A DNA stretch of 64,000 nt from Candidatus Bathyarchaeum tardum (GCA_024650005.2 CP122380.1:1024001-1088000), one strand, 5' to 3'; counted from the first letter of the stretch, positions 1-64,000 are shown. Notes: generated by a model from the sequence alone, not told the origin. Numbers and translations are program-made.

Positions 1-1
1 C

Positions 2-796
2 AGGCTTTTCGAGTTCCAGTTCTTCCAAAATGCATTACTGGGCGGAACAATAACTGCTTTGGCTTGCGCATGGGTAGGACTTTTCTTAATTCTACGAAAA
101 GAATCCATGATAGGGGACGGAATTGCCCACACTGCCTTTGGAGGCATCGCTTTAGGCCTGTTTTTGGGAATTAACCCTATTTTGTCGGCATTGCTTGTTT
201 CAGTATTAGCAGTTTTGGGAATATCGTACATGAGACGAAAGGGCCTTGCGCAGTCTGACTCAGCAATAGCAGTAATGTTAGCTGTTGGGTTTTCCACCGG
301 TTTGATTATAATTAGCTTGGCAGGAGGTTTCAACGTAGAACTTTTCAGTTTCCTGTTTGGCTCGATCTTAACCATTGACCGAACCGACTTGATTATTGTC
401 TCGATTCTTGGACTGACCACAATAATTGTTCTTGGAATATTCCATAAAGAATTGTTGGCCATGACCTTTGACGAACAAAGCGCCCGACTGATGGGAATTC
501 CTGTACGTCCACTATCGATGGCATTTAATCTGCTAGTAGCAATTACGATTGTGCTCTCAATCAAAGTGATAGGCGTAATTCTGGTAGTCGCGCTCTTAGT
601 ATTGCCTGGGCTTTCTGCACTTCAACTAAACCTTTCTTTCAAAGCAACAACCCTTGCTGCTGTAATCTTCGGAATAGTCAGCATGACTGCTGGAATACTT
701 TTATCAGCAATCTACAGCGTAGCAACAAGCGGAATAATCGTTTTCACGGCAGCAGGTATATTCATTTTTACTGCAATCTACAAAAAATTAGAATAA
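2..796 (+). CDS. znuB: Zn/Mn ABC transporter permease (ZnuB/ABC-3 family), 5' end runs off window
   Basis: GDGIAHTAFGG, LFGSIL and FDEQSARLMG motifs; hydrophobic; frame open from position 2 (RLFEFQFFQNALLGG). Confidence 0.9.
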   Translation, partial: RLFEFQFFQNALLGGTITALACAWVGLFLILRKESMIGDGIAHTAFGGIALGLFLGINPILSALLVSVLAVLGISYMRRKGLAQSDSAIAVMLAVGFSTGLIIISLAGGFNVELFSFLFGSILTIDRTDLIIVSILGLTTIIVLGIFHKELLAMTFDEQSARLMGIPVRPLSMAFNLLVAITIVLSIKVIGVILVVALLVLPGLSALQLNLSFKATTLAAVIFGIVSMTAGILLSAIYSVATSGIIVFTAAGIFIFTAIYKKLE

Positions 797-824
797 ACAA
801 AAAAGAAAAAAAATTCCTTCAGGG

Positions 825-1349
825 TTATACTTTAACTCTGAAGTCTTCTTTTACTACGTTAAGCACAACGTTTGTTACAGTTTTGCTGACATGGGGCATC
901 TTCAATGCTGATTTGATGAAGTTGTTTAATGCACCGCGGTCTTTGAATCGGGCAACAACTGCTACGTCGTAGTCTCCGGTTATGTCATAAATGCAGATTA
1001 CTTCGTCTAGGGCTGCTAGCTGTTTTTCAACCTCAGGAAGATAACTGCCATCAGCTTGAATGAGAATAAGGGATGTTAAACCATAACCAAGCCGAGCAGA
1101 ATCTAAAAGTATGGTGTAACCTTTGAGAATCCCGCTGTCTTCTAGGTTCTTTACGCGATTATATGCTGTTCCAACAGCAATGCCTAGGCTGTCAGCGATT
1201 TTGTTGAAGCTTTTTCTTGCATCTTCTTGCAGTAAACGTATTATTTTTCTGTCGACTTCATCCACTTTATGATGGGAATCGTTATCCAGTTTTTGTTCCT
1301 CCTCATTGAATGATTGTTTATGAACCAAATTATATTTTTTTGTATTCAT
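825..1349 (-). CDS. Lrp/AsnC family transcriptional regulator (HTH + RAM domain), divergent from glnA
   Basis: DEVDRKIIRLLQEDARKSFNKIA HTH and ITGDYDV RAM motif; likely start ATG 1349, since the longer ORF-track start overlaps glnA. Confidence 0.92.
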   Translation of the reverse strand: MNTKKYNLVHKQSFNEEEQKLDNDSHHKVDEVDRKIIRLLQEDARKSFNKIADSLGIAVGTAYNRVKNLEDSGILKGYTILLDSARLGYGLTSLILIQADGSYLPEVEKQLAALDEVICIYDITGDYDVAVVARFKDRGALNNFIKSALKMPHVSKTVTNVVLNVVKEDFRVKV

Positions 1350-1421
1350 GAACACTTGTTCATTAGAACAGGATATATATAAGGTTTCCTTCAACTCTCT
1401 AGAAAAGTTTATATACAAATA
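1349..1421 (+). promoter_or_regulatory. glnA promoter: two operator-like boxes plus BRE/TATA
   Basis: TGAAcacttgTTCA 1349-1362 (within ATGAACA-CT-TGTTCAT inverted repeat), TAAGgtttccTTCA 1380-1393, then AGAAAAG-TTTATATACAAATA 1401-1421; further box TGAAtgattgTTTA 1307-1320. Confidence 0.75.
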
Positions 1422-1461
1422 TGTAATAATTTCAATTTCAATTGAATGAATGGTGAAAGAT

Positions 1462-2919
1462 ATGGATGCTATTACCAAAGCAAAAGAAACCCTGAAAAAA
1501 AACAAAATTCGATGGGTACACACCGCTTTTGTTGATATCCGAGGCCTAATGCAAGACGTAGTTATACCAGCACGCCACTTCACTGAAGGTCAAGCCCTGA
1601 CAGCAGGCATAGGCTTTGACGGTTCATCTGTACGAGGATTCAAAGCCATAAACGAGTCAGACATGATCCTTAAACCCGCTGCAGACACCCTTTCTATTAT
1701 TCCATGGACAACAGACGAAAAACAAAAAAGCGCAATAATCCTAGGAGACGTCTACGAAGCATTCGGAGGCAACCAACCCTCAGTTGTAGACCCCCGAGGA
1801 TATGTAGCAAAAAATGCAGTAAAAGCCGCAGAAGCTATGGGATACACTGGCTTTTTTGGTCCAGAACTAGAATATTTCGTTTTCAAATCAATTGATCCAA
1901 CCACCCTTGTCTGGGACATGTGGGTAAGCCCAAAAGGTGGCTCAGGAGACTCATGGGGAGCACCACGAGTAGTTCCAGTATCTCCCGAAACCACGCCAGG
2001 ATGCCAAGTGCTGCGACCCAAGGAAGCATACTTCCGACCTCCACCTGAAGACACTACAGTTGAATACCGTAATGAAGTTGCATCAATACTTGAAGAAAAC
2101 TTTGACACTGAAATTGAAATGCACCACCACGAAGTCGCTACGGCTGGACAAATTGAAATTGACTTCAAATATGGGGAATTAGTGAAAACAGCTGACCGAA
2201 CTCTCCTTTACAAGTTTGTTGCCAAAAACATTGCAAAACAACATGGTTTAATTGCAACTTTCATGCCCAAACCAGTTTACCTTGACAACGCAAGCGGCAT
2301 GCATGTTCATGCTTCCTTATGGAGCGGAAATACTAACGTCATGTATGACGAAACCGATGAATATGCAGAAATGAGCCAAACAGGCAGATACTTCATCGGA
2401 GGCTTGCTTGACCATGCTCGAGCAATAACTGCAGTCACTTGTCCTACAGTTAACTCTTACAAACGACTTGTTCCAGGATTTGAAGCCCCAATTTTCATTA
2501 TGTGGTCTCGCCGAAACAGGTCAGCAATGATTCGTGTTCCAGTATACTTCAAAGGCCCTGAACATGCAGCAGCCAAACGAGCAGAATTACGTTCCGCGGA
2601 TCCATCATGCAACTCATACTTGGCATTGGCAGTTATCTTAATGGCAGGACTTGACGGCATAAAAAAGAAAACTGAACCCGGAGACCCAGTCGACGAAGAC
2701 GTTTACGAATTACCCACTGAACGCCGAAAAGCCCTTGGAATTCAAGAATTACCAACAACCTTGAAAGATGCATTGGAAGCAATGAAAAGTGACGAAGTAG
2801 TCTTGAAGGCTCTTGGCAGCCACATATTCGATGCATTCATCGACTACAAGACAAATGACTGGAACCAGTTCTGTTTGTATGTAACCCCATGGGAAATAAT
2901 GAAATATCTAGACTATTAA
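1462..2919 (+). CDS. glnA: Glutamine synthetase type I
   Basis: FDGSS, GPELEYF, HHHEVATAGQIEI, ATFMPKP, SGMHVH, NSYKRLVPGFEAP, NRSAMIRVP; GGTGA RBS before ATG 1462. Confidence 0.97.
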   Translation: MDAITKAKETLKKNKIRWVHTAFVDIRGLMQDVVIPARHFTEGQALTAGIGFDGSSVRGFKAINESDMILKPAADTLSIIPWTTDEKQKSAIILGDVYEAFGGNQPSVVDPRGYVAKNAVKAAEAMGYTGFFGPELEYFVFKSIDPTTLVWDMWVSPKGGSGDSWGAPRVVPVSPETTPGCQVLRPKEAYFRPPPEDTTVEYRNEVASILEENFDTEIEMHHHEVATAGQIEIDFKYGELVKTADRTLLYKFVAKNIAKQHGLIATFMPKPVYLDNASGMHVHASLWSGNTNVMYDETDEYAEMSQTGRYFIGGLLDHARAITAVTCPTVNSYKRLVPGFEAPIFIMWSRRNRSAMIRVPVYFKGPEHAAAKRAELRSADPSCNSYLALAVILMAGLDGIKKKTEPGDPVDEDVYELPTERRKALGIQELPTTLKDALEAMKSDEVVLKALGSHIFDAFIDYKTNDWNQFCLYVTPWEIMKYLDY

Positions 2920-2949
2920 AATAAATGATAAGGAGAGAGGTGAATAAAC

Positions 2950-3180
2950 ATGAAAGCGTATCTATTAATCGATACACGACCTGGAACATCCGAGGATGTA
3001 GTCAAAGCCATTAAAATGCGATTCGAAAACGTTCTGCATGTTGACTCAGTATATGGACGCCACGACGTTGTTGCCGTCTTAGAAGCACCAAACCTAGAAG
3101 CCCTCAACGAATTCGTATACAAAGTAATCGAAAAAGACCCCAACATCGTCCACACCGAAACTGCGATTACACTCTTCTAA
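2950..3180 (+). CDS. Stand-alone Lrp/AsnC ligand-binding (RAM) domain protein (demi-FFRP)
   Basis: AYLLI..PG, VYGRHDVVAV, HTET pattern; no HTH; AGGAG RBS. Confidence 0.85.
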   Translation: MKAYLLIDTRPGTSEDVVKAIKMRFENVLHVDSVYGRHDVVAVLEAPNLEALNEFVYKVIEKDPNIVHTETAITLF

Positions 3181-3195
3181 ACAGGAGAGAACAAT

Positions 3196-3456
3196 ATGAC
3201 TCAAAAAGATCTCCGCAGCAAAAAAATCCGGGCGTTCGTACTCGTTACGATGAGACCGGGCACTTCGGAGGAGATCGTACAGTCAAGGAAGATAAAAGGT
3301 ATAAAACTCGCCAATTCAGTTCTGGGACGGTTCGACGCAGTAGCAATAATAGAGGCAGACAATTCAGAGCAACTCGCAGAAATCATCTACGAAATGATGG
3401 AAAAGAACCACAACGTGATTCACACTGAAACATTGCTGTCAATGTTCATACCTTAA
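3196..3456 (+). CDS. Stand-alone Lrp/AsnC ligand-binding (RAM) domain protein, paralog of previous gene
   Basis: AFVLV..RPGTSE, VLGRFDAVAI, IHTETL; AGGAGA RBS. Confidence 0.85.
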   Translation: MTQKDLRSKKIRAFVLVTMRPGTSEEIVQSRKIKGIKLANSVLGRFDAVAIIEADNSEQLAEIIYEMMEKNHNVIHTETLLSMFIP

Positions 3457-3497
3457 ACAAAGTTCCTTGACAAAAACGTTCAACATCCAAAGTGCCA

Positions 3498-3560
3498 AGT
3501 CGGGTCAAAAAAGCCCGCCAATTTCCTTTTTTATTTTCTTTTTCCAAATAATTTCTTTTT
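3498..3560 (+). terminator. Probable terminator of glnA operon
   Basis: Short hairpin (cgggt..gcccg) followed by several T tracts. Confidence 0.5.
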
Positions 3561-3630
3561 AAAATTAACACTTATAGAAAAGTATTTGTTTAGCACCTGC
3601 TTTTTTCAGGGTTTATCAGTGGTGTATAAC

Positions 3631-4431
3631 ATGTCTGCTGAGTTGCTAACTAATGATCAAATCTTTAGGATAATTATCGCACTGGTTATTGTTGGAATTA
3701 CTATTGTTCTTGACAAAGTTATCCGCAGATCAATAACAAGATATGGCCAAAAAACGTGTATGGAACCGCATGCTATTAATATTTTAAAGTTACTCGCAAG
3801 AATACTTGTTGTAGCTGGAGGCGTAGTTTCTCTACTCGGACTTTTTGAAGTGCCCACTGAATGGTTTTTCGGAGCATCAGCACTTACTGGAACCGCTATA
3901 GGTTTTGCTTCCACTCAAACCGTAGGCAATTTCTTGGCTGGTTTCTACATTATGATTTCTAGACCGTTCATGGTACGGGATTACGTAAAAATTGGAGATG
4001 TAGAAGGCGAAGTAACAGAGATAACAATAAACTACACTAAGATTTACACGCCATCATACAACATAACTGAGATTCCCAACAAGAAAGTCTTGGATAGCAT
4101 TATTCGCAACTATTCTGGAACAAAAGACATAATCGATTACTCATTCAAGATGGGCTTCCCCCATTTGGACCACAAAACCAACAAACAGATGATCGAAGAC
4201 TGCATCAAACCCACAATTGAAAAATTCTATGAAAAATACAAAGACATTCTTCCACAGAAACCTGAAGCAAATATGCTTACGATGGATCGCCTTGGACGGG
4301 AAGTAAACATCAGAATGTTTTTCCCTGAAGGGAAAATTAATGACTTCTACAACCTTCAACCTGAACTGATGCGAGATATAATTCACTGCTGGGACAAATT
4401 CAAAACAGGTAAATGTGATAAAAGCTGTTAG
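3631..4431 (+). CDS. mscS: Small-conductance mechanosensitive channel (MscS family)
   Basis: IGFASTQTVGNFLAG, RPFMVRDYVKIGDVEGEV, IPN motifs; likely start ATG 3631. Confidence 0.9.
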   Translation: MSAELLTNDQIFRIIIALVIVGITIVLDKVIRRSITRYGQKTCMEPHAINILKLLARILVVAGGVVSLLGLFEVPTEWFFGASALTGTAIGFASTQTVGNFLAGFYIMISRPFMVRDYVKIGDVEGEVTEITINYTKIYTPSYNITEIPNKKVLDSIIRNYSGTKDIIDYSFKMGFPHLDHKTNKQMIEDCIKPTIEKFYEKYKDILPQKPEANMLTMDRLGREVNIRMFFPEGKINDFYNLQPELMRDIIHCWDKFKTGKCDKSC

Positions 4432-4552
4432 GTTATTCCTAACTTTCACCATTTTTTTGTTTTTCACATAAATCGTTTTTTGTCTGTCACATTTTTCACT
4501 TCACAAGAAGTCATATCTACTTTTTGGCATAAATGCGCAAACGTGAAAAAGA

Positions 4553-5032
4553 ATGCAAAGGAAAAACTTGCTAAAGACTGGAGTGCTTGCAACGTTGTTA
4601 CTTGTTTCAAGTTTTGCTACTGTAGTGTATGCACTTGCATACACAGAGAAACATGAAGTAATCTACAGCAACACCATCACAATTGACGGCCAAGAAGTAA
4701 AGTTCAGGGCATTCTATTTGTCTTCACCTGCAGCGTTTTTTGAAGTCAAACTAACTGTTTCAGAAGGAACAATAAAGTGGACGCCTCACTCTGCAGTGAT
4801 GTTTGACGACACTCAAGGATGGTTCCCCTGTCGATTAGGCAACGACACATTTGGGAAAATCCAAAGATGGGTAAGTGAAACAGACAACGGAACAGTAAGC
4901 TGGCGCGTAGACCAAGAAAACGTTGACATGGTATGGTACATCAACTTGTTCAACCCTGACGACTACGAAAAAGAAGTGCATATCGAAATCATCAAAGTTT
5001 GGGAAACCCAAAACTACAACGAATGGATGTAA
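4553..5032 (+). CDS. Secreted hypothetical protein
   Basis: N-terminal signal-like hydrophobic segment, beta-rich remainder; no family recognised. Confidence 0.7.
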   Translation: MQRKNLLKTGVLATLLLVSSFATVVYALAYTEKHEVIYSNTITIDGQEVKFRAFYLSSPAAFFEVKLTVSEGTIKWTPHSAVMFDDTQGWFPCRLGNDTFGKIQRWVSETDNGTVSWRVDQENVDMVWYINLFNPDDYEKEVHIEIIKVWETQNYNEWM

Positions 5033-5223
5033 CTATCCAAACAAAATTACAAAACACGTTGACAATAAGCAGAAAAACCTGACTAGTTCAGGTTCAACTT
5101 TCTTCTATTTTTTAAAAGAATATCATTATTTTTGGAAGCCAAAAACAATTTACAAACAGCAAAACAATTGAATAAACTTTAATTAAGTCCACGTTTCGCA
5201 AGTTTACTCCTATGTTGCACAAT

Positions 5224-5921
5224 CTATTTCGGTTTGCGGAAATACCATTCCTCTCCATCTGTTTGAACCAAATCCCACCATCATTAATGAATTCAATTCG
5301 TTCCTGTTTGTTGAAGCAATTTGAGTTAGAAATTCCTTTAGTGCTTACCCCATATATCTGCTCATAGACTTCTACATATCGCATTGTAGTTAAGACGCTT
5401 CGGTGTCCCATTATTTTTTTAACATGGGTAAGAAGTCTTGTCCGGTGGTATTCTCTAAGGGCTTTACAATGACGAAATGTATGCACATAAATTTTTAGGA
5501 ATCTTGGGTTATTGTGTTGTCGTGCCAGATTTTTCATTCTGTTTCTGAAAGAGTTGGTTCTTGTGTTTTTTGCTACTTTGGGAAATACGATGTTTTCATT
5601 ATTTTGTAAAGTGTTGAGCATGTTGATTAATTCCTCTGGAACCGGAACGATTCTTTAAACGCCGTTCTTTGACGCTTTCAAGGTCACTAAATTTTTTTCT
5701 TTGTTGATGTCAGCCCATTCGAGTCGTTCAGCTTCTTTGCATAGGGTGCCAGTTTCGTCTAGAAAATGTGAAAATATTATACTTGTCGTGTCACCAATGC
5801 TTTTTGCTAATATACGTTCGGTTTTAGGGGGGATAAAAGGAAATTTATGTTCCGGTCGGTAATTGGGTTTTTCCCAAGTTTTCCAACAAACATTACCTAA
5901 GCAATAAAAACATTTTCCCAT
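5224..5921 (-). pseudogene. Fragmented tyrosine recombinase/integrase
   Basis: ETGTLCKEAERLEWADI (box I, Arg lost), HTFRH, MGHRSVLTTMRY, and frameshifted C-terminus WDLVQTDGEEWYFRKPK*; split over several frames. Confidence 0.85.
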
Positions 5922-6118
5922 CCATGAACATATTTCTGTTTGAAGATTGTCCCATATAATTTTTGAAAAAAATAACTTTTTTTGTTATGATTTTCTTTAG
6001 TTTTTTTCTATATAAAAATTTCATTAGTTTTTAATATCACTTTATTTTCCAGTTAAATGTAAAGATCTTAGTGTCTATGAACATGATAAAAAATCATGAA
6101 AGAATGAATTAAATTTTA

Positions 6119-8437
6119 TTGGAAATTGGGTCTGTTTTGCGAACTCTCAAGGGTTTAAAATTAGTTAAATTATCTAAAAAAGTATTGTTTGTGTTATGTT
6201 TAACAGTTTTAGCAACGAATCTATTAATTCAAACTGGTCCATTATTTGTTAAAGCTCAGGATTTAACTGAGCCAATAATCTCAATAATTTCTCCTACAAA
6301 CCGTGTGTATTCAACAAAAATCATCGACCTAGACTTTAGTGTAAATGAGGAAGTTTCTTGGATTGGTTATAGTTTGGATGGAAAGAGCAATCAAACAATT
6401 GATGGGAACATAACTCTTCCCGAATTGTCTGAAGGAGTTCACACAATAGTTGTTTTCGCGACAGATTTAGCAGAAAACACAGGAAAATCAGATACTATAG
6501 CTTTTGAAGTTTCACTTCCTTTACCGGACAAAGAACCCCCAACAATAACAATTCTCTCGCCCACATCCACCACCTATCCTACCAATGATGTGGAACTAAT
6601 TTTTACAATAAATGAAAAAGTTTCTGTGATAGAGTATAGTTTAGATGGGGCAGAAAATCAACAAATCTCAGGAAACACAACCCTAAAATCATTGTCTGAA
6701 GGTCATCACAAAATAGTTGTTTACGCTACGGACTTGGCAGGAAACACTGGAAAATCAAATCCAATAAATTTCAATATTTCAATTGCTCCACCGGATACAG
6801 AACCCCCAACAATAACAATTCTTTCTCCCGCATCCACCACCTATTTTACTAACGATGTTGACCTAACTTTTACGGTTGATGAACAAGTCTCGTGGACAGG
6901 GTACAGTTTAGATGGCACAGCAAACCAAACTAGCGGCAACACCACATTATCGTCACTATCGGATGGTGTCCACACAATAGTTGTATACGCTACAGACTTG
7001 GCAGAAAACACAGGAAAGTCAAGTATAATTTACTTTGTAGTCTCACTATCCCAACCTGACACGGAAGCTCCAACAATAACAATTCTTTCGCCCACATCGA
7101 CCACCTACTCTACAGGCAATGTGGAGCTTAATTTTACGATAAGTGAGACTGTTTTTTGGATTGGATATAGTTTGGATGGTACAAGCAATCAGACAATTTC
7201 AGGAAATACAATTCTTGCTTCATTGTCAGAGGGAAGTCACAATTTAGCTGTTTATGCCACGGACCTTGCAGGAAACACTGGAAAATCAGATATTATAAAT
7301 TTTGAAGTTGTTATTCCTCCTCCAGACACCGAATCTCCAACAATAAATGTTAATTCACCGCAAAATTTGACTTATTCTTCAAGTAATGTTCCAATTAATT
7401 TGACGGTAAGTGAGGAGACTTTTTGGATTGGTTATAGTGTTGATGGGAATGAAAACGTTACAATTTATGGCAACTATACCATTTGGGCGTTAGGTGATGG
7501 TGTTCATAGTTTGGTTGTTTATGCTACTGATTTGTCGGGAAATACTGGAAAAAGTGATGTTGTTTATTTTTCTGTTGACACGGTGCCTCCTGTTGTGATT
7601 ATTTGGCCGCCGGGAAATGAGACATATCCTAGTTCTGAGGTTGATGTTTATTTTGTTTTTAATGAGGAGCTTTCATGGATTGTTTATAGTTTAGATAGAG
7701 GAAAAAATCAAAGCATAACTGGTAATTTTACTCTTTCGTCTTTGTCTGATGGTCCCCACAGTGTTGTGATTTATTCTGCTGATAAGGTTAATAACACGGA
7801 TAGGTCAAACATTGTTTATTTTTCAGTTGACACGACTCTTCCAGTTGTTAATTTGTTGTCACCTAAAAATGTGACTTATACTACAAATGGTGTTGATTTT
7901 AATTTTAAGGTAGAGGAGGACACTTCCTGGATTGGGTATAGTTTGGATGGGGGGAGTAATCGGACTGTAGATGGTAATTTTACTCTTTCGTCTTTGTCTG
8001 ATGGAGAGCATAGTGTTGTTGTTTATGCTCTGGATGCCAAAAAGGTGAACATGGGAAAGGCTTTTGTTTTCTTTACGGTGGATACGACTCCTCCCGAGGT
8101 TGTGATAAAATCTCCTGTTGATAACAAAACATACACTGATTCAAATAACATAACTTTATCATTTACAGTTAATGAGAAGGGTGTTTTGAAGTATTCTCTT
8201 GATGGGCAAGCTAACATTACTGTTGTGAATTCAACGGTTTTGTATAATTTATCTAATGGGGAACATAATTTGACAATGTTTGCAGAAGATTTGTATGGAA
8301 ACAAGGGTAAAACGGGGACAATTGTTTTTGAGGTGGATTTTGATCGAATACTGAGACCTTTGGAAATTGTTGCTGTTTCAGTAATAATAGTTGCAGCATT
8401 CTCGTTTATAATCATTAAAACATATAAAAATAAATAG
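6119..8437 (+). CDS. Cell-surface protein with about 8 tandem Ig-like repeats and C-terminal membrane anchor
   Basis: ~85-90 aa repeat DTxPPTITILSP..YSLDG..N.T..GN.TL..LSEG.H...VYA.DLAGNTG; signal peptide; C-terminal TM with Lys tail; many NxT/S sequons. Confidence 0.88.
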   Translation: MEIGSVLRTLKGLKLVKLSKKVLFVLCLTVLATNLLIQTGPLFVKAQDLTEPIISIISPTNRVYSTKIIDLDFSVNEEVSWIGYSLDGKSNQTIDGNITLPELSEGVHTIVVFATDLAENTGKSDTIAFEVSLPLPDKEPPTITILSPTSTTYPTNDVELIFTINEKVSVIEYSLDGAENQQISGNTTLKSLSEGHHKIVVYATDLAGNTGKSNPINFNISIAPPDTEPPTITILSPASTTYFTNDVDLTFTVDEQVSWTGYSLDGTANQTSGNTTLSSLSDGVHTIVVYATDLAENTGKSSIIYFVVSLSQPDTEAPTITILSPTSTTYSTGNVELNFTISETVFWIGYSLDGTSNQTISGNTILASLSEGSHNLAVYATDLAGNTGKSDIINFEVVIPPPDTESPTINVNSPQNLTYSSSNVPINLTVSEETFWIGYSVDGNENVTIYGNYTIWALGDGVHSLVVYATDLSGNTGKSDVVYFSVDTVPPVVIIWPPGNETYPSSEVDVYFVFNEELSWIVYSLDRGKNQSITGNFTLSSLSDGPHSVVIYSADKVNNTDRSNIVYFSVDTTLPVVNLLSPKNVTYTTNGVDFNFKVEEDTSWIGYSLDGGSNRTVDGNFTLSSLSDGEHSVVVYALDAKKVNMGKAFVFFTVDTTPPEVVIKSPVDNKTYTDSNNITLSFTVNEKGVLKYSLDGQANITVVNSTVLYNLSNGEHNLTMFAEDLYGNKGKTGTIVFEVDFDRILRPLEIVAVSVIIVAAFSFIIIKTYKNK

Positions 8438-8859
8438 AAAATATTTATCTCCTAATCAAAAAGGGAAAAAAAATTTACAGGGTTAAGAAGCTTTTTTTGG
8501 CAAAGTTTTTTGGTTTTTTAATATAAATTAATATTTATACGAACAACATCGCTTGTTTAAGTTGAAAACTCGATTCAAGATGCCCCATTATAATATTCAA
8601 GATATCTACACGGTTACACACACAGAAACGCCAAATCGGACAAGTGCATGTGCGGTGGGGGTTTCCCTTTGTGATTTTCCGCATAATGTGTGAGGTTGAA
8701 CCATGAAAGATTCTTTATTGTTTGTTAGGTTTTTTCGTCAGTAAAGCAGTTAACTGTGTAGCCATCTGGTTAAGTTTAGCTTCTAATTTTTCCATGAAAA
8801 TTATTAAAAACAAATTTCTATTTATAAATAACGTAACAATTAATAAATTGGCGATAAAT

Positions 8860-10371
8860 TTGCAAAGATGTGCTGTTTGTGGAAAAGCGGTGGATTTACC
8901 TTTCAAGTGCAAATATTGTGGTTTGCGTTATTGTGATGAACACCGTTTACCCGAAAGCCACAATTGTGTATATCAACTCAAAAAATCGCCCGAGCCCCCA
9001 AATCAAGAATATAATCTTGATGTGTGCGTTGAATGCAAAACTAAACTGAATGACAGCACAACAAAACCAGTTACACCCTGTCCACATTGCGGACGGAATA
9101 TGTGTAGTTATCATCTACATCCAACACTTGCAAGCATTCCAAATCTCAAATATCAGTCAAAGGAACAGAAAGCAATAGCTGAACAACAAAAGTTAAATCA
9201 CAAAGGTAAAGGTGGACATCCATGCTTTCCGTACACAAGAGACTTTTGGCAAAAATATGACAAGCAATATGAATATAAAATGCCATACCAAAAAAGGAGC
9301 CCGTTCCCAAAAAGGCACCCGCAATCAAAACCATATTCAAAACCCAAAACAGCAAAATCTTCTAACAAAAAATGGACAATAATAGCAATAATTATTGTTG
9401 TATTTTTGGTAGTGGGTAGTTATTATTTAATACAAAATCCAAATTTTTTGGCTGACTTAACTGACCTAAACAAAAATGATACTTCAAATACTGAATCGGT
9501 TTTGCCCGAATTACCAAATTCTGATTCAAGCAACATACCACCTCCTGAAACCGTCAATTCCGACACACAAAGTAACACCAACACAATTACACACCAAGAA
9601 TTGGAGATAAACCCAAAAAATTTAAGTTTAAAATACCTTCTGTACGGTGAAACTAACCAACTTTCATTTACTGTTTTTGATGGTGTAAATGAATATTTAT
9701 CAGAAATTCCACGCACTATATCCTACTTTTTTTGGGAAACAGAACCAACTAAAAAAGACTTTGTCATGAAATTTTTGAATGATGACGTTCAAATGGATTA
9801 TCTGATTGATTTGGTAGATGAAATCAAATCAGAAACATCCAGTAAAGATGACCAAGCAAGGATTGCTATTAGTCTAGTTCAGCAAATTCCTTATGATTGG
9901 GGAGGATTAAGTTCTGTAAATTCAGAAAATAGATACCCCTATGAAGTTATATCTGATGAAATGGGGGTTTGTGAAGAAAAATCACGGTTACTTGTTTTTC
10001 TGTTGAGAGAATTAGGATTTGATACTGTTCTATTCAATTTTGAGTCAGAAAATCATATGGCGGTTGGAATAAAATGTTCATTTCAATATTGCTTCAAAGA
10101 TACAGGATATTGTTTTGTTGAAACAACAAGCCCGTCAATAATAACTTATGACCAAGCAGAATATGTTGGGGTTGGAAAACTAACATCAACTCCTGAAATT
10201 ATTCATGTGAGTGAGGGTTTTTCATTTGATAGCGTATCTGAGGAATATAATGATGCTCAAGAATGGATACGACTAAATAATTTAGCATCACCAACAGGTT
10301 ATCTAAGTGAAAATGATTATAACAATTGGTGGTCGCTGATCAATAAATATGGTATTAATGTTTCAGATTAA
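8860..10371 (+). CDS. AN1-type zinc finger, membrane-anchored transglutaminase-like protein
   Basis: CAVC..PFKCKYC..YCDEHRLPESHNC at likely TTG start 8860; second Cys/His cluster; one TM; GVCEEKS, NHMAVGI, VETT. Confidence 0.8.
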   Translation: MQRCAVCGKAVDLPFKCKYCGLRYCDEHRLPESHNCVYQLKKSPEPPNQEYNLDVCVECKTKLNDSTTKPVTPCPHCGRNMCSYHLHPTLASIPNLKYQSKEQKAIAEQQKLNHKGKGGHPCFPYTRDFWQKYDKQYEYKMPYQKRSPFPKRHPQSKPYSKPKTAKSSNKKWTIIAIIIVVFLVVGSYYLIQNPNFLADLTDLNKNDTSNTESVLPELPNSDSSNIPPPETVNSDTQSNTNTITHQELEINPKNLSLKYLLYGETNQLSFTVFDGVNEYLSEIPRTISYFFWETEPTKKDFVMKFLNDDVQMDYLIDLVDEIKSETSSKDDQARIAISLVQQIPYDWGGLSSVNSENRYPYEVISDEMGVCEEKSRLLVFLLRELGFDTVLFNFESENHMAVGIKCSFQYCFKDTGYCFVETTSPSIITYDQAEYVGVGKLTSTPEIIHVSEGFSFDSVSEEYNDAQEWIRLNNLASPTGYLSENDYNNWWSLINKYGINVSD

Positions 10372-10477
10372 CTAACATTTAATCTTCTTTTAAAAAAGGG
10401 GCATTTTGCGGAAAAACGTGGCGATATATCCAGCGCTTGGGAAACAACAATTTCCAATAAAATCCGCTAAAAATTAC

Positions 10478-10678
10478 TTATCTTCTTGCAAGGAGAATGA
10501 ATAAAACTAGAGCCATTGCTCCTACAATAATCAATATTAAATATCCAAGTTGTCCAAGTGTCTGAAAAACAGCAATTACAAGCCATCCACCAAAAATAAC
10601 AGCCAATATTGTTGCAATTAATCCTAATACAATTGCTGAACCACAATTATTTTTAATCAAAAAAATTGTCACCTTCAT
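10478..10678 (-). CDS. Small two-helix membrane protein
   Basis: Two hydrophobic helices and basic C-terminus; start uncertain. Confidence 0.5.
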   Translation of the reverse strand: MKVTIFLIKNNCGSAIVLGLIATILAVIFGGWLVIAVFQTLGQLGYLILIIVGAMALVLFILLARR

Positions 10679-10810
10679 ATTAATAACAGAAAAATCCTTT
10701 ATTTAAGCTAAATTAAATTTTTGGCTCAAAAAGTTTAGTAAAAAAGGTAAGTGTTTCCATACATCCGTATTTTACAAATATTTAACATCTCACAAAATTT
10801 TTCAGTTTAA

Positions 10811-10930
10811 TTACTGGCTTAGATATTCTTTGCGATTCCAGCATTTATCCCTCCATTTTGTGTTCATGGTTCAGCAATACCGACAACGGATTTTATCTGG
10901 TTCGTAAGTTCGGGGTTGAGTAAACACCAA
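10811..10930 (-). pseudogene. Degenerate zinc-ribbon microprotein
   Basis: GGTGGTGA RBS then MVFTQPRTYEPDKIRCRYC*TMNTKWRDKCWNRKEYLSQ*; internal TGA and second knuckle CWNR. Confidence 0.55.
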
Positions 10931-11106
10931 ATTAGATCACCACCCGAAAACAAAATTCAAAAAAAGGGGGAATGTTGCAAGAAAACAATTGGCGATGTAT
11001 CCACGAACTTAACAAACTTTAATTAACTCTTTCACATTTTCTCGGATTATCGTAAAGGTTATGAATCCCTTTTCAAGCATCATAAAAGGAACTGGAGAGA
11101 AATCAG

Positions 11107-12459
11107 TTGAACAAATTTGACGTTATAGTTGTTGGGGCTGGAACCGGGGGATGTTTAACAGCCAAAACTCTTGCAAACGCAGGCCTAACGGTATGTATGA
11201 TAGATCGCAAAGAAGAAAAAAACATAGGCGACAAGGTCTGTGGAGACGCAATCGGCAAACATCATTTTGATAACATAGGAATTGCTTATCCTTCGGGAGC
11301 AGAACTTGACCAAGTAATCGAAGGCATAAAAGTTTACTCACCTGACCTAGAAACAGAAGTAAACGTCAAAGGCGAAGGCGTCCATGGATACCTAGTTAAC
11401 CGTTTACTTTTTGGTCAAAGACTGGTAAAAGAAACAAAAGAAAGTGGCGTGACCCTGATGGATCAGACAGTTGTCATTGATCCCATCGTAGAAAACAATT
11501 ACGTGGTTGGAGTTTCAGCAAAAAACCTCAAAACTGACCAAAAAATGGAAATACGCGCCAAAGTTGTTGTCGACGCAAGTGGACATGCAGCTGTTCTACG
11601 CAAAAAACTTCCTGCAGAATTTGGCATAGAAAACGACATTAAAGACGAAGATATAGAAATTTGTTACCGGGAAATTAGAGAAATAAAAGAGCCAATTGCA
11701 GACCCTGGGTTCTGTAAAATTTACCTTGACTTGAATAAGGTTCCAGGTGGATATTACTGGGTTTTCCCTAAAAGCCCAACTACAATTAACGTGGGCCTGG
11801 GCGTAGCCATGAAAGAAGGGTTCCTAAATCCCAAAGACCTTTACAATGATGTGATTTCATCAATGCCCCTGTTTAACGACTCAAAAGTCTTAACAGGTGG
11901 TGGAGGTCTGGTTCCAACCCGAAGTCCAATAAGCCCAATGGTTGGAAACGGAATAATCATTATCGGCGACGCAGCATGCCAAGTTAACCCCATCCACGGA
12001 GGTGGAATTGGTTCATCAATGATGGGGGGCGTCAAAGCAGCAGAAGTCATAATCGAAGCGTTAGAAAAAGGTGACGTGAGCCGCGAACAAATGTGGCCTT
12101 ACACTGGCATGTTCATGGTAGCATATGGCGCCAAACAAGCAGGACTTGACTTGTTCCGTTTGTTTCTTCAAAGTTTAACTAACGAAGAAATGAACTACGG
12201 AATGAGCCACCACCTAATCACTGACGATGATTTGCTCAAAGCCAGCATGGGTGAAGATTTAAAACTTAACATAACTGAAAAAACAAGCAGGCTCTTTAAG
12301 GGACTTGGATGTTTATCGCTTTTGATGAAATTGAATTCTACCGCTAAACTCATGAAAGAAGTTAAACATCTTTACAGGAACTACCCTGATTCCCCGGACG
12401 GCTTAGCAGAATGGCAATCCAAAGTTAATCAGGTGTTCGAAAAAGCAAAGAACCTGTAA
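11107..12459 (+). CDS. Geranylgeranyl reductase family protein (digeranylgeranylglycerophospholipid reductase-like)
   Basis: VIVVGAGTGG FAD site, KVCGDA, GGYYWVFPK, GDAACQVNPIHGGGI. Confidence 0.93.
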   Translation: MNKFDVIVVGAGTGGCLTAKTLANAGLTVCMIDRKEEKNIGDKVCGDAIGKHHFDNIGIAYPSGAELDQVIEGIKVYSPDLETEVNVKGEGVHGYLVNRLLFGQRLVKETKESGVTLMDQTVVIDPIVENNYVVGVSAKNLKTDQKMEIRAKVVVDASGHAAVLRKKLPAEFGIENDIKDEDIEICYREIREIKEPIADPGFCKIYLDLNKVPGGYYWVFPKSPTTINVGLGVAMKEGFLNPKDLYNDVISSMPLFNDSKVLTGGGGLVPTRSPISPMVGNGIIIIGDAACQVNPIHGGGIGSSMMGGVKAAEVIIEALEKGDVSREQMWPYTGMFMVAYGAKQAGLDLFRLFLQSLTNEEMNYGMSHHLITDDDLLKASMGEDLKLNITEKTSRLFKGLGCLSLLMKLNSTAKLMKEVKHLYRNYPDSPDGLAEWQSKVNQVFEKAKNL

Positions 12460-12484
12460 AATTCCCATTTTTGGATGAATAGAA

Positions 12485-13159
12485 ATGCAATTAGCAGCAC
12501 TAGTCAGTGGTGGAAAGGATTCAGTCTTAGCTCTTTACAAAGCTCAACAGATGGGACACGAAATCAAAGTTCTGGGCACAATGGTTCCCAAACGTTCAGA
12601 CAGTTACATGTTTCATTATCCAAACATCCACATTACTGATTATCTTGCTGAAGCATTAGAAATTCCGTTGGTTAAAGCAAAAACTTCTGGAATAAAAGAA
12701 AAAGAACTAGAAGACCTCAAAAAACTAATTGCATCCCTTGACGTGGACGGTCTGGTGACGGGTGCAATTGCCTCAGTTTATCAGAAAAAAAGAATTGACA
12801 ACATATGTGACGAGTTGGGGTTAAAATCCATTGCTCCGCTGTGGCACCAAGAACCGTTAGGTTTGATGAATGAACTAGTTTCTCTCAGATTCAAAGTCAT
12901 AATTGTAGGCGTGTCAGCTCAAGGTTTAGACCAAACATGGCTGGGACAAGAAATCAACCAAGAAACACTGCAAAAGTTTGTGGAACTAAACAAAAAATAC
13001 CAAATCTCTTTGGTAGGCGAAGGCGGTGAATACGAGTCATTAGTTTTGGATGGTCCTATTTACAAAAAAAGTATCGAAATAGTAGAAAGTGAAATCGACT
13101 ATAAAAATGACAGCGGCGTTTTAATAATAAAAAAAGCAAAACTAGTAGATAAATCCTGA
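12485..13159 (+). CDS. dph6: Diphthine--ammonia ligase (PP-loop ATPase)
   Basis: SGGKDS, SYMFH, APLW, GEGGEYESLVLD. Confidence 0.9.
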   Translation: MQLAALVSGGKDSVLALYKAQQMGHEIKVLGTMVPKRSDSYMFHYPNIHITDYLAEALEIPLVKAKTSGIKEKELEDLKKLIASLDVDGLVTGAIASVYQKKRIDNICDELGLKSIAPLWHQEPLGLMNELVSLRFKVIIVGVSAQGLDQTWLGQEINQETLQKFVELNKKYQISLVGEGGEYESLVLDGPIYKKSIEIVESEIDYKNDSGVLIIKKAKLVDKS

Positions 13160-13254
13160 AAAGGTTTATTAACTGTTTGTTGTTTGTTGCTAGTTGTTCC
13201 GATGGGATGTGACCCAATTTTGGGTTGAACCGAAAGAATGTGAGGAATAAAAAA

Positions 13255-13827
13255 ATGGCATACAATTATATTGCAGAGGCTTGGAAAAATCCCGATAAAA
13301 CCTATGTGAAAGAGTTAATGTGGCAAAGAGCCATAACTTGGCGTAAAGAACACGCTATTATAAGAATTGAAAGACCAACCAGACTAGATCGTGCACGAAA
13401 CCTTGGATACAAAGCCAAACAAGGAATAATTATGGCTAGAGTCAGGGTTAGACGCTCTGGTTTTCGAAAAACACGACCAACTGGTGGTCGCCGACAAAAA
13501 CGTTTGGGTGTAAACAAATTTAAAGTCGGCAAAAACATGCGACTAATAGCCGAAGAACGTGCTGCAAGAAAATTCCCTAATCTAGAAGTATTGAATTCTT
13601 ATTGGGTCTGGGAAGATGGGCGCTTCAAATGGTACGAAGTAATCATGGTTGACCCCGTTGTTTTGCCTGATCATCCAATATCAAGTCAAACACGACGTGT
13701 GTTCCGTGGATTAACTAGCGCAGGTAAACAAGCTCGTGGGCTTCATAACCGTGGACGAGGCGCAGAAAAAGTCCGACCTAGCAAAAAAGCTATTCTGCGA
13801 ATCAGAAACAAGCATCCCCGTAAATAA
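13255..13827 (+). CDS. rpl15e: 50S ribosomal protein L15e
   Basis: [36 protein letters not shown]; ATG 13255. Confidence 0.97.
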
Positions 13828-13945
13828 ACCCGTTTGGGGCTTCCTTTTTGTGGAATCCCCAAATCATATTTTTTATTTTTTTAAGTATCACTTGACATAT
13901 TTATATCAAGTAATGTTATAGGTTTGTATGCGAGAGTGAACATGT

Positions 13946-14392
13946 TTGCCTCAGTTTCCAGTAGCTTATGTTGATGTTCGATTTTGTGCCCACGCCACTG
14001 AAGATGTTGAAAAAGTTATGAAGGCAGTTAGAAACGTTTTGTCAATCAAGAACGAAGAAGATGAAATAGCATTCAATAAAGACAGCCTAGAAGGTCATTA
14101 TGGTAATCCTATTGTTTTTTTTGACGCAAGAATCAAAAACAAAATCGCTATAAAGGCACTAGTTGGTAACCTGTCTGAAAACCTTAGTTCATTTGATAAA
14201 GTTGAATTAAGTTCAACACTGGACCGTTGCTTTGAAAAAGGAAGCATTTACCTGCGAGTGGACAAACAAGCAGCCTTGCAAGGTAAAATTAAACTTGTAG
14301 CCTGTGACCCGATTCGTATTCGTTTGCGTTTCAGAAAAACCAAGCTAGAAGATGTAACTCAAGTCTGTAAAGAAATCGGGATGTTAACATGA
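13946..14392 (+). CDS. Predicted RNA-binding protein of exosome/RNase P superoperon (COG1325)
   Basis: HATED.EKV, EGHYGNPI, YLRVDKQAA; conserved context. Confidence 0.88.
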   Translation: MPQFPVAYVDVRFCAHATEDVEKVMKAVRNVLSIKNEEDEIAFNKDSLEGHYGNPIVFFDARIKNKIAIKALVGNLSENLSSFDKVELSSTLDRCFEKGSIYLRVDKQAALQGKIKLVACDPIRIRLRFRKTKLEDVTQVCKEIGMLT

Positions 14393-15120
14393 AATTTTTT
14401 GCTGATTTGCAGTTACGTGTTCCTCTTAACGATCCTGTTCAAACAAAAAAAATGGTACAAAAAGCTGCACATTTAGGCTACCAAATGTTAGGAATTCCTG
14501 TTCCAGAAAATGCTACCTCGCAACTAATTAGCAACCTCAAAAACATTTGTGCCTCAGCAGATGTTGACTTTGTTTCAAGAGTGAATCTTTCTCCCAGTAA
14601 CTCCAATTCACTTCTCAAAGACTTGCGAAAATACCGAAGAAAATTCGAAATCATATCAGTGAGATGCAACACAAAAGATGTTGCCCGCCAAGCTGCCAAA
14701 GACCGACGAGTAGACCTTTTACAGTTTTCAGTAACCAATATGCGACAAAGGTTTTTTGACAACCAAGAAGCAGAACTTGCCGGAACTGCCCTTTCAGCTC
14801 TTGAAATTGAGTTAGCTCCAATTCTGCAGTTGACGCCCTTGTCTCGGATTTATCTTTTGTCTCGTCTGCGAAAAGAAATTGGAACAGCAAAACGAAGCAA
14901 AGTCCCTGTAATACTATCTAGTGCTGCAACAACTGAACACCTGATGAGAGGACCTTACGATAATGCCGCAGTTACAACCCTTTTTGATTTTTCTGTAGAA
15001 TCTGCGTTGAAGGCATTATCATCAAATGCATTGTTTATCGTTGAACGAAACAGAAAAAAATTGAGCCCTACTTATGTAGCCCCTGGAATACAGGTTCTAG
15101 GACTGAAAAACTGTGATTAA
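14389..15120 (+). CDS. rnp3: Ribonuclease P protein Rpp30
   Basis: PHP-like barrel, RVDLL, PVILSSAA...LMRGP; context. Confidence 0.88.
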   Translation: MKFFADLQLRVPLNDPVQTKKMVQKAAHLGYQMLGIPVPENATSQLISNLKNICASADVDFVSRVNLSPSNSNSLLKDLRKYRRKFEIISVRCNTKDVARQAAKDRRVDLLQFSVTNMRQRFFDNQEAELAGTALSALEIELAPILQLTPLSRIYLLSRLRKEIGTAKRSKVPVILSSAATTEHLMRGPYDNAAVTTLFDFSVESALKALSSNALFIVERNRKKLSPTYVAPGIQVLGLKNCD

Positions 15121-15427
15121 ACGAGAAAAACGTCGCTATTTAGCATTACAAGTTTCAAGTGACCAAAATTTTGAAGAATTTACAGTTTTTAATGCTGTTA
15201 AAAATTCAGTTCTTAGACTTTTTGGAGAATATGGCTCCAGCAAAGCTAATCTAAAACAGCTCAAATATTTTCCCGGAAAAAACCAAATAATTATTCGATG
15301 CTCCCATACAATGCTTGAACAAGTTCGAGCCGCTGTAGCAACAATTATTGAAATAAATGGAAAAACAGCAGCTGTACACGTTAAAGCTGTATCTGGAACT
15401 TTGAAGTCTTTGTCAAAAAAGATATAG
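15113..15427 (+). CDS. rnp2: Ribonuclease P protein Pop5
   Basis: REKRRYL, LFGEYG, IIRC, VSGTLK. Confidence 0.93.
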   Translation: MIKREKRRYLALQVSSDQNFEEFTVFNAVKNSVLRLFGEYGSSKANLKQLKYFPGKNQIIIRCSHTMLEQVRAAVATIIEINGKTAAVHVKAVSGTLKSLSKKI

Positions 15428-15448
15428 AAAAAAAGAATTTTTTATTTA

Positions 15449-18199
15449 TTATGGGTTCTCGATTGTTCGAGTGTTGTATTCATCTATGTAGTTTTGGTTT
15501 TCTATGGTATATGGGTAACTTTCTAGCTCCATGTCATATGGGAAGCAGCTCATTTCGTGGAATGGCAATGGGTCAACGGTAAAATCAACGTAGAATAATC
15601 CGTCAACTTTGAACCATACGCTTGCAAACAGGAAATAATCCCGTTCCATGCCTTCTGGAACTTCAGGCAAGTCATCTACAGAATAATGAAGAACGATTTG
15701 GTCGCCTTGGCGCATTATTACGAATTGGTTGTCGGGGTTATGAAGCAGTTCGGTTACTTCTCCATATCTTGTGAAGTTTCCTGTTGAATTGGAGTTTGTA
15801 GCAAATGCTTGAGTTAAATTAGCAAAATAAACTGGTAATTCGCCAACGATTATCTCTTGTTGTGCTGTTGTGTCAACTGCTATGTAATCAAATTCCGTGT
15901 TGAAGAATGTGTGTATTCTAAGGGCGTAATCTCCTGGCTGGAAAAGTCCTGTTAGGTTTATGGCAAAACAGTCTGGAGTAACATCTAACAACGGGAATTG
16001 TCGATTGTCTGGAACCGGAACCCAATTGCCTTTTGCATCTCTTACTTCCATGTATGGCGGAGGAAACGGTCGTTCACCGGGTTGGTTAAAGAATTGTCCC
16101 GCCCATTCTCCTTGTTCTTCTCCTGTGGAGTAAATGATTGTTCCTGCTACTAACAGTTTGATTTGTTCTGCCTCAGACAAATCTCCTAAATTTAATTCCA
16201 AAGTGTCCCAAGTGAATTCGTTGCCTTTTGTAGTGATTCCATCTCGTTCTGAAACTAAATGCAGCACATTGTGTCCTGTTGAGTTAACGCAAGAAACGGG
16301 CGAAGATGGGTTATTGCTTACGGTGTAGATTGTTCCTTGTTCGTCAAGGTCATATAGATATGTGGCTTTAGTTGAAAACACATCGAATTCTACTGGGTGG
16401 TCAACGTAAACCAAAGTTGCAGAGTCTATGTATGAAATTTCATCCCATTTTTGAATGAGAGTCATATCGTAGAAACCGTTTCGAGGTTCCATTCGGCTGG
16501 CATTTAGTTTAGTATAATCCCAAGGAACACTATACAGGAACAATAAACTTCCATCTTCTTGGAAGTAATCAAAGATGCCAAGATAGCCTGTTCCGTCGGA
16601 TATTTCTGCGGTGTACCAATATTCTTCCCCATTCCAAACATACAAGGAAGGACAAGACTTACAATTCAGATAAGTTGCAGTAAGGGAAACACGATTATTT
16701 AACTCAATAGTTCGGGTAAGACTTGTTGGGCCATCATTCCAACGGGTCCAATTCCACCAAGTGCCTCCCCCTTCAAAACCATCAGGCAATTCAACGATGT
16801 AAGTTCCTTCAGGCAATAATCTTTGATAAGGTGCAGCATAAGTTTCGCCATCTATAGTAAACTCCATTCCAATGGCGTTAACTGAAACAGAAAAGGTATG
16901 GAATCCATCAGGAACAACCTGATAATATCCCGATAAAAAGTTAGTTTGATTTCCCATGTTTACTAGCTGAACCCTGTATCCATCGGGTTTTCCATCATCA
17001 CGGCTGTACGACACAGTGATTGGAACCTCAATTGGAACGTCTGTTGCACCTGAATCTAATGTGAATGTTTTAGTAGTTACAACAACGTCACCAACAAAAA
17101 CCCTTAACTGCAGAGTAGCTTGCTCATTGGCGAAATTATCTGCTTTGGCTTTGACTGTTACAGTTTGTCCGTCCCAAAGCTCGTATGGCGCCACACTTAA
17201 ACTGCGTATAAAAACATCGGCAGATGCAGAAACCGATTGTTCTACAACAAAAATTCCCGACAGGTGGTCTATCTCAACGGTATGTGTCCCAGCTGCGGTT
17301 TCAGTAATTTCAAATTCAACAACTTTGCTTGCAGCTCCAGACAAAGTAACAGTTTTTGTTTCAATTGTTGTGCCGTCAACTGTTAGATTCACATCATAAC
17401 TGCCGCTGCTTTCACCAACATTGGTTACCGTAACTGAAACAGTGACGCTTTCATCATCTAATACTGATGTTGGGTTAATCGTCAAATCAGTGAATTTAAA
17501 CTCAGCCTGTGTAGCAGCTTGGGCGCCAGCAGAAACCCTATACGCTGTGGTTAAGTCACCTGCCTTAACGACATGCTCTCCTTCAATGTCACGGGTGACA
17601 TCAAAAAACACAGTTGTGGTTTCGGTTCCATCTAATTGGATGTTTTGAGTTTCTTGTTTTACATCATTTACGAATAATTCTACTGAAAAATCACCCAGTA
17701 AATCACCAACATTTTTTGCAGTAACAGAAACTGTGATTGTTTCTCCAATGGCAGCCTCAGGGCGACTTACTTTTAGGGCAGACAATTTAAGTTCAGCTGG
17801 CCTTACAGGTTTTTCTAATGTAACCCGGATTGACCCCGTTAAATCATTAACAGTAACTGTGTGATTTCCAATTTCTAATTCTGTGGCTAAGAAAAAAATT
17901 GTTTCAGTTTCTGACGCTGAAAGAGAAACAGTTTCAGTTCCTATTACAACTTCACCAATAGTTAGACGTACTGTATGATTACCTGCTTTGTCTCCAACGT
18001 TAGCTACATCCACTGAGATTTCTACTGGAGTGCCTACTTGAACCCAGTTATAATCAAAATCAAGATTAGTCACCTGAAATTTGGCGGGTTTTGGGATTAA
18101 TGAATCTACGTAGACGTAACTGGGAACTGCAACTGCTAAAATTACCAAAGTTGCAACAAAAATAATTTTTAATTTATTCCGGGTTGACCGAGGAGACAC
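15449..18199 (-). CDS. Membrane-anchored CARDB/Ig-repeat surface protein with large C-terminal SCPxLY domain
   Basis: N-terminal TM; 3-4 repeats of V.V.NVG...G...V.L; C-terminal region SCPSLYVWNG...RDYFL...PLPFHEMS.FPY...YNTR. Confidence 0.8.
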   Translation of the reverse strand: MSPRSTRNKLKIIFVATLVILAVAVPSYVYVDSLIPKPAKFQVTNLDFDYNWVQVGTPVEISVDVANVGDKAGNHTVRLTIGEVVIGTETVSLSASETETIFFLATELEIGNHTVTVNDLTGSIRVTLEKPVRPAELKLSALKVSRPEAAIGETITVSVTAKNVGDLLGDFSVELFVNDVKQETQNIQLDGTETTTVFFDVTRDIEGEHVVKAGDLTTAYRVSAGAQAATQAEFKFTDLTINPTSVLDDESVTVSVTVTNVGESSGSYDVNLTVDGTTIETKTVTLSGAASKVVEFEITETAAGTHTVEIDHLSGIFVVEQSVSASADVFIRSLSVAPYELWDGQTVTVKAKADNFANEQATLQLRVFVGDVVVTTKTFTLDSGATDVPIEVPITVSYSRDDGKPDGYRVQLVNMGNQTNFLSGYYQVVPDGFHTFSVSVNAIGMEFTIDGETYAAPYQRLLPEGTYIVELPDGFEGGGTWWNWTRWNDGPTSLTRTIELNNRVSLTATYLNCKSCPSLYVWNGEEYWYTAEISDGTGYLGIFDYFQEDGSLLFLYSVPWDYTKLNASRMEPRNGFYDMTLIQKWDEISYIDSATLVYVDHPVEFDVFSTKATYLYDLDEQGTIYTVSNNPSSPVSCVNSTGHNVLHLVSERDGITTKGNEFTWDTLELNLGDLSEAEQIKLLVAGTIIYSTGEEQGEWAGQFFNQPGERPFPPPYMEVRDAKGNWVPVPDNRQFPLLDVTPDCFAINLTGLFQPGDYALRIHTFFNTEFDYIAVDTTAQQEIIVGELPVYFANLTQAFATNSNSTGNFTRYGEVTELLHNPDNQFVIMRQGDQIVLHYSVDDLPEVPEGMERDYFLFASVWFKVDGLFYVDFTVDPLPFHEMSCFPYDMELESYPYTIENQNYIDEYNTRTIENP

Positions 18200-18212
18200 A
18201 GCACCAACTCAC

Positions 18213-18233
18213 AAGAATGAAATGTTCATTCTT
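18213..18233. promoter_or_regulatory. Perfect inverted repeat, putative operator of the CARDB gene
   Basis: AAGAATGAA-ATG-TTCATTCTT lies between a minus-strand TTAAATA (18241-18247) and the start codon. Confidence 0.55.
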
Positions 18234-18348
18234 ACTTCAATATTTAAGACCTTCGTAACATAGTTGTTTAAATCAAAAATTGTCAAATTAACATAGAATT
18301 GACCTAAAACTAATTTTGTAGACACGAAAAAATTAGATCAAAACTAAA

Positions 18349-18381
18349 TTAAAAAAGAAAAAGGGTTGCGCCCTTAGGCGC
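18349..18381 (-). terminator. amt terminator
   Basis: GCGCC/GGCGC hairpin followed on the minus strand by a T-rich tract. Confidence 0.6.
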
Positions 18382-18389
18382 TATGAAGT

Positions 18390-19709
18390 TTATTTTTCTT
18401 CCATCATGTCTTCGGGGTATGCTAGGGTCTTGTGTAGTGCGATATCCAGACCGTATAGTTCTGCATCTCGTCCGACACGGAGTAAGTTCGCTTTTTTGAG
18501 GATACCAAACATTACCAGTCCCATTACTGTAGCCCACAGGAATATTGCACCTGCACCGATTGCCTGTATTCCGAGTTGACCAATCCATGTTGTCATGTCC
18601 GCGAATCCATAGATTGGGTGTGCTCCAAGGGCAGTTCCGCCAAAGATTCCAGTTGCTAACAGTCCCCAAACTCCACATGCTGCGTGAACTGGGAAACATC
18701 CTAAAGCGTCGTCAATGTGTAGTTTGTGTTCAAGGACTCCCATCGTGAATGTTGTGATTACTCCTGCGATTATACCGATTACGAACCCTGCTAACGGATG
18801 GACTATGTGGGCTCCGGAACATATTGCAACAGCACCTGCAAGCAAACCAACCATGCTTGTTAGCACATGACCTCTTGAGGTGATTGCTGCTCCGAACATT
18901 CCTCCAGCCATACACATTGCTGTAGTCAGTGAGACCCATGCAAGTTCTACGTTGATTGTCATTGGATCTGCAGCTACGCTTGAGCCAACGTTAAAGCCGA
19001 ACCAACCGAAAGCCAGTAACCATGCACCAATTACAGACAATGGGATGCTGTGTCCAAAGAATGTTCTCGGCATCTTCTTGTCGCCTACGAACTTTCCAAT
19101 CCTTGGTCCAATCATTATTGCACCCATTAATGCAAGTGTTCCACCAACTAGGTGAACTACCCCTGAACCTGCGTAATCGATGAAACCCAGTTCTGATAGC
19201 CAGCCTCCACCCCAGACCCAGTGTTCAACTACGGGGTAGATGAAACCAGAGATTCCTGCAGCTGCAACTATCCAGCCCCAGAATTTGTCACGTTCTGCTA
19301 AACCTCCTGGGACTATACCTACGACGGTAATTGCAAACATTGCCATTTTGAACCATGTTGCAAGGTCGCCTATTCCAGAGGGGCTTGCGGCTAAACCGTA
19401 AGCACCCGTTTCGGACAGCAATGGTGGCAGTGGGTTAGCTATTGTTGGAGCAAACTGTGGAATCCCAAACACAGGTTCAGCTACATAATATGCTAGAGGG
19501 AATCCAATTAGGAAGTACACGACGAATGCGAGTGTCCATCCTACGTTGATTTGCAGTATAGTGTGAGTGACGTTCTTTTTACGGACCATTCCTGCATAGA
19601 ACAAGGCAAATCCTGCAGTTGCCATGATGAAAATGGCTACAGGTGCCCATCCTACGAAAAAGTTCTGCTGGAACGCCGCCCATGTTTCAGTTGCTTGATC
19701 TAACATCAT
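18390..19709 (-). CDS. amtB: Ammonium transporter (Amt family)
   Basis: LAER, YPVVEHWVWGGGWL, DYAGSGVVH, GPRIGKF, GWFGFN, DDALGCFPVH, ELYGLD; twin His present. Confidence 0.97.
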   Translation of the reverse strand: MMLDQATETWAAFQQNFFVGWAPVAIFIMATAGFALFYAGMVRKKNVTHTILQINVGWTLAFVVYFLIGFPLAYYVAEPVFGIPQFAPTIANPLPPLLSETGAYGLAASPSGIGDLATWFKMAMFAITVVGIVPGGLAERDKFWGWIVAAAGISGFIYPVVEHWVWGGGWLSELGFIDYAGSGVVHLVGGTLALMGAIMIGPRIGKFVGDKKMPRTFFGHSIPLSVIGAWLLAFGWFGFNVGSSVAADPMTINVELAWVSLTTAMCMAGGMFGAAITSRGHVLTSMVGLLAGAVAICSGAHIVHPLAGFVIGIIAGVITTFTMGVLEHKLHIDDALGCFPVHAACGVWGLLATGIFGGTALGAHPIYGFADMTTWIGQLGIQAIGAGAIFLWATVMGLVMFGILKKANLLRVGRDAELYGLDIALHKTLAYPEDMMEEK

Positions 19710-19719
19710 TCATCACCAT

Positions 19720-20460
19720 TTATTCATTTCCGAACCAAACGGGCTTCAGTGAGAAGGGTATTTCTTCTACGGACAATCCACCCGCTTTGATGTTCAGTTT
19801 TAATACTTGAGGTTTCATGGGAACACTTCGCGCCTTTTTAATAAGGAAAACGCGTGTCCAGACTACGTCGTGTTTTCGGTAGTCAAGGTAAATCAAATGG
19901 TCTACAAGGTATTCGGTAATGCCAGGGGTTGCAGGAATGCCTTCGGCACTAAATAGTGTGGTTGCTCCTTGGGCTTTGGTTTCCATTAGTATCTTCATGA
20001 AGACTTGTCGGAATTCTTTTGAATCAGATAAACGCCTTGCAAGAGAAGATAACGAGTCGATTACAATCCTAACGGCACTTGGCTGGGCTTTCAATCCTCT
20101 TGTAACTATGTCCATTGCTTCTGTTTTGTCTACAAGACAATACTCGCTAGCATAGCTTGCAGTGATTGAAAGGTTAACTACTTTTATTGTTCCATTTTGA
20201 ATTAGTTTTGGGAAATCGGACCAGAGCTCTCCTCCGGTTCGCATTACTGTTTCGGGGGTTTCCTCGGTTGTGATGTACAAGCATTTTTCGCCATTTTTTG
20301 CGCCTTTGTAAAGAAATTGCAAACAACTAATGGTCTTGCCAGTACCTGGTTCACCGCGCACTAGTATTGCATCGCCCTTTGGGATTCCTGGAATGAACTT
20401 ATCCAAGCCATCCATTCCGATGTCAACCCATTCAATATTTGATGTTTGTTGCATTACCAT
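19720..20460 (-). CDS. Single-domain KaiC-like (RecA superfamily) ATPase, operonic with amt
   Basis: Walker A GEPGTGKT, TTEE, Walker B RIVIDSLS, EYLVD, KARS; stop 10 nt from the amt start. Confidence 0.92.
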   Translation of the reverse strand: MVMQQTSNIEWVDIGMDGLDKFIPGIPKGDAILVRGEPGTGKTISCLQFLYKGAKNGEKCLYITTEETPETVMRTGGELWSDFPKLIQNGTIKVVNLSITASYASEYCLVDKTEAMDIVTRGLKAQPSAVRIVIDSLSSLARRLSDSKEFRQVFMKILMETKAQGATTLFSAEGIPATPGITEYLVDHLIYLDYRKHDVVWTRVFLIKKARSVPMKPQVLKLNIKAGGLSVEEIPFSLKPVWFGNE

Positions 20461-20500
20461 GTCGATCACTTCTTATTCAATTAAATTGCTAGATATTGAC

Positions 20501-20572
20501 TATTTGTATATAAATATTTCTTTTTTATTGAATGATTGTTTAGTGCTGAAGTTAACATTGAATGAACGTTCA
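20501..20572 (-). promoter_or_regulatory. Promoter of KaiC-like/amt operon with paired boxes
   Basis: Plus-strand TGAAtgattgTTTA 20529-20542 and TGAAtgaacgTTCA 20559-20572; minus-strand TTTATATACAAATA 20514-20501. Confidence 0.75.
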
Positions 20573-21094
20573 AAATTGCATAAAATATTATAATGTGGAT
20601 GAATTTTGCGTTAAAATTTAATAAAAATTGGAATTTTTTCTGATAAAAATTAAACCATAAAAATTATGTTAAATGAAAATAGTTTAAGTTGAAAAAATAT
20701 ACATGTTCATGTTTACAAAAGGCGTAAAAAAAGCGGATAAAAAACCGAGATAATTATGTGTTGTTGGGCTTGGAAACAATTAAAGCTGTTCCCACACTGG
20801 GGTCTAAGGCTGTGGACCCTGACCAGATAAACGTAACAAACTGAAACTAGATGAGGCGAGTCACGTTGGCTGTGATCCGGATCCACAGTTTAAGCCAAAT
20901 TATGGTATTACCATTTAAAATAAAAGTGTTACTGTTTTACTATAAAATGAAAGACAATAATATTAACGGTTTAATTAAACCTCAGCGTTTGTACAGGAAA
21001 TTTGGAATTGATTATTTTTAGTATAAACAATTTTTTTAGAGAGGAAAAATAGAGAACCTCATTGGGGGAGCATGAAGTTCCTGTTGGAAGTGAA

Positions 21095-21835
21095 TTATAT
21101 TTTGCTTTGGAACCACACAGGGTTAAGGGCAAATGGGGTTTCTTCTACTGACAGTCCGCCTTTTTGAATGTACAGTTTTAGTATCTGTGGCTTGAGAGGT
21201 ACGCTTCGGGATTTTCGCAGAATGAAAACTCGAGTCCATTCTGTGTCTTGTTTTCGGTAGTCGAGATATACTAAGTGGTCTACGAGGTATTCGGTGATGT
21301 CGGGGGTCATGGGGATGCCTTCTGCTGTTAGTACTACTGTTGCGTTTTTTTGTTTGGTTTCCAGTAGCAATTTCATGAAGACTTCTCGAAATTCTTCGTA
21401 GTCAGACAGCCGCTGATCTAACGAAGACAACGAATCAATTACGATTCTAGATGCCCCTGGTTGAGTGGCAAAGCCTGTTTCAGCGATTTTCATTGCTTCT
21501 GCTTTTCCTAGTAAGCCATATTCGTTAGCGCATTCGCCAGTTATGGACATGTTTACAAATTTGATTACTCCCTTTTCAACTAATTTGGGGAACTCGGGCC
21601 ATAGCTCTGCTCCTGTTCGTAGTATTGATTCTGGGGTTTCTTCTGTTGTAATGTAGAGGCATTTTTCTCCATTTTTTGCGCCTTGATACAGGAATTGTAA
21701 GCAAACTATAGTTTTACCTGTGCCGGGATCGCCGCGCACTAGTATTGCATCGCCTTTTGGGAGTCCTGGAATGAAATCCTCTAGTCCAGATACGCCAAAG
21801 TCGATCCATTCTATGTTTGATGTTTTTTGACTCAT
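21095..21835 (-). CDS. Second KaiC-like ATPase, close paralog of 19720-20460
   Basis: GDPGTGKT, TTEE, RIVIDSLS, EYLVD, KSRS; colinear and highly similar over full length. Confidence 0.92.
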   Translation of the reverse strand: MSQKTSNIEWIDFGVSGLEDFIPGLPKGDAILVRGDPGTGKTIVCLQFLYQGAKNGEKCLYITTEETPESILRTGAELWPEFPKLVEKGVIKFVNMSITGECANEYGLLGKAEAMKIAETGFATQPGASRIVIDSLSSLDQRLSDYEEFREVFMKLLLETKQKNATVVLTAEGIPMTPDITEYLVDHLVYLDYRKQDTEWTRVFILRKSRSVPLKPQILKLYIQKGGLSVEETPFALNPVWFQSKI

Positions 21836-21875
21836 GCTGATCACATCTCATTCAATTAATTGTCTAGATATTGAC

Positions 21876-21947
21876 TATTTGTATATAAGTATTTCTTTTT
21901 TACTGAACATTTTTTTATACTTGCTTTTATAACTGAATATTTATTCA
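21876..21947 (-). promoter_or_regulatory. Promoter of second KaiC-like gene with paired boxes
   Basis: Plus-strand TGAAcattttTTTA 21904-21917 and TGAAtatttaTTCA 21934-21947; minus-strand CTTATATACAAATA 21889-21876. Confidence 0.72.
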
Positions 21948-22132
21948 TTACACTATTGTTATTTGCTGGAATTAGTATATGATGTATCAAAACAAGTATT
22001 TTTAGTAAAAAATATTTAAAATCAAATTAATCTAAAAATATTGTTAAAACTAGAATAATGAATTAACCAAATGTGCACCTTAATATCAGCAAAAAAAATA
22101 TTAAGAAAACTTAGCAAAAAGCGGGCGACATA

Positions 22133-22270
22133 TTATTTGTTAATTATTAAAATTAGTTTGTGGCAGTGTTTGCAATCGAAAACTGTTGCGTCACAATCTA
22201 AATCGAAATCTAGATTATCAATAAAAGTATTGCATACTTCCATTTCTTTCTTACAAATCGGGCAATCCAT
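22133..22270 (-). CDS. 45-aa zinc-ribbon microprotein (not in ORF track)
   Basis: GAGGG RBS; MDCPICKKEMEVCNTFIDNLDFDLDCDATVFDCKHCHKLILIINK*. Confidence 0.72.
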   Translation of the reverse strand: MDCPICKKEMEVCNTFIDNLDFDLDCDATVFDCKHCHKLILIINK

Positions 22271-22773
22271 ACTTTTCCCTCATGTACAATTAGATACAAC
22301 GTTTGCTTAACTATAAAATAGTTCTTACATTCAAATGATATTCATGAAGATTTAAAACAACGTTTTTCCTTTAACCGCTTTTTAAAACGGAGATATATTT
22401 TCTGTGAAAAATTTGATAATGTCTGATTCTAATGCTGGAAAGACAGAAAAACTTGCAAAAGTAGTAGGCAGGATGAGTTTTGAACTCAAAAAACCGAAAC
22501 ATTTGACACATACGGTCTTAAACGTGAAAAAAGTTATGCGATAGGTTCAACATCTCGTTTTGGTTTTATAACAGACATAATGTTGATGTTGTTGACCAAA
22601 CTTTATTGGGTGTGTCATAATCTGGCGGTTAAGCCACTTCACCTTGATTAAAACAGGCAAGCAAAATCTTTGAATGTGATTTACTGAAGCAACCCTATAG
22701 TAAGTTAGCTTGAATTTAAACAACACAAAGTTAAGGAAAACATTTTAGCTTCCAGCTCTTGATACATTAGATT

Positions 22774-23463
22774 ATGGGAAACCATCTGTGTAATAGTTCT
22801 GCATTTACTGTTTGTAAAGGTCTTATTGCATTTTTTATTGTAGTACTATTATCGTTTTCATTTGTTGTTTCGGGCTATTGTCTATCTGAAACTGCATTTA
22901 CTTCTGATGACGTTTTTGAAATCCCTCAAACTAACAGCTCTGTACGTTTTACTACAAATGGAACCTACGAAAATGCAGTTCTGGAAAAAAATACTTGGTT
23001 TTTTGATGGTTTGTATTTTTCAAGTTTTTTTACCACACAAAAACTAAACGTTACTATTTCAGCCAGCGACTGCCATTTAACTATCAATCCTTTTAGATTT
23101 TTTAGGCGTACTTCCCAAGGAGAAAACGTAACTTGGGTTCTTTTCAGTTACAGGGTTCAGGGTCAAGGAAAACAAGTAATCAATTTGGGTCTTGATCCGC
23201 AAAAGGGTCATATTGATGCAATTTTGGATGGAGAGTTTATAGGGTTAAACCATGGTTGGGTCCGTTCCCCTGATGGGACTATCACGGTAACTGCCCCTGT
23301 AAGTAATGTTACCCTTTGGTATTATGGACATCCTGAATCATACTTGCAAGAACCAAACTTTTTTGAAGACCATTCTGTTGTCATTGGTTCTACTTTTTCA
23401 ATGGCTGTTATTGTGGGCTTGGCAACGTTTATCACTCGGAAAAAAGGAAACAATGAGGCATAG
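22774..23463 (+). CDS. Secreted/membrane-anchored hypothetical protein
   Basis: Signal peptide, beta-rich body, C-terminal TM; operonic with next gene. Confidence 0.75.
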   Translation: MGNHLCNSSAFTVCKGLIAFFIVVLLSFSFVVSGYCLSETAFTSDDVFEIPQTNSSVRFTTNGTYENAVLEKNTWFFDGLYFSSFFTTQKLNVTISASDCHLTINPFRFFRRTSQGENVTWVLFSYRVQGQGKQVINLGLDPQKGHIDAILDGEFIGLNHGWVRSPDGTITVTAPVSNVTLWYYGHPESYLQEPNFFEDHSVVIGSTFSMAVIVGLATFITRKKGNNEA

Positions 23464-23465
23464 CG

Positions 23466-24683
23466 ATGGTTTGGGAATATTCGAGCAATTTAATTTTGTT
23501 ATGCTATGTCGTAATTGTTTTGGTCAGCATTTTTTTGATACTTAAGTTCACAAAAACCAAACGGGTTAGTAACCTTAGGTTAGTGATTCAGATTGCTGCA
23601 GTTGTAGCCATTTTTATGGGGTTACTTATTGGTCCGTTTAATGACCCATTTTATCAGGCGTTAGGGGTTTCCCCCCGTGACAGGTTAATAGGGAAAGATT
23701 TGTTAGGGAATCAACTTCCTGATGGGTTTCCAGTGCCCGTTTTGGCGTGTTATTTTCCTAATGGGCGAACAGTTACATGTCCCATATGGCAGATTCAAGC
23801 GTACATTTTTCCATTTTGGGATGCTGGTCAAATTGGCTACGACGTTTTTTATTCTACATCAGGCTTGGAGAAATTAGCAATAGTATTCAGTTTAGTTATT
23901 GGTCTATCAATTCTATTAGGAAGATTCTTTTGTGGTTGGCTATGCCCTTTTGGATTATACATGGACCTAATCACAAAGTTACGTAACGCATTCAAGATTC
24001 GTCACCTGAGTTTTTCTGAAAAAACAAACAAAATATTGCGTCAGTTCAGATTTGTATTAATTGCAGCTTTTTTGATTCTAAGTTTCATTTTCGGGTCTTA
24101 TCTTATTCTTGGCACTGAACTAATTCCCGGAACAATTCCCGGAGGACCTTTCGGAACCGAATCTGGAATCGTGGGTTTTATCAATCAACCTTATTGCTTA
24201 ATTTGCCCGATGAGACCCCTTTCAATTATCGTACAATCCGCTTTGGGTTTCTTAAATTACTCATACATTTCCCAAATAACATATGGACCATTCTTTATTG
24301 CTGGGCATTACCTAACTTCAATAAATGTTTCAATTTTTGTATTTATCACAATTCTCTCTTTTGCATACCGGCGATTCTGGTGCAGAATATGTGCCCTAGG
24401 TGGATTACTAGACCTGTTTAGCACCCATTTTCCGTTCAATAAAATAGCAATAACTCGATTAAACAAAAACGAAACCAAATGCACAAAATGTGGCATCTGC
24501 AAACGGGTTTGTCCAACGCAAGTAACAGAAGTTTATAATAAAAAAGGCGGTGACGTCACAACCCCCGGATGCACTCTTTGTTTCAGGTGTGTTGAAATGT
24601 GCCCCGAAAAAGGCGCTTTAAGTGTGAATCTAGCAACAAAAACAGTTTACCAATCCAAGAACTGGCTTGAACAAAAAGAGTAA
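23466..24683 (+). CDS. Membrane polyferredoxin (NapH/MauN-like 4Fe-4S binding protein)
   Basis: GRFFCGWLCPFG, RRFWCRICALG, CTKCGICKRVCP, CTLCFRCVEMCP; multiple TMs. Confidence 0.9.
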   Translation: MVWEYSSNLILLCYVVIVLVSIFLILKFTKTKRVSNLRLVIQIAAVVAIFMGLLIGPFNDPFYQALGVSPRDRLIGKDLLGNQLPDGFPVPVLACYFPNGRTVTCPIWQIQAYIFPFWDAGQIGYDVFYSTSGLEKLAIVFSLVIGLSILLGRFFCGWLCPFGLYMDLITKLRNAFKIRHLSFSEKTNKILRQFRFVLIAAFLILSFIFGSYLILGTELIPGTIPGGPFGTESGIVGFINQPYCLICPMRPLSIIVQSALGFLNYSYISQITYGPFFIAGHYLTSINVSIFVFITILSFAYRRFWCRICALGGLLDLFSTHFPFNKIAITRLNKNETKCTKCGICKRVCPTQVTEVYNKKGGDVTTPGCTLCFRCVEMCPEKGALSVNLATKTVYQSKNWLEQKE

Positions 24684-24734
24684 TTGTTTGCAATCGGAAA
24701 AAGAAAAATGATTTCCTGTTTATGTCTTTGATAC

Positions 24735-24938
24735 TTATGCATCTTCAATTGCTTTTTTGGTTTTTTTAACCCCTTTTTTTCCTAATTTAATGCCTTCTTT
24801 ACCTGCTTCTTTGCCTGCTTTCAAACCCTTTTTGCTAACGTCTTTGCTAACGTCTACTCCTCTTTCTCCAACTTTTTTTCCAGTATCCACAGTTTTTTTG
24901 GTAACATCCTCTGTCTTTTTCTTCAATTTTTTAAACAT
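24735..24938 (-). CDS. Small Lys-rich hydrophilic protein with ~11-residue periodicity (LEA-like)
   Basis: AGGTG RBS; KKTVDTGKKVG/ERGVDVSKDVS/KKGLKAGKEAG/KEGIKLGKKGV repeats. Confidence 0.65.
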   Translation of the reverse strand: MFKKLKKKTEDVTKKTVDTGKKVGERGVDVSKDVSKKGLKAGKEAGKEGIKLGKKGVKKTKKAIEDA

Positions 24939-25254
24939 AAAATTACACCTTTAATGAATTACTCAATTTTGAATATAAATTTTGAGAGGTCACTTACTAG
25001 TGTGAAAAAAAATATCATGTATTTCTGTTATTTTAATTAACCATTTTTTATGAGAAAAAATTTAGATAAATGTTTCACTCGCCAAAAGTATCGGGTTTAT
25101 TATATTCGCCAACCACAATTTGTTCGGGTTAGCACATTTGTTTGGGACTGCTTTTGTTGAAAATAATCACCATATTCTCGACGCTGCGAGTACGTGGAGA
25201 AAAAAGCAATGATTAGGATTCGACGAAATCCAAGTTTATTCTTTTATTTTTTGT

Positions 25255-26037
25255 TTATATCCAACTTAATTTGTTTGCATCCACATCAAAATTACATTCT
25301 TTCAATTCATTAATTAACTTAAAGTACCATTCTTGCTTGTATTCAATCCAACGAATTCCTTGGTATTGGTCTGGAATTTCAAAATCCTTTTTTGGGAAAT
25401 AAACAGCGGCAACATTATTTTTGCCAAGTTTTCCAAGAAGAAAACCTAACTTAAAAATTACATTTTGTGATGCTTGATAGTTTGATTCCTTAGAATTTTG
25501 CTCTTTTGAATAAACAGAAATGTCGGGAGATAAAAGAACCAACCCAAACGAAACATTCGGACGGTTACTTACTTTCTCGATTAGTTTTTGTTCACTGTTG
25601 GGGTCTTCATTCAGAATAATTGGTTCCAGCTCTAATTTCTCTAAGGTTTGAAATACATCTGCATTCATTTCAGTGTTATTTCCATGAACCACAAAAAGCT
25701 GGTTTGACCTAATTTTGGTGTTTACTGAATACTTGACTGGTGGTGAAAGTAGTAGCTTTACCTTTTTCAACAAATTGTCTGAAGCGTTTGTTATTTCCCT
25801 TAATTTTGCTTTTTCTTGTTCATTATACCCCGATTCATATGATTGGTCACTGAAAGGGACTTCCTCAAGGGGTTTCATGTTTTTGTAAAAACCTAGTGAC
25901 TGCAAATCTATCAGCAGTTTATTATATGTTTTCAAGTAATTTTCATATTCACTCCAAAATTCGTTAGAAAAATCTTCCTTAGAACTAGACACAAGGGTTT
26001 CCAAATCAATAATTAAAGAACCAAAATCCACGCTCAT
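25255..26037 (-). CDS. TIR-like nucleotide-binding domain protein (CAP12/Pycsar TIR-type), degenerate active site
   Basis: FVVHG, LEPIIL, LLSPD, ASQNVIFKLG (family pattern ARQNVIFELG), EIPDQYQGI. Confidence 0.82.
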   Translation of the reverse strand: MSVDFGSLIIDLETLVSSSKEDFSNEFWSEYENYLKTYNKLLIDLQSLGFYKNMKPLEEVPFSDQSYESGYNEQEKAKLREITNASDNLLKKVKLLLSPPVKYSVNTKIRSNQLFVVHGNNTEMNADVFQTLEKLELEPIILNEDPNSEQKLIEKVSNRPNVSFGLVLLSPDISVYSKEQNSKESNYQASQNVIFKLGFLLGKLGKNNVAAVYFPKKDFEIPDQYQGIRWIEYKQEWYFKLINELKECNFDVDANKLSWI

Positions 26038-26233
26038 TTGTTAGATCCCTTCAGAAACTAAATTATGCCCCAAAATATATTATATATTCCCTGAAACCAA
26101 AACACCAGAGTTCAATACTTCATGAAACATGTTCGAATACAGTAGCAATGTATTGTTGAAAGCAAGTTTTCATAAAAAGAACTACACCTCACCCAGTGGG
26201 GGTAAAGTTAACATTAAATTTTTAAATCAAGAA

Positions 26234-26938
26234 TTAGGTTTTTCCCAGAAGTTTTCGTCTTTTGTCTTCTTTAGGTTTTACTGTTTCTTCTACTAGGGCA
26301 TACTGTCGCTGATAAATGTGGCAATTCTTGGAGTGAAAAATCATTTTTCCTGTTCGTAAGTTAAGGTCAGTTCGTTTGTTAATTTCTGACACAAGCGCTT
26401 CATTAAAAATTTGAATTCCCGCAATGTTTGCAGGCAATCCCGCATAGGCATCCCAAGACCTAAAATAACAAGTCAAATGCAATTGATCATCGGAAATTTC
26501 AGTGTCAAGTATGCTCAAACAAGGAGGTTCATGTCTTGTATCTTTTTTTATGCATTTTTTTATGTCTTCAGGCAACCGAATAACAAAAGTTACTTGGCGG
26601 TCTTGAATTTCTTCCACGTAACGGTTAATGGCTTCTTCAACTTGGTCTACAGGGTCACGCATCCTACTTCCATAAGTGTATGTTTCATCATCTATTGCTC
26701 CTGACCATAAATACTTCAAAGCGTACCATTGAACATACTGCATATCACAGGGAGCCATAAAATCAACCAATGGGCGATTCGCTGGATTAGTGATTTCGAT
26801 ACTGATGTTAAGTTTCTTTGTTTCTGTAAGTTCAGAACCATAACCAACATTAAAAACGTCTCCACGGTACCAAATTTCGTTCAAAACTTTATACCATGCA
26901 TCTGGACAATCAAAGGCTTTAAGCATCTTGTATTTCAA
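26234..26938 (-). CDS. thyA: Thymidylate synthase, archaeal type
   Basis: YTYGSRM, PPCL, FRSWDAYAGLPAN, HIY. Confidence 0.88.
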   Translation of the reverse strand: MKYKMLKAFDCPDAWYKVLNEIWYRGDVFNVGYGSELTETKKLNISIEITNPANRPLVDFMAPCDMQYVQWYALKYLWSGAIDDETYTYGSRMRDPVDQVEEAINRYVEEIQDRQVTFVIRLPEDIKKCIKKDTRHEPPCLSILDTEISDDQLHLTCYFRSWDAYAGLPANIAGIQIFNEALVSEINKRTDLNLRTGKMIFHSKNCHIYQRQYALVEETVKPKEDKRRKLLGKT

Positions 26939-27031
26939 AAGAACCCCTCACCTCTTTTTTATTATCAACATCTCCCATATAATTTGCTTTTCATAAAAAA
27001 GAAACACCCCAAAAAAGGAGCATTCAACTGT

Positions 27032-27499
27032 TTATGGTATAACGTCATTTATTCTGCGTTTTCGATAATCATCATAATCTGGAATAATCCTGTGGTATTC
27101 CCTGTCCATTAATGTTGATGAAATTATAAAATCAGCAGTAGAACGGTTACACGCAACTGGGATGTTCCAGACTACAGCCATGCGTAATAGTGCTTTTACA
27201 TCAGGGTCATGAGGAAGTGATTCAAGGGGATCCCAGAAGAAAATCAGAAAATCGATTTCACTGTTAGCAATCTTGGCGCCGATTTGCATGTCCCCCCCTA
27301 AAGGGCCACTTTTGAGTTTGTTGACGGTTAATCCTGTTTTTTCTATAATTTTTCCAGTTGTTCCTGTAGCGTAAAGTTCATGTAAACTCAGAAGATACTT
27401 GTTAAACATAACCCATTGTAGCAAATCTTCTTTTCTGTGGTCATGGGCAACCAAAGCGATTTTTTTGCGCTTATTAATCAAGACTGTATTGCAGTTCAT
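27032..27499 (-). CDS. mgsA: Methylglyoxal synthase
   Basis: [37 protein letters not shown]. Confidence 0.96.
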
Positions 27500-27553
27500 T
27501 TTCAGTTCCTCTTTTTCATAATTAAAAAGGGGGATAGAAAAAATTTTGCTTTT

Positions 27554-29653
27554 TTATTCACACTTCTTTTTTTGTGCTAATGATTTTGGTTGGTATATGC
27601 ACCATGGGTCTTCTGCTAAGTAGTCTCCTTTTAGCTCTGTTGGTTCATGCAACGCTCCACAAAAGTCCATCTGATCCGTGGTTACTCCATACGCTCGGGC
27701 TCTGCATCCTCCACAGATTTCATTGTGTTCGCATTCGCCACATTTTCCTTTTAGTTTATTAAAGTCCCGTAACGCATTGAAAACTTCTGAGTTGAACCAT
27801 ATGTCTTTGAAGGATTTTTCCCGAATGTTTCCAAGATTAACTGGCATATATGGGCAAGGGGTGACCTCTCCTGACGGATAAATGCGACAATAATATAATC
27901 CTGCCATGCATCCCCGAACCCACCTGGACATATCTACTCCTTGGTCTTTGGCAACCCGCATGAACTGAGGGGCACATGAAGGCTTTACGTTCAATTTATA
28001 TTTTGTAGTTTTTGCCAAGGTTTTTGCAATCATTTCCTCGTACATATGTGGAGTAATATCTTGGATGTCTGTGCCCCTTCCAGTAGGTACCAAAAAGAAC
28101 AAATGGAAATTTTCAACCCCCAAATTTTCGGCTAGTGCCATTATGTCTTCCACTTCATCATAGTTTTGTTGGGTGACTGTACAATTTACTTGAACTTCTA
28201 TTCCTGCTTTTTTAAGAGCTTTAATAGCGTTTATCGCATGTTTCCAACAGCCTTTAACGCCGCGAAACTCATCATGGCGTTCAGGTTTGCTGGAGTCTAA
28301 ACTGATTGCAACAGTCCACATTCCGGCTTCCTTGAGCTTTTTTGCCACTTCGTCGTCGATAAGCATGCCATTGCTTCCCATGCCCATTCTTAGACCGCGG
28401 TCAGCACCGTACTTTATTATGTCGTAGATGTCTTCTCGTAGCAAAGGCTCGCCGCCACTGAGTATCAACAAAGGTTTGCTGACTTCAGTAATTTGGTGAA
28501 TAAGCATTTTCGATGCATCAGTGCTTAATTCATTCGTAGTTGTTGCTTTTGTTCCTTCGGCGTTGATGTAACAGTGGGCACACTTCAAATTACACCGCAA
28601 GGTCATGTTCCAAGAAATTACCAGTGGAACGTATTTTTCATTAATTGTTTTTTCTTCTGAATTAGGCGCAAGTTTGATTTGATATTCACATTTCCCATCA
28701 GTTGCCATTCTTAAAGGCTGAGAAACAGCCACTGGAAACGGAATAAACTTTCCAAACATGGACTGAGCATGGGCTTTACAAAAAATTTTACAGAAAAGTT
28801 GACCGCTTTGATTGCTTTTGCCGTTTTTTTGTTCCATGTATTTGTGGCTTCCATGGATTGGGCAGTTCAAGAAGCGCATGAACCCTCCCAGGTTTTTCAT
28901 ATCCATTTTATATTCAATGAAGTGGTCGCTGAGCATCAATTTTTGCAGTTTTTCTTTTGATAATCCAACTTTCAATGAAACTTCAAATGCTGAATCCACT
29001 GTTTTGTCGCCAAAGCTTTTCTGAACGCTTCTCATGCCTTTTGCAACTTGTTCAATGCCTAGATCTTCAACTATTTTTTCTATAATCAAAAATCCTTTGA
29101 TTGTTTCATATTCTTGACGCAAACGCATCTCAACAACGTGCAGGGTCCAGTCTTCAAAGAGATTTTGGATTTCTTCTAATGATTCTGGGGCATGTTGCTT
29201 TAGCAAATCTTCAACTTTTTTGGTTTTCTTACTTAATTTTCGAAAAAGATCAATTTTTTCTAATGCATCAGGAGCTGGACATTTAACGGATTTTACTGCA
29301 TTAGCATTTAACTTGATAATCCCGTCTAGTAATTCTTCTGTGTCTGAAACAAAATCAGCGTAAAATTGCCACAATTCATCTTCTATTTCTGGCTCATCAA
29401 CATTTAATTCTTCAAGAACAATTCTATGTTCTGAAGACATCTTACTTATCATGGCCATATGATACAGTAATGACCCCTCCATGCTGACGTCACTGTTTCT
29501 TCCTGAAGAGCCATGAAAAACCTCAGAAACTAAGCTTTTTGCTGTATCAAAATTGCCAGAAGATATGGCTTCTACTGCATTATCTATTTTCTTTTTTCTT
29601 TCCTTCAGCAGAAGTGCCCACTTGTGGCAATGTGCTTTATCGAATTTCGTTAA
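27554..29653 (-). CDS. Radical SAM/SPASM protein (AhbD/NirJ2-like) with long N-terminal extension
   Basis: CNLKCAHC, SGGEPL, SCAPQFMR, GCMAG, CGEC...CGGCRARA, EDPWC; frame stays open 57 codons upstream of ATG 29482 to a TTA behind AGGAGAGGG. Confidence 0.85.
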   Translation of the reverse strand, partial: LTKFDKAHCHKWALLLKERKKKIDNAVEAISSGNFDTAKSLVSEVFHGSSGRNSDVSMEGSLLYHMAMISKMSSEHRIVLEELNVDEPEIEDELWQFYADFVSDTEELLDGIIKLNANAVKSVKCPAPDALEKIDLFRKLSKKTKKVEDLLKQHAPESLEEIQNLFEDWTLHVVEMRLRQEYETIKGFLIIEKIVEDLGIEQVAKGMRSVQKSFGDKTVDSAFEVSLKVGLSKEKLQKLMLSDHFIEYKMDMKNLGGFMRFLNCPIHGSHKYMEQKNGKSNQSGQLFCKIFCKAHAQSMFGKFIPFPVAVSQPLRMATDGKCEYQIKLAPNSEEKTINEKYVPLVISWNMTLRCNLKCAHCYINAEGTKATTTNELSTDASKMLIHQITEVSKPLLILSGGEPLLREDIYDIIKYGADRGLRMGMGSNGMLIDDEVAKKLKEAGMWTVAISLDSSKPERHDEFRGVKGCWKHAINAIKALKKAGIEVQVNCTVTQQNYDEVEDIMALAENLGVENFHLFFLVPTGRGTDIQDITPHMYEEMIAKTLAKTTKYKLNVKPSCAPQFMRVAKDQGVDMSRWVRGCMAGLYYCRIYPSGEVTPCPYMPVNLGNIREKSFKDIWFNSEVFNALRDFNKLKGKCGECEHNEICGGCRARAYGVTTDQMDFCGALHEPTELKGDYLAEDPWCIYQPKSLAQKKKCE

Positions 29654-29757
29654 AGTTTCCCTCTCCTGTTACGATTTAATGGCGTTAAAGCGTTAAGGAG
29701 TTATAAATTCTTTGATTTTCCCTGATATTCTTTTGTTATGTTAATTTTACGTCTGGT

Positions 29758-30150
29758 GTGTTAATTAAAACCAAAACAGTAACCATCTGCCGAATTATCA
29801 TTATGTCTTCTTTAGCTGTGCTAATTTCTTGGCTTATTACTGTTGGTATCCCCTTATTGCCTGTTATCGTAATCTTCATCGCAATGGCTTTAACAGTGAT
29901 CTTGAAACGAAAGGATAAACAACCCTCCGTGTTGACGAGAGACTCCAATTAATAAACGCAAAAACAGCAACATTATCGATAAATTTCTTTCTTTTGGGTA
30001 AAACAATTATTGGTTTATTTTTGTTAACCCTTTCTTATGCCTGATATTCTGATCTTTCTTTGTTGGGTTACTGCTGATTTTACTCAAACTGTTCATTGCT
30101 TGTTTTGAATCTAGTAATTGGAGCCTACTTCCTTAGGCAGTATGGGGTTA
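29758..30150 (+). pseudogene. DUF2178-like membrane protein remnant
   Basis: Two TMs, then frameshift to VDERLQLINAKTA (DER motif); later stops; typical partner of Xre regulators. Confidence 0.65.
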
Positions 30151-30157
30151 ACTGTGC

Positions 30158-30348
30158 TTGAAAACTAAACTGAAGGTGTATCGAGCAATGCATGACTTAA
30201 CACAAGAAGACCTTGCCTGAGCAATTGGAGTAACTCGGCAGACGTTGATAGCAAATGAGAACGGAAAATTGCACGCTACTTTAATGTTAGCATTGAAAAT
30301 GTTTTTATCTATGACGAAAATGATAAACAATTGAAAAGGGGACATTAA
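30158..30348 (+). pseudogene. Xre-family HTH regulator remnant
   Basis: MKTKLKVYRAMHDLTQEDLA*AIGVTRQTLIANENGK, then deletion/frameshift to IARYFNVSIENVF. Confidence 0.85.
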
Positions 30349-30351
30349 AGG

Positions 30352-31134
30352 GTGAGCGATACTAAATCAAAGTTTGCAGTAAATATTGAAAATGTTTCTA
30401 AAAGTTTTGGAGCTGTTCAAGCAGTTAAAAAATTAGATTTACAAATCGATGCAGGAACAGTTTTTGGTTTTCTAGGTCCCAATGGTTCAGGCAAGTCTAC
30501 AACCATGAAAATGATAATGGGGCTATTGAAAGCAGACTCTGGGAACTTGCAAGTTTTTGGAATAAATGTCTTAAATGACCCTTGGGCCGTCAAAAAAATT
30601 GTTGGTTATGTTCCGGAAAGTCCCCGACTTTACACTTTTCTTACTGGATTGGAGTACTTAGATTTCATCGCCGATGTGTATGGTTTAGATGCGGCAACAA
30701 AGAAAACTAGAATCCATGGGTATCTAGAAGCCTTTAATTTAGAAAATCGTGAAAACGAAATGATCAGCGGTTATTCTCATGGCATGCAACAAAAAATCGC
30801 AATTATTGCTGCTTTATTACACAAGCCTCGACTTCTCATTCTTGATGAACCTCTTGGTGGGTTGGATCCCAAATCTGCACGAATTGTGAAAGACTTAATT
30901 CACAAACTAGCAAACGAAGGTGTAACCACAATTTTGAGTACTCATGTTTTGGAAATTGCTGATGCAGTCTGTGACAAGATAGCAATTTTGTATGATGGAG
31001 CAAAATTAGCGGAAGGCACTCCAGGTCAATTGCGTGAAGAATCTCAAATGCCTGAATCATCACTTGAAGAAATTTTCTTGAAGTTGACTGGTTCAAATGA
31101 CGTAAAAGACATTGTTCAAGCCCTCGGAAAATGA
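30352..31134 (+). CDS. ABC-2 type transporter ATP-binding protein
   Basis: GPNGSGKST, YSHGMQQK, LILDEP, STH. Confidence 0.95.
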   Translation: MSDTKSKFAVNIENVSKSFGAVQAVKKLDLQIDAGTVFGFLGPNGSGKSTTMKMIMGLLKADSGNLQVFGINVLNDPWAVKKIVGYVPESPRLYTFLTGLEYLDFIADVYGLDAATKKTRIHGYLEAFNLENRENEMISGYSHGMQQKIAIIAALLHKPRLLILDEPLGGLDPKSARIVKDLIHKLANEGVTTILSTHVLEIADAVCDKIAILYDGAKLAEGTPGQLREESQMPESSLEEIFLKLTGSNDVKDIVQALGK

Positions 31135-31149
31135 GGTGGGTAACTGGCT

Positions 31150-32775
31150 TTGAATTTTAAACTTATTTTGCACTTTGCAAAAATTTTGGCGCTGGCTTCA
31201 GTTCGTTCAAAGAGAGTTAATGATTCTACTCCGAAAGGGTTTTCAAAATCCCCGCGAATAAATATCATCTTCGGTGTTGCATCTTTTGTAGTTGCAACCA
31301 TTGTTGCATACTTTTTTTCAACAGGCTTTCTAGCCGACCTTAATCTCGCTGTGTTCGTAGTTCAAATTGCAATCTTTCTTCCATCAATTATGACTTTAAT
31401 GGCTGTAATGTATGGAGTCTTGTATGAGTTCAGCCAATCATCCTCTGTGGGTTCATCCGATGTGATAAATTGGTTGCCCATATATCCTATTGAATTTGTT
31501 TTAGCTTCAGCACTTTCAATGCTTTACTTTTTAGCGCCTTTAATCGGTATAGTTTACGGTGCAGTAATAGGTTTATCGTTATCAGCAAACATGTTAGATG
31601 TAGGTCTTTTCGGCTTAGCTGTGAGCACTTTGGGATTGTTCTTGGGTACTTTCACCTTAGAAATTATGCGAGCAATAACAAATCGTGTATCATCTACTGT
31701 TTACAAGCGCACCGGTCGAACCACCGTAATCGTAAGAATGGTTATGTTTGTACTCATTTTCGTTGTGTACATGCTCTTAACTAATGTCAACTTCTTGTTT
31801 TCTATCCTTAACCAATTCATGGGTGGAATCCAGTCAGCATGGTTCATACCCGTTTTATGGCCATCATTAGCTGTAATGAGTTACCTCTCCACGCAAGTTT
31901 TAGAGCTGTTAGTATATTCCTTACTAAGTGTAGTACTAACACTATTGCTTCTTTGGACTGGAGTAAAATTTAGACACAAATACTGGGTTCCTGTACCCTT
32001 CGCAATAAATTTAACATCCTCAAAACCATATTCGCCAAAACAAGGATTATTGGGAACATTAGGCTTTAGTGCCGCTGAATCAGCAATAATTAGAAAAGAC
32101 TTTCGAGGTTTAATTCGTCGAAAAGAAATGATGGTGTGGATTGCTGTGCCTTTAGGCATTAGCGTAATCTCCTTTTTTTCTACACAATCTGCTTTAGAAT
32201 CTGCAGTAAGCACGATAGACCGTTTAGCACTATTTTCTGGTCCATTAATTGGAGTATTCATGTTCACTTTTTACATATCCTTAACAGCCATTGGACAAGA
32301 AGGAAATGCTTTCATGAACTTGCTAATAACTCCACTTAAAGAGAACGAAATTGTCAAAGCCAAAATTTTAACAGCTTTAATCCCCTCAGTGTGCGCTTTA
32401 ACATTAATCATTGCAGTAATACAGTTGATTATACAACTCCAACCAATGACACTGGTTGTAATAACAGTAGCCCTGTTTTCTGCTCTTTTTGAAAGCGCAT
32501 TTGTTGGCTTGGTTGTTGGCAGTAAATTCCCCGATTTTAATGAAGTTCCCCGAGCACGGTTCATCAACCAAAAAGGAGTTTGGCTAGGAATGCTCCTAAT
32601 TGCAGGTTGCGTAGCTGTAACGTTTTTGCCTTTGATATTGTATGTTTTTGGTTCTTCGGGATTTTTTCCAATTTTTGCTGCTCCCTTAATTTCTGCAACT
32701 GTTGGAGTAGTGGTCTGTTATGTGAGTTATCTGGAAACAATCAACAGTTTACAAAAACTAATGGTCGATGATTGA
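31150..32775 (+). CDS. ABC-2 type permease (duplicated halves)
   Basis: Many TMs; KDFRGLIRR, IGQEG..F.NL...P, VKAK motifs. Confidence 0.85.
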   Translation: MNFKLILHFAKILALASVRSKRVNDSTPKGFSKSPRINIIFGVASFVVATIVAYFFSTGFLADLNLAVFVVQIAIFLPSIMTLMAVMYGVLYEFSQSSSVGSSDVINWLPIYPIEFVLASALSMLYFLAPLIGIVYGAVIGLSLSANMLDVGLFGLAVSTLGLFLGTFTLEIMRAITNRVSSTVYKRTGRTTVIVRMVMFVLIFVVYMLLTNVNFLFSILNQFMGGIQSAWFIPVLWPSLAVMSYLSTQVLELLVYSLLSVVLTLLLLWTGVKFRHKYWVPVPFAINLTSSKPYSPKQGLLGTLGFSAAESAIIRKDFRGLIRRKEMMVWIAVPLGISVISFFSTQSALESAVSTIDRLALFSGPLIGVFMFTFYISLTAIGQEGNAFMNLLITPLKENEIVKAKILTALIPSVCALTLIIAVIQLIIQLQPMTLVVITVALFSALFESAFVGLVVGSKFPDFNEVPRARFINQKGVWLGMLLIAGCVAVTFLPLILYVFGSSGFFPIFAAPLISATVGVVVCYVSYLETINSLQKLMVDD

Positions 32776-33011
32776 TTTTTCTTTATATGCCTCCTCTGGC
32801 ATTTTTTTGAGCGAATGTTAGGGCTTGAATTACTGTTTATTTTCTAAACTAAATCATCAATTCTCCTAGGATAAATAAAATCATTAACAATACTTTTATT
32901 CGGAAAAAACTTATTTTTTGCCTTTGAGCATGTTTTTTTGAAGGATTTCGAAAGGTAAATAAAGCTCTAACCGTGTGTGATATCTCAAACTGAAACTAGA
33001 GGTAGCTTAAA

Positions 33012-35357
33012 TTGGCTAAGAAAGGTTTAGTTGTTAAAGCAAAAGAACTTAAAACAGATGTTGCTGTGGTTAAGGACCTCGAAGTATCCGTCGGAAAAAT
33101 CATCGACGATACTTGGGACGAACCAATGGGTCCAACTCCATTTCCATCAATCACCGATTTGAGGAGTTGGGACTTCAAACTTCTGCAACGCTATAAACCC
33201 TTTTATCTGCCCTTCTGTGACGTCTGCTGTTTATGCACTTATGGAAAATGTGACCTATCAGGAGACAAACGCGGGGCCTGTGGACTAAATATGGCTGCAC
33301 AACAATCGCGAATTGTTCTTCTCGCATGTTGTATCGGTGCTGCAACACACACTGCACACGGCAGGCATTTGGTTCACCATTTAATCGAAAAATATGGACG
33401 CGATATCCCCCTTGACCAAGGTGGTTTAAACATCGACATTGACATGCCTGTAACTCAACTTGTTTGTGGAATAAAACCCAAGACTTTGAAGGATTTAGAA
33501 GATGCTTTGACTTGGGCCGAAGAACAAGTTACTCATTGTATTTCTGCAACCCATACTGGACAAGAAGGAAACAATATCGACTTTGAGTCTAAAGCTTTTC
33601 ATGCAGGAATGGCTGACCAAGTCGGAATGGAAGTTGCTGATATTGCACAGATTTCCGTCTTTGGTTTTCCAAAAGCTGATCCTGAAGCTCCATTGGTCGA
33701 ACTAGGTTTTGCTGTAGCAGACACTAAAAAACCAACAATACTTGTAATTGGTCACAACGTTCCATCCAGCGTTGGAATAATAGATTACATGAGAAAGAAA
33801 GACCTAATGGACAAAGTCGAAGTAGTTGGTATCTGTTGTACTGCTCATGACTTAACCCGATATGAACCCCGAGCAAAAGTTATTGGTCCAATTTCTTGGC
33901 AACTAAAATACATTCGAAGTGGATTAGCAGACCTAATAGTAGTTGACGAACAATGCATTCGGGCAGACACATTAGAAGAAGCACAAAAAGTTAATGCACC
34001 CGTAATTGCAACAAGTCCCAAAAATTGTTTAGGTCTTGAGAACAGTGATGACAAACCCACTGCAGAAATCATATCTAATTTAGTTGAAGGCAAAGAGCCA
34101 GGTGCACTAATTTTTGACACTGACAAAGCAGGAGAAGTTGCAGTTGAAACAGTAATGGCAGTTGCACCTAAACGAAACAAATTCAGTGTAATTCCTGACC
34201 TTGAAGCAATCAAAGCAGCGGGTGCCGCTTGTTCTGAATGTAACGAATGTATTCGTGCTTGTCCAAATAATCAGCCTATCCCTCAAGCAATGAAAGCAGC
34301 AGCAGAAGGAGACTTTAGCTTATTCCAAGAAGTTTACGATAACTGTGTCGGATGTGCCCGATGTGACAGTGCTTGTCCGAAAGACTTCCCACTGCACAGT
34401 TTCATGATCAAAGTAGGCGAACAAAAAGACCTAAATGAAAAATTCTTAATGCGGTCTGGACGTGGAGCTATCCAAGATATAGAAATCCGAAATGTTGGGG
34501 GTCCTATAGTTCTTGGTGAAATTCCAGGAGTTATTGCATTAGTTGGATGTGCCAACTATCCTGGCGGTAACGAAGAAGTCGCAGAAATCGCAGAAGAATT
34601 TGCCAAACGCCGATTCATCGTTGTCCTTTCGGGATGTGCAGCAATGTCCGCAGCAATGGTAAAAGACGAAGAAGGAAAAACGCTATACGAGAAATATCCT
34701 GGCGGCTTTGAAGCTGGAGGTGTCTTGAACGTTGGTTCATGTGTTTCTAATCCACACATTGCTGGTGCCGCAATCAAAATCGCTAACATATTCGCTAAAC
34801 GCAACTTACGTGCTAACTACGAAGAAATTGCTGATTACATCCACAATCGAGTTGGAGCAGTTGGTCTAGCTTGGGGAGCAATGTCCCAAAAAGCTGCATC
34901 AATCGCTGCTGGATTCTGGAGACTTGGTGTGCCTGTAGTGGTCGGTCCGCATGGATCTAAGTATCGACGTATGCTTCTCGGACGAAAAGACAAGAAAGAA
35001 GACTGGGAAGTATTTGACGCCAGAACTGGTGACAAAGTTTACGTTGGTCCTGCTCCTGAACACTTGTTCACTTCTGCCGAAAGTAAAGAAGAAGCAATTG
35101 TAATGTTAGCCAAGTTATGCATGCGTCCAAATGATCAATCTAAAGGTCGTAGCATGAAATTGACTCACTACATTGACCTTCACAAACGGTACTATGGTGT
35201 AATGCCTGATGACATACACCTATACATCAGAAACAAGATGGATATCCCACTAACAATGAAGGATGAAATAGTTAAAATCCTTGAAGAAAAAGGCTGGGAA
35301 GAAACAAAGATTCCCGACCCAACATTGTTAGAAAGAATGGTTAGGAAAAGAGTGTGA
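33012..35357 (+). CDS. cdhA: CO dehydrogenase/acetyl-CoA synthase alpha subunit
   Basis: CDVCCLCTYGKC, HTAHGRH, IGHN, GICCT, DEQC, two ferredoxin motifs, GCANY, GSCVSN, SQKA. Confidence 0.97.
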   Translation: MAKKGLVVKAKELKTDVAVVKDLEVSVGKIIDDTWDEPMGPTPFPSITDLRSWDFKLLQRYKPFYLPFCDVCCLCTYGKCDLSGDKRGACGLNMAAQQSRIVLLACCIGAATHTAHGRHLVHHLIEKYGRDIPLDQGGLNIDIDMPVTQLVCGIKPKTLKDLEDALTWAEEQVTHCISATHTGQEGNNIDFESKAFHAGMADQVGMEVADIAQISVFGFPKADPEAPLVELGFAVADTKKPTILVIGHNVPSSVGIIDYMRKKDLMDKVEVVGICCTAHDLTRYEPRAKVIGPISWQLKYIRSGLADLIVVDEQCIRADTLEEAQKVNAPVIATSPKNCLGLENSDDKPTAEIISNLVEGKEPGALIFDTDKAGEVAVETVMAVAPKRNKFSVIPDLEAIKAAGAACSECNECIRACPNNQPIPQAMKAAAEGDFSLFQEVYDNCVGCARCDSACPKDFPLHSFMIKVGEQKDLNEKFLMRSGRGAIQDIEIRNVGGPIVLGEIPGVIALVGCANYPGGNEEVAEIAEEFAKRRFIVVLSGCAAMSAAMVKDEEGKTLYEKYPGGFEAGGVLNVGSCVSNPHIAGAAIKIANIFAKRNLRANYEEIADYIHNRVGAVGLAWGAMSQKAASIAAGFWRLGVPVVVGPHGSKYRRMLLGRKDKKEDWEVFDARTGDKVYVGPAPEHLFTSAESKEEAIVMLAKLCMRPNDQSKGRSMKLTHYIDLHKRYYGVMPDDIHLYIRNKMDIPLTMKDEIVKILEEKGWEETKIPDPTLLERMVRKRV

Positions 35358-35362
35358 TAAAA

Positions 35363-35908
35363 ATGAGTGCAAAAGCAGAACCTTGGCAAACAGCAGAAGT
35401 TGCTGGTCCCCGGAAAGCTAATGTAATTACAAAACCCGAAATTGCTGCAGCAATGATTAAGCGCGCAAAACGCGCTATCATTGTTGTCGGCACTTTAGCT
35501 ACAGATGCTGAAAAAGACACCGGAAAAATGATTGATTACACAATTCGTTTAAGCAAAGCTAGTGGGGTTCCTGTGGTCGCAACCGCACACACGGCACGCG
35601 ACCTAGTAAAAGCAGGATTCCAACCCGCTTCAAGCATGTCTGCAATGGACATTGGAAACAGACTCAAAGACCCCTCATGGACTGGCTTAGACGGAAAAGG
35701 TCCATACGATCTTGCAGTATTCCTTGGTCTTCCTTACTATATGGAATACTTGATTTTGTCTGGATTGAAGCACTTTTCCGAAAATCTAAAAACTATAACT
35801 TTGGACCGTTACTACAACCCAAATGCTAGTTGGTCTTTCCCTAACCTCAAAGTCGAAGAATGGAATCAAAGTTTTGAAACAATTATAAACAATTTTGGAG
35901 GAAATTAA
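35363..35908 (+). CDS. cdhB: CODH/ACS epsilon subunit
   Basis: MIKRAKR, W.GLDGKGPYDL, LSGLKHF, PNASWSF. Confidence 0.95.
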   Translation: MSAKAEPWQTAEVAGPRKANVITKPEIAAAMIKRAKRAIIVVGTLATDAEKDTGKMIDYTIRLSKASGVPVVATAHTARDLVKAGFQPASSMSAMDIGNRLKDPSWTGLDGKGPYDLAVFLGLPYYMEYLILSGLKHFSENLKTITLDRYYNPNASWSFPNLKVEEWNQSFETIINNFGGN

Positions 35909-35913
35909 AAGAA

Positions 35914-37311
35914 ATGTCAATGTTTGAAGACATCCCTGTGGATGTTGGAGTAATTTACGAAGGAGAACGAATCCGAAAAGATGGTATGCAAATTGAACTC
36001 GGTGGACCTAAACAACCAGCAAAGTTCGAAATTGTACGTGGAAGACCAATGAATGAAATCGAAGACGGCAAAGTCATAATCGTCGGTCCTGATCTAAAAG
36101 ACCTACCTGAAGGTGGCAATGCTCCTTTTGGTCTTTTAATCGAGGTTGCAGGTGAAAAATTTGAAGAAGATCTCGAAGGTGTAACCGAGCGTCGACTCCA
36201 TGAATATCTTAACTATATTGAAGGTATTATGCACTTAAACCAGCGCTACGACATTTGGATTCGAATAAGCAAAAAATCTTTCCAAAAGGGACTAACTTCT
36301 TTCAGTTATGTTGGACAAGTTTTGATGCGACTCTTCAAGAGTGAATTACCTTTCATCGAAAAAATCCAAATTACATTCATAACTGACGCAGCAAAAGTTA
36401 AAGAAAAACTTGATGAAGCAATTGATGTCTACGACCACCGTGATGCAAAAGCCCGTGGAATGAAAGACTCTGATGTTGATACATTCTATGGATGTACTTT
36501 ATGTCAATCTTTTGCACCCTCACATGTGTGTGTAATTACTCCTCAACGATACTCTAACTGTGGTTCAATCAGCTGGTTCGATGGCAGAGCTTCTGCACAA
36601 GTTGACCCAAAAGGACCAATTTTTGCTATAGAAAAAGGTGAAGTACTTGATGAAGAAAAAGGGGAATTCGCTGGTGCAAACGAAGCAGTCAAGAACAAAT
36701 CCCTTGGTGCAGTTGAACGTGTATGGATGTATACCGGTTTTGGTTATCCTCACACATCCTGTGGATGTTTTGAAGCTATCGCTTTCTATATTCCTGAAGT
36801 AGAAGGCTACGGAATTGTCGACCGTGGCTACCGTGGCGTATCAGTAAACGGACTGGCATTCTCAACTTTGGCTGACTCCACTTCAGGTGGCAGACAAGTA
36901 GACGGATTCCACGGACTATCCATCGAATACATGCGATCACCAAAATTCATGCTCGCAGACGGTGGATGGGACAGAATCGTTTGGATGCCTAAGGCAATCA
37001 AGGAGCGCGTTAAAGAATTCATACCTGCAGAAGTTGTAGATAAAATTTCAACCGAAGAAGAAACCAAAAACATTGAAGAACTACAAGAATTCCTCAAGAA
37101 ACAAGATCATCCTGTTGTTAAACGATGGACTGAAGAAGAAGCAGAAGAAGAAACCGCTGAAGCAGAAGAAGGTCTAGAAACCATGGGAACCATGGTCCCA
37201 ATGTCAACAGCAACAATGTCCGCAGGTGGATTCAAGATAATCTTCAAGAACGCAAAAATCCACGCTGAACGAATAATAATTAAACGAGAGAAATCTAAAT
37301 CCAAAAGGTGA
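35914..37311 (+). CDS. cdhC: Acetyl-CoA synthase beta subunit
   Basis: YEGERIR, FYGCTLCQSFAPSHVC, PHTSCGCFE, acidic linker. Confidence 0.97.
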   Translation: MSMFEDIPVDVGVIYEGERIRKDGMQIELGGPKQPAKFEIVRGRPMNEIEDGKVIIVGPDLKDLPEGGNAPFGLLIEVAGEKFEEDLEGVTERRLHEYLNYIEGIMHLNQRYDIWIRISKKSFQKGLTSFSYVGQVLMRLFKSELPFIEKIQITFITDAAKVKEKLDEAIDVYDHRDAKARGMKDSDVDTFYGCTLCQSFAPSHVCVITPQRYSNCGSISWFDGRASAQVDPKGPIFAIEKGEVLDEEKGEFAGANEAVKNKSLGAVERVWMYTGFGYPHTSCGCFEAIAFYIPEVEGYGIVDRGYRGVSVNGLAFSTLADSTSGGRQVDGFHGLSIEYMRSPKFMLADGGWDRIVWMPKAIKERVKEFIPAEVVDKISTEEETKNIEELQEFLKKQDHPVVKRWTEEEAEEETAEAEEGLETMGTMVPMSTATMSAGGFKIIFKNAKIHAERIIIKREKSKSKR

Positions 37312-37316
37312 ACAGC

Positions 37317-38531
37317 ATGCCCGAACGGGCGAAAAAAGAATCTAACCCAAACTTTCCATCTGAACTCTTAGACCTGCTTGCAGGCAACAACGAACTAGAA
37401 CTACAAGATGTCGATATCTTGCTTGATGAACTACACGTATTATTCCAACCTGGAATGATGATGGCCGCACCCCCTGCAGTCGCAGCACTAAAATCAGCAG
37501 CAAAACCAACATCCTTGTTGGACGCACCTTTTACTTTTCCTATCCAGAAATATCCTGGACAAGTTGCAGAAGTCACACTTGGTGCAACAAAAAGTGAAGG
37601 TGGAACCCGAGGAAAAACAGTAACAATAGGCGGAGAAAAATCTCCTGCCTTCTACACTTTTGAATCTCCAACGCTTAACCCACCCGTAGTTTCCTTTGAT
37701 GTCTTTGACTCCAAAACTGCATTGCCTAAAGCTGTGCGAAATGAACTTGGCGATGCTTATCAAGACCCTGTTTCTTGGTCCAAATTTGTAGTAAACAAAC
37801 TAGGCGCAGACATGGTTACCTTGCACTTAGTCAGCATCGATCCTTTGAATCCCAAACCTGCTACTCCTGCTGAAGCAGTAAGAACAGTTGAAGATGTCTT
37901 GCAAGCTGTTGACGTTCCTCTAGTTGTTGGGGGCTGTGGTGACCCTGAAAAAGACTTAGCAGTCTTCGAAAAAGTAACTGCCGCATGTGAAGGTGAACGA
38001 CTTCTCATCAGCACAATTACTTTGGACATGGACATAGAAAAATCTGCTAAACTAGTCGAAAAACACGGTCACGTTGCTTTAGCGTTCTCTCCAATGGATC
38101 TTAACCAAGCAAGAGAACTGAACAGACGCCTTCTTGAATACTTGCCAAAAGAGCGAATAATTATGGACACAACAACTGCAGCTCTTGGATACGGTCTGGA
38201 TTACGCATTCACCATAATGGAACGTGCTCGACTATCTGGTTTGATGGGTGACCCTGAACTTCAGCAACCTATGTCTTCTGGAACAACCAATGCATGGGCT
38301 GCACGAGAAGCATGGAAAACATTAGATCCAGAATGGGGCGACAAGAACCTTCGTGGTCCATTATGGGAAGTAGTAACCGGTCTGACTTTGATGCTAGCTG
38401 GTGTTGACCTGTTCATGATGTTGCATCCTGCAGCAGTCAAAACTCTTCGAAACGTAATCAAAAGACTAACCACTAAAACTGGAACCCTTGATGCCGAAAA
38501 AATAGCAAATTGGGTATCATCAACACTATAA
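37317..38531 (+). CDS. cdhD: Corrinoid iron-sulfur protein small (delta) subunit
   Basis: LGATKSEGGTR, VLQAVDVPL, ALGYGLDY, NAWAAREAW, MMLHP. Confidence 0.95.
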   Translation: MPERAKKESNPNFPSELLDLLAGNNELELQDVDILLDELHVLFQPGMMMAAPPAVAALKSAAKPTSLLDAPFTFPIQKYPGQVAEVTLGATKSEGGTRGKTVTIGGEKSPAFYTFESPTLNPPVVSFDVFDSKTALPKAVRNELGDAYQDPVSWSKFVVNKLGADMVTLHLVSIDPLNPKPATPAEAVRTVEDVLQAVDVPLVVGGCGDPEKDLAVFEKVTAACEGERLLISTITLDMDIEKSAKLVEKHGHVALAFSPMDLNQARELNRRLLEYLPKERIIMDTTTAALGYGLDYAFTIMERARLSGLMGDPELQQPMSSGTTNAWAAREAWKTLDPEWGDKNLRGPLWEVVTGLTLMLAGVDLFMMLHPAAVKTLRNVIKRLTTKTGTLDAEKIANWVSSTL

Positions 38532-38544
38532 GGAGAAAAATGAA

Positions 38545-39963
38545 ATGACAGACAATCAAAAAGGCGGACTTAAACAACTCAGTCCAATTGACATTTATTC
38601 ATTGCTTCCAAAAACAAACTGTAAAGAATGTGGCGAAGACAACTGTATGGCATTTGCCACTAAACTAGTCAACCGAGAAGTCAATCTAGACCAGTGTACT
38701 CCTCTTAAAGATCCTAAATACAAGAAGAATTATGCTAAACTTGCTGAGATGCTAAAACCTGCAGTTAAAGAAGTAACCATTGGTGTTGGTGAACGTGCAG
38801 TTAAAATTGGCGGTAAATTGGTAATGTATCGCCATGAACTAACGTATACTAATCCTACAGCAATTGCAATTGATGTTACTGACGAAATGACTGCTGAAGA
38901 AATCACTTCGCGTGTAAACTTTACTCAGGATTTCAGTTACATTTACATCGGCAACAACTTGCAACTACAGATGATTGCTATTCGTTCTACATCTAATGAT
39001 GCTGAAAAATTCAAAGCAACGGTCAAGAAAGTTTCAGAACAAACAGATCTGCCAATTATCTTATGCTCTTATGATTCAGCAATCGTTGAAAGTGGGTTAA
39101 TGGCTATTCCAAAAGCTAGACCTTTGCTATATGCAGCAACTAAAGATAACTGGAAAGAAATGGCAGAATTGGCACTGATGTATAACTGTCCACTGGTTGT
39201 TTCTGCACCCAATGACATTTCCTTGCTTCGATCCCTAGTTAAAACAATGATTGCTTATGGTGTTGAAGATGTTGTTTTAGATCCTGGAACTTTTGCTAAC
39301 GCAGGTTTAGGTGAAACAATAAACAACTTCACAATGATTCGACGAGCTGCATGTAACCTTGGTGACGAACTACTTGCTCATCCAACTCTTGCAACTCCAA
39401 TAACTGCTTGGACTGAACCTGCACAAAATGCGACACTTACTACATGGAAAGAAGCACAGGTTGCAGCAATGCTTGTAACTCGTTATGCTGATGCCATGAT
39501 TATTCATGCTGCAGAAGGTTGGTCTCTTCTACCCCTTACTGTATTGCGACAGAACATCTACACTGACCCACGAAAACCAGTTGCAGTTAAAGCCGAAATG
39601 GTAGCAATTGGAACACCTGATGAAAACTCACCAGTACTAATGACTTCAAACTTTGCATTGACCTACTACACTGTAGCTCAAGACATTGAATCCTCTGGTA
39701 ACTCTGTTTATCTAATTGTTGTTGATTCTGAAGGAACTGCAATCGATAGTGGTGTTGCAGGCAGAAAAATGACAGCTGAGACTATTGCTGATGCAATCAA
39801 AGAAAGTGGCGTTGAAGACAAAGTCAAACACAGAAAACTTATCATACCTGGTAAAGCAGCACGCCTTAGTGGGGAGATAGAAGAACTCTCTAAATGGGAC
39901 GTAATGGTTGGTCCACAGGACTCTTCCGGTATAGCTAAGTTTCTACAAGATAAATGGAAGTAG
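38545..39963 (+). CDS. cdhE: Corrinoid iron-sulfur protein large (gamma) subunit
   Basis: LPKTNCKECGEDNCMAFA, RQNIYTDPRKP, NFALTYY, LIIPG. Confidence 0.96.
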   Translation: MTDNQKGGLKQLSPIDIYSLLPKTNCKECGEDNCMAFATKLVNREVNLDQCTPLKDPKYKKNYAKLAEMLKPAVKEVTIGVGERAVKIGGKLVMYRHELTYTNPTAIAIDVTDEMTAEEITSRVNFTQDFSYIYIGNNLQLQMIAIRSTSNDAEKFKATVKKVSEQTDLPIILCSYDSAIVESGLMAIPKARPLLYAATKDNWKEMAELALMYNCPLVVSAPNDISLLRSLVKTMIAYGVEDVVLDPGTFANAGLGETINNFTMIRRAACNLGDELLAHPTLATPITAWTEPAQNATLTTWKEAQVAAMLVTRYADAMIIHAAEGWSLLPLTVLRQNIYTDPRKPVAVKAEMVAIGTPDENSPVLMTSNFALTYYTVAQDIESSGNSVYLIVVDSEGTAIDSGVAGRKMTAETIADAIKESGVEDKVKHRKLIIPGKAARLSGEIEELSKWDVMVGPQDSSGIAKFLQDKWK

Positions 39964-40124
39964 CTTAGCTACTTTCTATTTTTGTTTTATTTTTTTTATT
40001 CTTTTGTAATTTTTTCTTTTAATGTACACAATTTTTCTTAGGTATTAGGGCTTATATCTCGTAATTTCCAGAACCCTTTAAATACGTCCTTAAAAGTCAT
40101 GATTGGTATAAGGCGGATTTAAAT

Positions 40125-40688
40125 ATGCCTAAGCTTGAAGACTCTATTCGGATTGAAAATGTTGTATCCTCTGCCACTTTGAATCAGAACATAGACCTTA
40201 ATGCCGTTGTTAAGGGTAATCCCTTAGTTGAATATCGGCCAGAAAAGTTTCCCGGGTTGGTTTTCAGATTAAAAAAACCCAAAACAGCCATCCTAATTTT
40301 CAGCACAGGAAAGATGGTTTGTACTGGAGCAAAATCTGAGAACGAGTCAAAAAAAGCAGTGCTTAAAGTTGTTCGCGAACTGAAAAAAAGTGGCATAATC
40401 ATAACTGGTAAACCTGAAATCAGAGTAGTTAACATCGTCGCTTCAGCTAACCTTCTTGGAAGAATTGAGCTAGAAGACTGTGCTTACTCTCTAGGAAAGA
40501 CTATGTATGAACCCGAACAGTTTCCAGGTCTTATCTACCGTATGGACGAACCAAAAGTAGTAATCCTTCTTTTCGCAAGTGGAAAACTTGTCTGTACCGG
40601 TGCAACTAAAGAAGAAGACGTCTACCGGGCAGTTGCTAAACTTCATGAGCAACTTGAGGATTTAGACTTAATCTATTATGAAGAATGA
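40125..40688 (+). CDS. tbp: TATA-box binding protein
   Basis: IENVVSS..YRPEKFPGLVFR and NIVAS..YEPEQFPGLIYR repeats. Confidence 0.98.
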   Translation: MPKLEDSIRIENVVSSATLNQNIDLNAVVKGNPLVEYRPEKFPGLVFRLKKPKTAILIFSTGKMVCTGAKSENESKKAVLKVVRELKKSGIIITGKPEIRVVNIVASANLLGRIELEDCAYSLGKTMYEPEQFPGLIYRMDEPKVVILLFASGKLVCTGATKEEDVYRAVAKLHEQLEDLDLIYYEE

Positions 40689-40819
40689 TTTTGGAACTGT
40701 TAACCTTCAGTTCCCTTTCAGTCTTTTTTATATTCTTTGTTTTAAACATTTTTTATAAAAAGTGAAATAAAAAAATAATTTAAAAAATTGATTACTGAAA
40801 ATCTAAGCCGTTATGTAGC

Positions 40820-40972
40820 TTAGTATCTATTTCTTCTCGGGGGTCTTCGTTTTGCGTAACACTCTCGACAGTATACGGGTCTGCTAGAATCTGGTTTGAA
40901 AGGAACCTGACATTTTTCTCCACATTCAGAACAGACTGCATCGTGCATTTCGCGGGGTCCACCATAAGACAT
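40820..40972 (-). CDS. 50-aa CxxC-x17-CxxC zinc-finger protein (not in ORF track)
   Basis: GAGGAGGTG RBS; MSYGGPREMHDAVCSECGEKCQVPFKPDSSRPVYCRECYAKRRPPRRNRY*. Confidence 0.9.
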   Translation of the reverse strand: MSYGGPREMHDAVCSECGEKCQVPFKPDSSRPVYCRECYAKRRPPRRNRY

Positions 40973-41219
40973 TCGGCTTGCACCTCCTCATTCATTAAGA
41001 GAATTAGTATATTTAGAGCACTAACTCTACAAAGGTGTATCTTAATGACACTTATAAACTTGTGCGTAATTCGTTTATTACAAAATGTCTGAATAATATC
41101 AAAAATTTTAAAGTTGTTATTATGCTTCAATGGAAACCTGTTTTTTTACATTTTCAATTTGTTCTATGTTTGAAAAATTGTTAATTTTTATTTATTTGTT
41201 TTATTTTGCTTTCAAACTA

Positions 41220-41528
41220 CTAACTTGTTATCATTGGTGCTTCCATTTCTTCAGGTGTCAAAAGTTGGGACATTTTGATGTAGTTTTCGATGTATTCGCA
41301 ACCTTTTGCAGTTGTTTCGAAGGTTTTTCTTCCCTTCTCTTTTTGGATTTTAATAAAGCCCATTTCAGTTAAGAATGTCAGATATTCATTGACTTGGCTA
41401 AAACTTAAATTAACGCTGTACATAATTCGTGTTTTTCCTTGTTTGCCTTTTGCAGACTCCATTATTTCTGCAAAAATTCCTAGGCGGTCTCTGCGTTCCC
41501 AGAGTGTCTGAAGTGTGTTATTTTTCAA
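41220..41528 (-). CDS. Archaeal winged-helix transcriptional regulator
   Basis: RRDRLGIFAEIM, KTRIMYSVNLSF, TAKG pattern. Confidence 0.88.
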   Translation of the reverse strand: MKNNTLQTLWERRDRLGIFAEIMESAKGKQGKTRIMYSVNLSFSQVNEYLTFLTEMGFIKIQKEKGRKTFETTAKGCEYIENYIKMSQLLTPEEMEAPMITS

Positions 41529-41687
41529 TGTAATTCCTCGGTATTATTTTTTAGTACCTTTCTTCTATAGTTTTACGATTAAAATACTGTATTTCCTTCT
41601 AGTGTATATTACCAGAACAAGAATAGTTAGAAAAAAGATGTTTTATCCATTTGGTGTCTGAATCGAATTATTTTTTCTCTGCCTTTT

Positions 41688-42245
41688 CTAGATAATTCCT
41701 AAATGTTCTAGGAGTATTCTTAGGCCAATCATGATTAAGATTATTCCTCCCAAGGGTTCAACTTTGTTTTTTAGGCGATGTCCAAATTTGCCTCCAATGT
41801 AAACACCAAAAACAGACAAAGTGAATGTGATTATTCCTGTTGATATTGCCAATGTTATTATTGAAATTTCTAAAATGTAAATGCTTAAGCCAACTGCTAA
41901 TGCATCAATGCTAGTGGCAATAGACAGTATCAAAAGAACTTTGATGGTAAGTGAACTAATTATTTTTTCGCTTTCATTTTTAGTTGATTCATAAATCATT
42001 CTGGAGCCAATTATTGTTAGTAAAGCAAATGCTACCCAGTGGTCAATTTCTGAAATCACGTCTAATACATGTGCGCCTGCATGCCATCCAATTATTGGCA
42101 TGATTGCTTGAAAAAATCCAAAGAAGGTGCCAATTTTGATAGCTTTTGAAATGTTGAACTTTTTGGTTGTTAGTCCATTTGCTATTGCTACTGAAAAAGA
42201 GTCCATCGCTAATGCTGTGGCGATTAGTAATGTTGTTGTATCCAT
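41688..42245 (-). CDS. mntP: Manganese efflux pump MntP family
   Basis: ALAMDSFSVA, FQAIMP, DHWVAF, ATSIDALAVG. Confidence 0.93.
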   Translation of the reverse strand: MDTTTLLIATALAMDSFSVAIANGLTTKKFNISKAIKIGTFFGFFQAIMPIIGWHAGAHVLDVISEIDHWVAFALLTIIGSRMIYESTKNESEKIISSLTIKVLLILSIATSIDALAVGLSIYILEISIITLAISTGIITFTLSVFGVYIGGKFGHRLKNKVEPLGGIILIMIGLRILLEHLGII

Positions 42246-42426
42246 TGCAACTCCCTCTCTTGGGAGAATTTTTTTAAACAACCTTACTTAAAAAACTTTT
42301 TATAAATAATTATATTTCTTTATAATTTGTAAATGATAAAAAATATTTATAAAAAATGAATGTTATATGTGTGCGTAATATAATCTTGAACAGAGGTTTT
42401 TTCCTCTGTACCTGTTTCGTTGTATG

Positions 42427-42969
42427 TTAGACAACGTATCTGTAAGACACGTATTTTCCTGCGGTTTTACTGTTCCTGATGACTCTTACGATATCTCCTG
42501 GTGTTCCGCCAACTGCAATTATTGCTGGGTCTGTTTCGTTAATTCTTGGTAGCTGATAAGGTATTATTTTGCTGTCTTCAAGGAACTTTGTTTTTTCTTC
42601 AGGATCTAATAGTTCATGTTTTGAAACAAAATCATGGTCGAATATTTGGAATGAGGGAAAAATTTTCGGAATTAATTCTATTCCACTTGTTTTTGCCCTG
42701 GATTTTGCAGTATGTGTGTATTTGCCGATTGTAGTGACTATTCCCTTTTTAATTTCAGCGTCATCCATTGCTTTTTTGAGTTGTGTAACATATGCAACTC
42801 CAACAGTACCCTCTGCTGTTATTGCCCAAAGAATAGCCTTCTCCCCATCTTTCATTTTGAGTGTGTAACTAGTGGCGTTTTTAATTTCTTCTTTTTTGAG
42901 AACTTTGTAACCGCGAAGTTTTATGAGGACTTTGGTTTTTTTCTCTACCAATATTTCTTCAGAACTCAA
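42427..42969 (-). CDS. rpoH: RNA polymerase subunit Rpo5/RpoH with N-terminal extra domain
   Basis: C-terminal HDFVSKHELL, QLPRI..DP, GDIVRVIRNSKTAG..YRYV; ~105 aa N-terminal extension. Confidence 0.93.
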   Translation of the reverse strand: MSSEEILVEKKTKVLIKLRGYKVLKKEEIKNATSYTLKMKDGEKAILWAITAEGTVGVAYVTQLKKAMDDAEIKKGIVTTIGKYTHTAKSRAKTSGIELIPKIFPSFQIFDHDFVSKHELLDPEEKTKFLEDSKIIPYQLPRINETDPAIIAVGGTPGDIVRVIRNSKTAGKYVSYRYVV

Positions 42970-43047
42970 TTATCATTCCTCATGTTAAACGAGTATTTAG
43001 AGGGAACCCTCTACTAACCCTTTAAACTTTACGCTATTTTTAAAGTT

Positions 43048-43275
43048 TTAAAGTTCAGTTACTGTGATTATAGAGACTGGACATGCATCTTCTGCGTCTT
43101 TAGCGCTTTCAATTTCTGTGTCGTCAAATTCTCCAACTGACTTTAATTCATCTGTTTCTCCGCCAATAACAGTTGATTTTCCTTCTTCGTCTGGTTCAAA
43201 ATGTGACGGATTTAAACTGTAACACGAACCACATGCAATGCAGTTTTCACGCTTGATTTCAATTTGATATTTCAT
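43048..43275 (-). CDS. Monocluster ferredoxin
   Basis: CIACGSC...ACPVSII. Confidence 0.92.
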   Translation of the reverse strand: MKYQIEIKRENCIACGSCYSLNPSHFEPDEEGKSTVIGGETDELKSVGEFDDTEIESAKDAEDACPVSIITVTEL

Positions 43276-43399
43276 GATGTCTCCCACCTTGTTTAATAAT
43301 TGTTGTTGCTATTTATAACTTAAATTTTTTCTTGAACAAAACATTATAATATTAAAAACTAACTCTCAAGGTGAGCGCACAGTCAGGTGATAAGGCGTA

Positions 43400-43870
43400 A
43401 TGAAAAAACGGTTTGAAACCGTAGCAGTTGGCGGAACTTTTGACCTGTTTCATAAGGGTCACTTAGCTCTTTTGCTGAAAGCTTTTGATGTTGGCAATTA
43501 TGTTCTTGTTGGGCTTTGTTCAGATGAGTTTGTAAAAAAAGTACAAAAACCTCATGCGATTGCTACTTATTTTCAACGTCTTGAAGCCTTGAAAGAATTT
43601 TTAGGATCAAATGGGCTATTAGAACGTGCTGAAATTGTTCCTTTGTTTGATGCTTATGGGATTACGTTAACTGATGAGCGTATTCAGGCTATAGTTGTAA
43701 GTGAAGAAACCGAACCTCAGGCAATAAAAATCAATAAGAAACGTGAAAGCATGGGTTTGCCTGTTTTGCCTATTGTTACTGTTAAAATGGTTTTATCTGA
43801 GGATAATTTCCCAATTTCTTCGACGCGTATTTGGTTTGAAGAAATTGATCGTGAAGGAAATTTGCTCTAA
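43400..43870 (+). CDS. coaD: Phosphopantetheine adenylyltransferase (archaeal/eukaryotic type)
   Basis: GGTFDLFHKGH, IVVSEET, ISSTRI. Confidence 0.92.
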   Translation: MKKRFETVAVGGTFDLFHKGHLALLLKAFDVGNYVLVGLCSDEFVKKVQKPHAIATYFQRLEALKEFLGSNGLLERAEIVPLFDAYGITLTDERIQAIVVSEETEPQAIKINKKRESMGLPVLPIVTVKMVLSEDNFPISSTRIWFEEIDREGNLL

Positions 43871-43972
43871 AATTGTAGCGATAATGTTTTTCATGTTTTT
43901 TGTTTCGATTCGGAATTAACATAAACAATTCGAAATATTTTATATCAGATGTCTTGAGTAATAATATATAGT

Positions 43973-44203
43973 GTGTCGTGTATGCCTAAAAGAGTTCATA
44001 TCATGGCTGAGTTGTCCCTGGTCTCTTCAGAGACTTCAGATGATTCGATAAGACAGGCAATACGCAATAAGGCAAAAATTCCTTGGTGCACTTCAATAGA
44101 TGAAATCGTAATCGAAGATATGAATGATTATTGTAAATTATTGCAACAAAAGGGCGTATCTACTACTGTTGTGAGGAATTTAATTCATTTCTATACTGAG
44201 TAA
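43973..44203 (+). CDS. Small hypothetical protein
   Basis: Clean ORF after TATA-like TTTTATA; IPWC motif; no family recognised. Confidence 0.6.
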   Translation: MSCMPKRVHIMAELSLVSSETSDDSIRQAIRNKAKIPWCTSIDEIVIEDMNDYCKLLQQKGVSTTVVRNLIHFYTE

Positions 44204-44246
44204 CAGAATCGACTTTTATTGTAATTTAAATTTTTATTAATGTTGG

Positions 44247-44789
44247 CTATTTTTGGCTGTGGACTTTAGTAACTATTCCAATTTTTGCGAACATTTCTTT
44301 TTTGGCTTTACATATTGGGCAAACATATGGGGGATCTTCCCGGAAACAAACGTAGCCGCATTGTTGGCAGTACCATAGTTTTATATTTATTTCTGTATCT
44401 TTTTTTTCCTTTTGTGTTGTGTTTTGTGGTGTTTGTTCTTCAGCGGAAGCAGAATATGCTCTGCCTTGTTTTTCTATTGGTCTTCTTTCGGGAATCTGTT
44501 GGATTTTTTTTGATTCATTCACGTCTTTGCTGACATAAAGTGCACAATAACATTGTCCATAATCGACTATGTCTGGGTCGCGGTAATCGCAGGGGCATAT
44601 TATGTCTCTGTCAAGTTCTAATTTTCCTGAAGCTAATCTACATGGACACAAAGGATACCCATAACGTTCTTCATTTTTTTGTAAACCTTCTAGAAGATCT
44701 TGAAGCATTTCGGGGTCAGGTGTCAGGTAATATCCATTTGCTTTTGCGTCGCTTTCAACTCTTTTTTTGATGTTTTCTAAGTTGGTCAA
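44247..44789 (-). CDS. Ferredoxin:thioredoxin/disulfide reductase catalytic subunit with C-terminal rubredoxin-like domain
   Basis: CPCR, CPC, CYC motifs; WYCQQCGY...CPIC. Confidence 0.92.
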   Translation of the reverse strand: MTNLENIKKRVESDAKANGYYLTPDPEMLQDLLEGLQKNEERYGYPLCPCRLASGKLELDRDIICPCDYRDPDIVDYGQCYCALYVSKDVNESKKIQQIPERRPIEKQGRAYSASAEEQTPQNTTQKEKKDTEINIKLWYCQQCGYVCFREDPPYVCPICKAKKEMFAKIGIVTKVHSQK

Positions 44790-45070
44790 AGTTCAAGAAT
44801 CTCCTTTAGTTTGTCTTGAGGTGCACCTGTAATCAAAATTTTGTTATCAATAATTAGTGTAGGATATACAAGAGGTCCTCCACGGGTAATGATGTCTTGT
44901 TTAATTTTTTCTTTATCCTCATTGTTTAGTACGTCGATGTCCACGTATTCATATTCAACATCATTTTCTTTCAAAAAATTCTTGGCACGTTTGCACCATC
45001 CACATGTGCTGATGGCGTACACAAGAACATGGTGTTTGTTATTGTTGCCAGAAACTTTGATTGTTTCCAT
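44786..45070 (-). CDS. Glutaredoxin/NrdH-like redoxin
   Basis: CGWC active site, YPTLII; overlaps the reductase start. Confidence 0.92.
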   Translation of the reverse strand: METIKVSGNNNKHHVLVYAISTCGWCKRAKNFLKENDVEYEYVDIDVLNNEDKEKIKQDIITRGGPLVYPTLIIDNKILITGAPQDKLKEILEL

Positions 45071-45176
45071 CTTTTGTCTCCCCTTTCTCCTAGATTATAT
45101 TCTTCTTATATTGATTTAAATGTAACACTTTTTTGTTGTCCAATTTTCGCACAAAAAATCTTTATTAAAAAGCGTT

Positions 45177-46196
45177 TCAAACTAAGACCATACAATCTGA
45201 TGGTTTGCTTCCTAGCAACACTCGGTAATAGTCTTCTTTATTCTTTTGTTGAATTTTTTCAAGTTTGCCCTGAGCTATTACTTTTTCTCCGATTCTTGTG
45301 TGTTCACAGAACCTGCCCCGAAATGATGCAATTTCATTCAGTTGTTTAACTTTTAGGCCTTCAATTATTTCAACATCACCGAGTTTGTAACTGCATGGCG
45401 TAAATAATGCATTCGAATCATCAGTGATTGTGGCTCTGATTTTTGCGTAACCTGCAGGTTCGTAGATTTTTTCCCCGTATTTTTCGGTGATTTCGTTGAA
45501 GTCTTTTACGAAACGTATGAAAAAGTGTTTACCCCTAAACATGCCATGAGAAATTTTTCGTGAGTCTGTTCGTGCAAAATCTTTGAAGGATACCTTTGTG
45601 TCTTTTGACCGGAATTCATACAGTTCTTTTAGTCCAGGTGTGTCGTATGCTTCAATGGGGTTGTTTTTGTCTTCCATTAGTTGCTTCATTGTTTTTGCAA
45701 CTTGGTAACCTGTTTTTGTCCCATAAACAACTAGGTCAATATCTGAAGCAGGTTCCTGAAGCTTCACCAGTATGGAACCTGAAACACCTAACTTTCTCCA
45801 TTGTACGCCAGACTGTTTTTGCAAGATTTTCATGAAATGTAAAGCTGCTTGTTGGGCATCGTCTAGCGTGTTTTCGTTTTGTAGCTTTTGCAGTCCCTCT
45901 GCTGGTTGATAATGTGTTTTGATGTCTTGAGTTGGAACTTCACATAGAATGGTATTGAATACCGGGTCGTTAACTAGATATTGGGGGTATTCACGTTCTA
46001 GCAGATCGTAACGTTTAGATAAAGCATAAAATTTGCTGAACCGCTTTCCGTTTCTTTTCCTGTTACCCTCCACGTCTGGAACATACCGAATAAAGGCAAT
46101 AACTTTGTTTGGCGGATGAGCTAATCCCTTGACGTCAAAAATGATGTCATCCTTGGTTTGTATTAGGTCTCCTTCTCTGGGATTCATGGTGGTCAC
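45177..46196 (-). CDS. Predicted nucleotidyltransferase (COG1665-like)
   Basis: REGD, FDVKG..HP, RYVP, GVSGS...SDIDLVVYG. Confidence 0.82.
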   Translation of the reverse strand: MTTMNPREGDLIQTKDDIIFDVKGLAHPPNKVIAFIRYVPDVEGNRKRNGKRFSKFYALSKRYDLLEREYPQYLVNDPVFNTILCEVPTQDIKTHYQPAEGLQKLQNENTLDDAQQAALHFMKILQKQSGVQWRKLGVSGSILVKLQEPASDIDLVVYGTKTGYQVAKTMKQLMEDKNNPIEAYDTPGLKELYEFRSKDTKVSFKDFARTDSRKISHGMFRGKHFFIRFVKDFNEITEKYGEKIYEPAGYAKIRATITDDSNALFTPCSYKLGDVEIIEGLKVKQLNEIASFRGRFCEHTRIGEKVIAQGKLEKIQQKNKEDYYRVLLGSKPSDCMVLV

Positions 46197-46277
46197 AGGT
46201 TTTGTTTAGTTTGTTCAATTAATTTTTTGGCTGTTATTATCTTTTGTGAAAAAGGCTTTGAATTAATAAGTTTTTGT

Positions 46278-46988
46278 TTAATTATTTTCAAGGTCAATCA
46301 AGGTGAATATTCCCGATCTTTTGAGACTATAATATAATGGCAAAGCGATGGCTGAGGTTATGATTACTGCAACTATTCTTTCTATTGGGTAAATGAATAT
46401 GATGCTGTTCCAGATTTCTGCTTGAAGATCAAAAATCCATATTGCTAAACTACCGCCGACCATATGGTCAGTTAATGTGCCTACAAAGGCTGCGATGGGG
46501 ATTCCTAATCCTAGTTTTTTTATGTTTGACATTTCAGTTGACCAAACTGCAAGTCGTGTAGAAAAAATCAGTGCTATGATAATTGCAATTATGTGCAGAA
46601 ACGGATAGAATATTGCTTTCATTCCGAAAGGGTGAACATAAAATGCGCTAATGAAAATTGCAATTATTGCGGCTGAAATGTATCCTTGTTTTTTTATGGT
46701 GAAGCCTGCACTAATAGCTCCAAGGGTGGCAGGCAAAAATGATGCAAAACCGAAGATGGCGCCTGCAGGGTTTATGAACATGGCGATGACTGAGCCAATT
46801 AGTACGGCTATTCCCCCTGTTATTGGTCCGAGAAGTATTCCGATTAATGGAGAACTTATTACGCCTAATGTTATCGAACCTGAGACTCCTATTGTGATTG
46901 TATACGGTAGGCTGCTCAAAACCGTGTGAAATGCTGCAAAAACTGTTATTAATGCTAGACCTTTTGTGGTGCGTAAGTTTTCAAACAT
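46278..46988 (-). CDS. ECF transporter S-component-like membrane protein
   Basis: PLIGILLGPITG motif, about 7 TMs, YPIER; substrate unknown. Confidence 0.7.
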   Translation of the reverse strand: MFENLRTTKGLALITVFAAFHTVLSSLPYTITIGVSGSITLGVISSPLIGILLGPITGGIAVLIGSVIAMFINPAGAIFGFASFLPATLGAISAGFTIKKQGYISAAIIAIFISAFYVHPFGMKAIFYPFLHIIAIIIALIFSTRLAVWSTEMSNIKKLGLGIPIAAFVGTLTDHMVGGSLAIWIFDLQAEIWNSIIFIYPIERIVAVIITSAIALPLYYSLKRSGIFTLIDLENN

Positions 46989-47443
46989 ATCTTCACCAAA
47001 TTAACAGAGTGTAATTTTTTACACAGTCTATATTTCTCTTTGCTCTTACTATATAATATTGTTTCTATTGTTTGTAACAATATTTTCAGGGGTTTGTGCA
47101 ACTGAATGGGAGTTGCTAATATTGATGATGTAATTTGATTGCCTGTGCTGCTGGAAGACCTTGCGTTTAAGTTTATGGGGCTTCGAAGAGAGCAGACTGC
47201 TTTGGACTGGTGGAAGATTGATGAGCCTTTCAGCAAGGGTAATAGGTTAGGGTACTGTAGATTCTGCTTTGGTTAGTTTGTGCTGCATCTAGCGGTAACC
47301 TCTGCGAAACTAGCCAAAACAAAGAACTAGTAAATCGGTTGCCTTCTCTGGCTAAGCGAATGGTCTATCTAATGTCCGAATACAAAGGCTTTTAAAAACA
47401 CACAAGCAATAGACAATTTAACACCCAATCTTCGGAATAGAAA

Positions 47444-49798
47444 TTGTTGTCAAAACGTGCTGGATTGATTGTTTTCTTAGCTATCGTGGCACTTGCTAGT
47501 ATTTTAGCTCTCTTAGATATCAGAGAATCCGTAGTTATTCCCCTCCTTACATCTTCGATCAACATCGTCTTTCGGGTGGGAGCATTATCCGTTGTTGCAT
47601 TCATTTCTGCTAAAAGTTACTTGAAGAATGGGTCTTTCCAGCTTCTCTTAATTGGCAGCAGCATGGTAGCATTTGCCGTCGGAGCAATGCTTAATTCGGT
47701 GGGTATGTTGCTGGCTTTTCCTGAATGGATAAACTTCGCTTTAAGCATGATAACTATATCATTTCTCACGTTTGCCGCCCTTAACCTATTGGCTGCAATC
47801 ATTCTCTTCTTTAGAAGAAAGGTTTTCCATCCCACACCAACAGTATTGAAGCGAAACCTATTCCTTGGCTATCTTAGTGCAGCAATCCTGATGGTTGCAA
47901 TCGGCTGGATAGTAATGGCTGGAATTATCCCACCCTTTGCAATAGCAAGAGAGTACACTCTGACACGCAATTTTACATTAACTGGCGCTCTTGTCCTATT
48001 CCTACTTAGTACAATGGTTATGAGTAAAGTGTATTTCGAGTCAAAATCAAAAGTGCTATTCTGGTACACTCTGGGCTTGGGCTTGCATGTGGTGAGTGTC
48101 TCTTCGCTGCTTCTGGCGTTCAGTGCTGGCACTCCATTGTCATGGTTGGGTTCTGTTGCCCAGTGTTTTGGAAGTGTCTTCTTGGTTATTGCATTGCTTG
48201 CAGGTTACAAAACCCCAGATATCGTTAACGGTTGGACGGATGCATTTAAGCGAGATAAACGGCAGTTAAGCCAGCTTTTCTTGCATATGAACACGGGTTT
48301 TGCCTATTCCAAAATGATGTTTGATATTCAGGGAAAACCAATAGACTACGTTTTCATAGAGGTTAACGATGCTTTTGAGGGGTTAACTGGACTTAAAAGG
48401 TCTGCTGTCTTGAATAGAAGAGCTACAGAGATTATTCCGGGCATAGAGAAAGACCCCGCAGATTGGATAGGCATTTTTGGAAAGGTCGCTTCAACAGGGC
48501 AACCTGCAAAGTTTGAGAATTACTCAGAGCAACTTCGTCGATGGTACTCAGTGTCTTCTTACAGTTCGGAAAAAGGCTTTTTTGTGGCTCTATTTGAGGA
48601 TATCACCGACCGAAAGCGTACAGAAGAGGCTATGCGCGAAAGTGAGGCGCGGCTGGTCGAGGTTGAACGGGATTTGACTCGTGCTCAGACTGTTGGGAAA
48701 ATTGGCAATTGGCGACTTGACACTAAACGTAACGTTTTGCTTTGGTCTGATGAGAACTATAGAATATTTGGAGTGCCCAAAGGCACACCTCTGACTTATG
48801 AAATCTTTCTTAGCATTGTGCATCCTGATGACAGGAAATATGTTGATGAGAACGTGAAGGCGGGATTTGAAGGCAAACTGTATGATGTGGAACATCGGAT
48901 AATTGTTGATGGGAAAATAAAGTGGGTGCGAGAAAAATCTGAATTAGAGTTCGACCCAGACGGCACACTGCGGGGAGTATTTGGGACCACTCAGGATATT
49001 ACCGATTTAATGGAAACGCGACTTAAGCTTGATTTCTATAATAAACATCTAGAGGACCTTGTTGAAGAGAAGAGTAAGCAGCTTAGAGATGCCGAAAGGC
49101 TCGCAGCAATCGGTACAACGGCTGGCATGATTGGGCATGATATCCGTAATCCCCTGCAGGGCATTGATGGTAGTATTTATTTGGCAAAAGAGAGCGTCAT
49201 TTCATCATCGGCTAAGAGTGACGAGAAAAAGGAGCTGCTGGATGAGCTTGAGTTGATTAGCCAGCAAGTAGCATACATAGATCATATGGTTGCGGATCTT
49301 CAGGACTTTGCCAAGACAATTATACCTAAAAAAGAGGAAATAGACATCTCTAAATTAATTATTGAGTCTCTTTCTATGGTCAAAATTCCTGATGTTATTA
49401 ATGTTAATGTTGCTTTGCCTGATGAGCCCGTAATATTGGCTGTTGATCCATTACATATGAAGCGCGTTTTTTCGAATTTAATCAAGAATGCTGTCCAAGC
49501 CATGCCTAATGGAGGAGAATTGTCCATCATTGTTTTCCGCAAGGATGTTCATTTATGGATCCGTTTTGAGGATAGCGGTGGTGGAATTGCAGAAGAAGTT
49601 AAGCCGAAGATTTTCACGCCTTTGTTTACTACAAAGTCTAAGGGGCAGGGTTTTGGGTTGGCTGTCTGCAAAAAGATTGTTGAGGCTCATTCAGGAGAGA
49701 TAACTTTTGAGAGCAAAAAAGGAAAAGGCGCTACCTTCATAATAAAATTACGTACAAACGGGGTTGATGATGTTTGGAGAAGAAGAGGATTCTCATAG
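47444..49798 (+). CDS. Membrane sensor histidine kinase with two PAS domains
   Basis: N-terminal multi-TM region; EVNDAFE and WSDENYRIFG/VHPDDR PAS; HDIRNPL, NAVQAM, DSGGG, FTTK, GFGL. Confidence 0.93.
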   Translation: MLSKRAGLIVFLAIVALASILALLDIRESVVIPLLTSSINIVFRVGALSVVAFISAKSYLKNGSFQLLLIGSSMVAFAVGAMLNSVGMLLAFPEWINFALSMITISFLTFAALNLLAAIILFFRRKVFHPTPTVLKRNLFLGYLSAAILMVAIGWIVMAGIIPPFAIAREYTLTRNFTLTGALVLFLLSTMVMSKVYFESKSKVLFWYTLGLGLHVVSVSSLLLAFSAGTPLSWLGSVAQCFGSVFLVIALLAGYKTPDIVNGWTDAFKRDKRQLSQLFLHMNTGFAYSKMMFDIQGKPIDYVFIEVNDAFEGLTGLKRSAVLNRRATEIIPGIEKDPADWIGIFGKVASTGQPAKFENYSEQLRRWYSVSSYSSEKGFFVALFEDITDRKRTEEAMRESEARLVEVERDLTRAQTVGKIGNWRLDTKRNVLLWSDENYRIFGVPKGTPLTYEIFLSIVHPDDRKYVDENVKAGFEGKLYDVEHRIIVDGKIKWVREKSELEFDPDGTLRGVFGTTQDITDLMETRLKLDFYNKHLEDLVEEKSKQLRDAERLAAIGTTAGMIGHDIRNPLQGIDGSIYLAKESVISSSAKSDEKKELLDELELISQQVAYIDHMVADLQDFAKTIIPKKEEIDISKLIIESLSMVKIPDVINVNVALPDEPVILAVDPLHMKRVFSNLIKNAVQAMPNGGELSIIVFRKDVHLWIRFEDSGGGIAEEVKPKIFTPLFTTKSKGQGFGLAVCKKIVEAHSGEITFESKKGKGATFIIKLRTNGVDDVWRRRGFS

Positions 49799-50126
49799 TT
49801 GACGACGACGGATTATCATAAATGTGTTTTCTCGAATTCTGCAGAACCAAGGATACATTGTATACGCTGTTGAAACAGGGAAAAACCATGGATAAAATGG
49901 ACACTCAGAAATATGATCTGACTTTGATTGACGTGAAGCTTCCAGGCATTGACGGAAGGGTTCTTCTTCCAAGAATTCATTCATTTCATCCTGAAATGGT
50001 AAAGATTGTTATCACGGATTTCCCTCTTTAAAAGATGCAAACCAAATTATGTGACAAGGAGCAACAGCTTATCTGGTAAAGCCAGTAAAATCAGAAGAAT
50101 TAGTCAAATTAATCAACAAAAACTAG
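49774..50126 (+). pseudogene. Frameshifted stand-alone response regulator
   Basis: MEKKRILIVDDD / DLTLIDVKLPGIDG / GATAYLVKPV pieces in different frames. Confidence 0.88.
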
Positions 50127-50198
50127 AAATGCACTAGACTTAGAAGAGCCAAAATTCATTTTTGTGTTGTTGTTTTTGGTATCCTTATTAGGTTCCAT

Positions 50199-50840
50199 TT
50201 GTTGGTATTGCTCATCATGCTAACTGATTGTAGTTCTAGTTCCCCTGCTGATTTCGGTTGCAGTTTGGCGGATTTCGTTTCGAAATATTTATCTCCTCCG
50301 ACTGTGGCCATAGTGGCAACTGTTCTGTTTTCTTTGTGGTCTCCTATTGGGTTGGGTTCTCTTGGTCCGGTTTTAAGCATCGTTTTTAGTTTTTTATTGT
50401 TTGCTTTTTTTCCTTTTTTGCCTGTGATTTACTTCTATAAAAAGAAAACCGTAGACCTTTACGTTTCAAAGCGAGAAGAACGTTTACCTTTTTTATTGTA
50501 TGCCCTAGTTAGTTACTTGTCAGCGGCTATTTTGTTCTTTTTTACAGACACGACAATTTTGTTTTTGTTGGCTTTGGGTTACGTTTCAGTGACCGCTGTT
50601 TTGATAATTGTTAACCAATTCTCAAAAGTCAGCATTCACTGTGCTGGAGTAACCGGACCAATATTCGCTCTAGTTTTCGTTTTCGGTATCGAGATTATTC
50701 CAATATCTGTAATCATAATTCTAGTCTGCTGGTCCCGAATAAAACTAAAAAACCACACTCTCACACAAACCCTTGCAGGAACGCTAATTGCCCTAACAAT
50801 TGGACTAATAGAATACAACCTACTTTATCCAATAAACTAA
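50199..50840 (+). CDS. PAP2-like integral membrane protein
   Basis: KVSIHCAG, WSRIKLKNHT motifs; multiple TMs. Confidence 0.72.
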   Translation: MLVLLIMLTDCSSSSPADFGCSLADFVSKYLSPPTVAIVATVLFSLWSPIGLGSLGPVLSIVFSFLLFAFFPFLPVIYFYKKKTVDLYVSKREERLPFLLYALVSYLSAAILFFFTDTTILFLLALGYVSVTAVLIIVNQFSKVSIHCAGVTGPIFALVFVFGIEIIPISVIIILVCWSRIKLKNHTLTQTLAGTLIALTIGLIEYNLLYPIN

Positions 50841-50883
50841 AAGATGTCGAATTTTTCTTTCAATTATTAAATTGATTATGTTT

Positions 50884-51900
50884 TTATTTCTTGTGTTGTT
50901 TATCAGTTAAAATATTTGAAAAGATGTTTAATGGCCATTTAGTAAATGCTTTATCAAATGAAATATCCATCTCTGTGATGCCATCAATTTTTTTAATCTT
51001 TTCTTCCACTGTAAACCAATCTTCAAAATCTTCTAAAGCAATTAATATTCTTATGCTATAAATTCCTAAGTGCCTTATTGCAACTATTACGTTAGGTATT
51101 TGAAGTAGTTCTGAATGAATTCTTCGTTCCTCGGCTTGATTCGAGATTTTTATGAATATTCGTGCAATGGCCTTATACCCCAGTTTTTGAAGGTTAACGG
51201 TTATCGATGACGTTGTCAAAACACCCTTTCTCAATCGATTATATTTGCGAATTACTGTTTGAGTAGGAATGTTGAGTTTTTTTCCAATGAATCTAAAAGG
51301 TTTTCTTGCATCATTTATCAGTATTTTTGCAATTTGTATATCTATTTCATCAAGTTCTATTTTCTTTTCATATTCTCCTTTCGAACTTATGCTATCTTCT
51401 GCTTTATTTTTATAGTTAAGTGGTTTTATAACAAGATTTTCCGGATGGTCCATATGGACTGGTTTAGTCCAAATGAGTGGTTTCATGTTTTTTATGTGTT
51501 CGCATTTTCCAATGTCTTCCATTATGCCACTGAGTTCATTAATCGATTTTAACAGCACAGCAATTCTGATGTTTTGGGGCCCAAACTGTTTTAATATTTT
51601 TTTTGTATACGGCTTATTTCTCAGAAATTGTTTTACTTTTTCATCGTTTTCAGGGGCTGTTTTCATTGTTATATCACACATGCAATCATAGCCCAGACTG
51701 TATGGGTTGACTTGCATTATTGCTCCGTTAATTATTCCAATTTTTTTTAACTTTAAAAATCTAGATCTAACTCCTGTAATGCTAATTTTACACTCTTTAG
51801 CAATTTCTGTAAATGTTGTTCGAGCTTCTTTTAAGAGGTTCCTCAAAATTATTGCATCAATTTCGTCAATTTTATTACTATCATTTTTTTTCATAAGCAA
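50884..51900 (-). CDS. Lrp/AsnC regulator with two tandem HTH-RAM modules
   Basis: IDEIDAIILRNLLKEARTTF and LDEIDIQIAKILINDARKPF HTHs. Confidence 0.88.
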   Translation of the reverse strand: MLMKKNDSNKIDEIDAIILRNLLKEARTTFTEIAKECKISITGVRSRFLKLKKIGIINGAIMQVNPYSLGYDCMCDITMKTAPENDEKVKQFLRNKPYTKKILKQFGPQNIRIAVLLKSINELSGIMEDIGKCEHIKNMKPLIWTKPVHMDHPENLVIKPLNYKNKAEDSISSKGEYEKKIELDEIDIQIAKILINDARKPFRFIGKKLNIPTQTVIRKYNRLRKGVLTTSSITVNLQKLGYKAIARIFIKISNQAEERRIHSELLQIPNVIVAIRHLGIYSIRILIALEDFEDWFTVEEKIKKIDGITEMDISFDKAFTKWPLNIFSNILTDKQHKK

Positions 51901-52082
51901 CTCGGAGATATTGTTGTTCCACTTTTTATTAAAAGCTTCTCTCTACACTTTCTTTTCTTTGTGACTATTTGCAGTAATAATCCTAAATATCATTAATTTA
52001 TCTCATTTTATCAGTGAAGTTTGGAAAATTTTAAATATGATTGTTTTGACTATACAATCAACAAATGATGAAAAATTGAGGA

Positions 52083-54605
52083 ATGAACATGAAAATCATT
52101 AAAAGCATCAAAAATTCGGCTATTCTTAGCTTGATTTTATTGTTGGCAATTTCTACCGCTGTCGTTACTTTACCCGCTGTATCTGCACAAGAATACACAG
52201 AGAAAACAACTTATGCATACATTGGGGCTACCCCTAATCCTGTTGGTGTTGGCCAAGAAGTGCTGCTTCACGTAGGAATCACTGATTACTTAGAGGTCGC
52301 AACTGATGGCTGGGAAGGTCTGACAGTAACAGTTACTGATCCCTTGGGGGACGTAACAGTTCTGGGGCCATACAGAAGCGATTCTACTGGTGGAACAGGT
52401 GCAGTATTCGTACCGACGATGGTAGGTACATACACTTTACAGACCAGTTTCCCTGAACAAGAATATACTTGGACTCCAGGTGGTCGTGCACCATTAGGTG
52501 GGGGCGATTTGCTCTATCTAGCCAGTACAAGTGACGTGCTAGAACTTGTTGTTCAAGACGAGCAAATAACATATTATCAAGCAAACTCACTTCCAAATGA
52601 ATACTGGAGCCGTCCAATAGATGCGCAACTTCGAGAATGGTGGACCATCGCCGGAAGCTGGCTAGAAGGCTCAGGCAGAGGCGGTGTAGTTATGCCATAC
52701 AATGACGGACCAGAAACAGCACACATACTATGGACAACTGCGTTAACAATGGGTGGGCTAGTTGGAGGAGATATGGGAGAATATGGAATGGTATGTGGAG
52801 ATGCATACGAAGGCAAGTACATTGATGCACTAATCATCAACGGAATCCTTTACTACAACAAATTTGAAGCCCAAGGAGGTAATGACGTAGACCAAGTTGT
52901 TGTTGCAATGGACCTTCACACAGGAGAAACACTTTGGGAGAACACATTGCTGGAGAACGAACAAATAGAATTTGGTCAAACCATGTATTGGGACACAATG
53001 AACAGCCACGGAGTTTATACATATCTGTGGGCGACTTCTGGAACCACATGGATGGCCTTTGATGCACAAACAGGGAGATGGGTATACAATATAACTGATG
53101 TACCTTCAGGAACTCGAACTTTTGGTCCAAATGGTGAGATTTTGATCTACAGCATCCGTAATGGCGTATTGACAAAATGGAACTCCACAGCAGTTTATTA
53201 CAACACCTTGCTTGAAGAAACCGATAACTACTACTATTATGCCGGTCGTTGGAGACCCCAAGGAAGAACCTTTGACGCATCATACGGAATTGACTTAACA
53301 GTTACATTACCCGATGGGTTCCCCTCAAGTGCATCGGCAATTTACGTTGATGATCGAATACTCGGAGTTACATCAACAACCACAAAAGTAACCTCTATTG
53401 CGGTGAGTTTAGAACCCGGAAACGAAGGAACAGTGTTATTTGAAAAGACATGGACTCCACCTTCTGAATGGGATACGGGCGACGTAACGATAAGCTTTGC
53501 TACAGGTTCCCCTGACGATGGAGCTTATGCTTTATGGGTACAACAAATGAGAAAGTTTTACGTATTTGACATCGACACCGGCGAATATCGATGGACTTCT
53601 GAATCACAACATTACATGGACTATTATGCTGGTACCAACTACGTTATGGCTTATGGAAATCTCTATTCTGTGGGCTATGCGGGAATTGTGTATTGTTATG
53701 ATCTATCAACTGGTACTATTGAATGGACTTATGTTGCAGACGATCCTTTGCATGAAATCTTGTGGGGCAATAACTGGCCTTTGAGAATACAATTTGTCAC
53801 TGATGGAAGAATCTACATCGGTATGGAAGAGCATTCTTCTGTTGATCCAAAACCACGTGGTGCTCCATACTTCTGTCTAGATTGCAATACTGGAGAAGAA
53901 GTCTGGCGAATTGATGGTGCCTTCCGACAAACACACTGGGGTGGAAACTCAATCATCGGAGATGGAATAATAGCAACTATGGACACTTACGATCAACGTA
54001 TATACGCCATTGGTAAAGGTCCATCAGCTTTAACCGTGGAATCACCAAAGAGCGGAATCACGGCAGGTTCAATGGTAACCCTTACAGGAACAGTAATGGA
54101 CATATCCCCCGGAACTCAATCTTCTGAAATTGCAATGAGGTTCCCCAGTGGTGTTCCAGCAATTGCAGATGAAGACATGAGCGCGTGGATGATGTATGTC
54201 TACAAACAATTTGAACGACCAGCAAACATAAATGGAGTTCCAGTGAAAATCGAAATCGTTGACCCAAATGGTGAGTATGCCTGGATTGGAACTGCAACAA
54301 CTGATGTTTACGGCAACTACGGTTATTCATTTAGGCCCCAAGTTGAAGGCCAATACATGATTATAGCCACTTTCGAAGGCTCCGCTTCATACTACGGCTC
54401 AACATCTACAACATACTTCGGCGTAGACTCATCACTTACGCCTGCAACACCTATTGAACCTGAACAACCCGTAGACCCTGAAATACCAGTAGACTCTGAA
54501 AAACCCGCAGCTTCCTTCATTACAACAGAAGTTGCAATCATTGCAGCAGTTGCAGTAGCAGCAGTAATCGGTGTAGCCGCTTACTGGTTCCTAAAACTCA
54601 AGTAA
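52083..54605 (+). CDS. PQQ-like beta-propeller surface protein with C-terminal anchor
   Basis: Signal peptide; repeated xDxxTGxxxW; PNPVGVGQ; C-terminal Ig-like domain and TM. Confidence 0.88.
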   Translation: MNMKIIKSIKNSAILSLILLLAISTAVVTLPAVSAQEYTEKTTYAYIGATPNPVGVGQEVLLHVGITDYLEVATDGWEGLTVTVTDPLGDVTVLGPYRSDSTGGTGAVFVPTMVGTYTLQTSFPEQEYTWTPGGRAPLGGGDLLYLASTSDVLELVVQDEQITYYQANSLPNEYWSRPIDAQLREWWTIAGSWLEGSGRGGVVMPYNDGPETAHILWTTALTMGGLVGGDMGEYGMVCGDAYEGKYIDALIINGILYYNKFEAQGGNDVDQVVVAMDLHTGETLWENTLLENEQIEFGQTMYWDTMNSHGVYTYLWATSGTTWMAFDAQTGRWVYNITDVPSGTRTFGPNGEILIYSIRNGVLTKWNSTAVYYNTLLEETDNYYYYAGRWRPQGRTFDASYGIDLTVTLPDGFPSSASAIYVDDRILGVTSTTTKVTSIAVSLEPGNEGTVLFEKTWTPPSEWDTGDVTISFATGSPDDGAYALWVQQMRKFYVFDIDTGEYRWTSESQHYMDYYAGTNYVMAYGNLYSVGYAGIVYCYDLSTGTIEWTYVADDPLHEILWGNNWPLRIQFVTDGRIYIGMEEHSSVDPKPRGAPYFCLDCNTGEEVWRIDGAFRQTHWGGNSIIGDGIIATMDTYDQRIYAIGKGPSALTVESPKSGITAGSMVTLTGTVMDISPGTQSSEIAMRFPSGVPAIADEDMSAWMMYVYKQFERPANINGVPVKIEIVDPNGEYAWIGTATTDVYGNYGYSFRPQVEGQYMIIATFEGSASYYGSTSTTYFGVDSSLTPATPIEPEQPVDPEIPVDSEKPAASFITTEVAIIAAVAVAAVIGVAAYWFLKLK

Positions 54606-54648
54606 ACCCAAACATTTTTTCTCCCTCCTTTTTCTGGGAGAAACCCAT

Positions 54649-54780
54649 TGAAGAAAAATGGGGCTGAAAAGGCTCGGGCATAAAAATGAAAAATTACCAA
54701 AGTGATAGTAGCATGGTTTTTTCATTTTTTCATTCCTTCTAGTATGTTGTGCTGGAGCCTCAGCAAACCCATTTTCTTCA
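54649..54780. repeat. Nested imperfect inverted repeat (~130 bp)
   Basis: TGAAGAAAAATGGG/CCCATTTTCTTCA, GCTGA/TCAGC, AGGCTC/GAGCCT, AAAAATGAAAAA/TTTTTCATTTTT arms in nested order. Confidence 0.7.
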
Positions 54781-54900
54781 TTTTTTGTTTTTAGCTATGT
54801 GTTTCTCTGAATTGTTGACATTCAGTAATGGCACTCTTTGTGCTTGTTTTTTATAACTGCTTTGTTCAAAATTTGAAATGAAAAGAAATCTAAGTTATTT

Positions 54901-54984
54901 TTGGGATGAGTTATCTACAAAAATAGGCCATAAGGCAAACCTTTAGGTCCTACACGTGATTAAATGCAGAAACACTCATCCCAA
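54901..54984. repeat. Inverted-repeat element with 11-bp perfect arms
   Basis: TTGGGATGAGT ... ACTCATCCCAA, with inner AAGG-CAAA-CCTT hairpin. Confidence 0.7.
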
Positions 54985-55146
54985 TAAATGTCGATTAGTG
55001 TTGAAATATAAAACTTCAGAACTTGAATTCCATATCTAAAATCAAGAAAAAAAATCAGTTTCGATTGTTGAACGTTTCTGGGCAAAAAATTTTTTAATAA
55101 GAACATACGGTATACTACTTACGGTTGTATAGAGGAGTTTTGGAAA

Positions 55147-55680
55147 ATGAACGATAAATCTAAGAAAAAAGAGACTGTAGAAACACCTCAACCAGAAAAC
55201 AATGTATCAATTCAACCACTAAGGGAAACAACTATTTCGCGGGGGTTCGATTCTATTTTCGAAGATTTTAGAAAATCCTTTGACGACCTGATGTCTCCTT
55301 TTTTGCCCATGCGGACATGGATGCCTGATGTCACACAAAATTGGCCTGTTAGAGCTGCTTTGGTTGACTTGGTTGATAATGGGGATCAATTTTTGGTAAG
55401 GGCTGAATTGCCTGGTTTTGAAAAAACTGATGTTGAAATATTGACAAACAAAGATACCTTGACGTTCCGGGCAGAAAAGAAGTCACAGCTTGAAGCGAAA
55501 GATAAAAACTATCTTCACAGGGAACGTACATATTCGTCTAGTAAACGAACAATTAATTTTCCTGAGGAAGTTGACCCTTCAAAAATTGTGGCAAAAATGA
55601 ATAATGGTGTCTTAGAAATTATTGCACCTAAGAAAGAGCCTGAACCGGATGAAAAACTAAGGAAAATAGAACTAAAATAA
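55147..55680 (+). CDS. Small heat shock protein (Hsp20/alpha-crystallin)
   Basis: AELPGF, HRER, A.MNNGVLEI..PK, C-terminal IEL. Confidence 0.95.
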   Translation: MNDKSKKKETVETPQPENNVSIQPLRETTISRGFDSIFEDFRKSFDDLMSPFLPMRTWMPDVTQNWPVRAALVDLVDNGDQFLVRAELPGFEKTDVEILTNKDTLTFRAEKKSQLEAKDKNYLHRERTYSSSKRTINFPEEVDPSKIVAKMNNGVLEIIAPKKEPEPDEKLRKIELK

Positions 55681-55719
55681 CTAAACTATTTTCCTTATCT
55701 TTTTTTTAAAAAAAAACTG

Positions 55720-55917
55720 GTGAAAAAAATGATTCAATATGCTTTAACAAAAGAAAAATATGGTCGTATCAAAAGCTTCAAAGGAAACTTAATTTGCAAA
55801 AAATGTGGTAAAGAACTTAAAATTGGTGATAACATCAAAGGTAACCGAAACAGTGGAACATCAAAACTTTACCATGATGAATGCTATGAGAGCCTTTTCA
55901 TTGATATAAAAGATTAA
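55720..55917 (+). CDS. Small zinc-finger protein
   Basis: CKKCG..L.IGD...YHDECY (C2HC). Confidence 0.72.
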   Translation: MKKMIQYALTKEKYGRIKSFKGNLICKKCGKELKIGDNIKGNRNSGTSKLYHDECYESLFIDIKD

Positions 55918-56069
55918 AAAGAACCGTAGAATAACTTGATGGCTAACTAAAAAACAAAATTTTTTCCTTCAGTAAGATGTTAGATTACATTGTTGTACTC
56001 GGGAATGGGGCTATCTGTAAATAGTTTCCAGAAAGTGTTTATTAATGCCCTTAATAGTGTACATCATTG

Positions 56070-56158
56070 AAGGTACCAAAGATCGTGTGCCCAGCGGGTT
56101 TCGTGGCCTTCAGAGAAGGTTGCGTCCGTGAACTAAACTTACGGCACACGGCACCTGA
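56070..56158 (+). ncRNA. Candidate structured small RNA
   Basis: GC-rich island folding into a long hairpin with G-U pairs, about 25 nt after a BRE/TATA-like GAAAGTGTTTATTAA. Confidence 0.5.
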
Positions 56159-56339
56159 ATTTCGTTAATTTTCATGAAAACTAATAATATGCTTTTGGGG
56201 GATTTTTTCTATATTTTTTCATCTTCCGCAAATCAAAAGGAATGCTTGTAAATGGTCTAAATGATCGGCATCCTCCGAAAACAATCCTGAACACGCTTTG
56301 AGGTTGCTGAAAAAAATTCTTTTTTTTCAAGTTATTTGA

Positions 56340-56635
56340 ATTAAGGGAAAGAGCCGAACGAAGCGAGGCGAATGAACTGCACTGATGCAAAATATAAAAT
56401 TCAACAAACCACGATGCAATACTAATCCCCCAAAACTTGCATTTATTCCTCACAGAAACTAAAATTGGTCAACTAATTGTAAGCTGCAACAAACACAATT
56501 GTTAGCTTTGAGGGGGATGAATATGATGTCAAAGTTGCAGAAACACGAAATGATATTACAAAATTACTGGAAGCAGGCTTTGAGTGGGTTGGAAAAGATA
56601 ACGATGGTTTAACTTACTTCCGAAAAAGGAAGTAA
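56340..56635 (+). pseudogene. Integrase C-terminal remnant
   Basis: FEGDEYDVKVAETRNDITKLLEAGFEWVGKDNDGLTYFRKRK*; same tail type as the 5224-5921 integrase; upstream part decayed. Confidence 0.7.
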
Positions 56636-56662
56636 AAAGCTTCAGATTTCGTCAAAAAGTAC

Positions 56663-56857
56663 CTATATCTCGCGTATTTCGCAGCTTAGTTTTTTGATTG
56701 TTTCTTCGGCTTTTGTGGGGTTTATTTTTATGGTGTATAATTTGTTGGGTGTGCGTAGTTTGAGTTTTACTTCGCGGTCTAGTCGTTTGATGTTGCAGTA
56801 TTCTGCTTTTTCTGCAATTTGTACAAATTTGTCTAGGTCATAGATTTCTACAGGCAT
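56663..56857 (-). CDS. rpl38e: Ribosomal protein eL38
   Basis: MPVEIYDLDKF...VKLKLRT..LYT...KAE matches the eL38 pattern MPxxIxDxxxF...VKFKVR..YLYTL...KAE. Confidence 0.82.
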   Translation of the reverse strand: MPVEIYDLDKFVQIAEKAEYCNIKRLDREVKLKLRTPNKLYTIKINPTKAEETIKKLSCEIREI

Positions 56858-57057
56858 GTTTTTTCGCTCTCGCAGGTTTCTATTGTTCTGTTTTCTCTAT
56901 ATTATGTCTTGTGGTTTTTTTAGGTTATACAAAATCAGAATTATTATATCGTAAGATTTAATTTATATGTGTGTTATCAAATAACTTACAAAACAAGACA
57001 AAAGGCGCCATAATACCACACTTTATGTCCAATTAGAAAATTTACAAAGGGAAATTT

Positions 57058-57510
57058 ATGCCAATAACTAAACAAAAGTTTGAAGGGGGAAAACTTCACA
57101 GCAAAGTTGAAGAGGAAATTGTAAACTTCCTTAAAGACCGCAAAGATGGAGCTTTCACTTCTCAAGAAATAATGGGTGGAATTCACTACCACACCGATTT
57201 TACTACGCCAGAAATAAGCAGAATGTCAACCTTTGTAATAGCTGATTTTATCACACTTTTACACGCCATGGTAAGACATGGAACAATCAAAATGAAAGTC
57301 GTGGGCAACCGAATGTACTTTACTTTAGCTGATCCGCACATTGCAAAATGTCCAGAATGTTCGCGAAAATTTGAACCAAAAAAGACTTGGAAAATGGCTG
57401 GACGACCTGACAGAGCAGGGAAACGATTCCAACTGCACATTGGACTGTACGAGTGTCCAAAGCACGGAACTTTCCGAAAAGTCTTGGACAAGCGAAAAAT
57501 CGCAAAATAA
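57058..57510 (+). CDS. Winged-helix-like domain fused to zinc-binding Cren7-like domain
   Basis: N-terminal IVNFL...AFTSQEI...; C-terminal CPEC..PKKTWKMAG...IGLYECPKHGTFRKVL. Confidence 0.7.
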   Translation: MPITKQKFEGGKLHSKVEEEIVNFLKDRKDGAFTSQEIMGGIHYHTDFTTPEISRMSTFVIADFITLLHAMVRHGTIKMKVVGNRMYFTLADPHIAKCPECSRKFEPKKTWKMAGRPDRAGKRFQLHIGLYECPKHGTFRKVLDKRKIAK

Positions 57511-57519
57511 TCAAAAACG

Positions 57520-59139
57520 TCAATTGTGTTTGGCGTTAAATTCTTCTTTTGTTTGCATTTCTTTACGTTTTCTGCTGTAACTAATCGAAAAGTTATGCGC
57601 CGCATCACGAATTTTGCGCAACAAAAGCATCATTCTAATATTCTTCTTGAATCTGCGGGGAACTGTTTCTTCAGGCAAGAATATTTCTTCATATTTTTTA
57701 GCTAAACCAATAATAGGAACCTGCAAACCCAAAGACTTTAACGCAGATGTTGCAGACGAAACCTGCCCTGGACCTCCATCAACTACGATCAAATCCGGAA
57801 GAGGCGAATCTTCATTAATTAAACGCCTGTATCTTCGAGTTACTGCTTCTTGCATACTGGCAAAATCATCTTGTCCCTTTACAGTTTTTATCTTAAATCT
57901 GCGGTAATTACTCTTGTCCGGACTGCCGTCGATAAACCTGACCATTCCAGAAACTACATGTTCTTTTCCTAGGTTAGAAACATCAAAACATTCAATCACC
58001 CTAGGAAGGGACGGCAAATTCAACTCCGTTTGAAGGTCAACTAAGGCGCTGTCCTCGTCTAGGTTTGCTTCAATATTCTTTTCTGCTAACCTCATAAGAT
58101 AAAGCTCATCCCCTTCAGTTGGGATGCTGATGTTAACAGGAGCTCCTGCAATTGTTGCAAAATATTCTTCCAATGCTGTTTTTTCTTCAAAATCTGCCCA
58201 CGCTTGTGTGTTAAGCAAAATTTCTTGAGGAATACGGTTTTTGTCATAAAACTCCTTCAAAAACATCTGCTCAATTTGAGGCTCAAAATCTAAGGTGTAC
58301 TCCTTTTTCCCAAGCAATACACCTTTGCGAACGCCCATCTGAACTACTAGGGTCTTATCTCCGAGGCGCCGAAATGCTATAACATCTTGGTCATATTTTC
58401 GGTAAGAATCAACAACCTGACGCTGAGTCAATAATTGAATTGACGCAATTTGATTGCGCAATTCCAACGCCCGCTCATATTGCATTTCTTTGGAAGCTTT
58501 ATCCATCTGTAATGTAAGGTTTTCAGTTAACTGCTCATATTTGCCCATCAAAAAGGAACGAGCCTGTTCAACCTGCTCTTTATACTGCTCCTGAGATGCC
58601 TTGTTTTCACATGGAGCAGTGCATAAACCAATATGAAAATTCAAACACGCACGCTTAGGCAGTTTTTTACAAGTGCGTAATCTAAAAATTTTAACAACCA
58701 AACGCTGAAGCTCGCGCCGCAAGTATCCTTCAGTGTAAGGACCAAACATGTAAAATCTTGATGAAGGTTTTCGTGTACTAAAAATTCTGGGATATGCATC
58801 TTTTGAAATGGCAATATATGCGAAAGTTTTTGCATCCTTTAGGTTGATGTTATATTTTGGTTTATGTTTTTTAACTAATTTATTTTCCAACAGTAATGCT
58901 TCTACTTCATTAAATACAATAATCCATTCTATGCTGCGGATTCGGGCAATAAGATGCCTAGTTTTTGGAGTCTGATCCGACTTTGAAAAATAGCTTCGAA
59001 CCCTTGCCCTGAGATTTTTTGCTTTTCCAATATAGATAATTTCTCCCTTACTATTTTTGAAGAGGTAGACTCCCGGCTGGGTGGGAATTTCTGAACTGTT
59101 AAACTGGGACGGTTCAGACAGCGAAATCAATGATAACAA
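57520..59139 (-). CDS. uvrC: Excinuclease ABC subunit C (no C-terminal HhH)
   Basis: PGVY..YIGKAKNLRARVRSYF GIY-YIG, UVR coil, IECFDVS, PDLIVVDGG.GQ, GLAK; alternative TTG start at 59130. Confidence 0.95.
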   Translation of the reverse strand: MLSLISLSEPSQFNSSEIPTQPGVYLFKNSKGEIIYIGKAKNLRARVRSYFSKSDQTPKTRHLIARIRSIEWIIVFNEVEALLLENKLVKKHKPKYNINLKDAKTFAYIAISKDAYPRIFSTRKPSSRFYMFGPYTEGYLRRELQRLVVKIFRLRTCKKLPKRACLNFHIGLCTAPCENKASQEQYKEQVEQARSFLMGKYEQLTENLTLQMDKASKEMQYERALELRNQIASIQLLTQRQVVDSYRKYDQDVIAFRRLGDKTLVVQMGVRKGVLLGKKEYTLDFEPQIEQMFLKEFYDKNRIPQEILLNTQAWADFEEKTALEEYFATIAGAPVNISIPTEGDELYLMRLAEKNIEANLDEDSALVDLQTELNLPSLPRVIECFDVSNLGKEHVVSGMVRFIDGSPDKSNYRRFKIKTVKGQDDFASMQEAVTRRYRRLINEDSPLPDLIVVDGGPGQVSSATSALKSLGLQVPIIGLAKKYEEIFLPEETVPRRFKKNIRMMLLLRKIRDAAHNFSISYSRKRKEMQTKEEFNAKHN

Positions 59140-62003
59140 CCAATTCTATCTTGTGTGTTGCATTCTTTTAGAAACTTCCCCGTGTACGAACCCGAAACTT
59201 TAGTGAGTTCTTCAGGTGTTCCTTGGGCAATTATTTGTCCGCCTTCGTCTCCACCTTCGGGACCTAAGTCAATCAAGTAGTCACAACTTTTTATGACGTC
59301 AAGGTTGTGTTCAATCACGTAAACGGTGTTTCTTTTGTCCACCAAACTGTTTAACACTTGAATCAAACGTTTCGTGTCGTGAAAGTGTAACCCAGTTGTT
59401 GGCTCATCTAACATGTAAACCACGTGACCACACTTTTGTTTGCTTAATTCACGAGTAATCTTGATTCGTTGACTTTCTCCACCCGAAAGGGTTGTTGAAC
59501 TCTGACCCAATTTAATGTAACCCAAACCCACATCCAGCAAGGTTTGAAGTTTACGGGAAATTGACGGAATATTTTCAAAGAATTTTGCTGCTTCTTCAAC
59601 TTCCATGTCCAAAACTTCAGCAATGTTTTTTCCTTTGTATCTGATACTCAAAGTTTCTTTGTTGTAACGTTTACCTTTGCAATCACTGCATTTCACGTAA
59701 ACGTCGGGCAGAAAATTCATTTCAATACGAATAAGACCATAACCACCACAGGTTTCACATCTTCCCCCTTTGACGTTAAATGAGAATCTTCCCGGTTTGT
59801 AACCTTTCATTTTTGCATCTTTGGTTTGAGCAAATAGTTTACGAATTTCATCAAACAATTTGGTATACGTTGCAGGATTACTTCGAGGAGTTTTCCCGAT
59901 GGGTTCCTGATTAATTATGATAACGTTCTGCACTTCTTCGGGGACCTCTATTGAACTGTGTTTTCCAACTTTGTCCACATGTTCCCCAAAGTTTTCCCGC
60001 AAAGCAGGCATAACTGTCAAGTTCATTAACGTGCTTTTTCCTGAACCTGAAACACCAGTTATTCCACACAGAACACCTAATGGAAGACTAACTGAAACAT
60101 TCTTGAGATTATTCTCCAGAGCCCCGTTAATGGTCATGTAACCTGCAGGTTGTCGTCGTTTTTTGGGTACATCAATTTTTAATTTACCTGACAAATACTT
60201 ACCTGTAAGACTGTTTTTGCACTCCATAATTTCTGAAACAGTTCCCCTGCAAACAATTTGGCCTCCACGAACACCTGCTCCTGGACCCATGTCCACGATA
60301 TAATCCGAGTTAAGGATGGTTTCTTCATCGTGTTCTACTACAATCAGGGTGTTGCCTAAATCTCGGAGTCTGTGAAGTGTGCTTATAAGTTTCTTGTTGT
60401 CTCGGTGGTGCAAGCCAATACTGGGTTCGTCCAATATGTACAAAACACCCATCAAGTTACTGCCGATCTGAGTAGCCAAACGAATACGCTGAGCCTCTCC
60501 ACCTGACAAAGTGCGAGCAGCCCTAGCCAAAGTCAAATAGCCTAATCCTACATTTTTTAGAAATCCTAAACGCTCGTTGATTTCTTTGAGCACCTGTTTG
60601 GCGATTACTAACTCTTTCTCGTTTAGTTTATCTGAAAGCCCCCCAAAGAAATCAACTGCATCTTCGATGGAAAGTTCTGTAACATCGCTTATGTTTTTGT
60701 CTAATAACCGAACACCAAGCATAACTGGACGCAAACGTTTTCCCTTACAAGCAGCACAAGGAGTTTCTTTCATGAACTTCATGATTGCTTCTTTTCTGTA
60801 TTCACTGTCTGTTTGGCGATACAACCTCATGGTCTGGGGAATAACTCCTTCCCAACCTTTTTTCATCCACATGCTGGCACCATTTGACCATGTTCCGTTG
60901 ACGGGTGATTTAGTTCCGTGCAACAAAACATCAAGCTGTTTTCTGCTAAAGTCCCTTAATGGAGTGAAAACATCAAAACCAAACTTTTTTCCCACAGCAG
61001 CAATTTGTTGAACCCTCCAGCTCAGATCCATTTTACCGTATACTGCCAAGGCACCATCGATTATTGACTTGTTTTTGTTGGGGATAACCAAATCTTCGGA
61101 AACTTCCATAGTGTTACCCAAACCGTGACATTCTGGACATGCTCCATACGGTGAATTGAAGGAAAACATTCGAGGTTCTAAACTTTCAAACACAATTTCT
61201 GGATGATTTGGGCAAGCTCCAAAGGTGCTGTATATTGTTTCCGCCTCGAAGCGTTCTACTTCTCGCAGTTGTTTAGCGTCAAGTTTGCTGTCAATAACTA
61301 TCATTGTGCCTTTACCGACTTCCAACGCCTGCTCTACTGCTTCTGCGATGCGGGACCGTTCTTCGTGATCGATTTCTACAGTGTCAATTACTGCTTCAAT
61401 CCAGTGCTTCACGTAACGTTCCATTTTTATTTCGTTGATTTGTTCAATATCGTAAACTTGCTGGTCAACTCTAACTTTGGTGTAGCCGTCTTTCTTCAAA
61501 TCTTCCAAAACTTTTTCGTGGGTTCCCTTTATTCCCCTGATAATAGGTGCAAGAAAAGTCAAGGTTCTGCTTTGTTCATTCATTATTAAACTTGTAATGT
61601 TTTCTGGACTCTGAGGATGAATCAAACTATCACACTTGGGACAATGATGAACTCCAATACGGGCAAAAAGCAACCGCAAATAGTCATAAATTTCAGTTAC
61701 AGTTCCAACTGTGGAACGAGGATTCTTGCTTGTAGTCTTTTGTTCAATAGAAATTGCAGGAGACAAACCTTCAATGGAATCCACATCTGGCTTATCCATC
61801 AAACCTAAAAACTGGCGAGCATAAGCTGAAAGGCTCTCCACGTATCTTCTTTGCCCTTCCGCATAAATAGTATCAAATGCTAAGGTTGATTTTCCAGACC
61901 CAGACAATCCTGTAATTACAATAAACTTGTTCCTAGGTAACTCTACATCAACGTTCTTCAAGTTATGCTCCCGGGCACCCTTAACGAAAATGCTATCTCT
62001 CAT
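59127..62003 (-). CDS. uvrA: Excinuclease ABC subunit A
   Basis: GLSGSGKS, AEGQRRYVESLS, LSGGEAQR, GVSGSGKS, zinc fingers. Confidence 0.98.
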   Translation of the reverse strand: MRDSIFVKGAREHNLKNVDVELPRNKFIVITGLSGSGKSTLAFDTIYAEGQRRYVESLSAYARQFLGLMDKPDVDSIEGLSPAISIEQKTTSKNPRSTVGTVTEIYDYLRLLFARIGVHHCPKCDSLIHPQSPENITSLIMNEQSRTLTFLAPIIRGIKGTHEKVLEDLKKDGYTKVRVDQQVYDIEQINEIKMERYVKHWIEAVIDTVEIDHEERSRIAEAVEQALEVGKGTMIVIDSKLDAKQLREVERFEAETIYSTFGACPNHPEIVFESLEPRMFSFNSPYGACPECHGLGNTMEVSEDLVIPNKNKSIIDGALAVYGKMDLSWRVQQIAAVGKKFGFDVFTPLRDFSRKQLDVLLHGTKSPVNGTWSNGASMWMKKGWEGVIPQTMRLYRQTDSEYRKEAIMKFMKETPCAACKGKRLRPVMLGVRLLDKNISDVTELSIEDAVDFFGGLSDKLNEKELVIAKQVLKEINERLGFLKNVGLGYLTLARAARTLSGGEAQRIRLATQIGSNLMGVLYILDEPSIGLHHRDNKKLISTLHRLRDLGNTLIVVEHDEETILNSDYIVDMGPGAGVRGGQIVCRGTVSEIMECKNSLTGKYLSGKLKIDVPKKRRQPAGYMTINGALENNLKNVSVSLPLGVLCGITGVSGSGKSTLMNLTVMPALRENFGEHVDKVGKHSSIEVPEEVQNVIIINQEPIGKTPRSNPATYTKLFDEIRKLFAQTKDAKMKGYKPGRFSFNVKGGRCETCGGYGLIRIEMNFLPDVYVKCSDCKGKRYNKETLSIRYKGKNIAEVLDMEVEEAAKFFENIPSISRKLQTLLDVGLGYIKLGQSSTTLSGGESQRIKITRELSKQKCGHVVYMLDEPTTGLHFHDTKRLIQVLNSLVDKRNTVYVIEHNLDVIKSCDYLIDLGPEGGDEGGQIIAQGTPEELTKVSGSYTGKFLKECNTQDRIGCYH

Positions 62004-62050
62004 ACGCTTTTCCCTGTTATAGGCTATATTGACAACAAATGGAACCTATT

Positions 62051-64000
62051 CTACTTACCTTTTTTTCGAGATTTCTTCTCAGATTTACTCAAAACGTAAT
62101 CCAACGACTTCTCCAATTCCTGAATACGGTCCCTAAACTCAATGGCCTTCTCAAACTCCAAACGTTCAGCCGCAGCACGCATCTGGGCATCAAAATCAAT
62201 TAGTTTTCTTTGAATCTCAGTTTTCGCCAAATGTTTGGTACCTTTGATTTTTCGTTCACTTTCCGCCACACTTTTCACGATAGTACGAGGAGTAATGTTG
62301 TGTTTCTTGTTGTAGTTTTTCTGGAACATGCGCCTGAAATGAGTAACCTCCATTGCTCTTTTCATAGACTGGGTTTTCTCTTCAGCGTATAAAATCACTT
62401 TACCATTCACGTTCCGGGCAGCACGACCAATGGTCTGAATAAGACTGCGTTCATCCCGCAAGAAACCTTCTTTATCTGCGTCCAAAATAAAAATGGTAGA
62501 TACTTCAGGCACATCTAAACCTTCACGCAACAAATTAATACCAACAAGAATATCGTAATCCCCCGCCCGTAACTGTCTAACTAACTCAATTCTGTCTAAA
62601 CTATCAATTTCTGAGTGCATGTACCTTACTCGTAAGCCTTCTTTGACTAGGTAATCAGTCAAATCTTCTGCCATTCTTTTCGTGAGGGTAGTAACTAGAA
62701 CTCTTTCCCCCCGTTCGATGGTCTTTTTTGCTTCAGAAATCAAATGCTTCATTTGACCGTCAATGGGATGAACTTCAACTTCAGGATCAAGAAGCCCTGT
62801 GGGTCTAGTAATCAACTGCACAGGTTCGCCGCTTTGGTTTAGTTCGTAATCGGCGGGAGTCGCAGAAACAAACAACGTTTTGTTCATCTTATTTTCAAAC
62901 TCATCAAACTTAAGAGGACGGTTATCAAAAGCACATGACAAACGAAAACCATAATCAACCAAGTTCTTTTTGCGGGAATAATCTCCATTAAACATGGCTC
63001 GAGATTGAGGAATCGTCTGGTGGCTTTCGTCAATTATCAGTAAATAATCTTTGGGAAAATAATCAAGCAAAACAAAAGGAGGCTCCCCGGCACATCGACC
63101 ATCAAAATGGCGGCTGTAGTTTTCAATTCCTTTGCAGTATCCCATTTCTTTTATCATTTCAATGTCGTATGTTACACGTTTCCTGAGTCTTTGTGCCTCA
63201 AGAGCCGGAAGTTTTGGTAGCTCTTCTTCTAGTTCTTTTTGTATCTGATCTAGGGCTCGTTTTTGTTTCGTTTCAGGAACTACATACTGACGAGCAGGAT
63301 ACAACGTGATGTTGTCTAGATTAACTTTAACGTCTCCTGTAAGGGCTTCAACCTCTTTTAAACTCTTAATTTTGTTGTCTTCCAATTCAATCCTCAAAAT
63401 ATCTTCTTCATACGCTGGGACAACATCTACAACGTTGCCGCGAACCCTGAAGTTGCCTGCCTCCAGAACTTGATCGTTTCTTTCATATTGCATGTTTACA
63501 AGAGACTGCAACAATTCTCGCCGTTTCATTGTTTTTCCTGTACTCAAATTTGCTGCCATTCCCTCGTAATCTTCAGGGTTTCCTAAACCGTAGATACAGC
63601 TTATACTGGCGACAATTATTGTGTCTTCACGACTTAGAATGCTTGAAACCGCATGCATGCGCATTTTTTCAATTTGTTCGTTGATGTCAGAATCTTTTTC
63701 GATATACATGTCAGAAGTAGGCAGGTACGATTCAGGCTGGTAATACGAATAAAATGAAATGAAATATTCAACTCTGTTTTTTGGGAATAACTCTTTTAAT
63801 TCCGCGTAAAGTTGAGCTGCCAATGTTTTATTATGAGCAAGAATTAGAGTAGGTTTTTGCAGTTTGCTAATCAAGTTTGCCATTACAAATGTTTTTCCAC
63901 TTCCAGTAATGCCAAGAAGAGTTTGTTTGTCTTTTGTCTCAAAATTTTTGACCAGCTTTTCCACTGCCTCTTCTTGACCTGGAGACATCTTGTAGGGCGC
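62051..64000 (-). CDS. uvrB: Excinuclease ABC subunit B, N-terminus probably a few codons beyond window
   Basis: GITGSGKT, YYQPE, DESH, GINLLREGLD, QTIGRAARN; frame open to the window edge (APYKMSPGQ). Confidence 0.98.
   Translation of the reverse strand, partial: APYKMSPGQEEAVEKLVKNFETKDKQTLLGITGSGKTFVMANLISKLQKPTLILAHNKTLAAQLYAELKELFPKNRVEYFISFYSYYQPESYLPTSDMYIEKDSDINEQIEKMRMHAVSSILSREDTIIVASISCIYGLGNPEDYEGMAANLSTGKTMKRRELLQSLVNMQYERNDQVLEAGNFRVRGNVVDVVPAYEEDILRIELEDNKIKSLKEVEALTGDVKVNLDNITLYPARQYVVPETKQKRALDQIQKELEEELPKLPALEAQRLRKRVTYDIEMIKEMGYCKGIENYSRHFDGRCAGEPPFVLLDYFPKDYLLIIDESHQTIPQSRAMFNGDYSRKKNLVDYGFRLSCAFDNRPLKFDEFENKMNKTLFVSATPADYELNQSGEPVQLITRPTGLLDPEVEVHPIDGQMKHLISEAKKTIERGERVLVTTLTKRMAEDLTDYLVKEGLRVRYMHSEIDSLDRIELVRQLRAGDYDILVGINLLREGLDVPEVSTIFILDADKEGFLRDERSLIQTIGRAARNVNGKVILYAEEKTQSMKRAMEVTHFRRMFQKNYNKKHNITPRTIVKSVAESERKIKGTKHLAKTEIQRKLIDFDAQMRAAAERLEFEKAIEFRDRIQELEKSLDYVLSKSEKKSRKKGK

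Follow-up and report, generated by a model that had tools for sequence, protein, structure and literature searches.

In silico analysis of a 64,000-nucleotide stretch of DNA from Candidatus Bathyarchaeum tardum (the window) identified a palindrome, TGAAYRNNYRTTCA, which is conserved at fixed promoter positions before nitrogen-assimilation genes and which, on comparative grounds, is probably the operator of the Lrp/AsnC-family regulator encoded divergently from glnA. The initial annotation had described paired boxes ahead of glnA and two KaiC-like genes, and reading of the sequence agrees with the boxes and spacings given for all three promoters, which share a layout here termed class I:

1349-1362, plus strand: glnA distal box TGAACACTTGTTCA (box B), a perfect palindrome.
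1380-1393, plus strand: glnA proximal box TAAGGTTTCCTTCA, 31 bp past the distal box and at -28 from the glnA TATA.
1401-1415, plus strand: glnA BRE/TATA, AGAAAAG TTTATATA, invariant in the genus.
1408-1421, plus strand: TATA-containing glnA element TTTATATACAAATA, after a 14-nt gap from the proximal box.
1440-1447, plus strand: glnA leader AATTGAAT.
1443-1456, plus strand: glnA leader element TGAATGAATGGTGA, consisting of a half-site TGAA, +35 from the TATA start, and then the Shine-Dalgarno sequence GGTGA (1452-1456).
1462-2919, plus strand: glnA, glutamine synthetase (Pfam Gln-synt_C, 415 bits, and also Gln-synt_N), starting at ATG 1462 after the Shine-Dalgarno sequence.
20476-20572, minus strand: KaiC1-amt class I promoter, with the distal palindrome at 20559-20572 and the proximal box at 20529-20542 (30 bp).
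20501-20514, minus strand: TTTATATACAAATA of the KaiC1-amt promoter, with TATA at 20507-20514.
20475-20482, minus strand: AATTGAAT of the KaiC1-amt promoter, with the TGAA at +35 at 20476-20479.
19720-20460, minus strand: KaiC1, single-domain KaiC-like ATPase (Pfam PF06745, 148 bits).
18390-19709, minus strand: amt, ammonium transporter (Pfam Ammonium_transp, 313 bits).
21851-21947, minus strand: KaiC2 class I promoter, with the distal box at 21934-21947, the proximal box at 21904-21917 and TATA at 21882-21889.
21876-21889, minus strand: CTTATATACAAATA of the KaiC2 promoter; its TGAA at +35 is at 21851-21854.
21095-21835, minus strand: KaiC2, KaiC-like ATPase paralogue (Pfam PF06745, 146 bits).

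The Shine-Dalgarno sequence and ATG of glnA are conserved in the genus, and the BRE consensus cGAAAnn-TTTATATA recurs at glnA promoters across families. KaiC1 likely starts at ATG 20460, preceded by the Shine-Dalgarno sequence GTGATC; amt lies 10 nt downstream in a gene order kept in the genus, and the two are likely to form one operon. KaiC2 is 69.5% identical to KaiC1 (tblastn), and the sequence supports the earlier view that their promoters are duplicates. Likewise, the 16-mer ATTGAATGATTGTTTA is indeed identical at 1305-1320 and 20527-20542.

The paired arrangement at a TATA box was found to be non-random, but not the bare palindrome: TGAA-N6-TTCA-N26/27-TTCA-N14-YTTATATA matched three times in the window and not once in any of 100 dinucleotide shuffles, whereas plain TGAA-N6-TTCA is at background genome-wide (154 copies versus 78-179 for other spacings). 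A genome-wide scan at fixed TATA distance, which the initial annotation had suggested, covered 93 YTTATATA sites and found perfect boxes at offsets 58-59 only at glnA, KaiC1-amt and KaiC2, the three promoters first noted. With up to one mismatch allowed, five boxes were located at offsets 57-59 and three at offset 28, compared to 0-1 at each other offset from 20 to 120; furthermore, a composite scan of 2602 TATA-like sites returned six class I promoters, where shifted-register controls gave 0-1. The refined palindrome TGAAYRNNYRTTCA, in which the perfect core is combined with an inner YR..YR pattern, has 11 copies, nine non-coding and two coding, i.e. 82% non-coding compared to 16.6% of the genome, these genome-wide statistics resting on crude longest-ORF gene calls. 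Copies with three or fewer inner matches were at background (15-21% non-coding), and half-site permutation controls gave 0-8 copies, of which 0-3 were non-coding.

Beyond the window's three promoters, conserved boxes also occur at a gltB-related gene, a GOGAT operon, an asnB-like (asparagine-synthase-like) gene and a partner small-ORF operon, in keeping with the nitrogen regulon originally proposed. The asnB-like promoter has the same layout, its distal box at -59 bearing one changed letter, so that at glnA, KaiC1, KaiC2 and the asnB-like gene the elements are positioned at -59, -28 and +35, with intervals of 31 and 63 bp. The small-ORF operon also displays the class I layout (-59 box, -28 box, TATA and TGAA at +35), with its -28 box ending 13 bp before the TATA start rather than the 14 bp of the other class I promoters. 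A Zn-ribbon ORF that follows one of the six class I promoters is located directly upstream of the asnB-like gene in eight relatives. The gltB-related gene has a different geometry, with boxes at -80 and -39, and in the GOGAT operon the box abuts the promoter BRE. At lrp and the gltB-related gene the boxes are 41-42 bp apart. Coherent functions are seen among the genes that follow the boxes (glutamine synthetase, Amt, two GOGAT-type units and the asparagine-synthase-like gene), and comparison of their promoters supports the view that the shared layout defines a coherent nitrogen regulon. Separately, a perfect box lies 2 nt ahead of the start of a gene for an HTH_3 regulator (G000 1860926-1861363).

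Phylogenetic footprinting of the glnA and amt upstream DNA, as had been advised, revealed a perfect box at -59 from TATA in 22/22 glnA promoters of the genus and a perfect distal box at -58 in 12/14 KaiC1-amt promoters (with one more shifted by 1 bp), although these relatives are kin and such counts therefore overstate the number of independent events. The proximal ATTCA of KaiC1 is kept in 14/14, one of them shifted by one base, and the TGAA at +35 in 21/22 glnA, 13/14 KaiC1 and 8/8 small-ORF/asnB operon promoters; the box at the gltB-related gene is retained in 21/22. KaiC2 upstream DNA was readable in two relatives; the arrangement is retained in both, and in one of them the distal box is perfect. 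Flanks and N6 spacers vary around the conserved boxes. It is very improbable that the layout merely reflects promoter sequence inherited by duplication together with core-promoter signals, with no regulator site, even though the promoters of KaiC1 and KaiC2 are straightforward duplicates, the -28 'box' of glnA coincides with the lrp BRE/TATA, and part of the promoter likeness is strong-promoter consensus, since TTATATACAAA occurs just six times in the genome. Such an origin does not fit the KaiC1 distal boxes, whose half-sites are retained around an N6 that differs in nearly all genomes but always obeys YR..YR, nor the glnA, asnB-like, small-ORF operon and gltB-related promoters, which have the same element offsets with no sequence similarity outside the elements; the non-coding bias of the palindrome argues against it as well.

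The putative regulator and its own control region, between lrp and glnA, comprise the following features:

825-1289, minus strand: lrp, Lrp/AsnC-family regulator, with predicted start CTG 1289 (154 aa) and a conservative core from GTG 1265.
1307-1320, no strand assigned: box A TGAATGATTGTTTA, degenerate in one half-site, located 42 bp from box B in the predicted 5' leader of lrp.
1373-1393, minus strand: predicted lrp BRE/TATA GGAAACCTTATATATAT with an upstream TGAA.

The domains PF13404 (HTH_AsnC-type, 50 bits) and PF01037 (AsnC_trans_reg, 58 bits) place the product in the Lrp/AsnC (FFRP) family, and it aligns over its full length with the FL11, Grp and LrpA structures. The gene had first been delimited as 825-1349, which had to be revised: ATG 1349 is not conserved, and CTG 1289 is most likely the start, as indicated by GGAGG at 1298-1302, 8 nt upstream, by a start codon that alternates between CTG, TTG and ATG among relatives, and by conservation of the peptide KLxYDSxHK-VDE in 19 genus loci. 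Box A belongs to the 16-mer common with the KaiC1-amt promoter and has 7/8 core letters and the inner YR..YR pattern; TTGAATrATT at this box shows partial conservation within the genus. The glnA proximal box TAAGGTTTCCTTCA, when read on the minus strand, is the lrp BRE/TATA TGAAGGAAACCTTATATAT. Although TATATAAGCTTTCCTTCA is nearly invariant in the genus, its minus strand reading BRE+TATA in other families also, conservation at glnA consequently does not count as independent support for a second site bound by Lrp. Both the '-28 box' of glnA and the constant distance from box to TATA could be by-products of a compact divergent promoter.

Box B, 12 nt downstream from the TATA of lrp, lies over the point where transcription of that gene is predicted to start, and in the genus and in other families a box is found 10-13 nt past the predicted TATA of lrp, also without a glnA neighbour. 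Autorepression of lrp, as previously suggested, is plausible from this arrangement, but on a different basis, namely a palindrome over the predicted transcript start whose place is kept across families.

The lrp and glnA genes are divergent neighbours across the order, and 22/29 lrp-glnA intergenic regions outside the genus contain a perfect box. The distribution of these boxes bears on whether they are instead operators of NrpR-type repressors encoded elsewhere, i.e. a version of the euryarchaeal GGAA-N6-TTCC with T/A ends, from which 2-oxoglutarate would release the repressor when nitrogen is limiting, with lrp merely another regulon member. Two NrpR paralogues of 325 and 336 aa are encoded in the genome, each with an N-terminal wHTH and one NRD domain (PF01995, 247 and 239 bits), one of them directly downstream of gdhA, and in two relatives an NrpR gene adjoins the gltB-related gene. 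The methanogen NrpR has overlapping targets (glnA and nitrogen-assimilation genes) and an operator (consensus GGAAN6TTCC; bioRxiv 10.1101/2024.03.05.583561) of identical inverted-repeat geometry (4 bp, N6, 4 bp), which differs in its outer base from the TGAA/TTCA found here. However, GGAA-N6-TTCC occurs in 59 copies in the genome, six non-coding and none at nitrogen genes, and NrpR (PF01995) is above cut-off in just 29/151 genomes of the order. Operators of NrpR are typically situated at the start of transcription or beyond it, unlike the boxes at glnA, KaiC and the asnB-like gene, which are upstream of BRE/TATA, as they are at most promoters here. Nor is the operator limited to genomes with NrpR: among the 29 regions outside the genus, a perfect box is found in 5/5 NrpR-positive and 2/2 partial cases and persists between lrp and glnA in 15/22 NrpR-negative genomes, three of the remaining seven having a one-mismatch box. 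In five further NrpR-negative genomes, found via lrp loci, the lrp promoters carry boxes. Where lrp is situated away from glnA, TATA is still followed after about 10 nt by a box like TGAACAAATGTTTA, and this persistence of the box with lrp argues against NrpR as the binder, a reading that is accordingly improbable. The boxes of the 15 NrpR-negative genomes and the box staying with lrp make Lrp the likely binder, so that comparative genomics favours the neighbouring Lrp, which the initial annotation had taken as the activator of these genes, over NrpR.

A third reading, in which another transcription factor (e.g. a different Lrp-like or wHTH protein) recognises the palindrome and the glnA-linked lrp is a target, is unlikely, if less so than NrpR. 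It draws on the link between Lrp and box being guilt by association only, on 35 Lrp-like candidates seen in the genome at first look, on an even 14-bp site where characterised archaeal Lrp sites have a form of 13 bp, and on the box at the HTH_3 regulator gene. Against this, all families examined have the box after the lrp TATA and before the lrp start, even in genomes in which lrp no longer adjoins glnA, and this is the classic autoregulatory position of the Lrp family; in one genome (G019) an lrp paralogue has been recruited divergently beside the asnB-like gene with the same promoter and box; and in six same-family genomes without an lrp orthologue, glnA is distant (39-40% identity), has no lrp neighbour and has a perfect box in 0/6. 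In public RNA runs, 5-6% of sampled words were present, as contigs only.

Binding by Lrp is consistent with several properties of the family. FL11 (PH1519, Pyrococcus OT3), the nearest relative whose structure has been solved with DNA (E 9e-27), binds TGAAA[AAT/ATT]TTTCA through the loop that connects helices 2 and 3 and acts on its own promoter as a regulator, and SELEX of four archaeal Lrp-type proteins gave 13-bp sites of the form abcde-WWW-edcba (PMC2715240). The palindrome and its half-site conservation are seen here, including the FL11 half-site TGAA, and the residues that read the outer T, Ala34 and Thr37, are retained; however, the site is 14 bp (TGAA-N6-TTCA) rather than 13 bp (TGAA-N5-TTCA), the DNA contacts L24/A34/E35/S36/T37/H39 are F/A/V/G/T/Y here (2/6 identical, 4/6 different), and the FL11 regulon is lysine biosynthesis. 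According to a review (PMC2995911), Lrp family sites are spaced 2-3 helical turns apart, Lrp-type activators bind a few bp upstream of BRE, and LrpA acts as repressor of its own gene by binding next to the TATA box, on the downstream side. The spacings here correspond to such phased sites, 2-3 turns centre-to-centre; a box is present in the regulator's own control region; and the -28 box of all class I promoters is placed like a Ptr2-type core dimer site, just upstream of BRE at constrained distance. By analogy, the class I promoters may resemble those activated by Ptr2, LysM and Ss-LrpB, with a dimer site a few bp upstream of BRE and phased upstream sites, and lrp may resemble LrpA-type autorepression, while the third phased half-site at +35 is absent from these layouts as described.

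Lrp dimers would be expected to bind the boxes cooperatively on one helix face. At class I promoters, Lrp at the -28 site near BRE would stimulate TBP/TFB recruitment and thereby activate transcription, while Lrp bound over the lrp start would block RNA polymerase and cause autorepression; in the lrp-glnA divergon, an occupied -28 site may simultaneously cover the lrp TATA and activate glnA. The effector may, at a guess, be an amino acid such as glutamine, by analogy with Sa-Lrp and Grp ST1022 (Sulfolobus tokodaii), glutamine-responsive Lrp proteins tied to central nitrogen metabolism. Four of the five glutamine-contact residues of Grp are the same here (Y77, D102, T132 and T134 for Grp Y75, D100, T129 and T131), the fifth differing (S32 to G32), but they are not diagnostic because the lysine-responsive FL11 also has the Tyr.

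Control of glnA by Lrp is already known from haloarchaea and Sulfolobus, and the present system is of that kind. Sa-Lrp of Sulfolobus acidocaldarius responds to glutamine and binds at the control regions of glnA, gltB and gdhA (PMC3584215); it is described as architectural, with no defined palindrome given in the available part of that source, in contrast to the defined palindrome here, and Sa-Lrp and Grp show only 1e-19 similarity to the present Lrp. The best PDB match is 8q90 (E 7e-29), whose acidic sequence looks haloarchaeal, and the closest matches outside Bathyarchaeia are Poseidoniales Lrp proteins (44-45% identity). In Halobacterium salinarum, glnA is induced on overexpression of the Lrp encoded next to it (OE3923F) and reduced in the deletion strain (PMC2894021), and the lrp-glnA arrangement is common in haloarchaea (PMC8229911); in H. 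salinarum and for the Haloferax mediterranei orthologue, lrp is adjacent to glnA in the opposite direction, as here. The available parts of these two sources give no operator sequence or fixed promoter layout, whereas a conserved layout is present here, in a different archaeal phylum, and the predicted regulon would add amt and the KaiC-like ATPases, the GOGAT units and the asparagine-synthase-like operon.

The promoters of glnA, KaiC-amt and KaiC2 had been proposed in the initial annotation to share paired boxes of the palindrome TGAA-N6-TTCA ahead of the TATA element, and all of these boxes and TATA elements were found on reading the sequence, as was the identity of the 16-mers at 1305-1320 and 20527-20542. 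A composite paired-box/TATA pattern gave three matches in the window compared with none in 100 shuffles. Pfam assigned the genes involved to an Lrp/AsnC regulator (lrp, divergent from glnA), a glutamine synthetase (glnA), an Amt protein and two single-domain KaiC-like ATPases (KaiC1 and KaiC2).

Features of the window
825-1349 (as tested), minus strand: Lrp/AsnC regulator
1349-1362, plus strand: glnA promoter palindrome TGAACACTTGTTCA, read from the sequence
1380-1393, plus strand: glnA -28 element TAAGGTTTCCTTCA, read from the sequence
1408-1421, plus strand: glnA TATA element TTTATATACAAATA, read from the sequence
1440-1447, plus strand: glnA leader element AATTGAAT, read from the sequence
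1462, plus strand: glnA start (ATG), preceded by the Shine-Dalgarno sequence GGTGA at 1452-1456
18390-19709, minus strand: Amt
20460, minus strand: likely KaiC1 start (ATG)
20572-20475, minus strand: KaiC-amt promoter, same series of elements as at glnA, read from the sequence
21835, minus strand: likely KaiC2 start (ATG)
21947-21851, minus strand: KaiC2 promoter, same series of elements as at glnA, read from the sequence

This layout, referred to here as class I, comprises a box at -59/-58, a box at -28, the TATA element and a TGAA at +35, with offsets counted from the start of the TATA element. The window belongs to a genome of 2,152,572 bp (single contig, 38% G+C, 97.9% complete), in which the paired motif at a fixed distance from TATA proved specific, while the plain TGAA-N6-TTCA lay at background: its 154 copies compare with 78-179 for spacings of 0-12, which is no enrichment, and it was dropped as a regulon marker. 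Only the version of the box with an inner YR..YR pattern is specific. The richer consensus TGAAYRNNYRTTCA, drawn from the genus footprints, occurs in 11 copies, nine of which are non-coding, against a non-coding background of 16.6% of the genome as estimated from crude ORF calls; among perfect-core copies with at most three inner matches, the non-coding share is 15-21%, i.e. at background. Among the 93 YTTATATA sites of the genome, those with a perfect box at offsets 58-59 are exactly the glnA, KaiC1 and KaiC2 promoters, and boxes with at most one mismatch number five at offsets 57-59, three at 28 and zero or one elsewhere. Furthermore, a composite scan of 2602 TATA-like sites identified six with at least three of the four class I features (glnA, KaiC1, KaiC2, an asnB-like gene, 796740 on the plus strand and 46262 on the minus strand), compared with zero or one in six shifted-register controls. 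Perfect boxes were also observed 2 nt before the start of an HTH_3 regulator gene (genome positions 1860911-1861363), before genes for a DUF996 membrane protein (393729-394547) and a DsrE-like protein (881046-881575), at 1515026, and at 484601 between a DUF1616 gene and an NAD-dependent sugar epimerase/dehydratase gene, the last having no apparent link to nitrogen metabolism.

Phylogenetic footprinting of the glnA and amt upstream regions confirmed that the boxes are kept within the genus. At glnA, all 22 promoters have a perfect box at -59 with varying flanks, these promoters being kin rather than independent; each of their -28 elements closes with TTCA, and 21 of them have TGAA at +35. Of the 16 KaiC1 loci recovered in the genus, two carry a promoterless, fused KaiC2-KaiC1 operon, leaving 14 promoters for comparison. 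The distal box is perfect at -58 in 12 of these and at -57 in one, its left half being lost in the remaining one; its N6 differs in nearly every genome yet invariably follows YR..YR. All 14 promoters retain the ATTCA of the KaiC1 -28 box, once shifted by a single base.

Candidate members beyond the window comprise two GOGAT-type units, an asnB-like gene and small-ORF partners of the latter, located in the genome as follows.

Features elsewhere in the genome
222088-227240: true GOGAT operon (ferredoxin, Pyr_redox_2, GATase_2, Glu_synthase at 457 bits, GXGXG)
304825-306414: gltB-related (Glu_synthase-related) gene
222033-222054 (local stretch L234, about 134-155) and 304767-304788 (local stretch L143, about 468-489): 22-nt leader element
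745644-746630, minus strand: asnB-like gene (Asn_synthase domain)
796799-797145 (local stretch L292, 200-546), plus strand: small-ORF operon, separate from the asnB-like gene and with its own class I promoter
46162-46324 (local stretch L293, about 4160-4325), minus strand: sixth class I-like promoter

The gltB-related gene has a perfect box 148 nt upstream, kept in 21/22 genus genomes, and another box, TGAATGTTTGATGT, follows 41 bp after the first. The box of the GOGAT operon abuts the BRE and carries one mismatch in this genome; among the 22 genomes it is perfect in four relatives, TGAAnGTTCTTTCA in two and degenerate in the remainder. The asnB-like promoter is fully class I, with TAAATTATTGTTCA at -59, AGAACGTTCGTTCA at -28, a 14-nt gap, TTTATATA and TGAA at +35. 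The class I site at 796740 drives a 31-aa ORF (ending EPWYFIHY) followed by a 74-aa Zn-ribbon ORF (CxxC...CxxC). Homologues of the latter (33-43% identity, E 1e-8 to 1e-14) immediately precede the asnB-like gene in eight genus genomes, paired there with a small ORF ending EPWYF(T/I)H, and these eight small-ORF/asnB promoters are class I, with TGAA at +35 in 8/8. As the glnA, KaiC, asnB-like and small-ORF promoters are each class I, the layout is common to four unrelated promoter families, and the identifiable products behind class I promoters all belong to ammonium assimilation. The sixth class I-like promoter (46262) carries AGAATATATATTCA at -28 and TGAA at +35. It is followed by no more than a 33-aa ORF, itself ahead of a 321-aa ORF which reads, directly from its sequence rather than by family search, as a putative mevalonate kinase; this promoter may drive a small protein or an RNA, or may be a false positive.

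Both GOGAT-type leaders additionally contain, about 24 nt past TATA, a 22-nt element, CGGCAATAGGTTGCCGTAT(G/A)CC, which includes the palindrome GGCAA-N4-TTGCC. It is nearly unchanged in 21/22 genus GOGAT-operon leaders, and the gltB-related leaders retain a closely similar version of it. An Rfam search of the two leaders returned nothing relevant at E <= 1, and their folds were no better than those of shuffles (z = -1.4 and -1.0). The element might act as a signal in the RNA, or else serve as an operator for a different factor, NrpR being one candidate.

On the opposite strand, the glnA -28 box reads TGAAGGAAACCTTATATAT, which fits the local BRE/TATA consensus cGAAAnn-TTTATATA; read backwards, it is thus the predicted lrp promoter, and likewise in other families. 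The palindrome begins 12 nt past this lrp TATA box and, given the usual archaeal spacing with TATA centred near -26, transcription of lrp would begin within the palindrome. Predicted transcription starts lie near 1352 (minus strand) for lrp, near 1437 for glnA and near 20485 for KaiC1. Seven public RNA runs each contained 5-6% of the sampled words, as contigs, and were set aside as evidence on transcription starts, expression or habitat. The gene proposed at 825-1349 is of the Lrp/AsnC family, while its presumed start at ATG 1349 is not conserved: the triplet before the box varies between CAT, CGT, TGT and TAT in the genus, and a leaderless start at this codon was rejected. GTG 1265 was likewise rejected as the start, the in-frame peptide upstream of it being conserved, and is retained as a conservative core. 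In 19 genus loci, a codon alternating between CTG, TTG and ATG stands 8 nt behind GGAGG (1298-1302), and the peptide KLxYDSxHK-VDE downstream of CTG 1289 is conserved in frame, making CTG 1289 the most likely start of lrp, which would give a protein of 154 aa. Given this start, the leader of lrp would include a half-degenerate copy of the box at 1307-1320, which is 42 bp away from the palindrome.

The boxes might be bound by NrpR rather than by Lrp, as the NrpR operator GGAA-N6-TTCC has the same geometry and the genome carries two NrpR paralogues, each with a wHTH and one NRD domain.

NrpR-type genes
204347-205324 (local stretch L141, 1492-2469), minus strand: NrpR-type gene 1
1956793-1957803 (local stretch L142, 1492-2502), minus strand: NrpR-type gene 2

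One of them lies directly downstream of gdhA and the other is divergent from an adjoining TFB gene. The presence of such genes in Bathyarchaeia may be set beside a passage of a 2012 paper describing NrpR as apparently restricted to Euryarchaeota (PMC3584215). Across the order, however, NrpR is patchy, exceeding the Pfam cut-off in 29/151 genomes (17/18 in the genus, few elsewhere), while an lrp orthologue was found in 109/151. From outside the genus, 60 lrp-upstream regions were collected; in 42 of them the orthologue reaches 53% identity or more, and glnA is the divergent neighbour in 29 of these 42. The box is perfect in 22 of the 29 lrp-glnA regions and has one mismatch in three more; by NrpR status, it is perfect in 15/22 negative, 5/5 positive and 2/2 partial cases, and five more genomes, found by way of their lrp loci, likewise lack NrpR. 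In the 13 regions where the orthologous lrp is not beside glnA, TATA is followed after about 10 nt by a box such as TGAACAAATGTTTA (one perfect, five with one mismatch). Box types seen with lrp include TGAAYR in the first tier of orthologues, AACATTTGTT-type boxes in the tier of 42-47% identity, and N5/N7 variants. In six same-family genomes that lack an lrp orthologue, the only glnA is a distant one (39-40% identity); no lrp lies beside it, and it carries no perfect box. Additionally, one relative (G019) carries an lrp paralogue (73% identity) divergent from an asnB-like gene; the promoter there is of the glnA type and contains a perfect box. The occurrence of the box in NrpR-negative genomes and with displaced lrp genes indicates, on this comparative evidence, that it travels with lrp and not with NrpR.

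With Lrp as the candidate binder, the arrangement resembles known systems. Passages of PMC2995911 describe archaeal Lrp proteins as occupying sites on a single DNA face at intervals of two or three helical turns, with Ptr2, LysM and Ss-LrpB acting as activators through a dimer site placed a few bp ahead of the BRE plus auxiliary upstream sites, and LrpA repressing its own gene from a site bordering TATA on the downstream side. Class I promoters match the former activator layout and the lrp promoter the LrpA-type autorepressor layout. Lrp at the -28 site of the divergon would cover the lrp TATA box, favouring glnA, while the box abutting the BRE of the GOGAT operon could serve either activation or repression. 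According to parts of the respective papers, an Lrp of H. salinarum lies next to glnA and induces it (PMC2894021), the lrp-glnA pair is common in haloarchaea (PMC8229911), and Sulfolobus acidocaldarius Sa-Lrp responds to glutamine and binds in the control regions of glnA, gltB and gdhA (PMC3584215). Of the five residues by which Grp, the glutamine-responsive Lrp of Sulfolobus tokodaii, contacts glutamine, four are conserved in the Lrp; this was uninformative as to glutamine being the effector, since FL11, the Lrp-type protein of Pyrococcus OT3, has the same residues. FL11 is the closest solved relative with DNA, but its site, TGAAA-WWW-TTTCA, is 13 bp compared with 14 bp here, and 4/6 contact residues differ. 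For PDB entry 8q90, the best structural match of the Lrp, a search for its source turned up no more than an unrelated paper. Overall, the lrp-operator regulon appears well supported in silico and involves no new principle.

No PII/GlnK gene (PF00543) was found in the 97.9%-complete genome, the control search being positive in 13/14 reference genomes; the genome thus combines Amt and NrpR homologues without a PII protein. Two paralogous KaiC-like ATPase genes stand in a row upstream of amt, and the order KaiC2-KaiC1-amt (18390-21844) is kept in the genus. Upstream of KaiC2 lies a non-coding stretch of 826 nt (21948-22773), where a second amt is found in the relative G022 and of which a 50-nt piece recurs at genome positions 145279-145328. 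The KaiC2-KaiC1 spacer (20573-21094, 522 nt) is non-coding with a G+C-richer patch near 20760-20900; its candidacy as an ncRNA was dropped in view of weak conservation, the closest relative matching at 79% over 141 nt and one other over 56 nt. No Rfam family reached its gathering score anywhere in the 64-kb window.

Bathyarchaeia are abundant sediment archaea for which, to our knowledge, almost no experimental genetics exists, and a literature search combining Bathyarchaeia with Lrp, glutamine synthetase or NrpR found nothing on nitrogen regulation of the lineage. A far-reaching possibility, which we consider rather unlikely, is that an Lrp-type amino-acid sensor, instead of PII/NrpR, is the master switch of ammonium assimilation in Bathyarchaeia, its helically phased three-point grip (-59, -28, +35) activating glutamine synthetase, Amt and Asn-synthase genes, and the two co-induced KaiC-like ATPases replacing the missing PII as partners of Amt. 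The present analysis provides Bathyarchaeia with a candidate operator, a candidate regulator, fixed promoter geometries and a gene list (lrp, glnA, KaiC1-amt, KaiC2, the two GOGAT-type units, and the asnB-like gene with its small-ORF partners), a proposal that is accessible with recombinant protein and genomic DNA and makes a genetic system unnecessary, and it extends the haloarchaeal lrp-glnA pair deep into another archaeal phylum.
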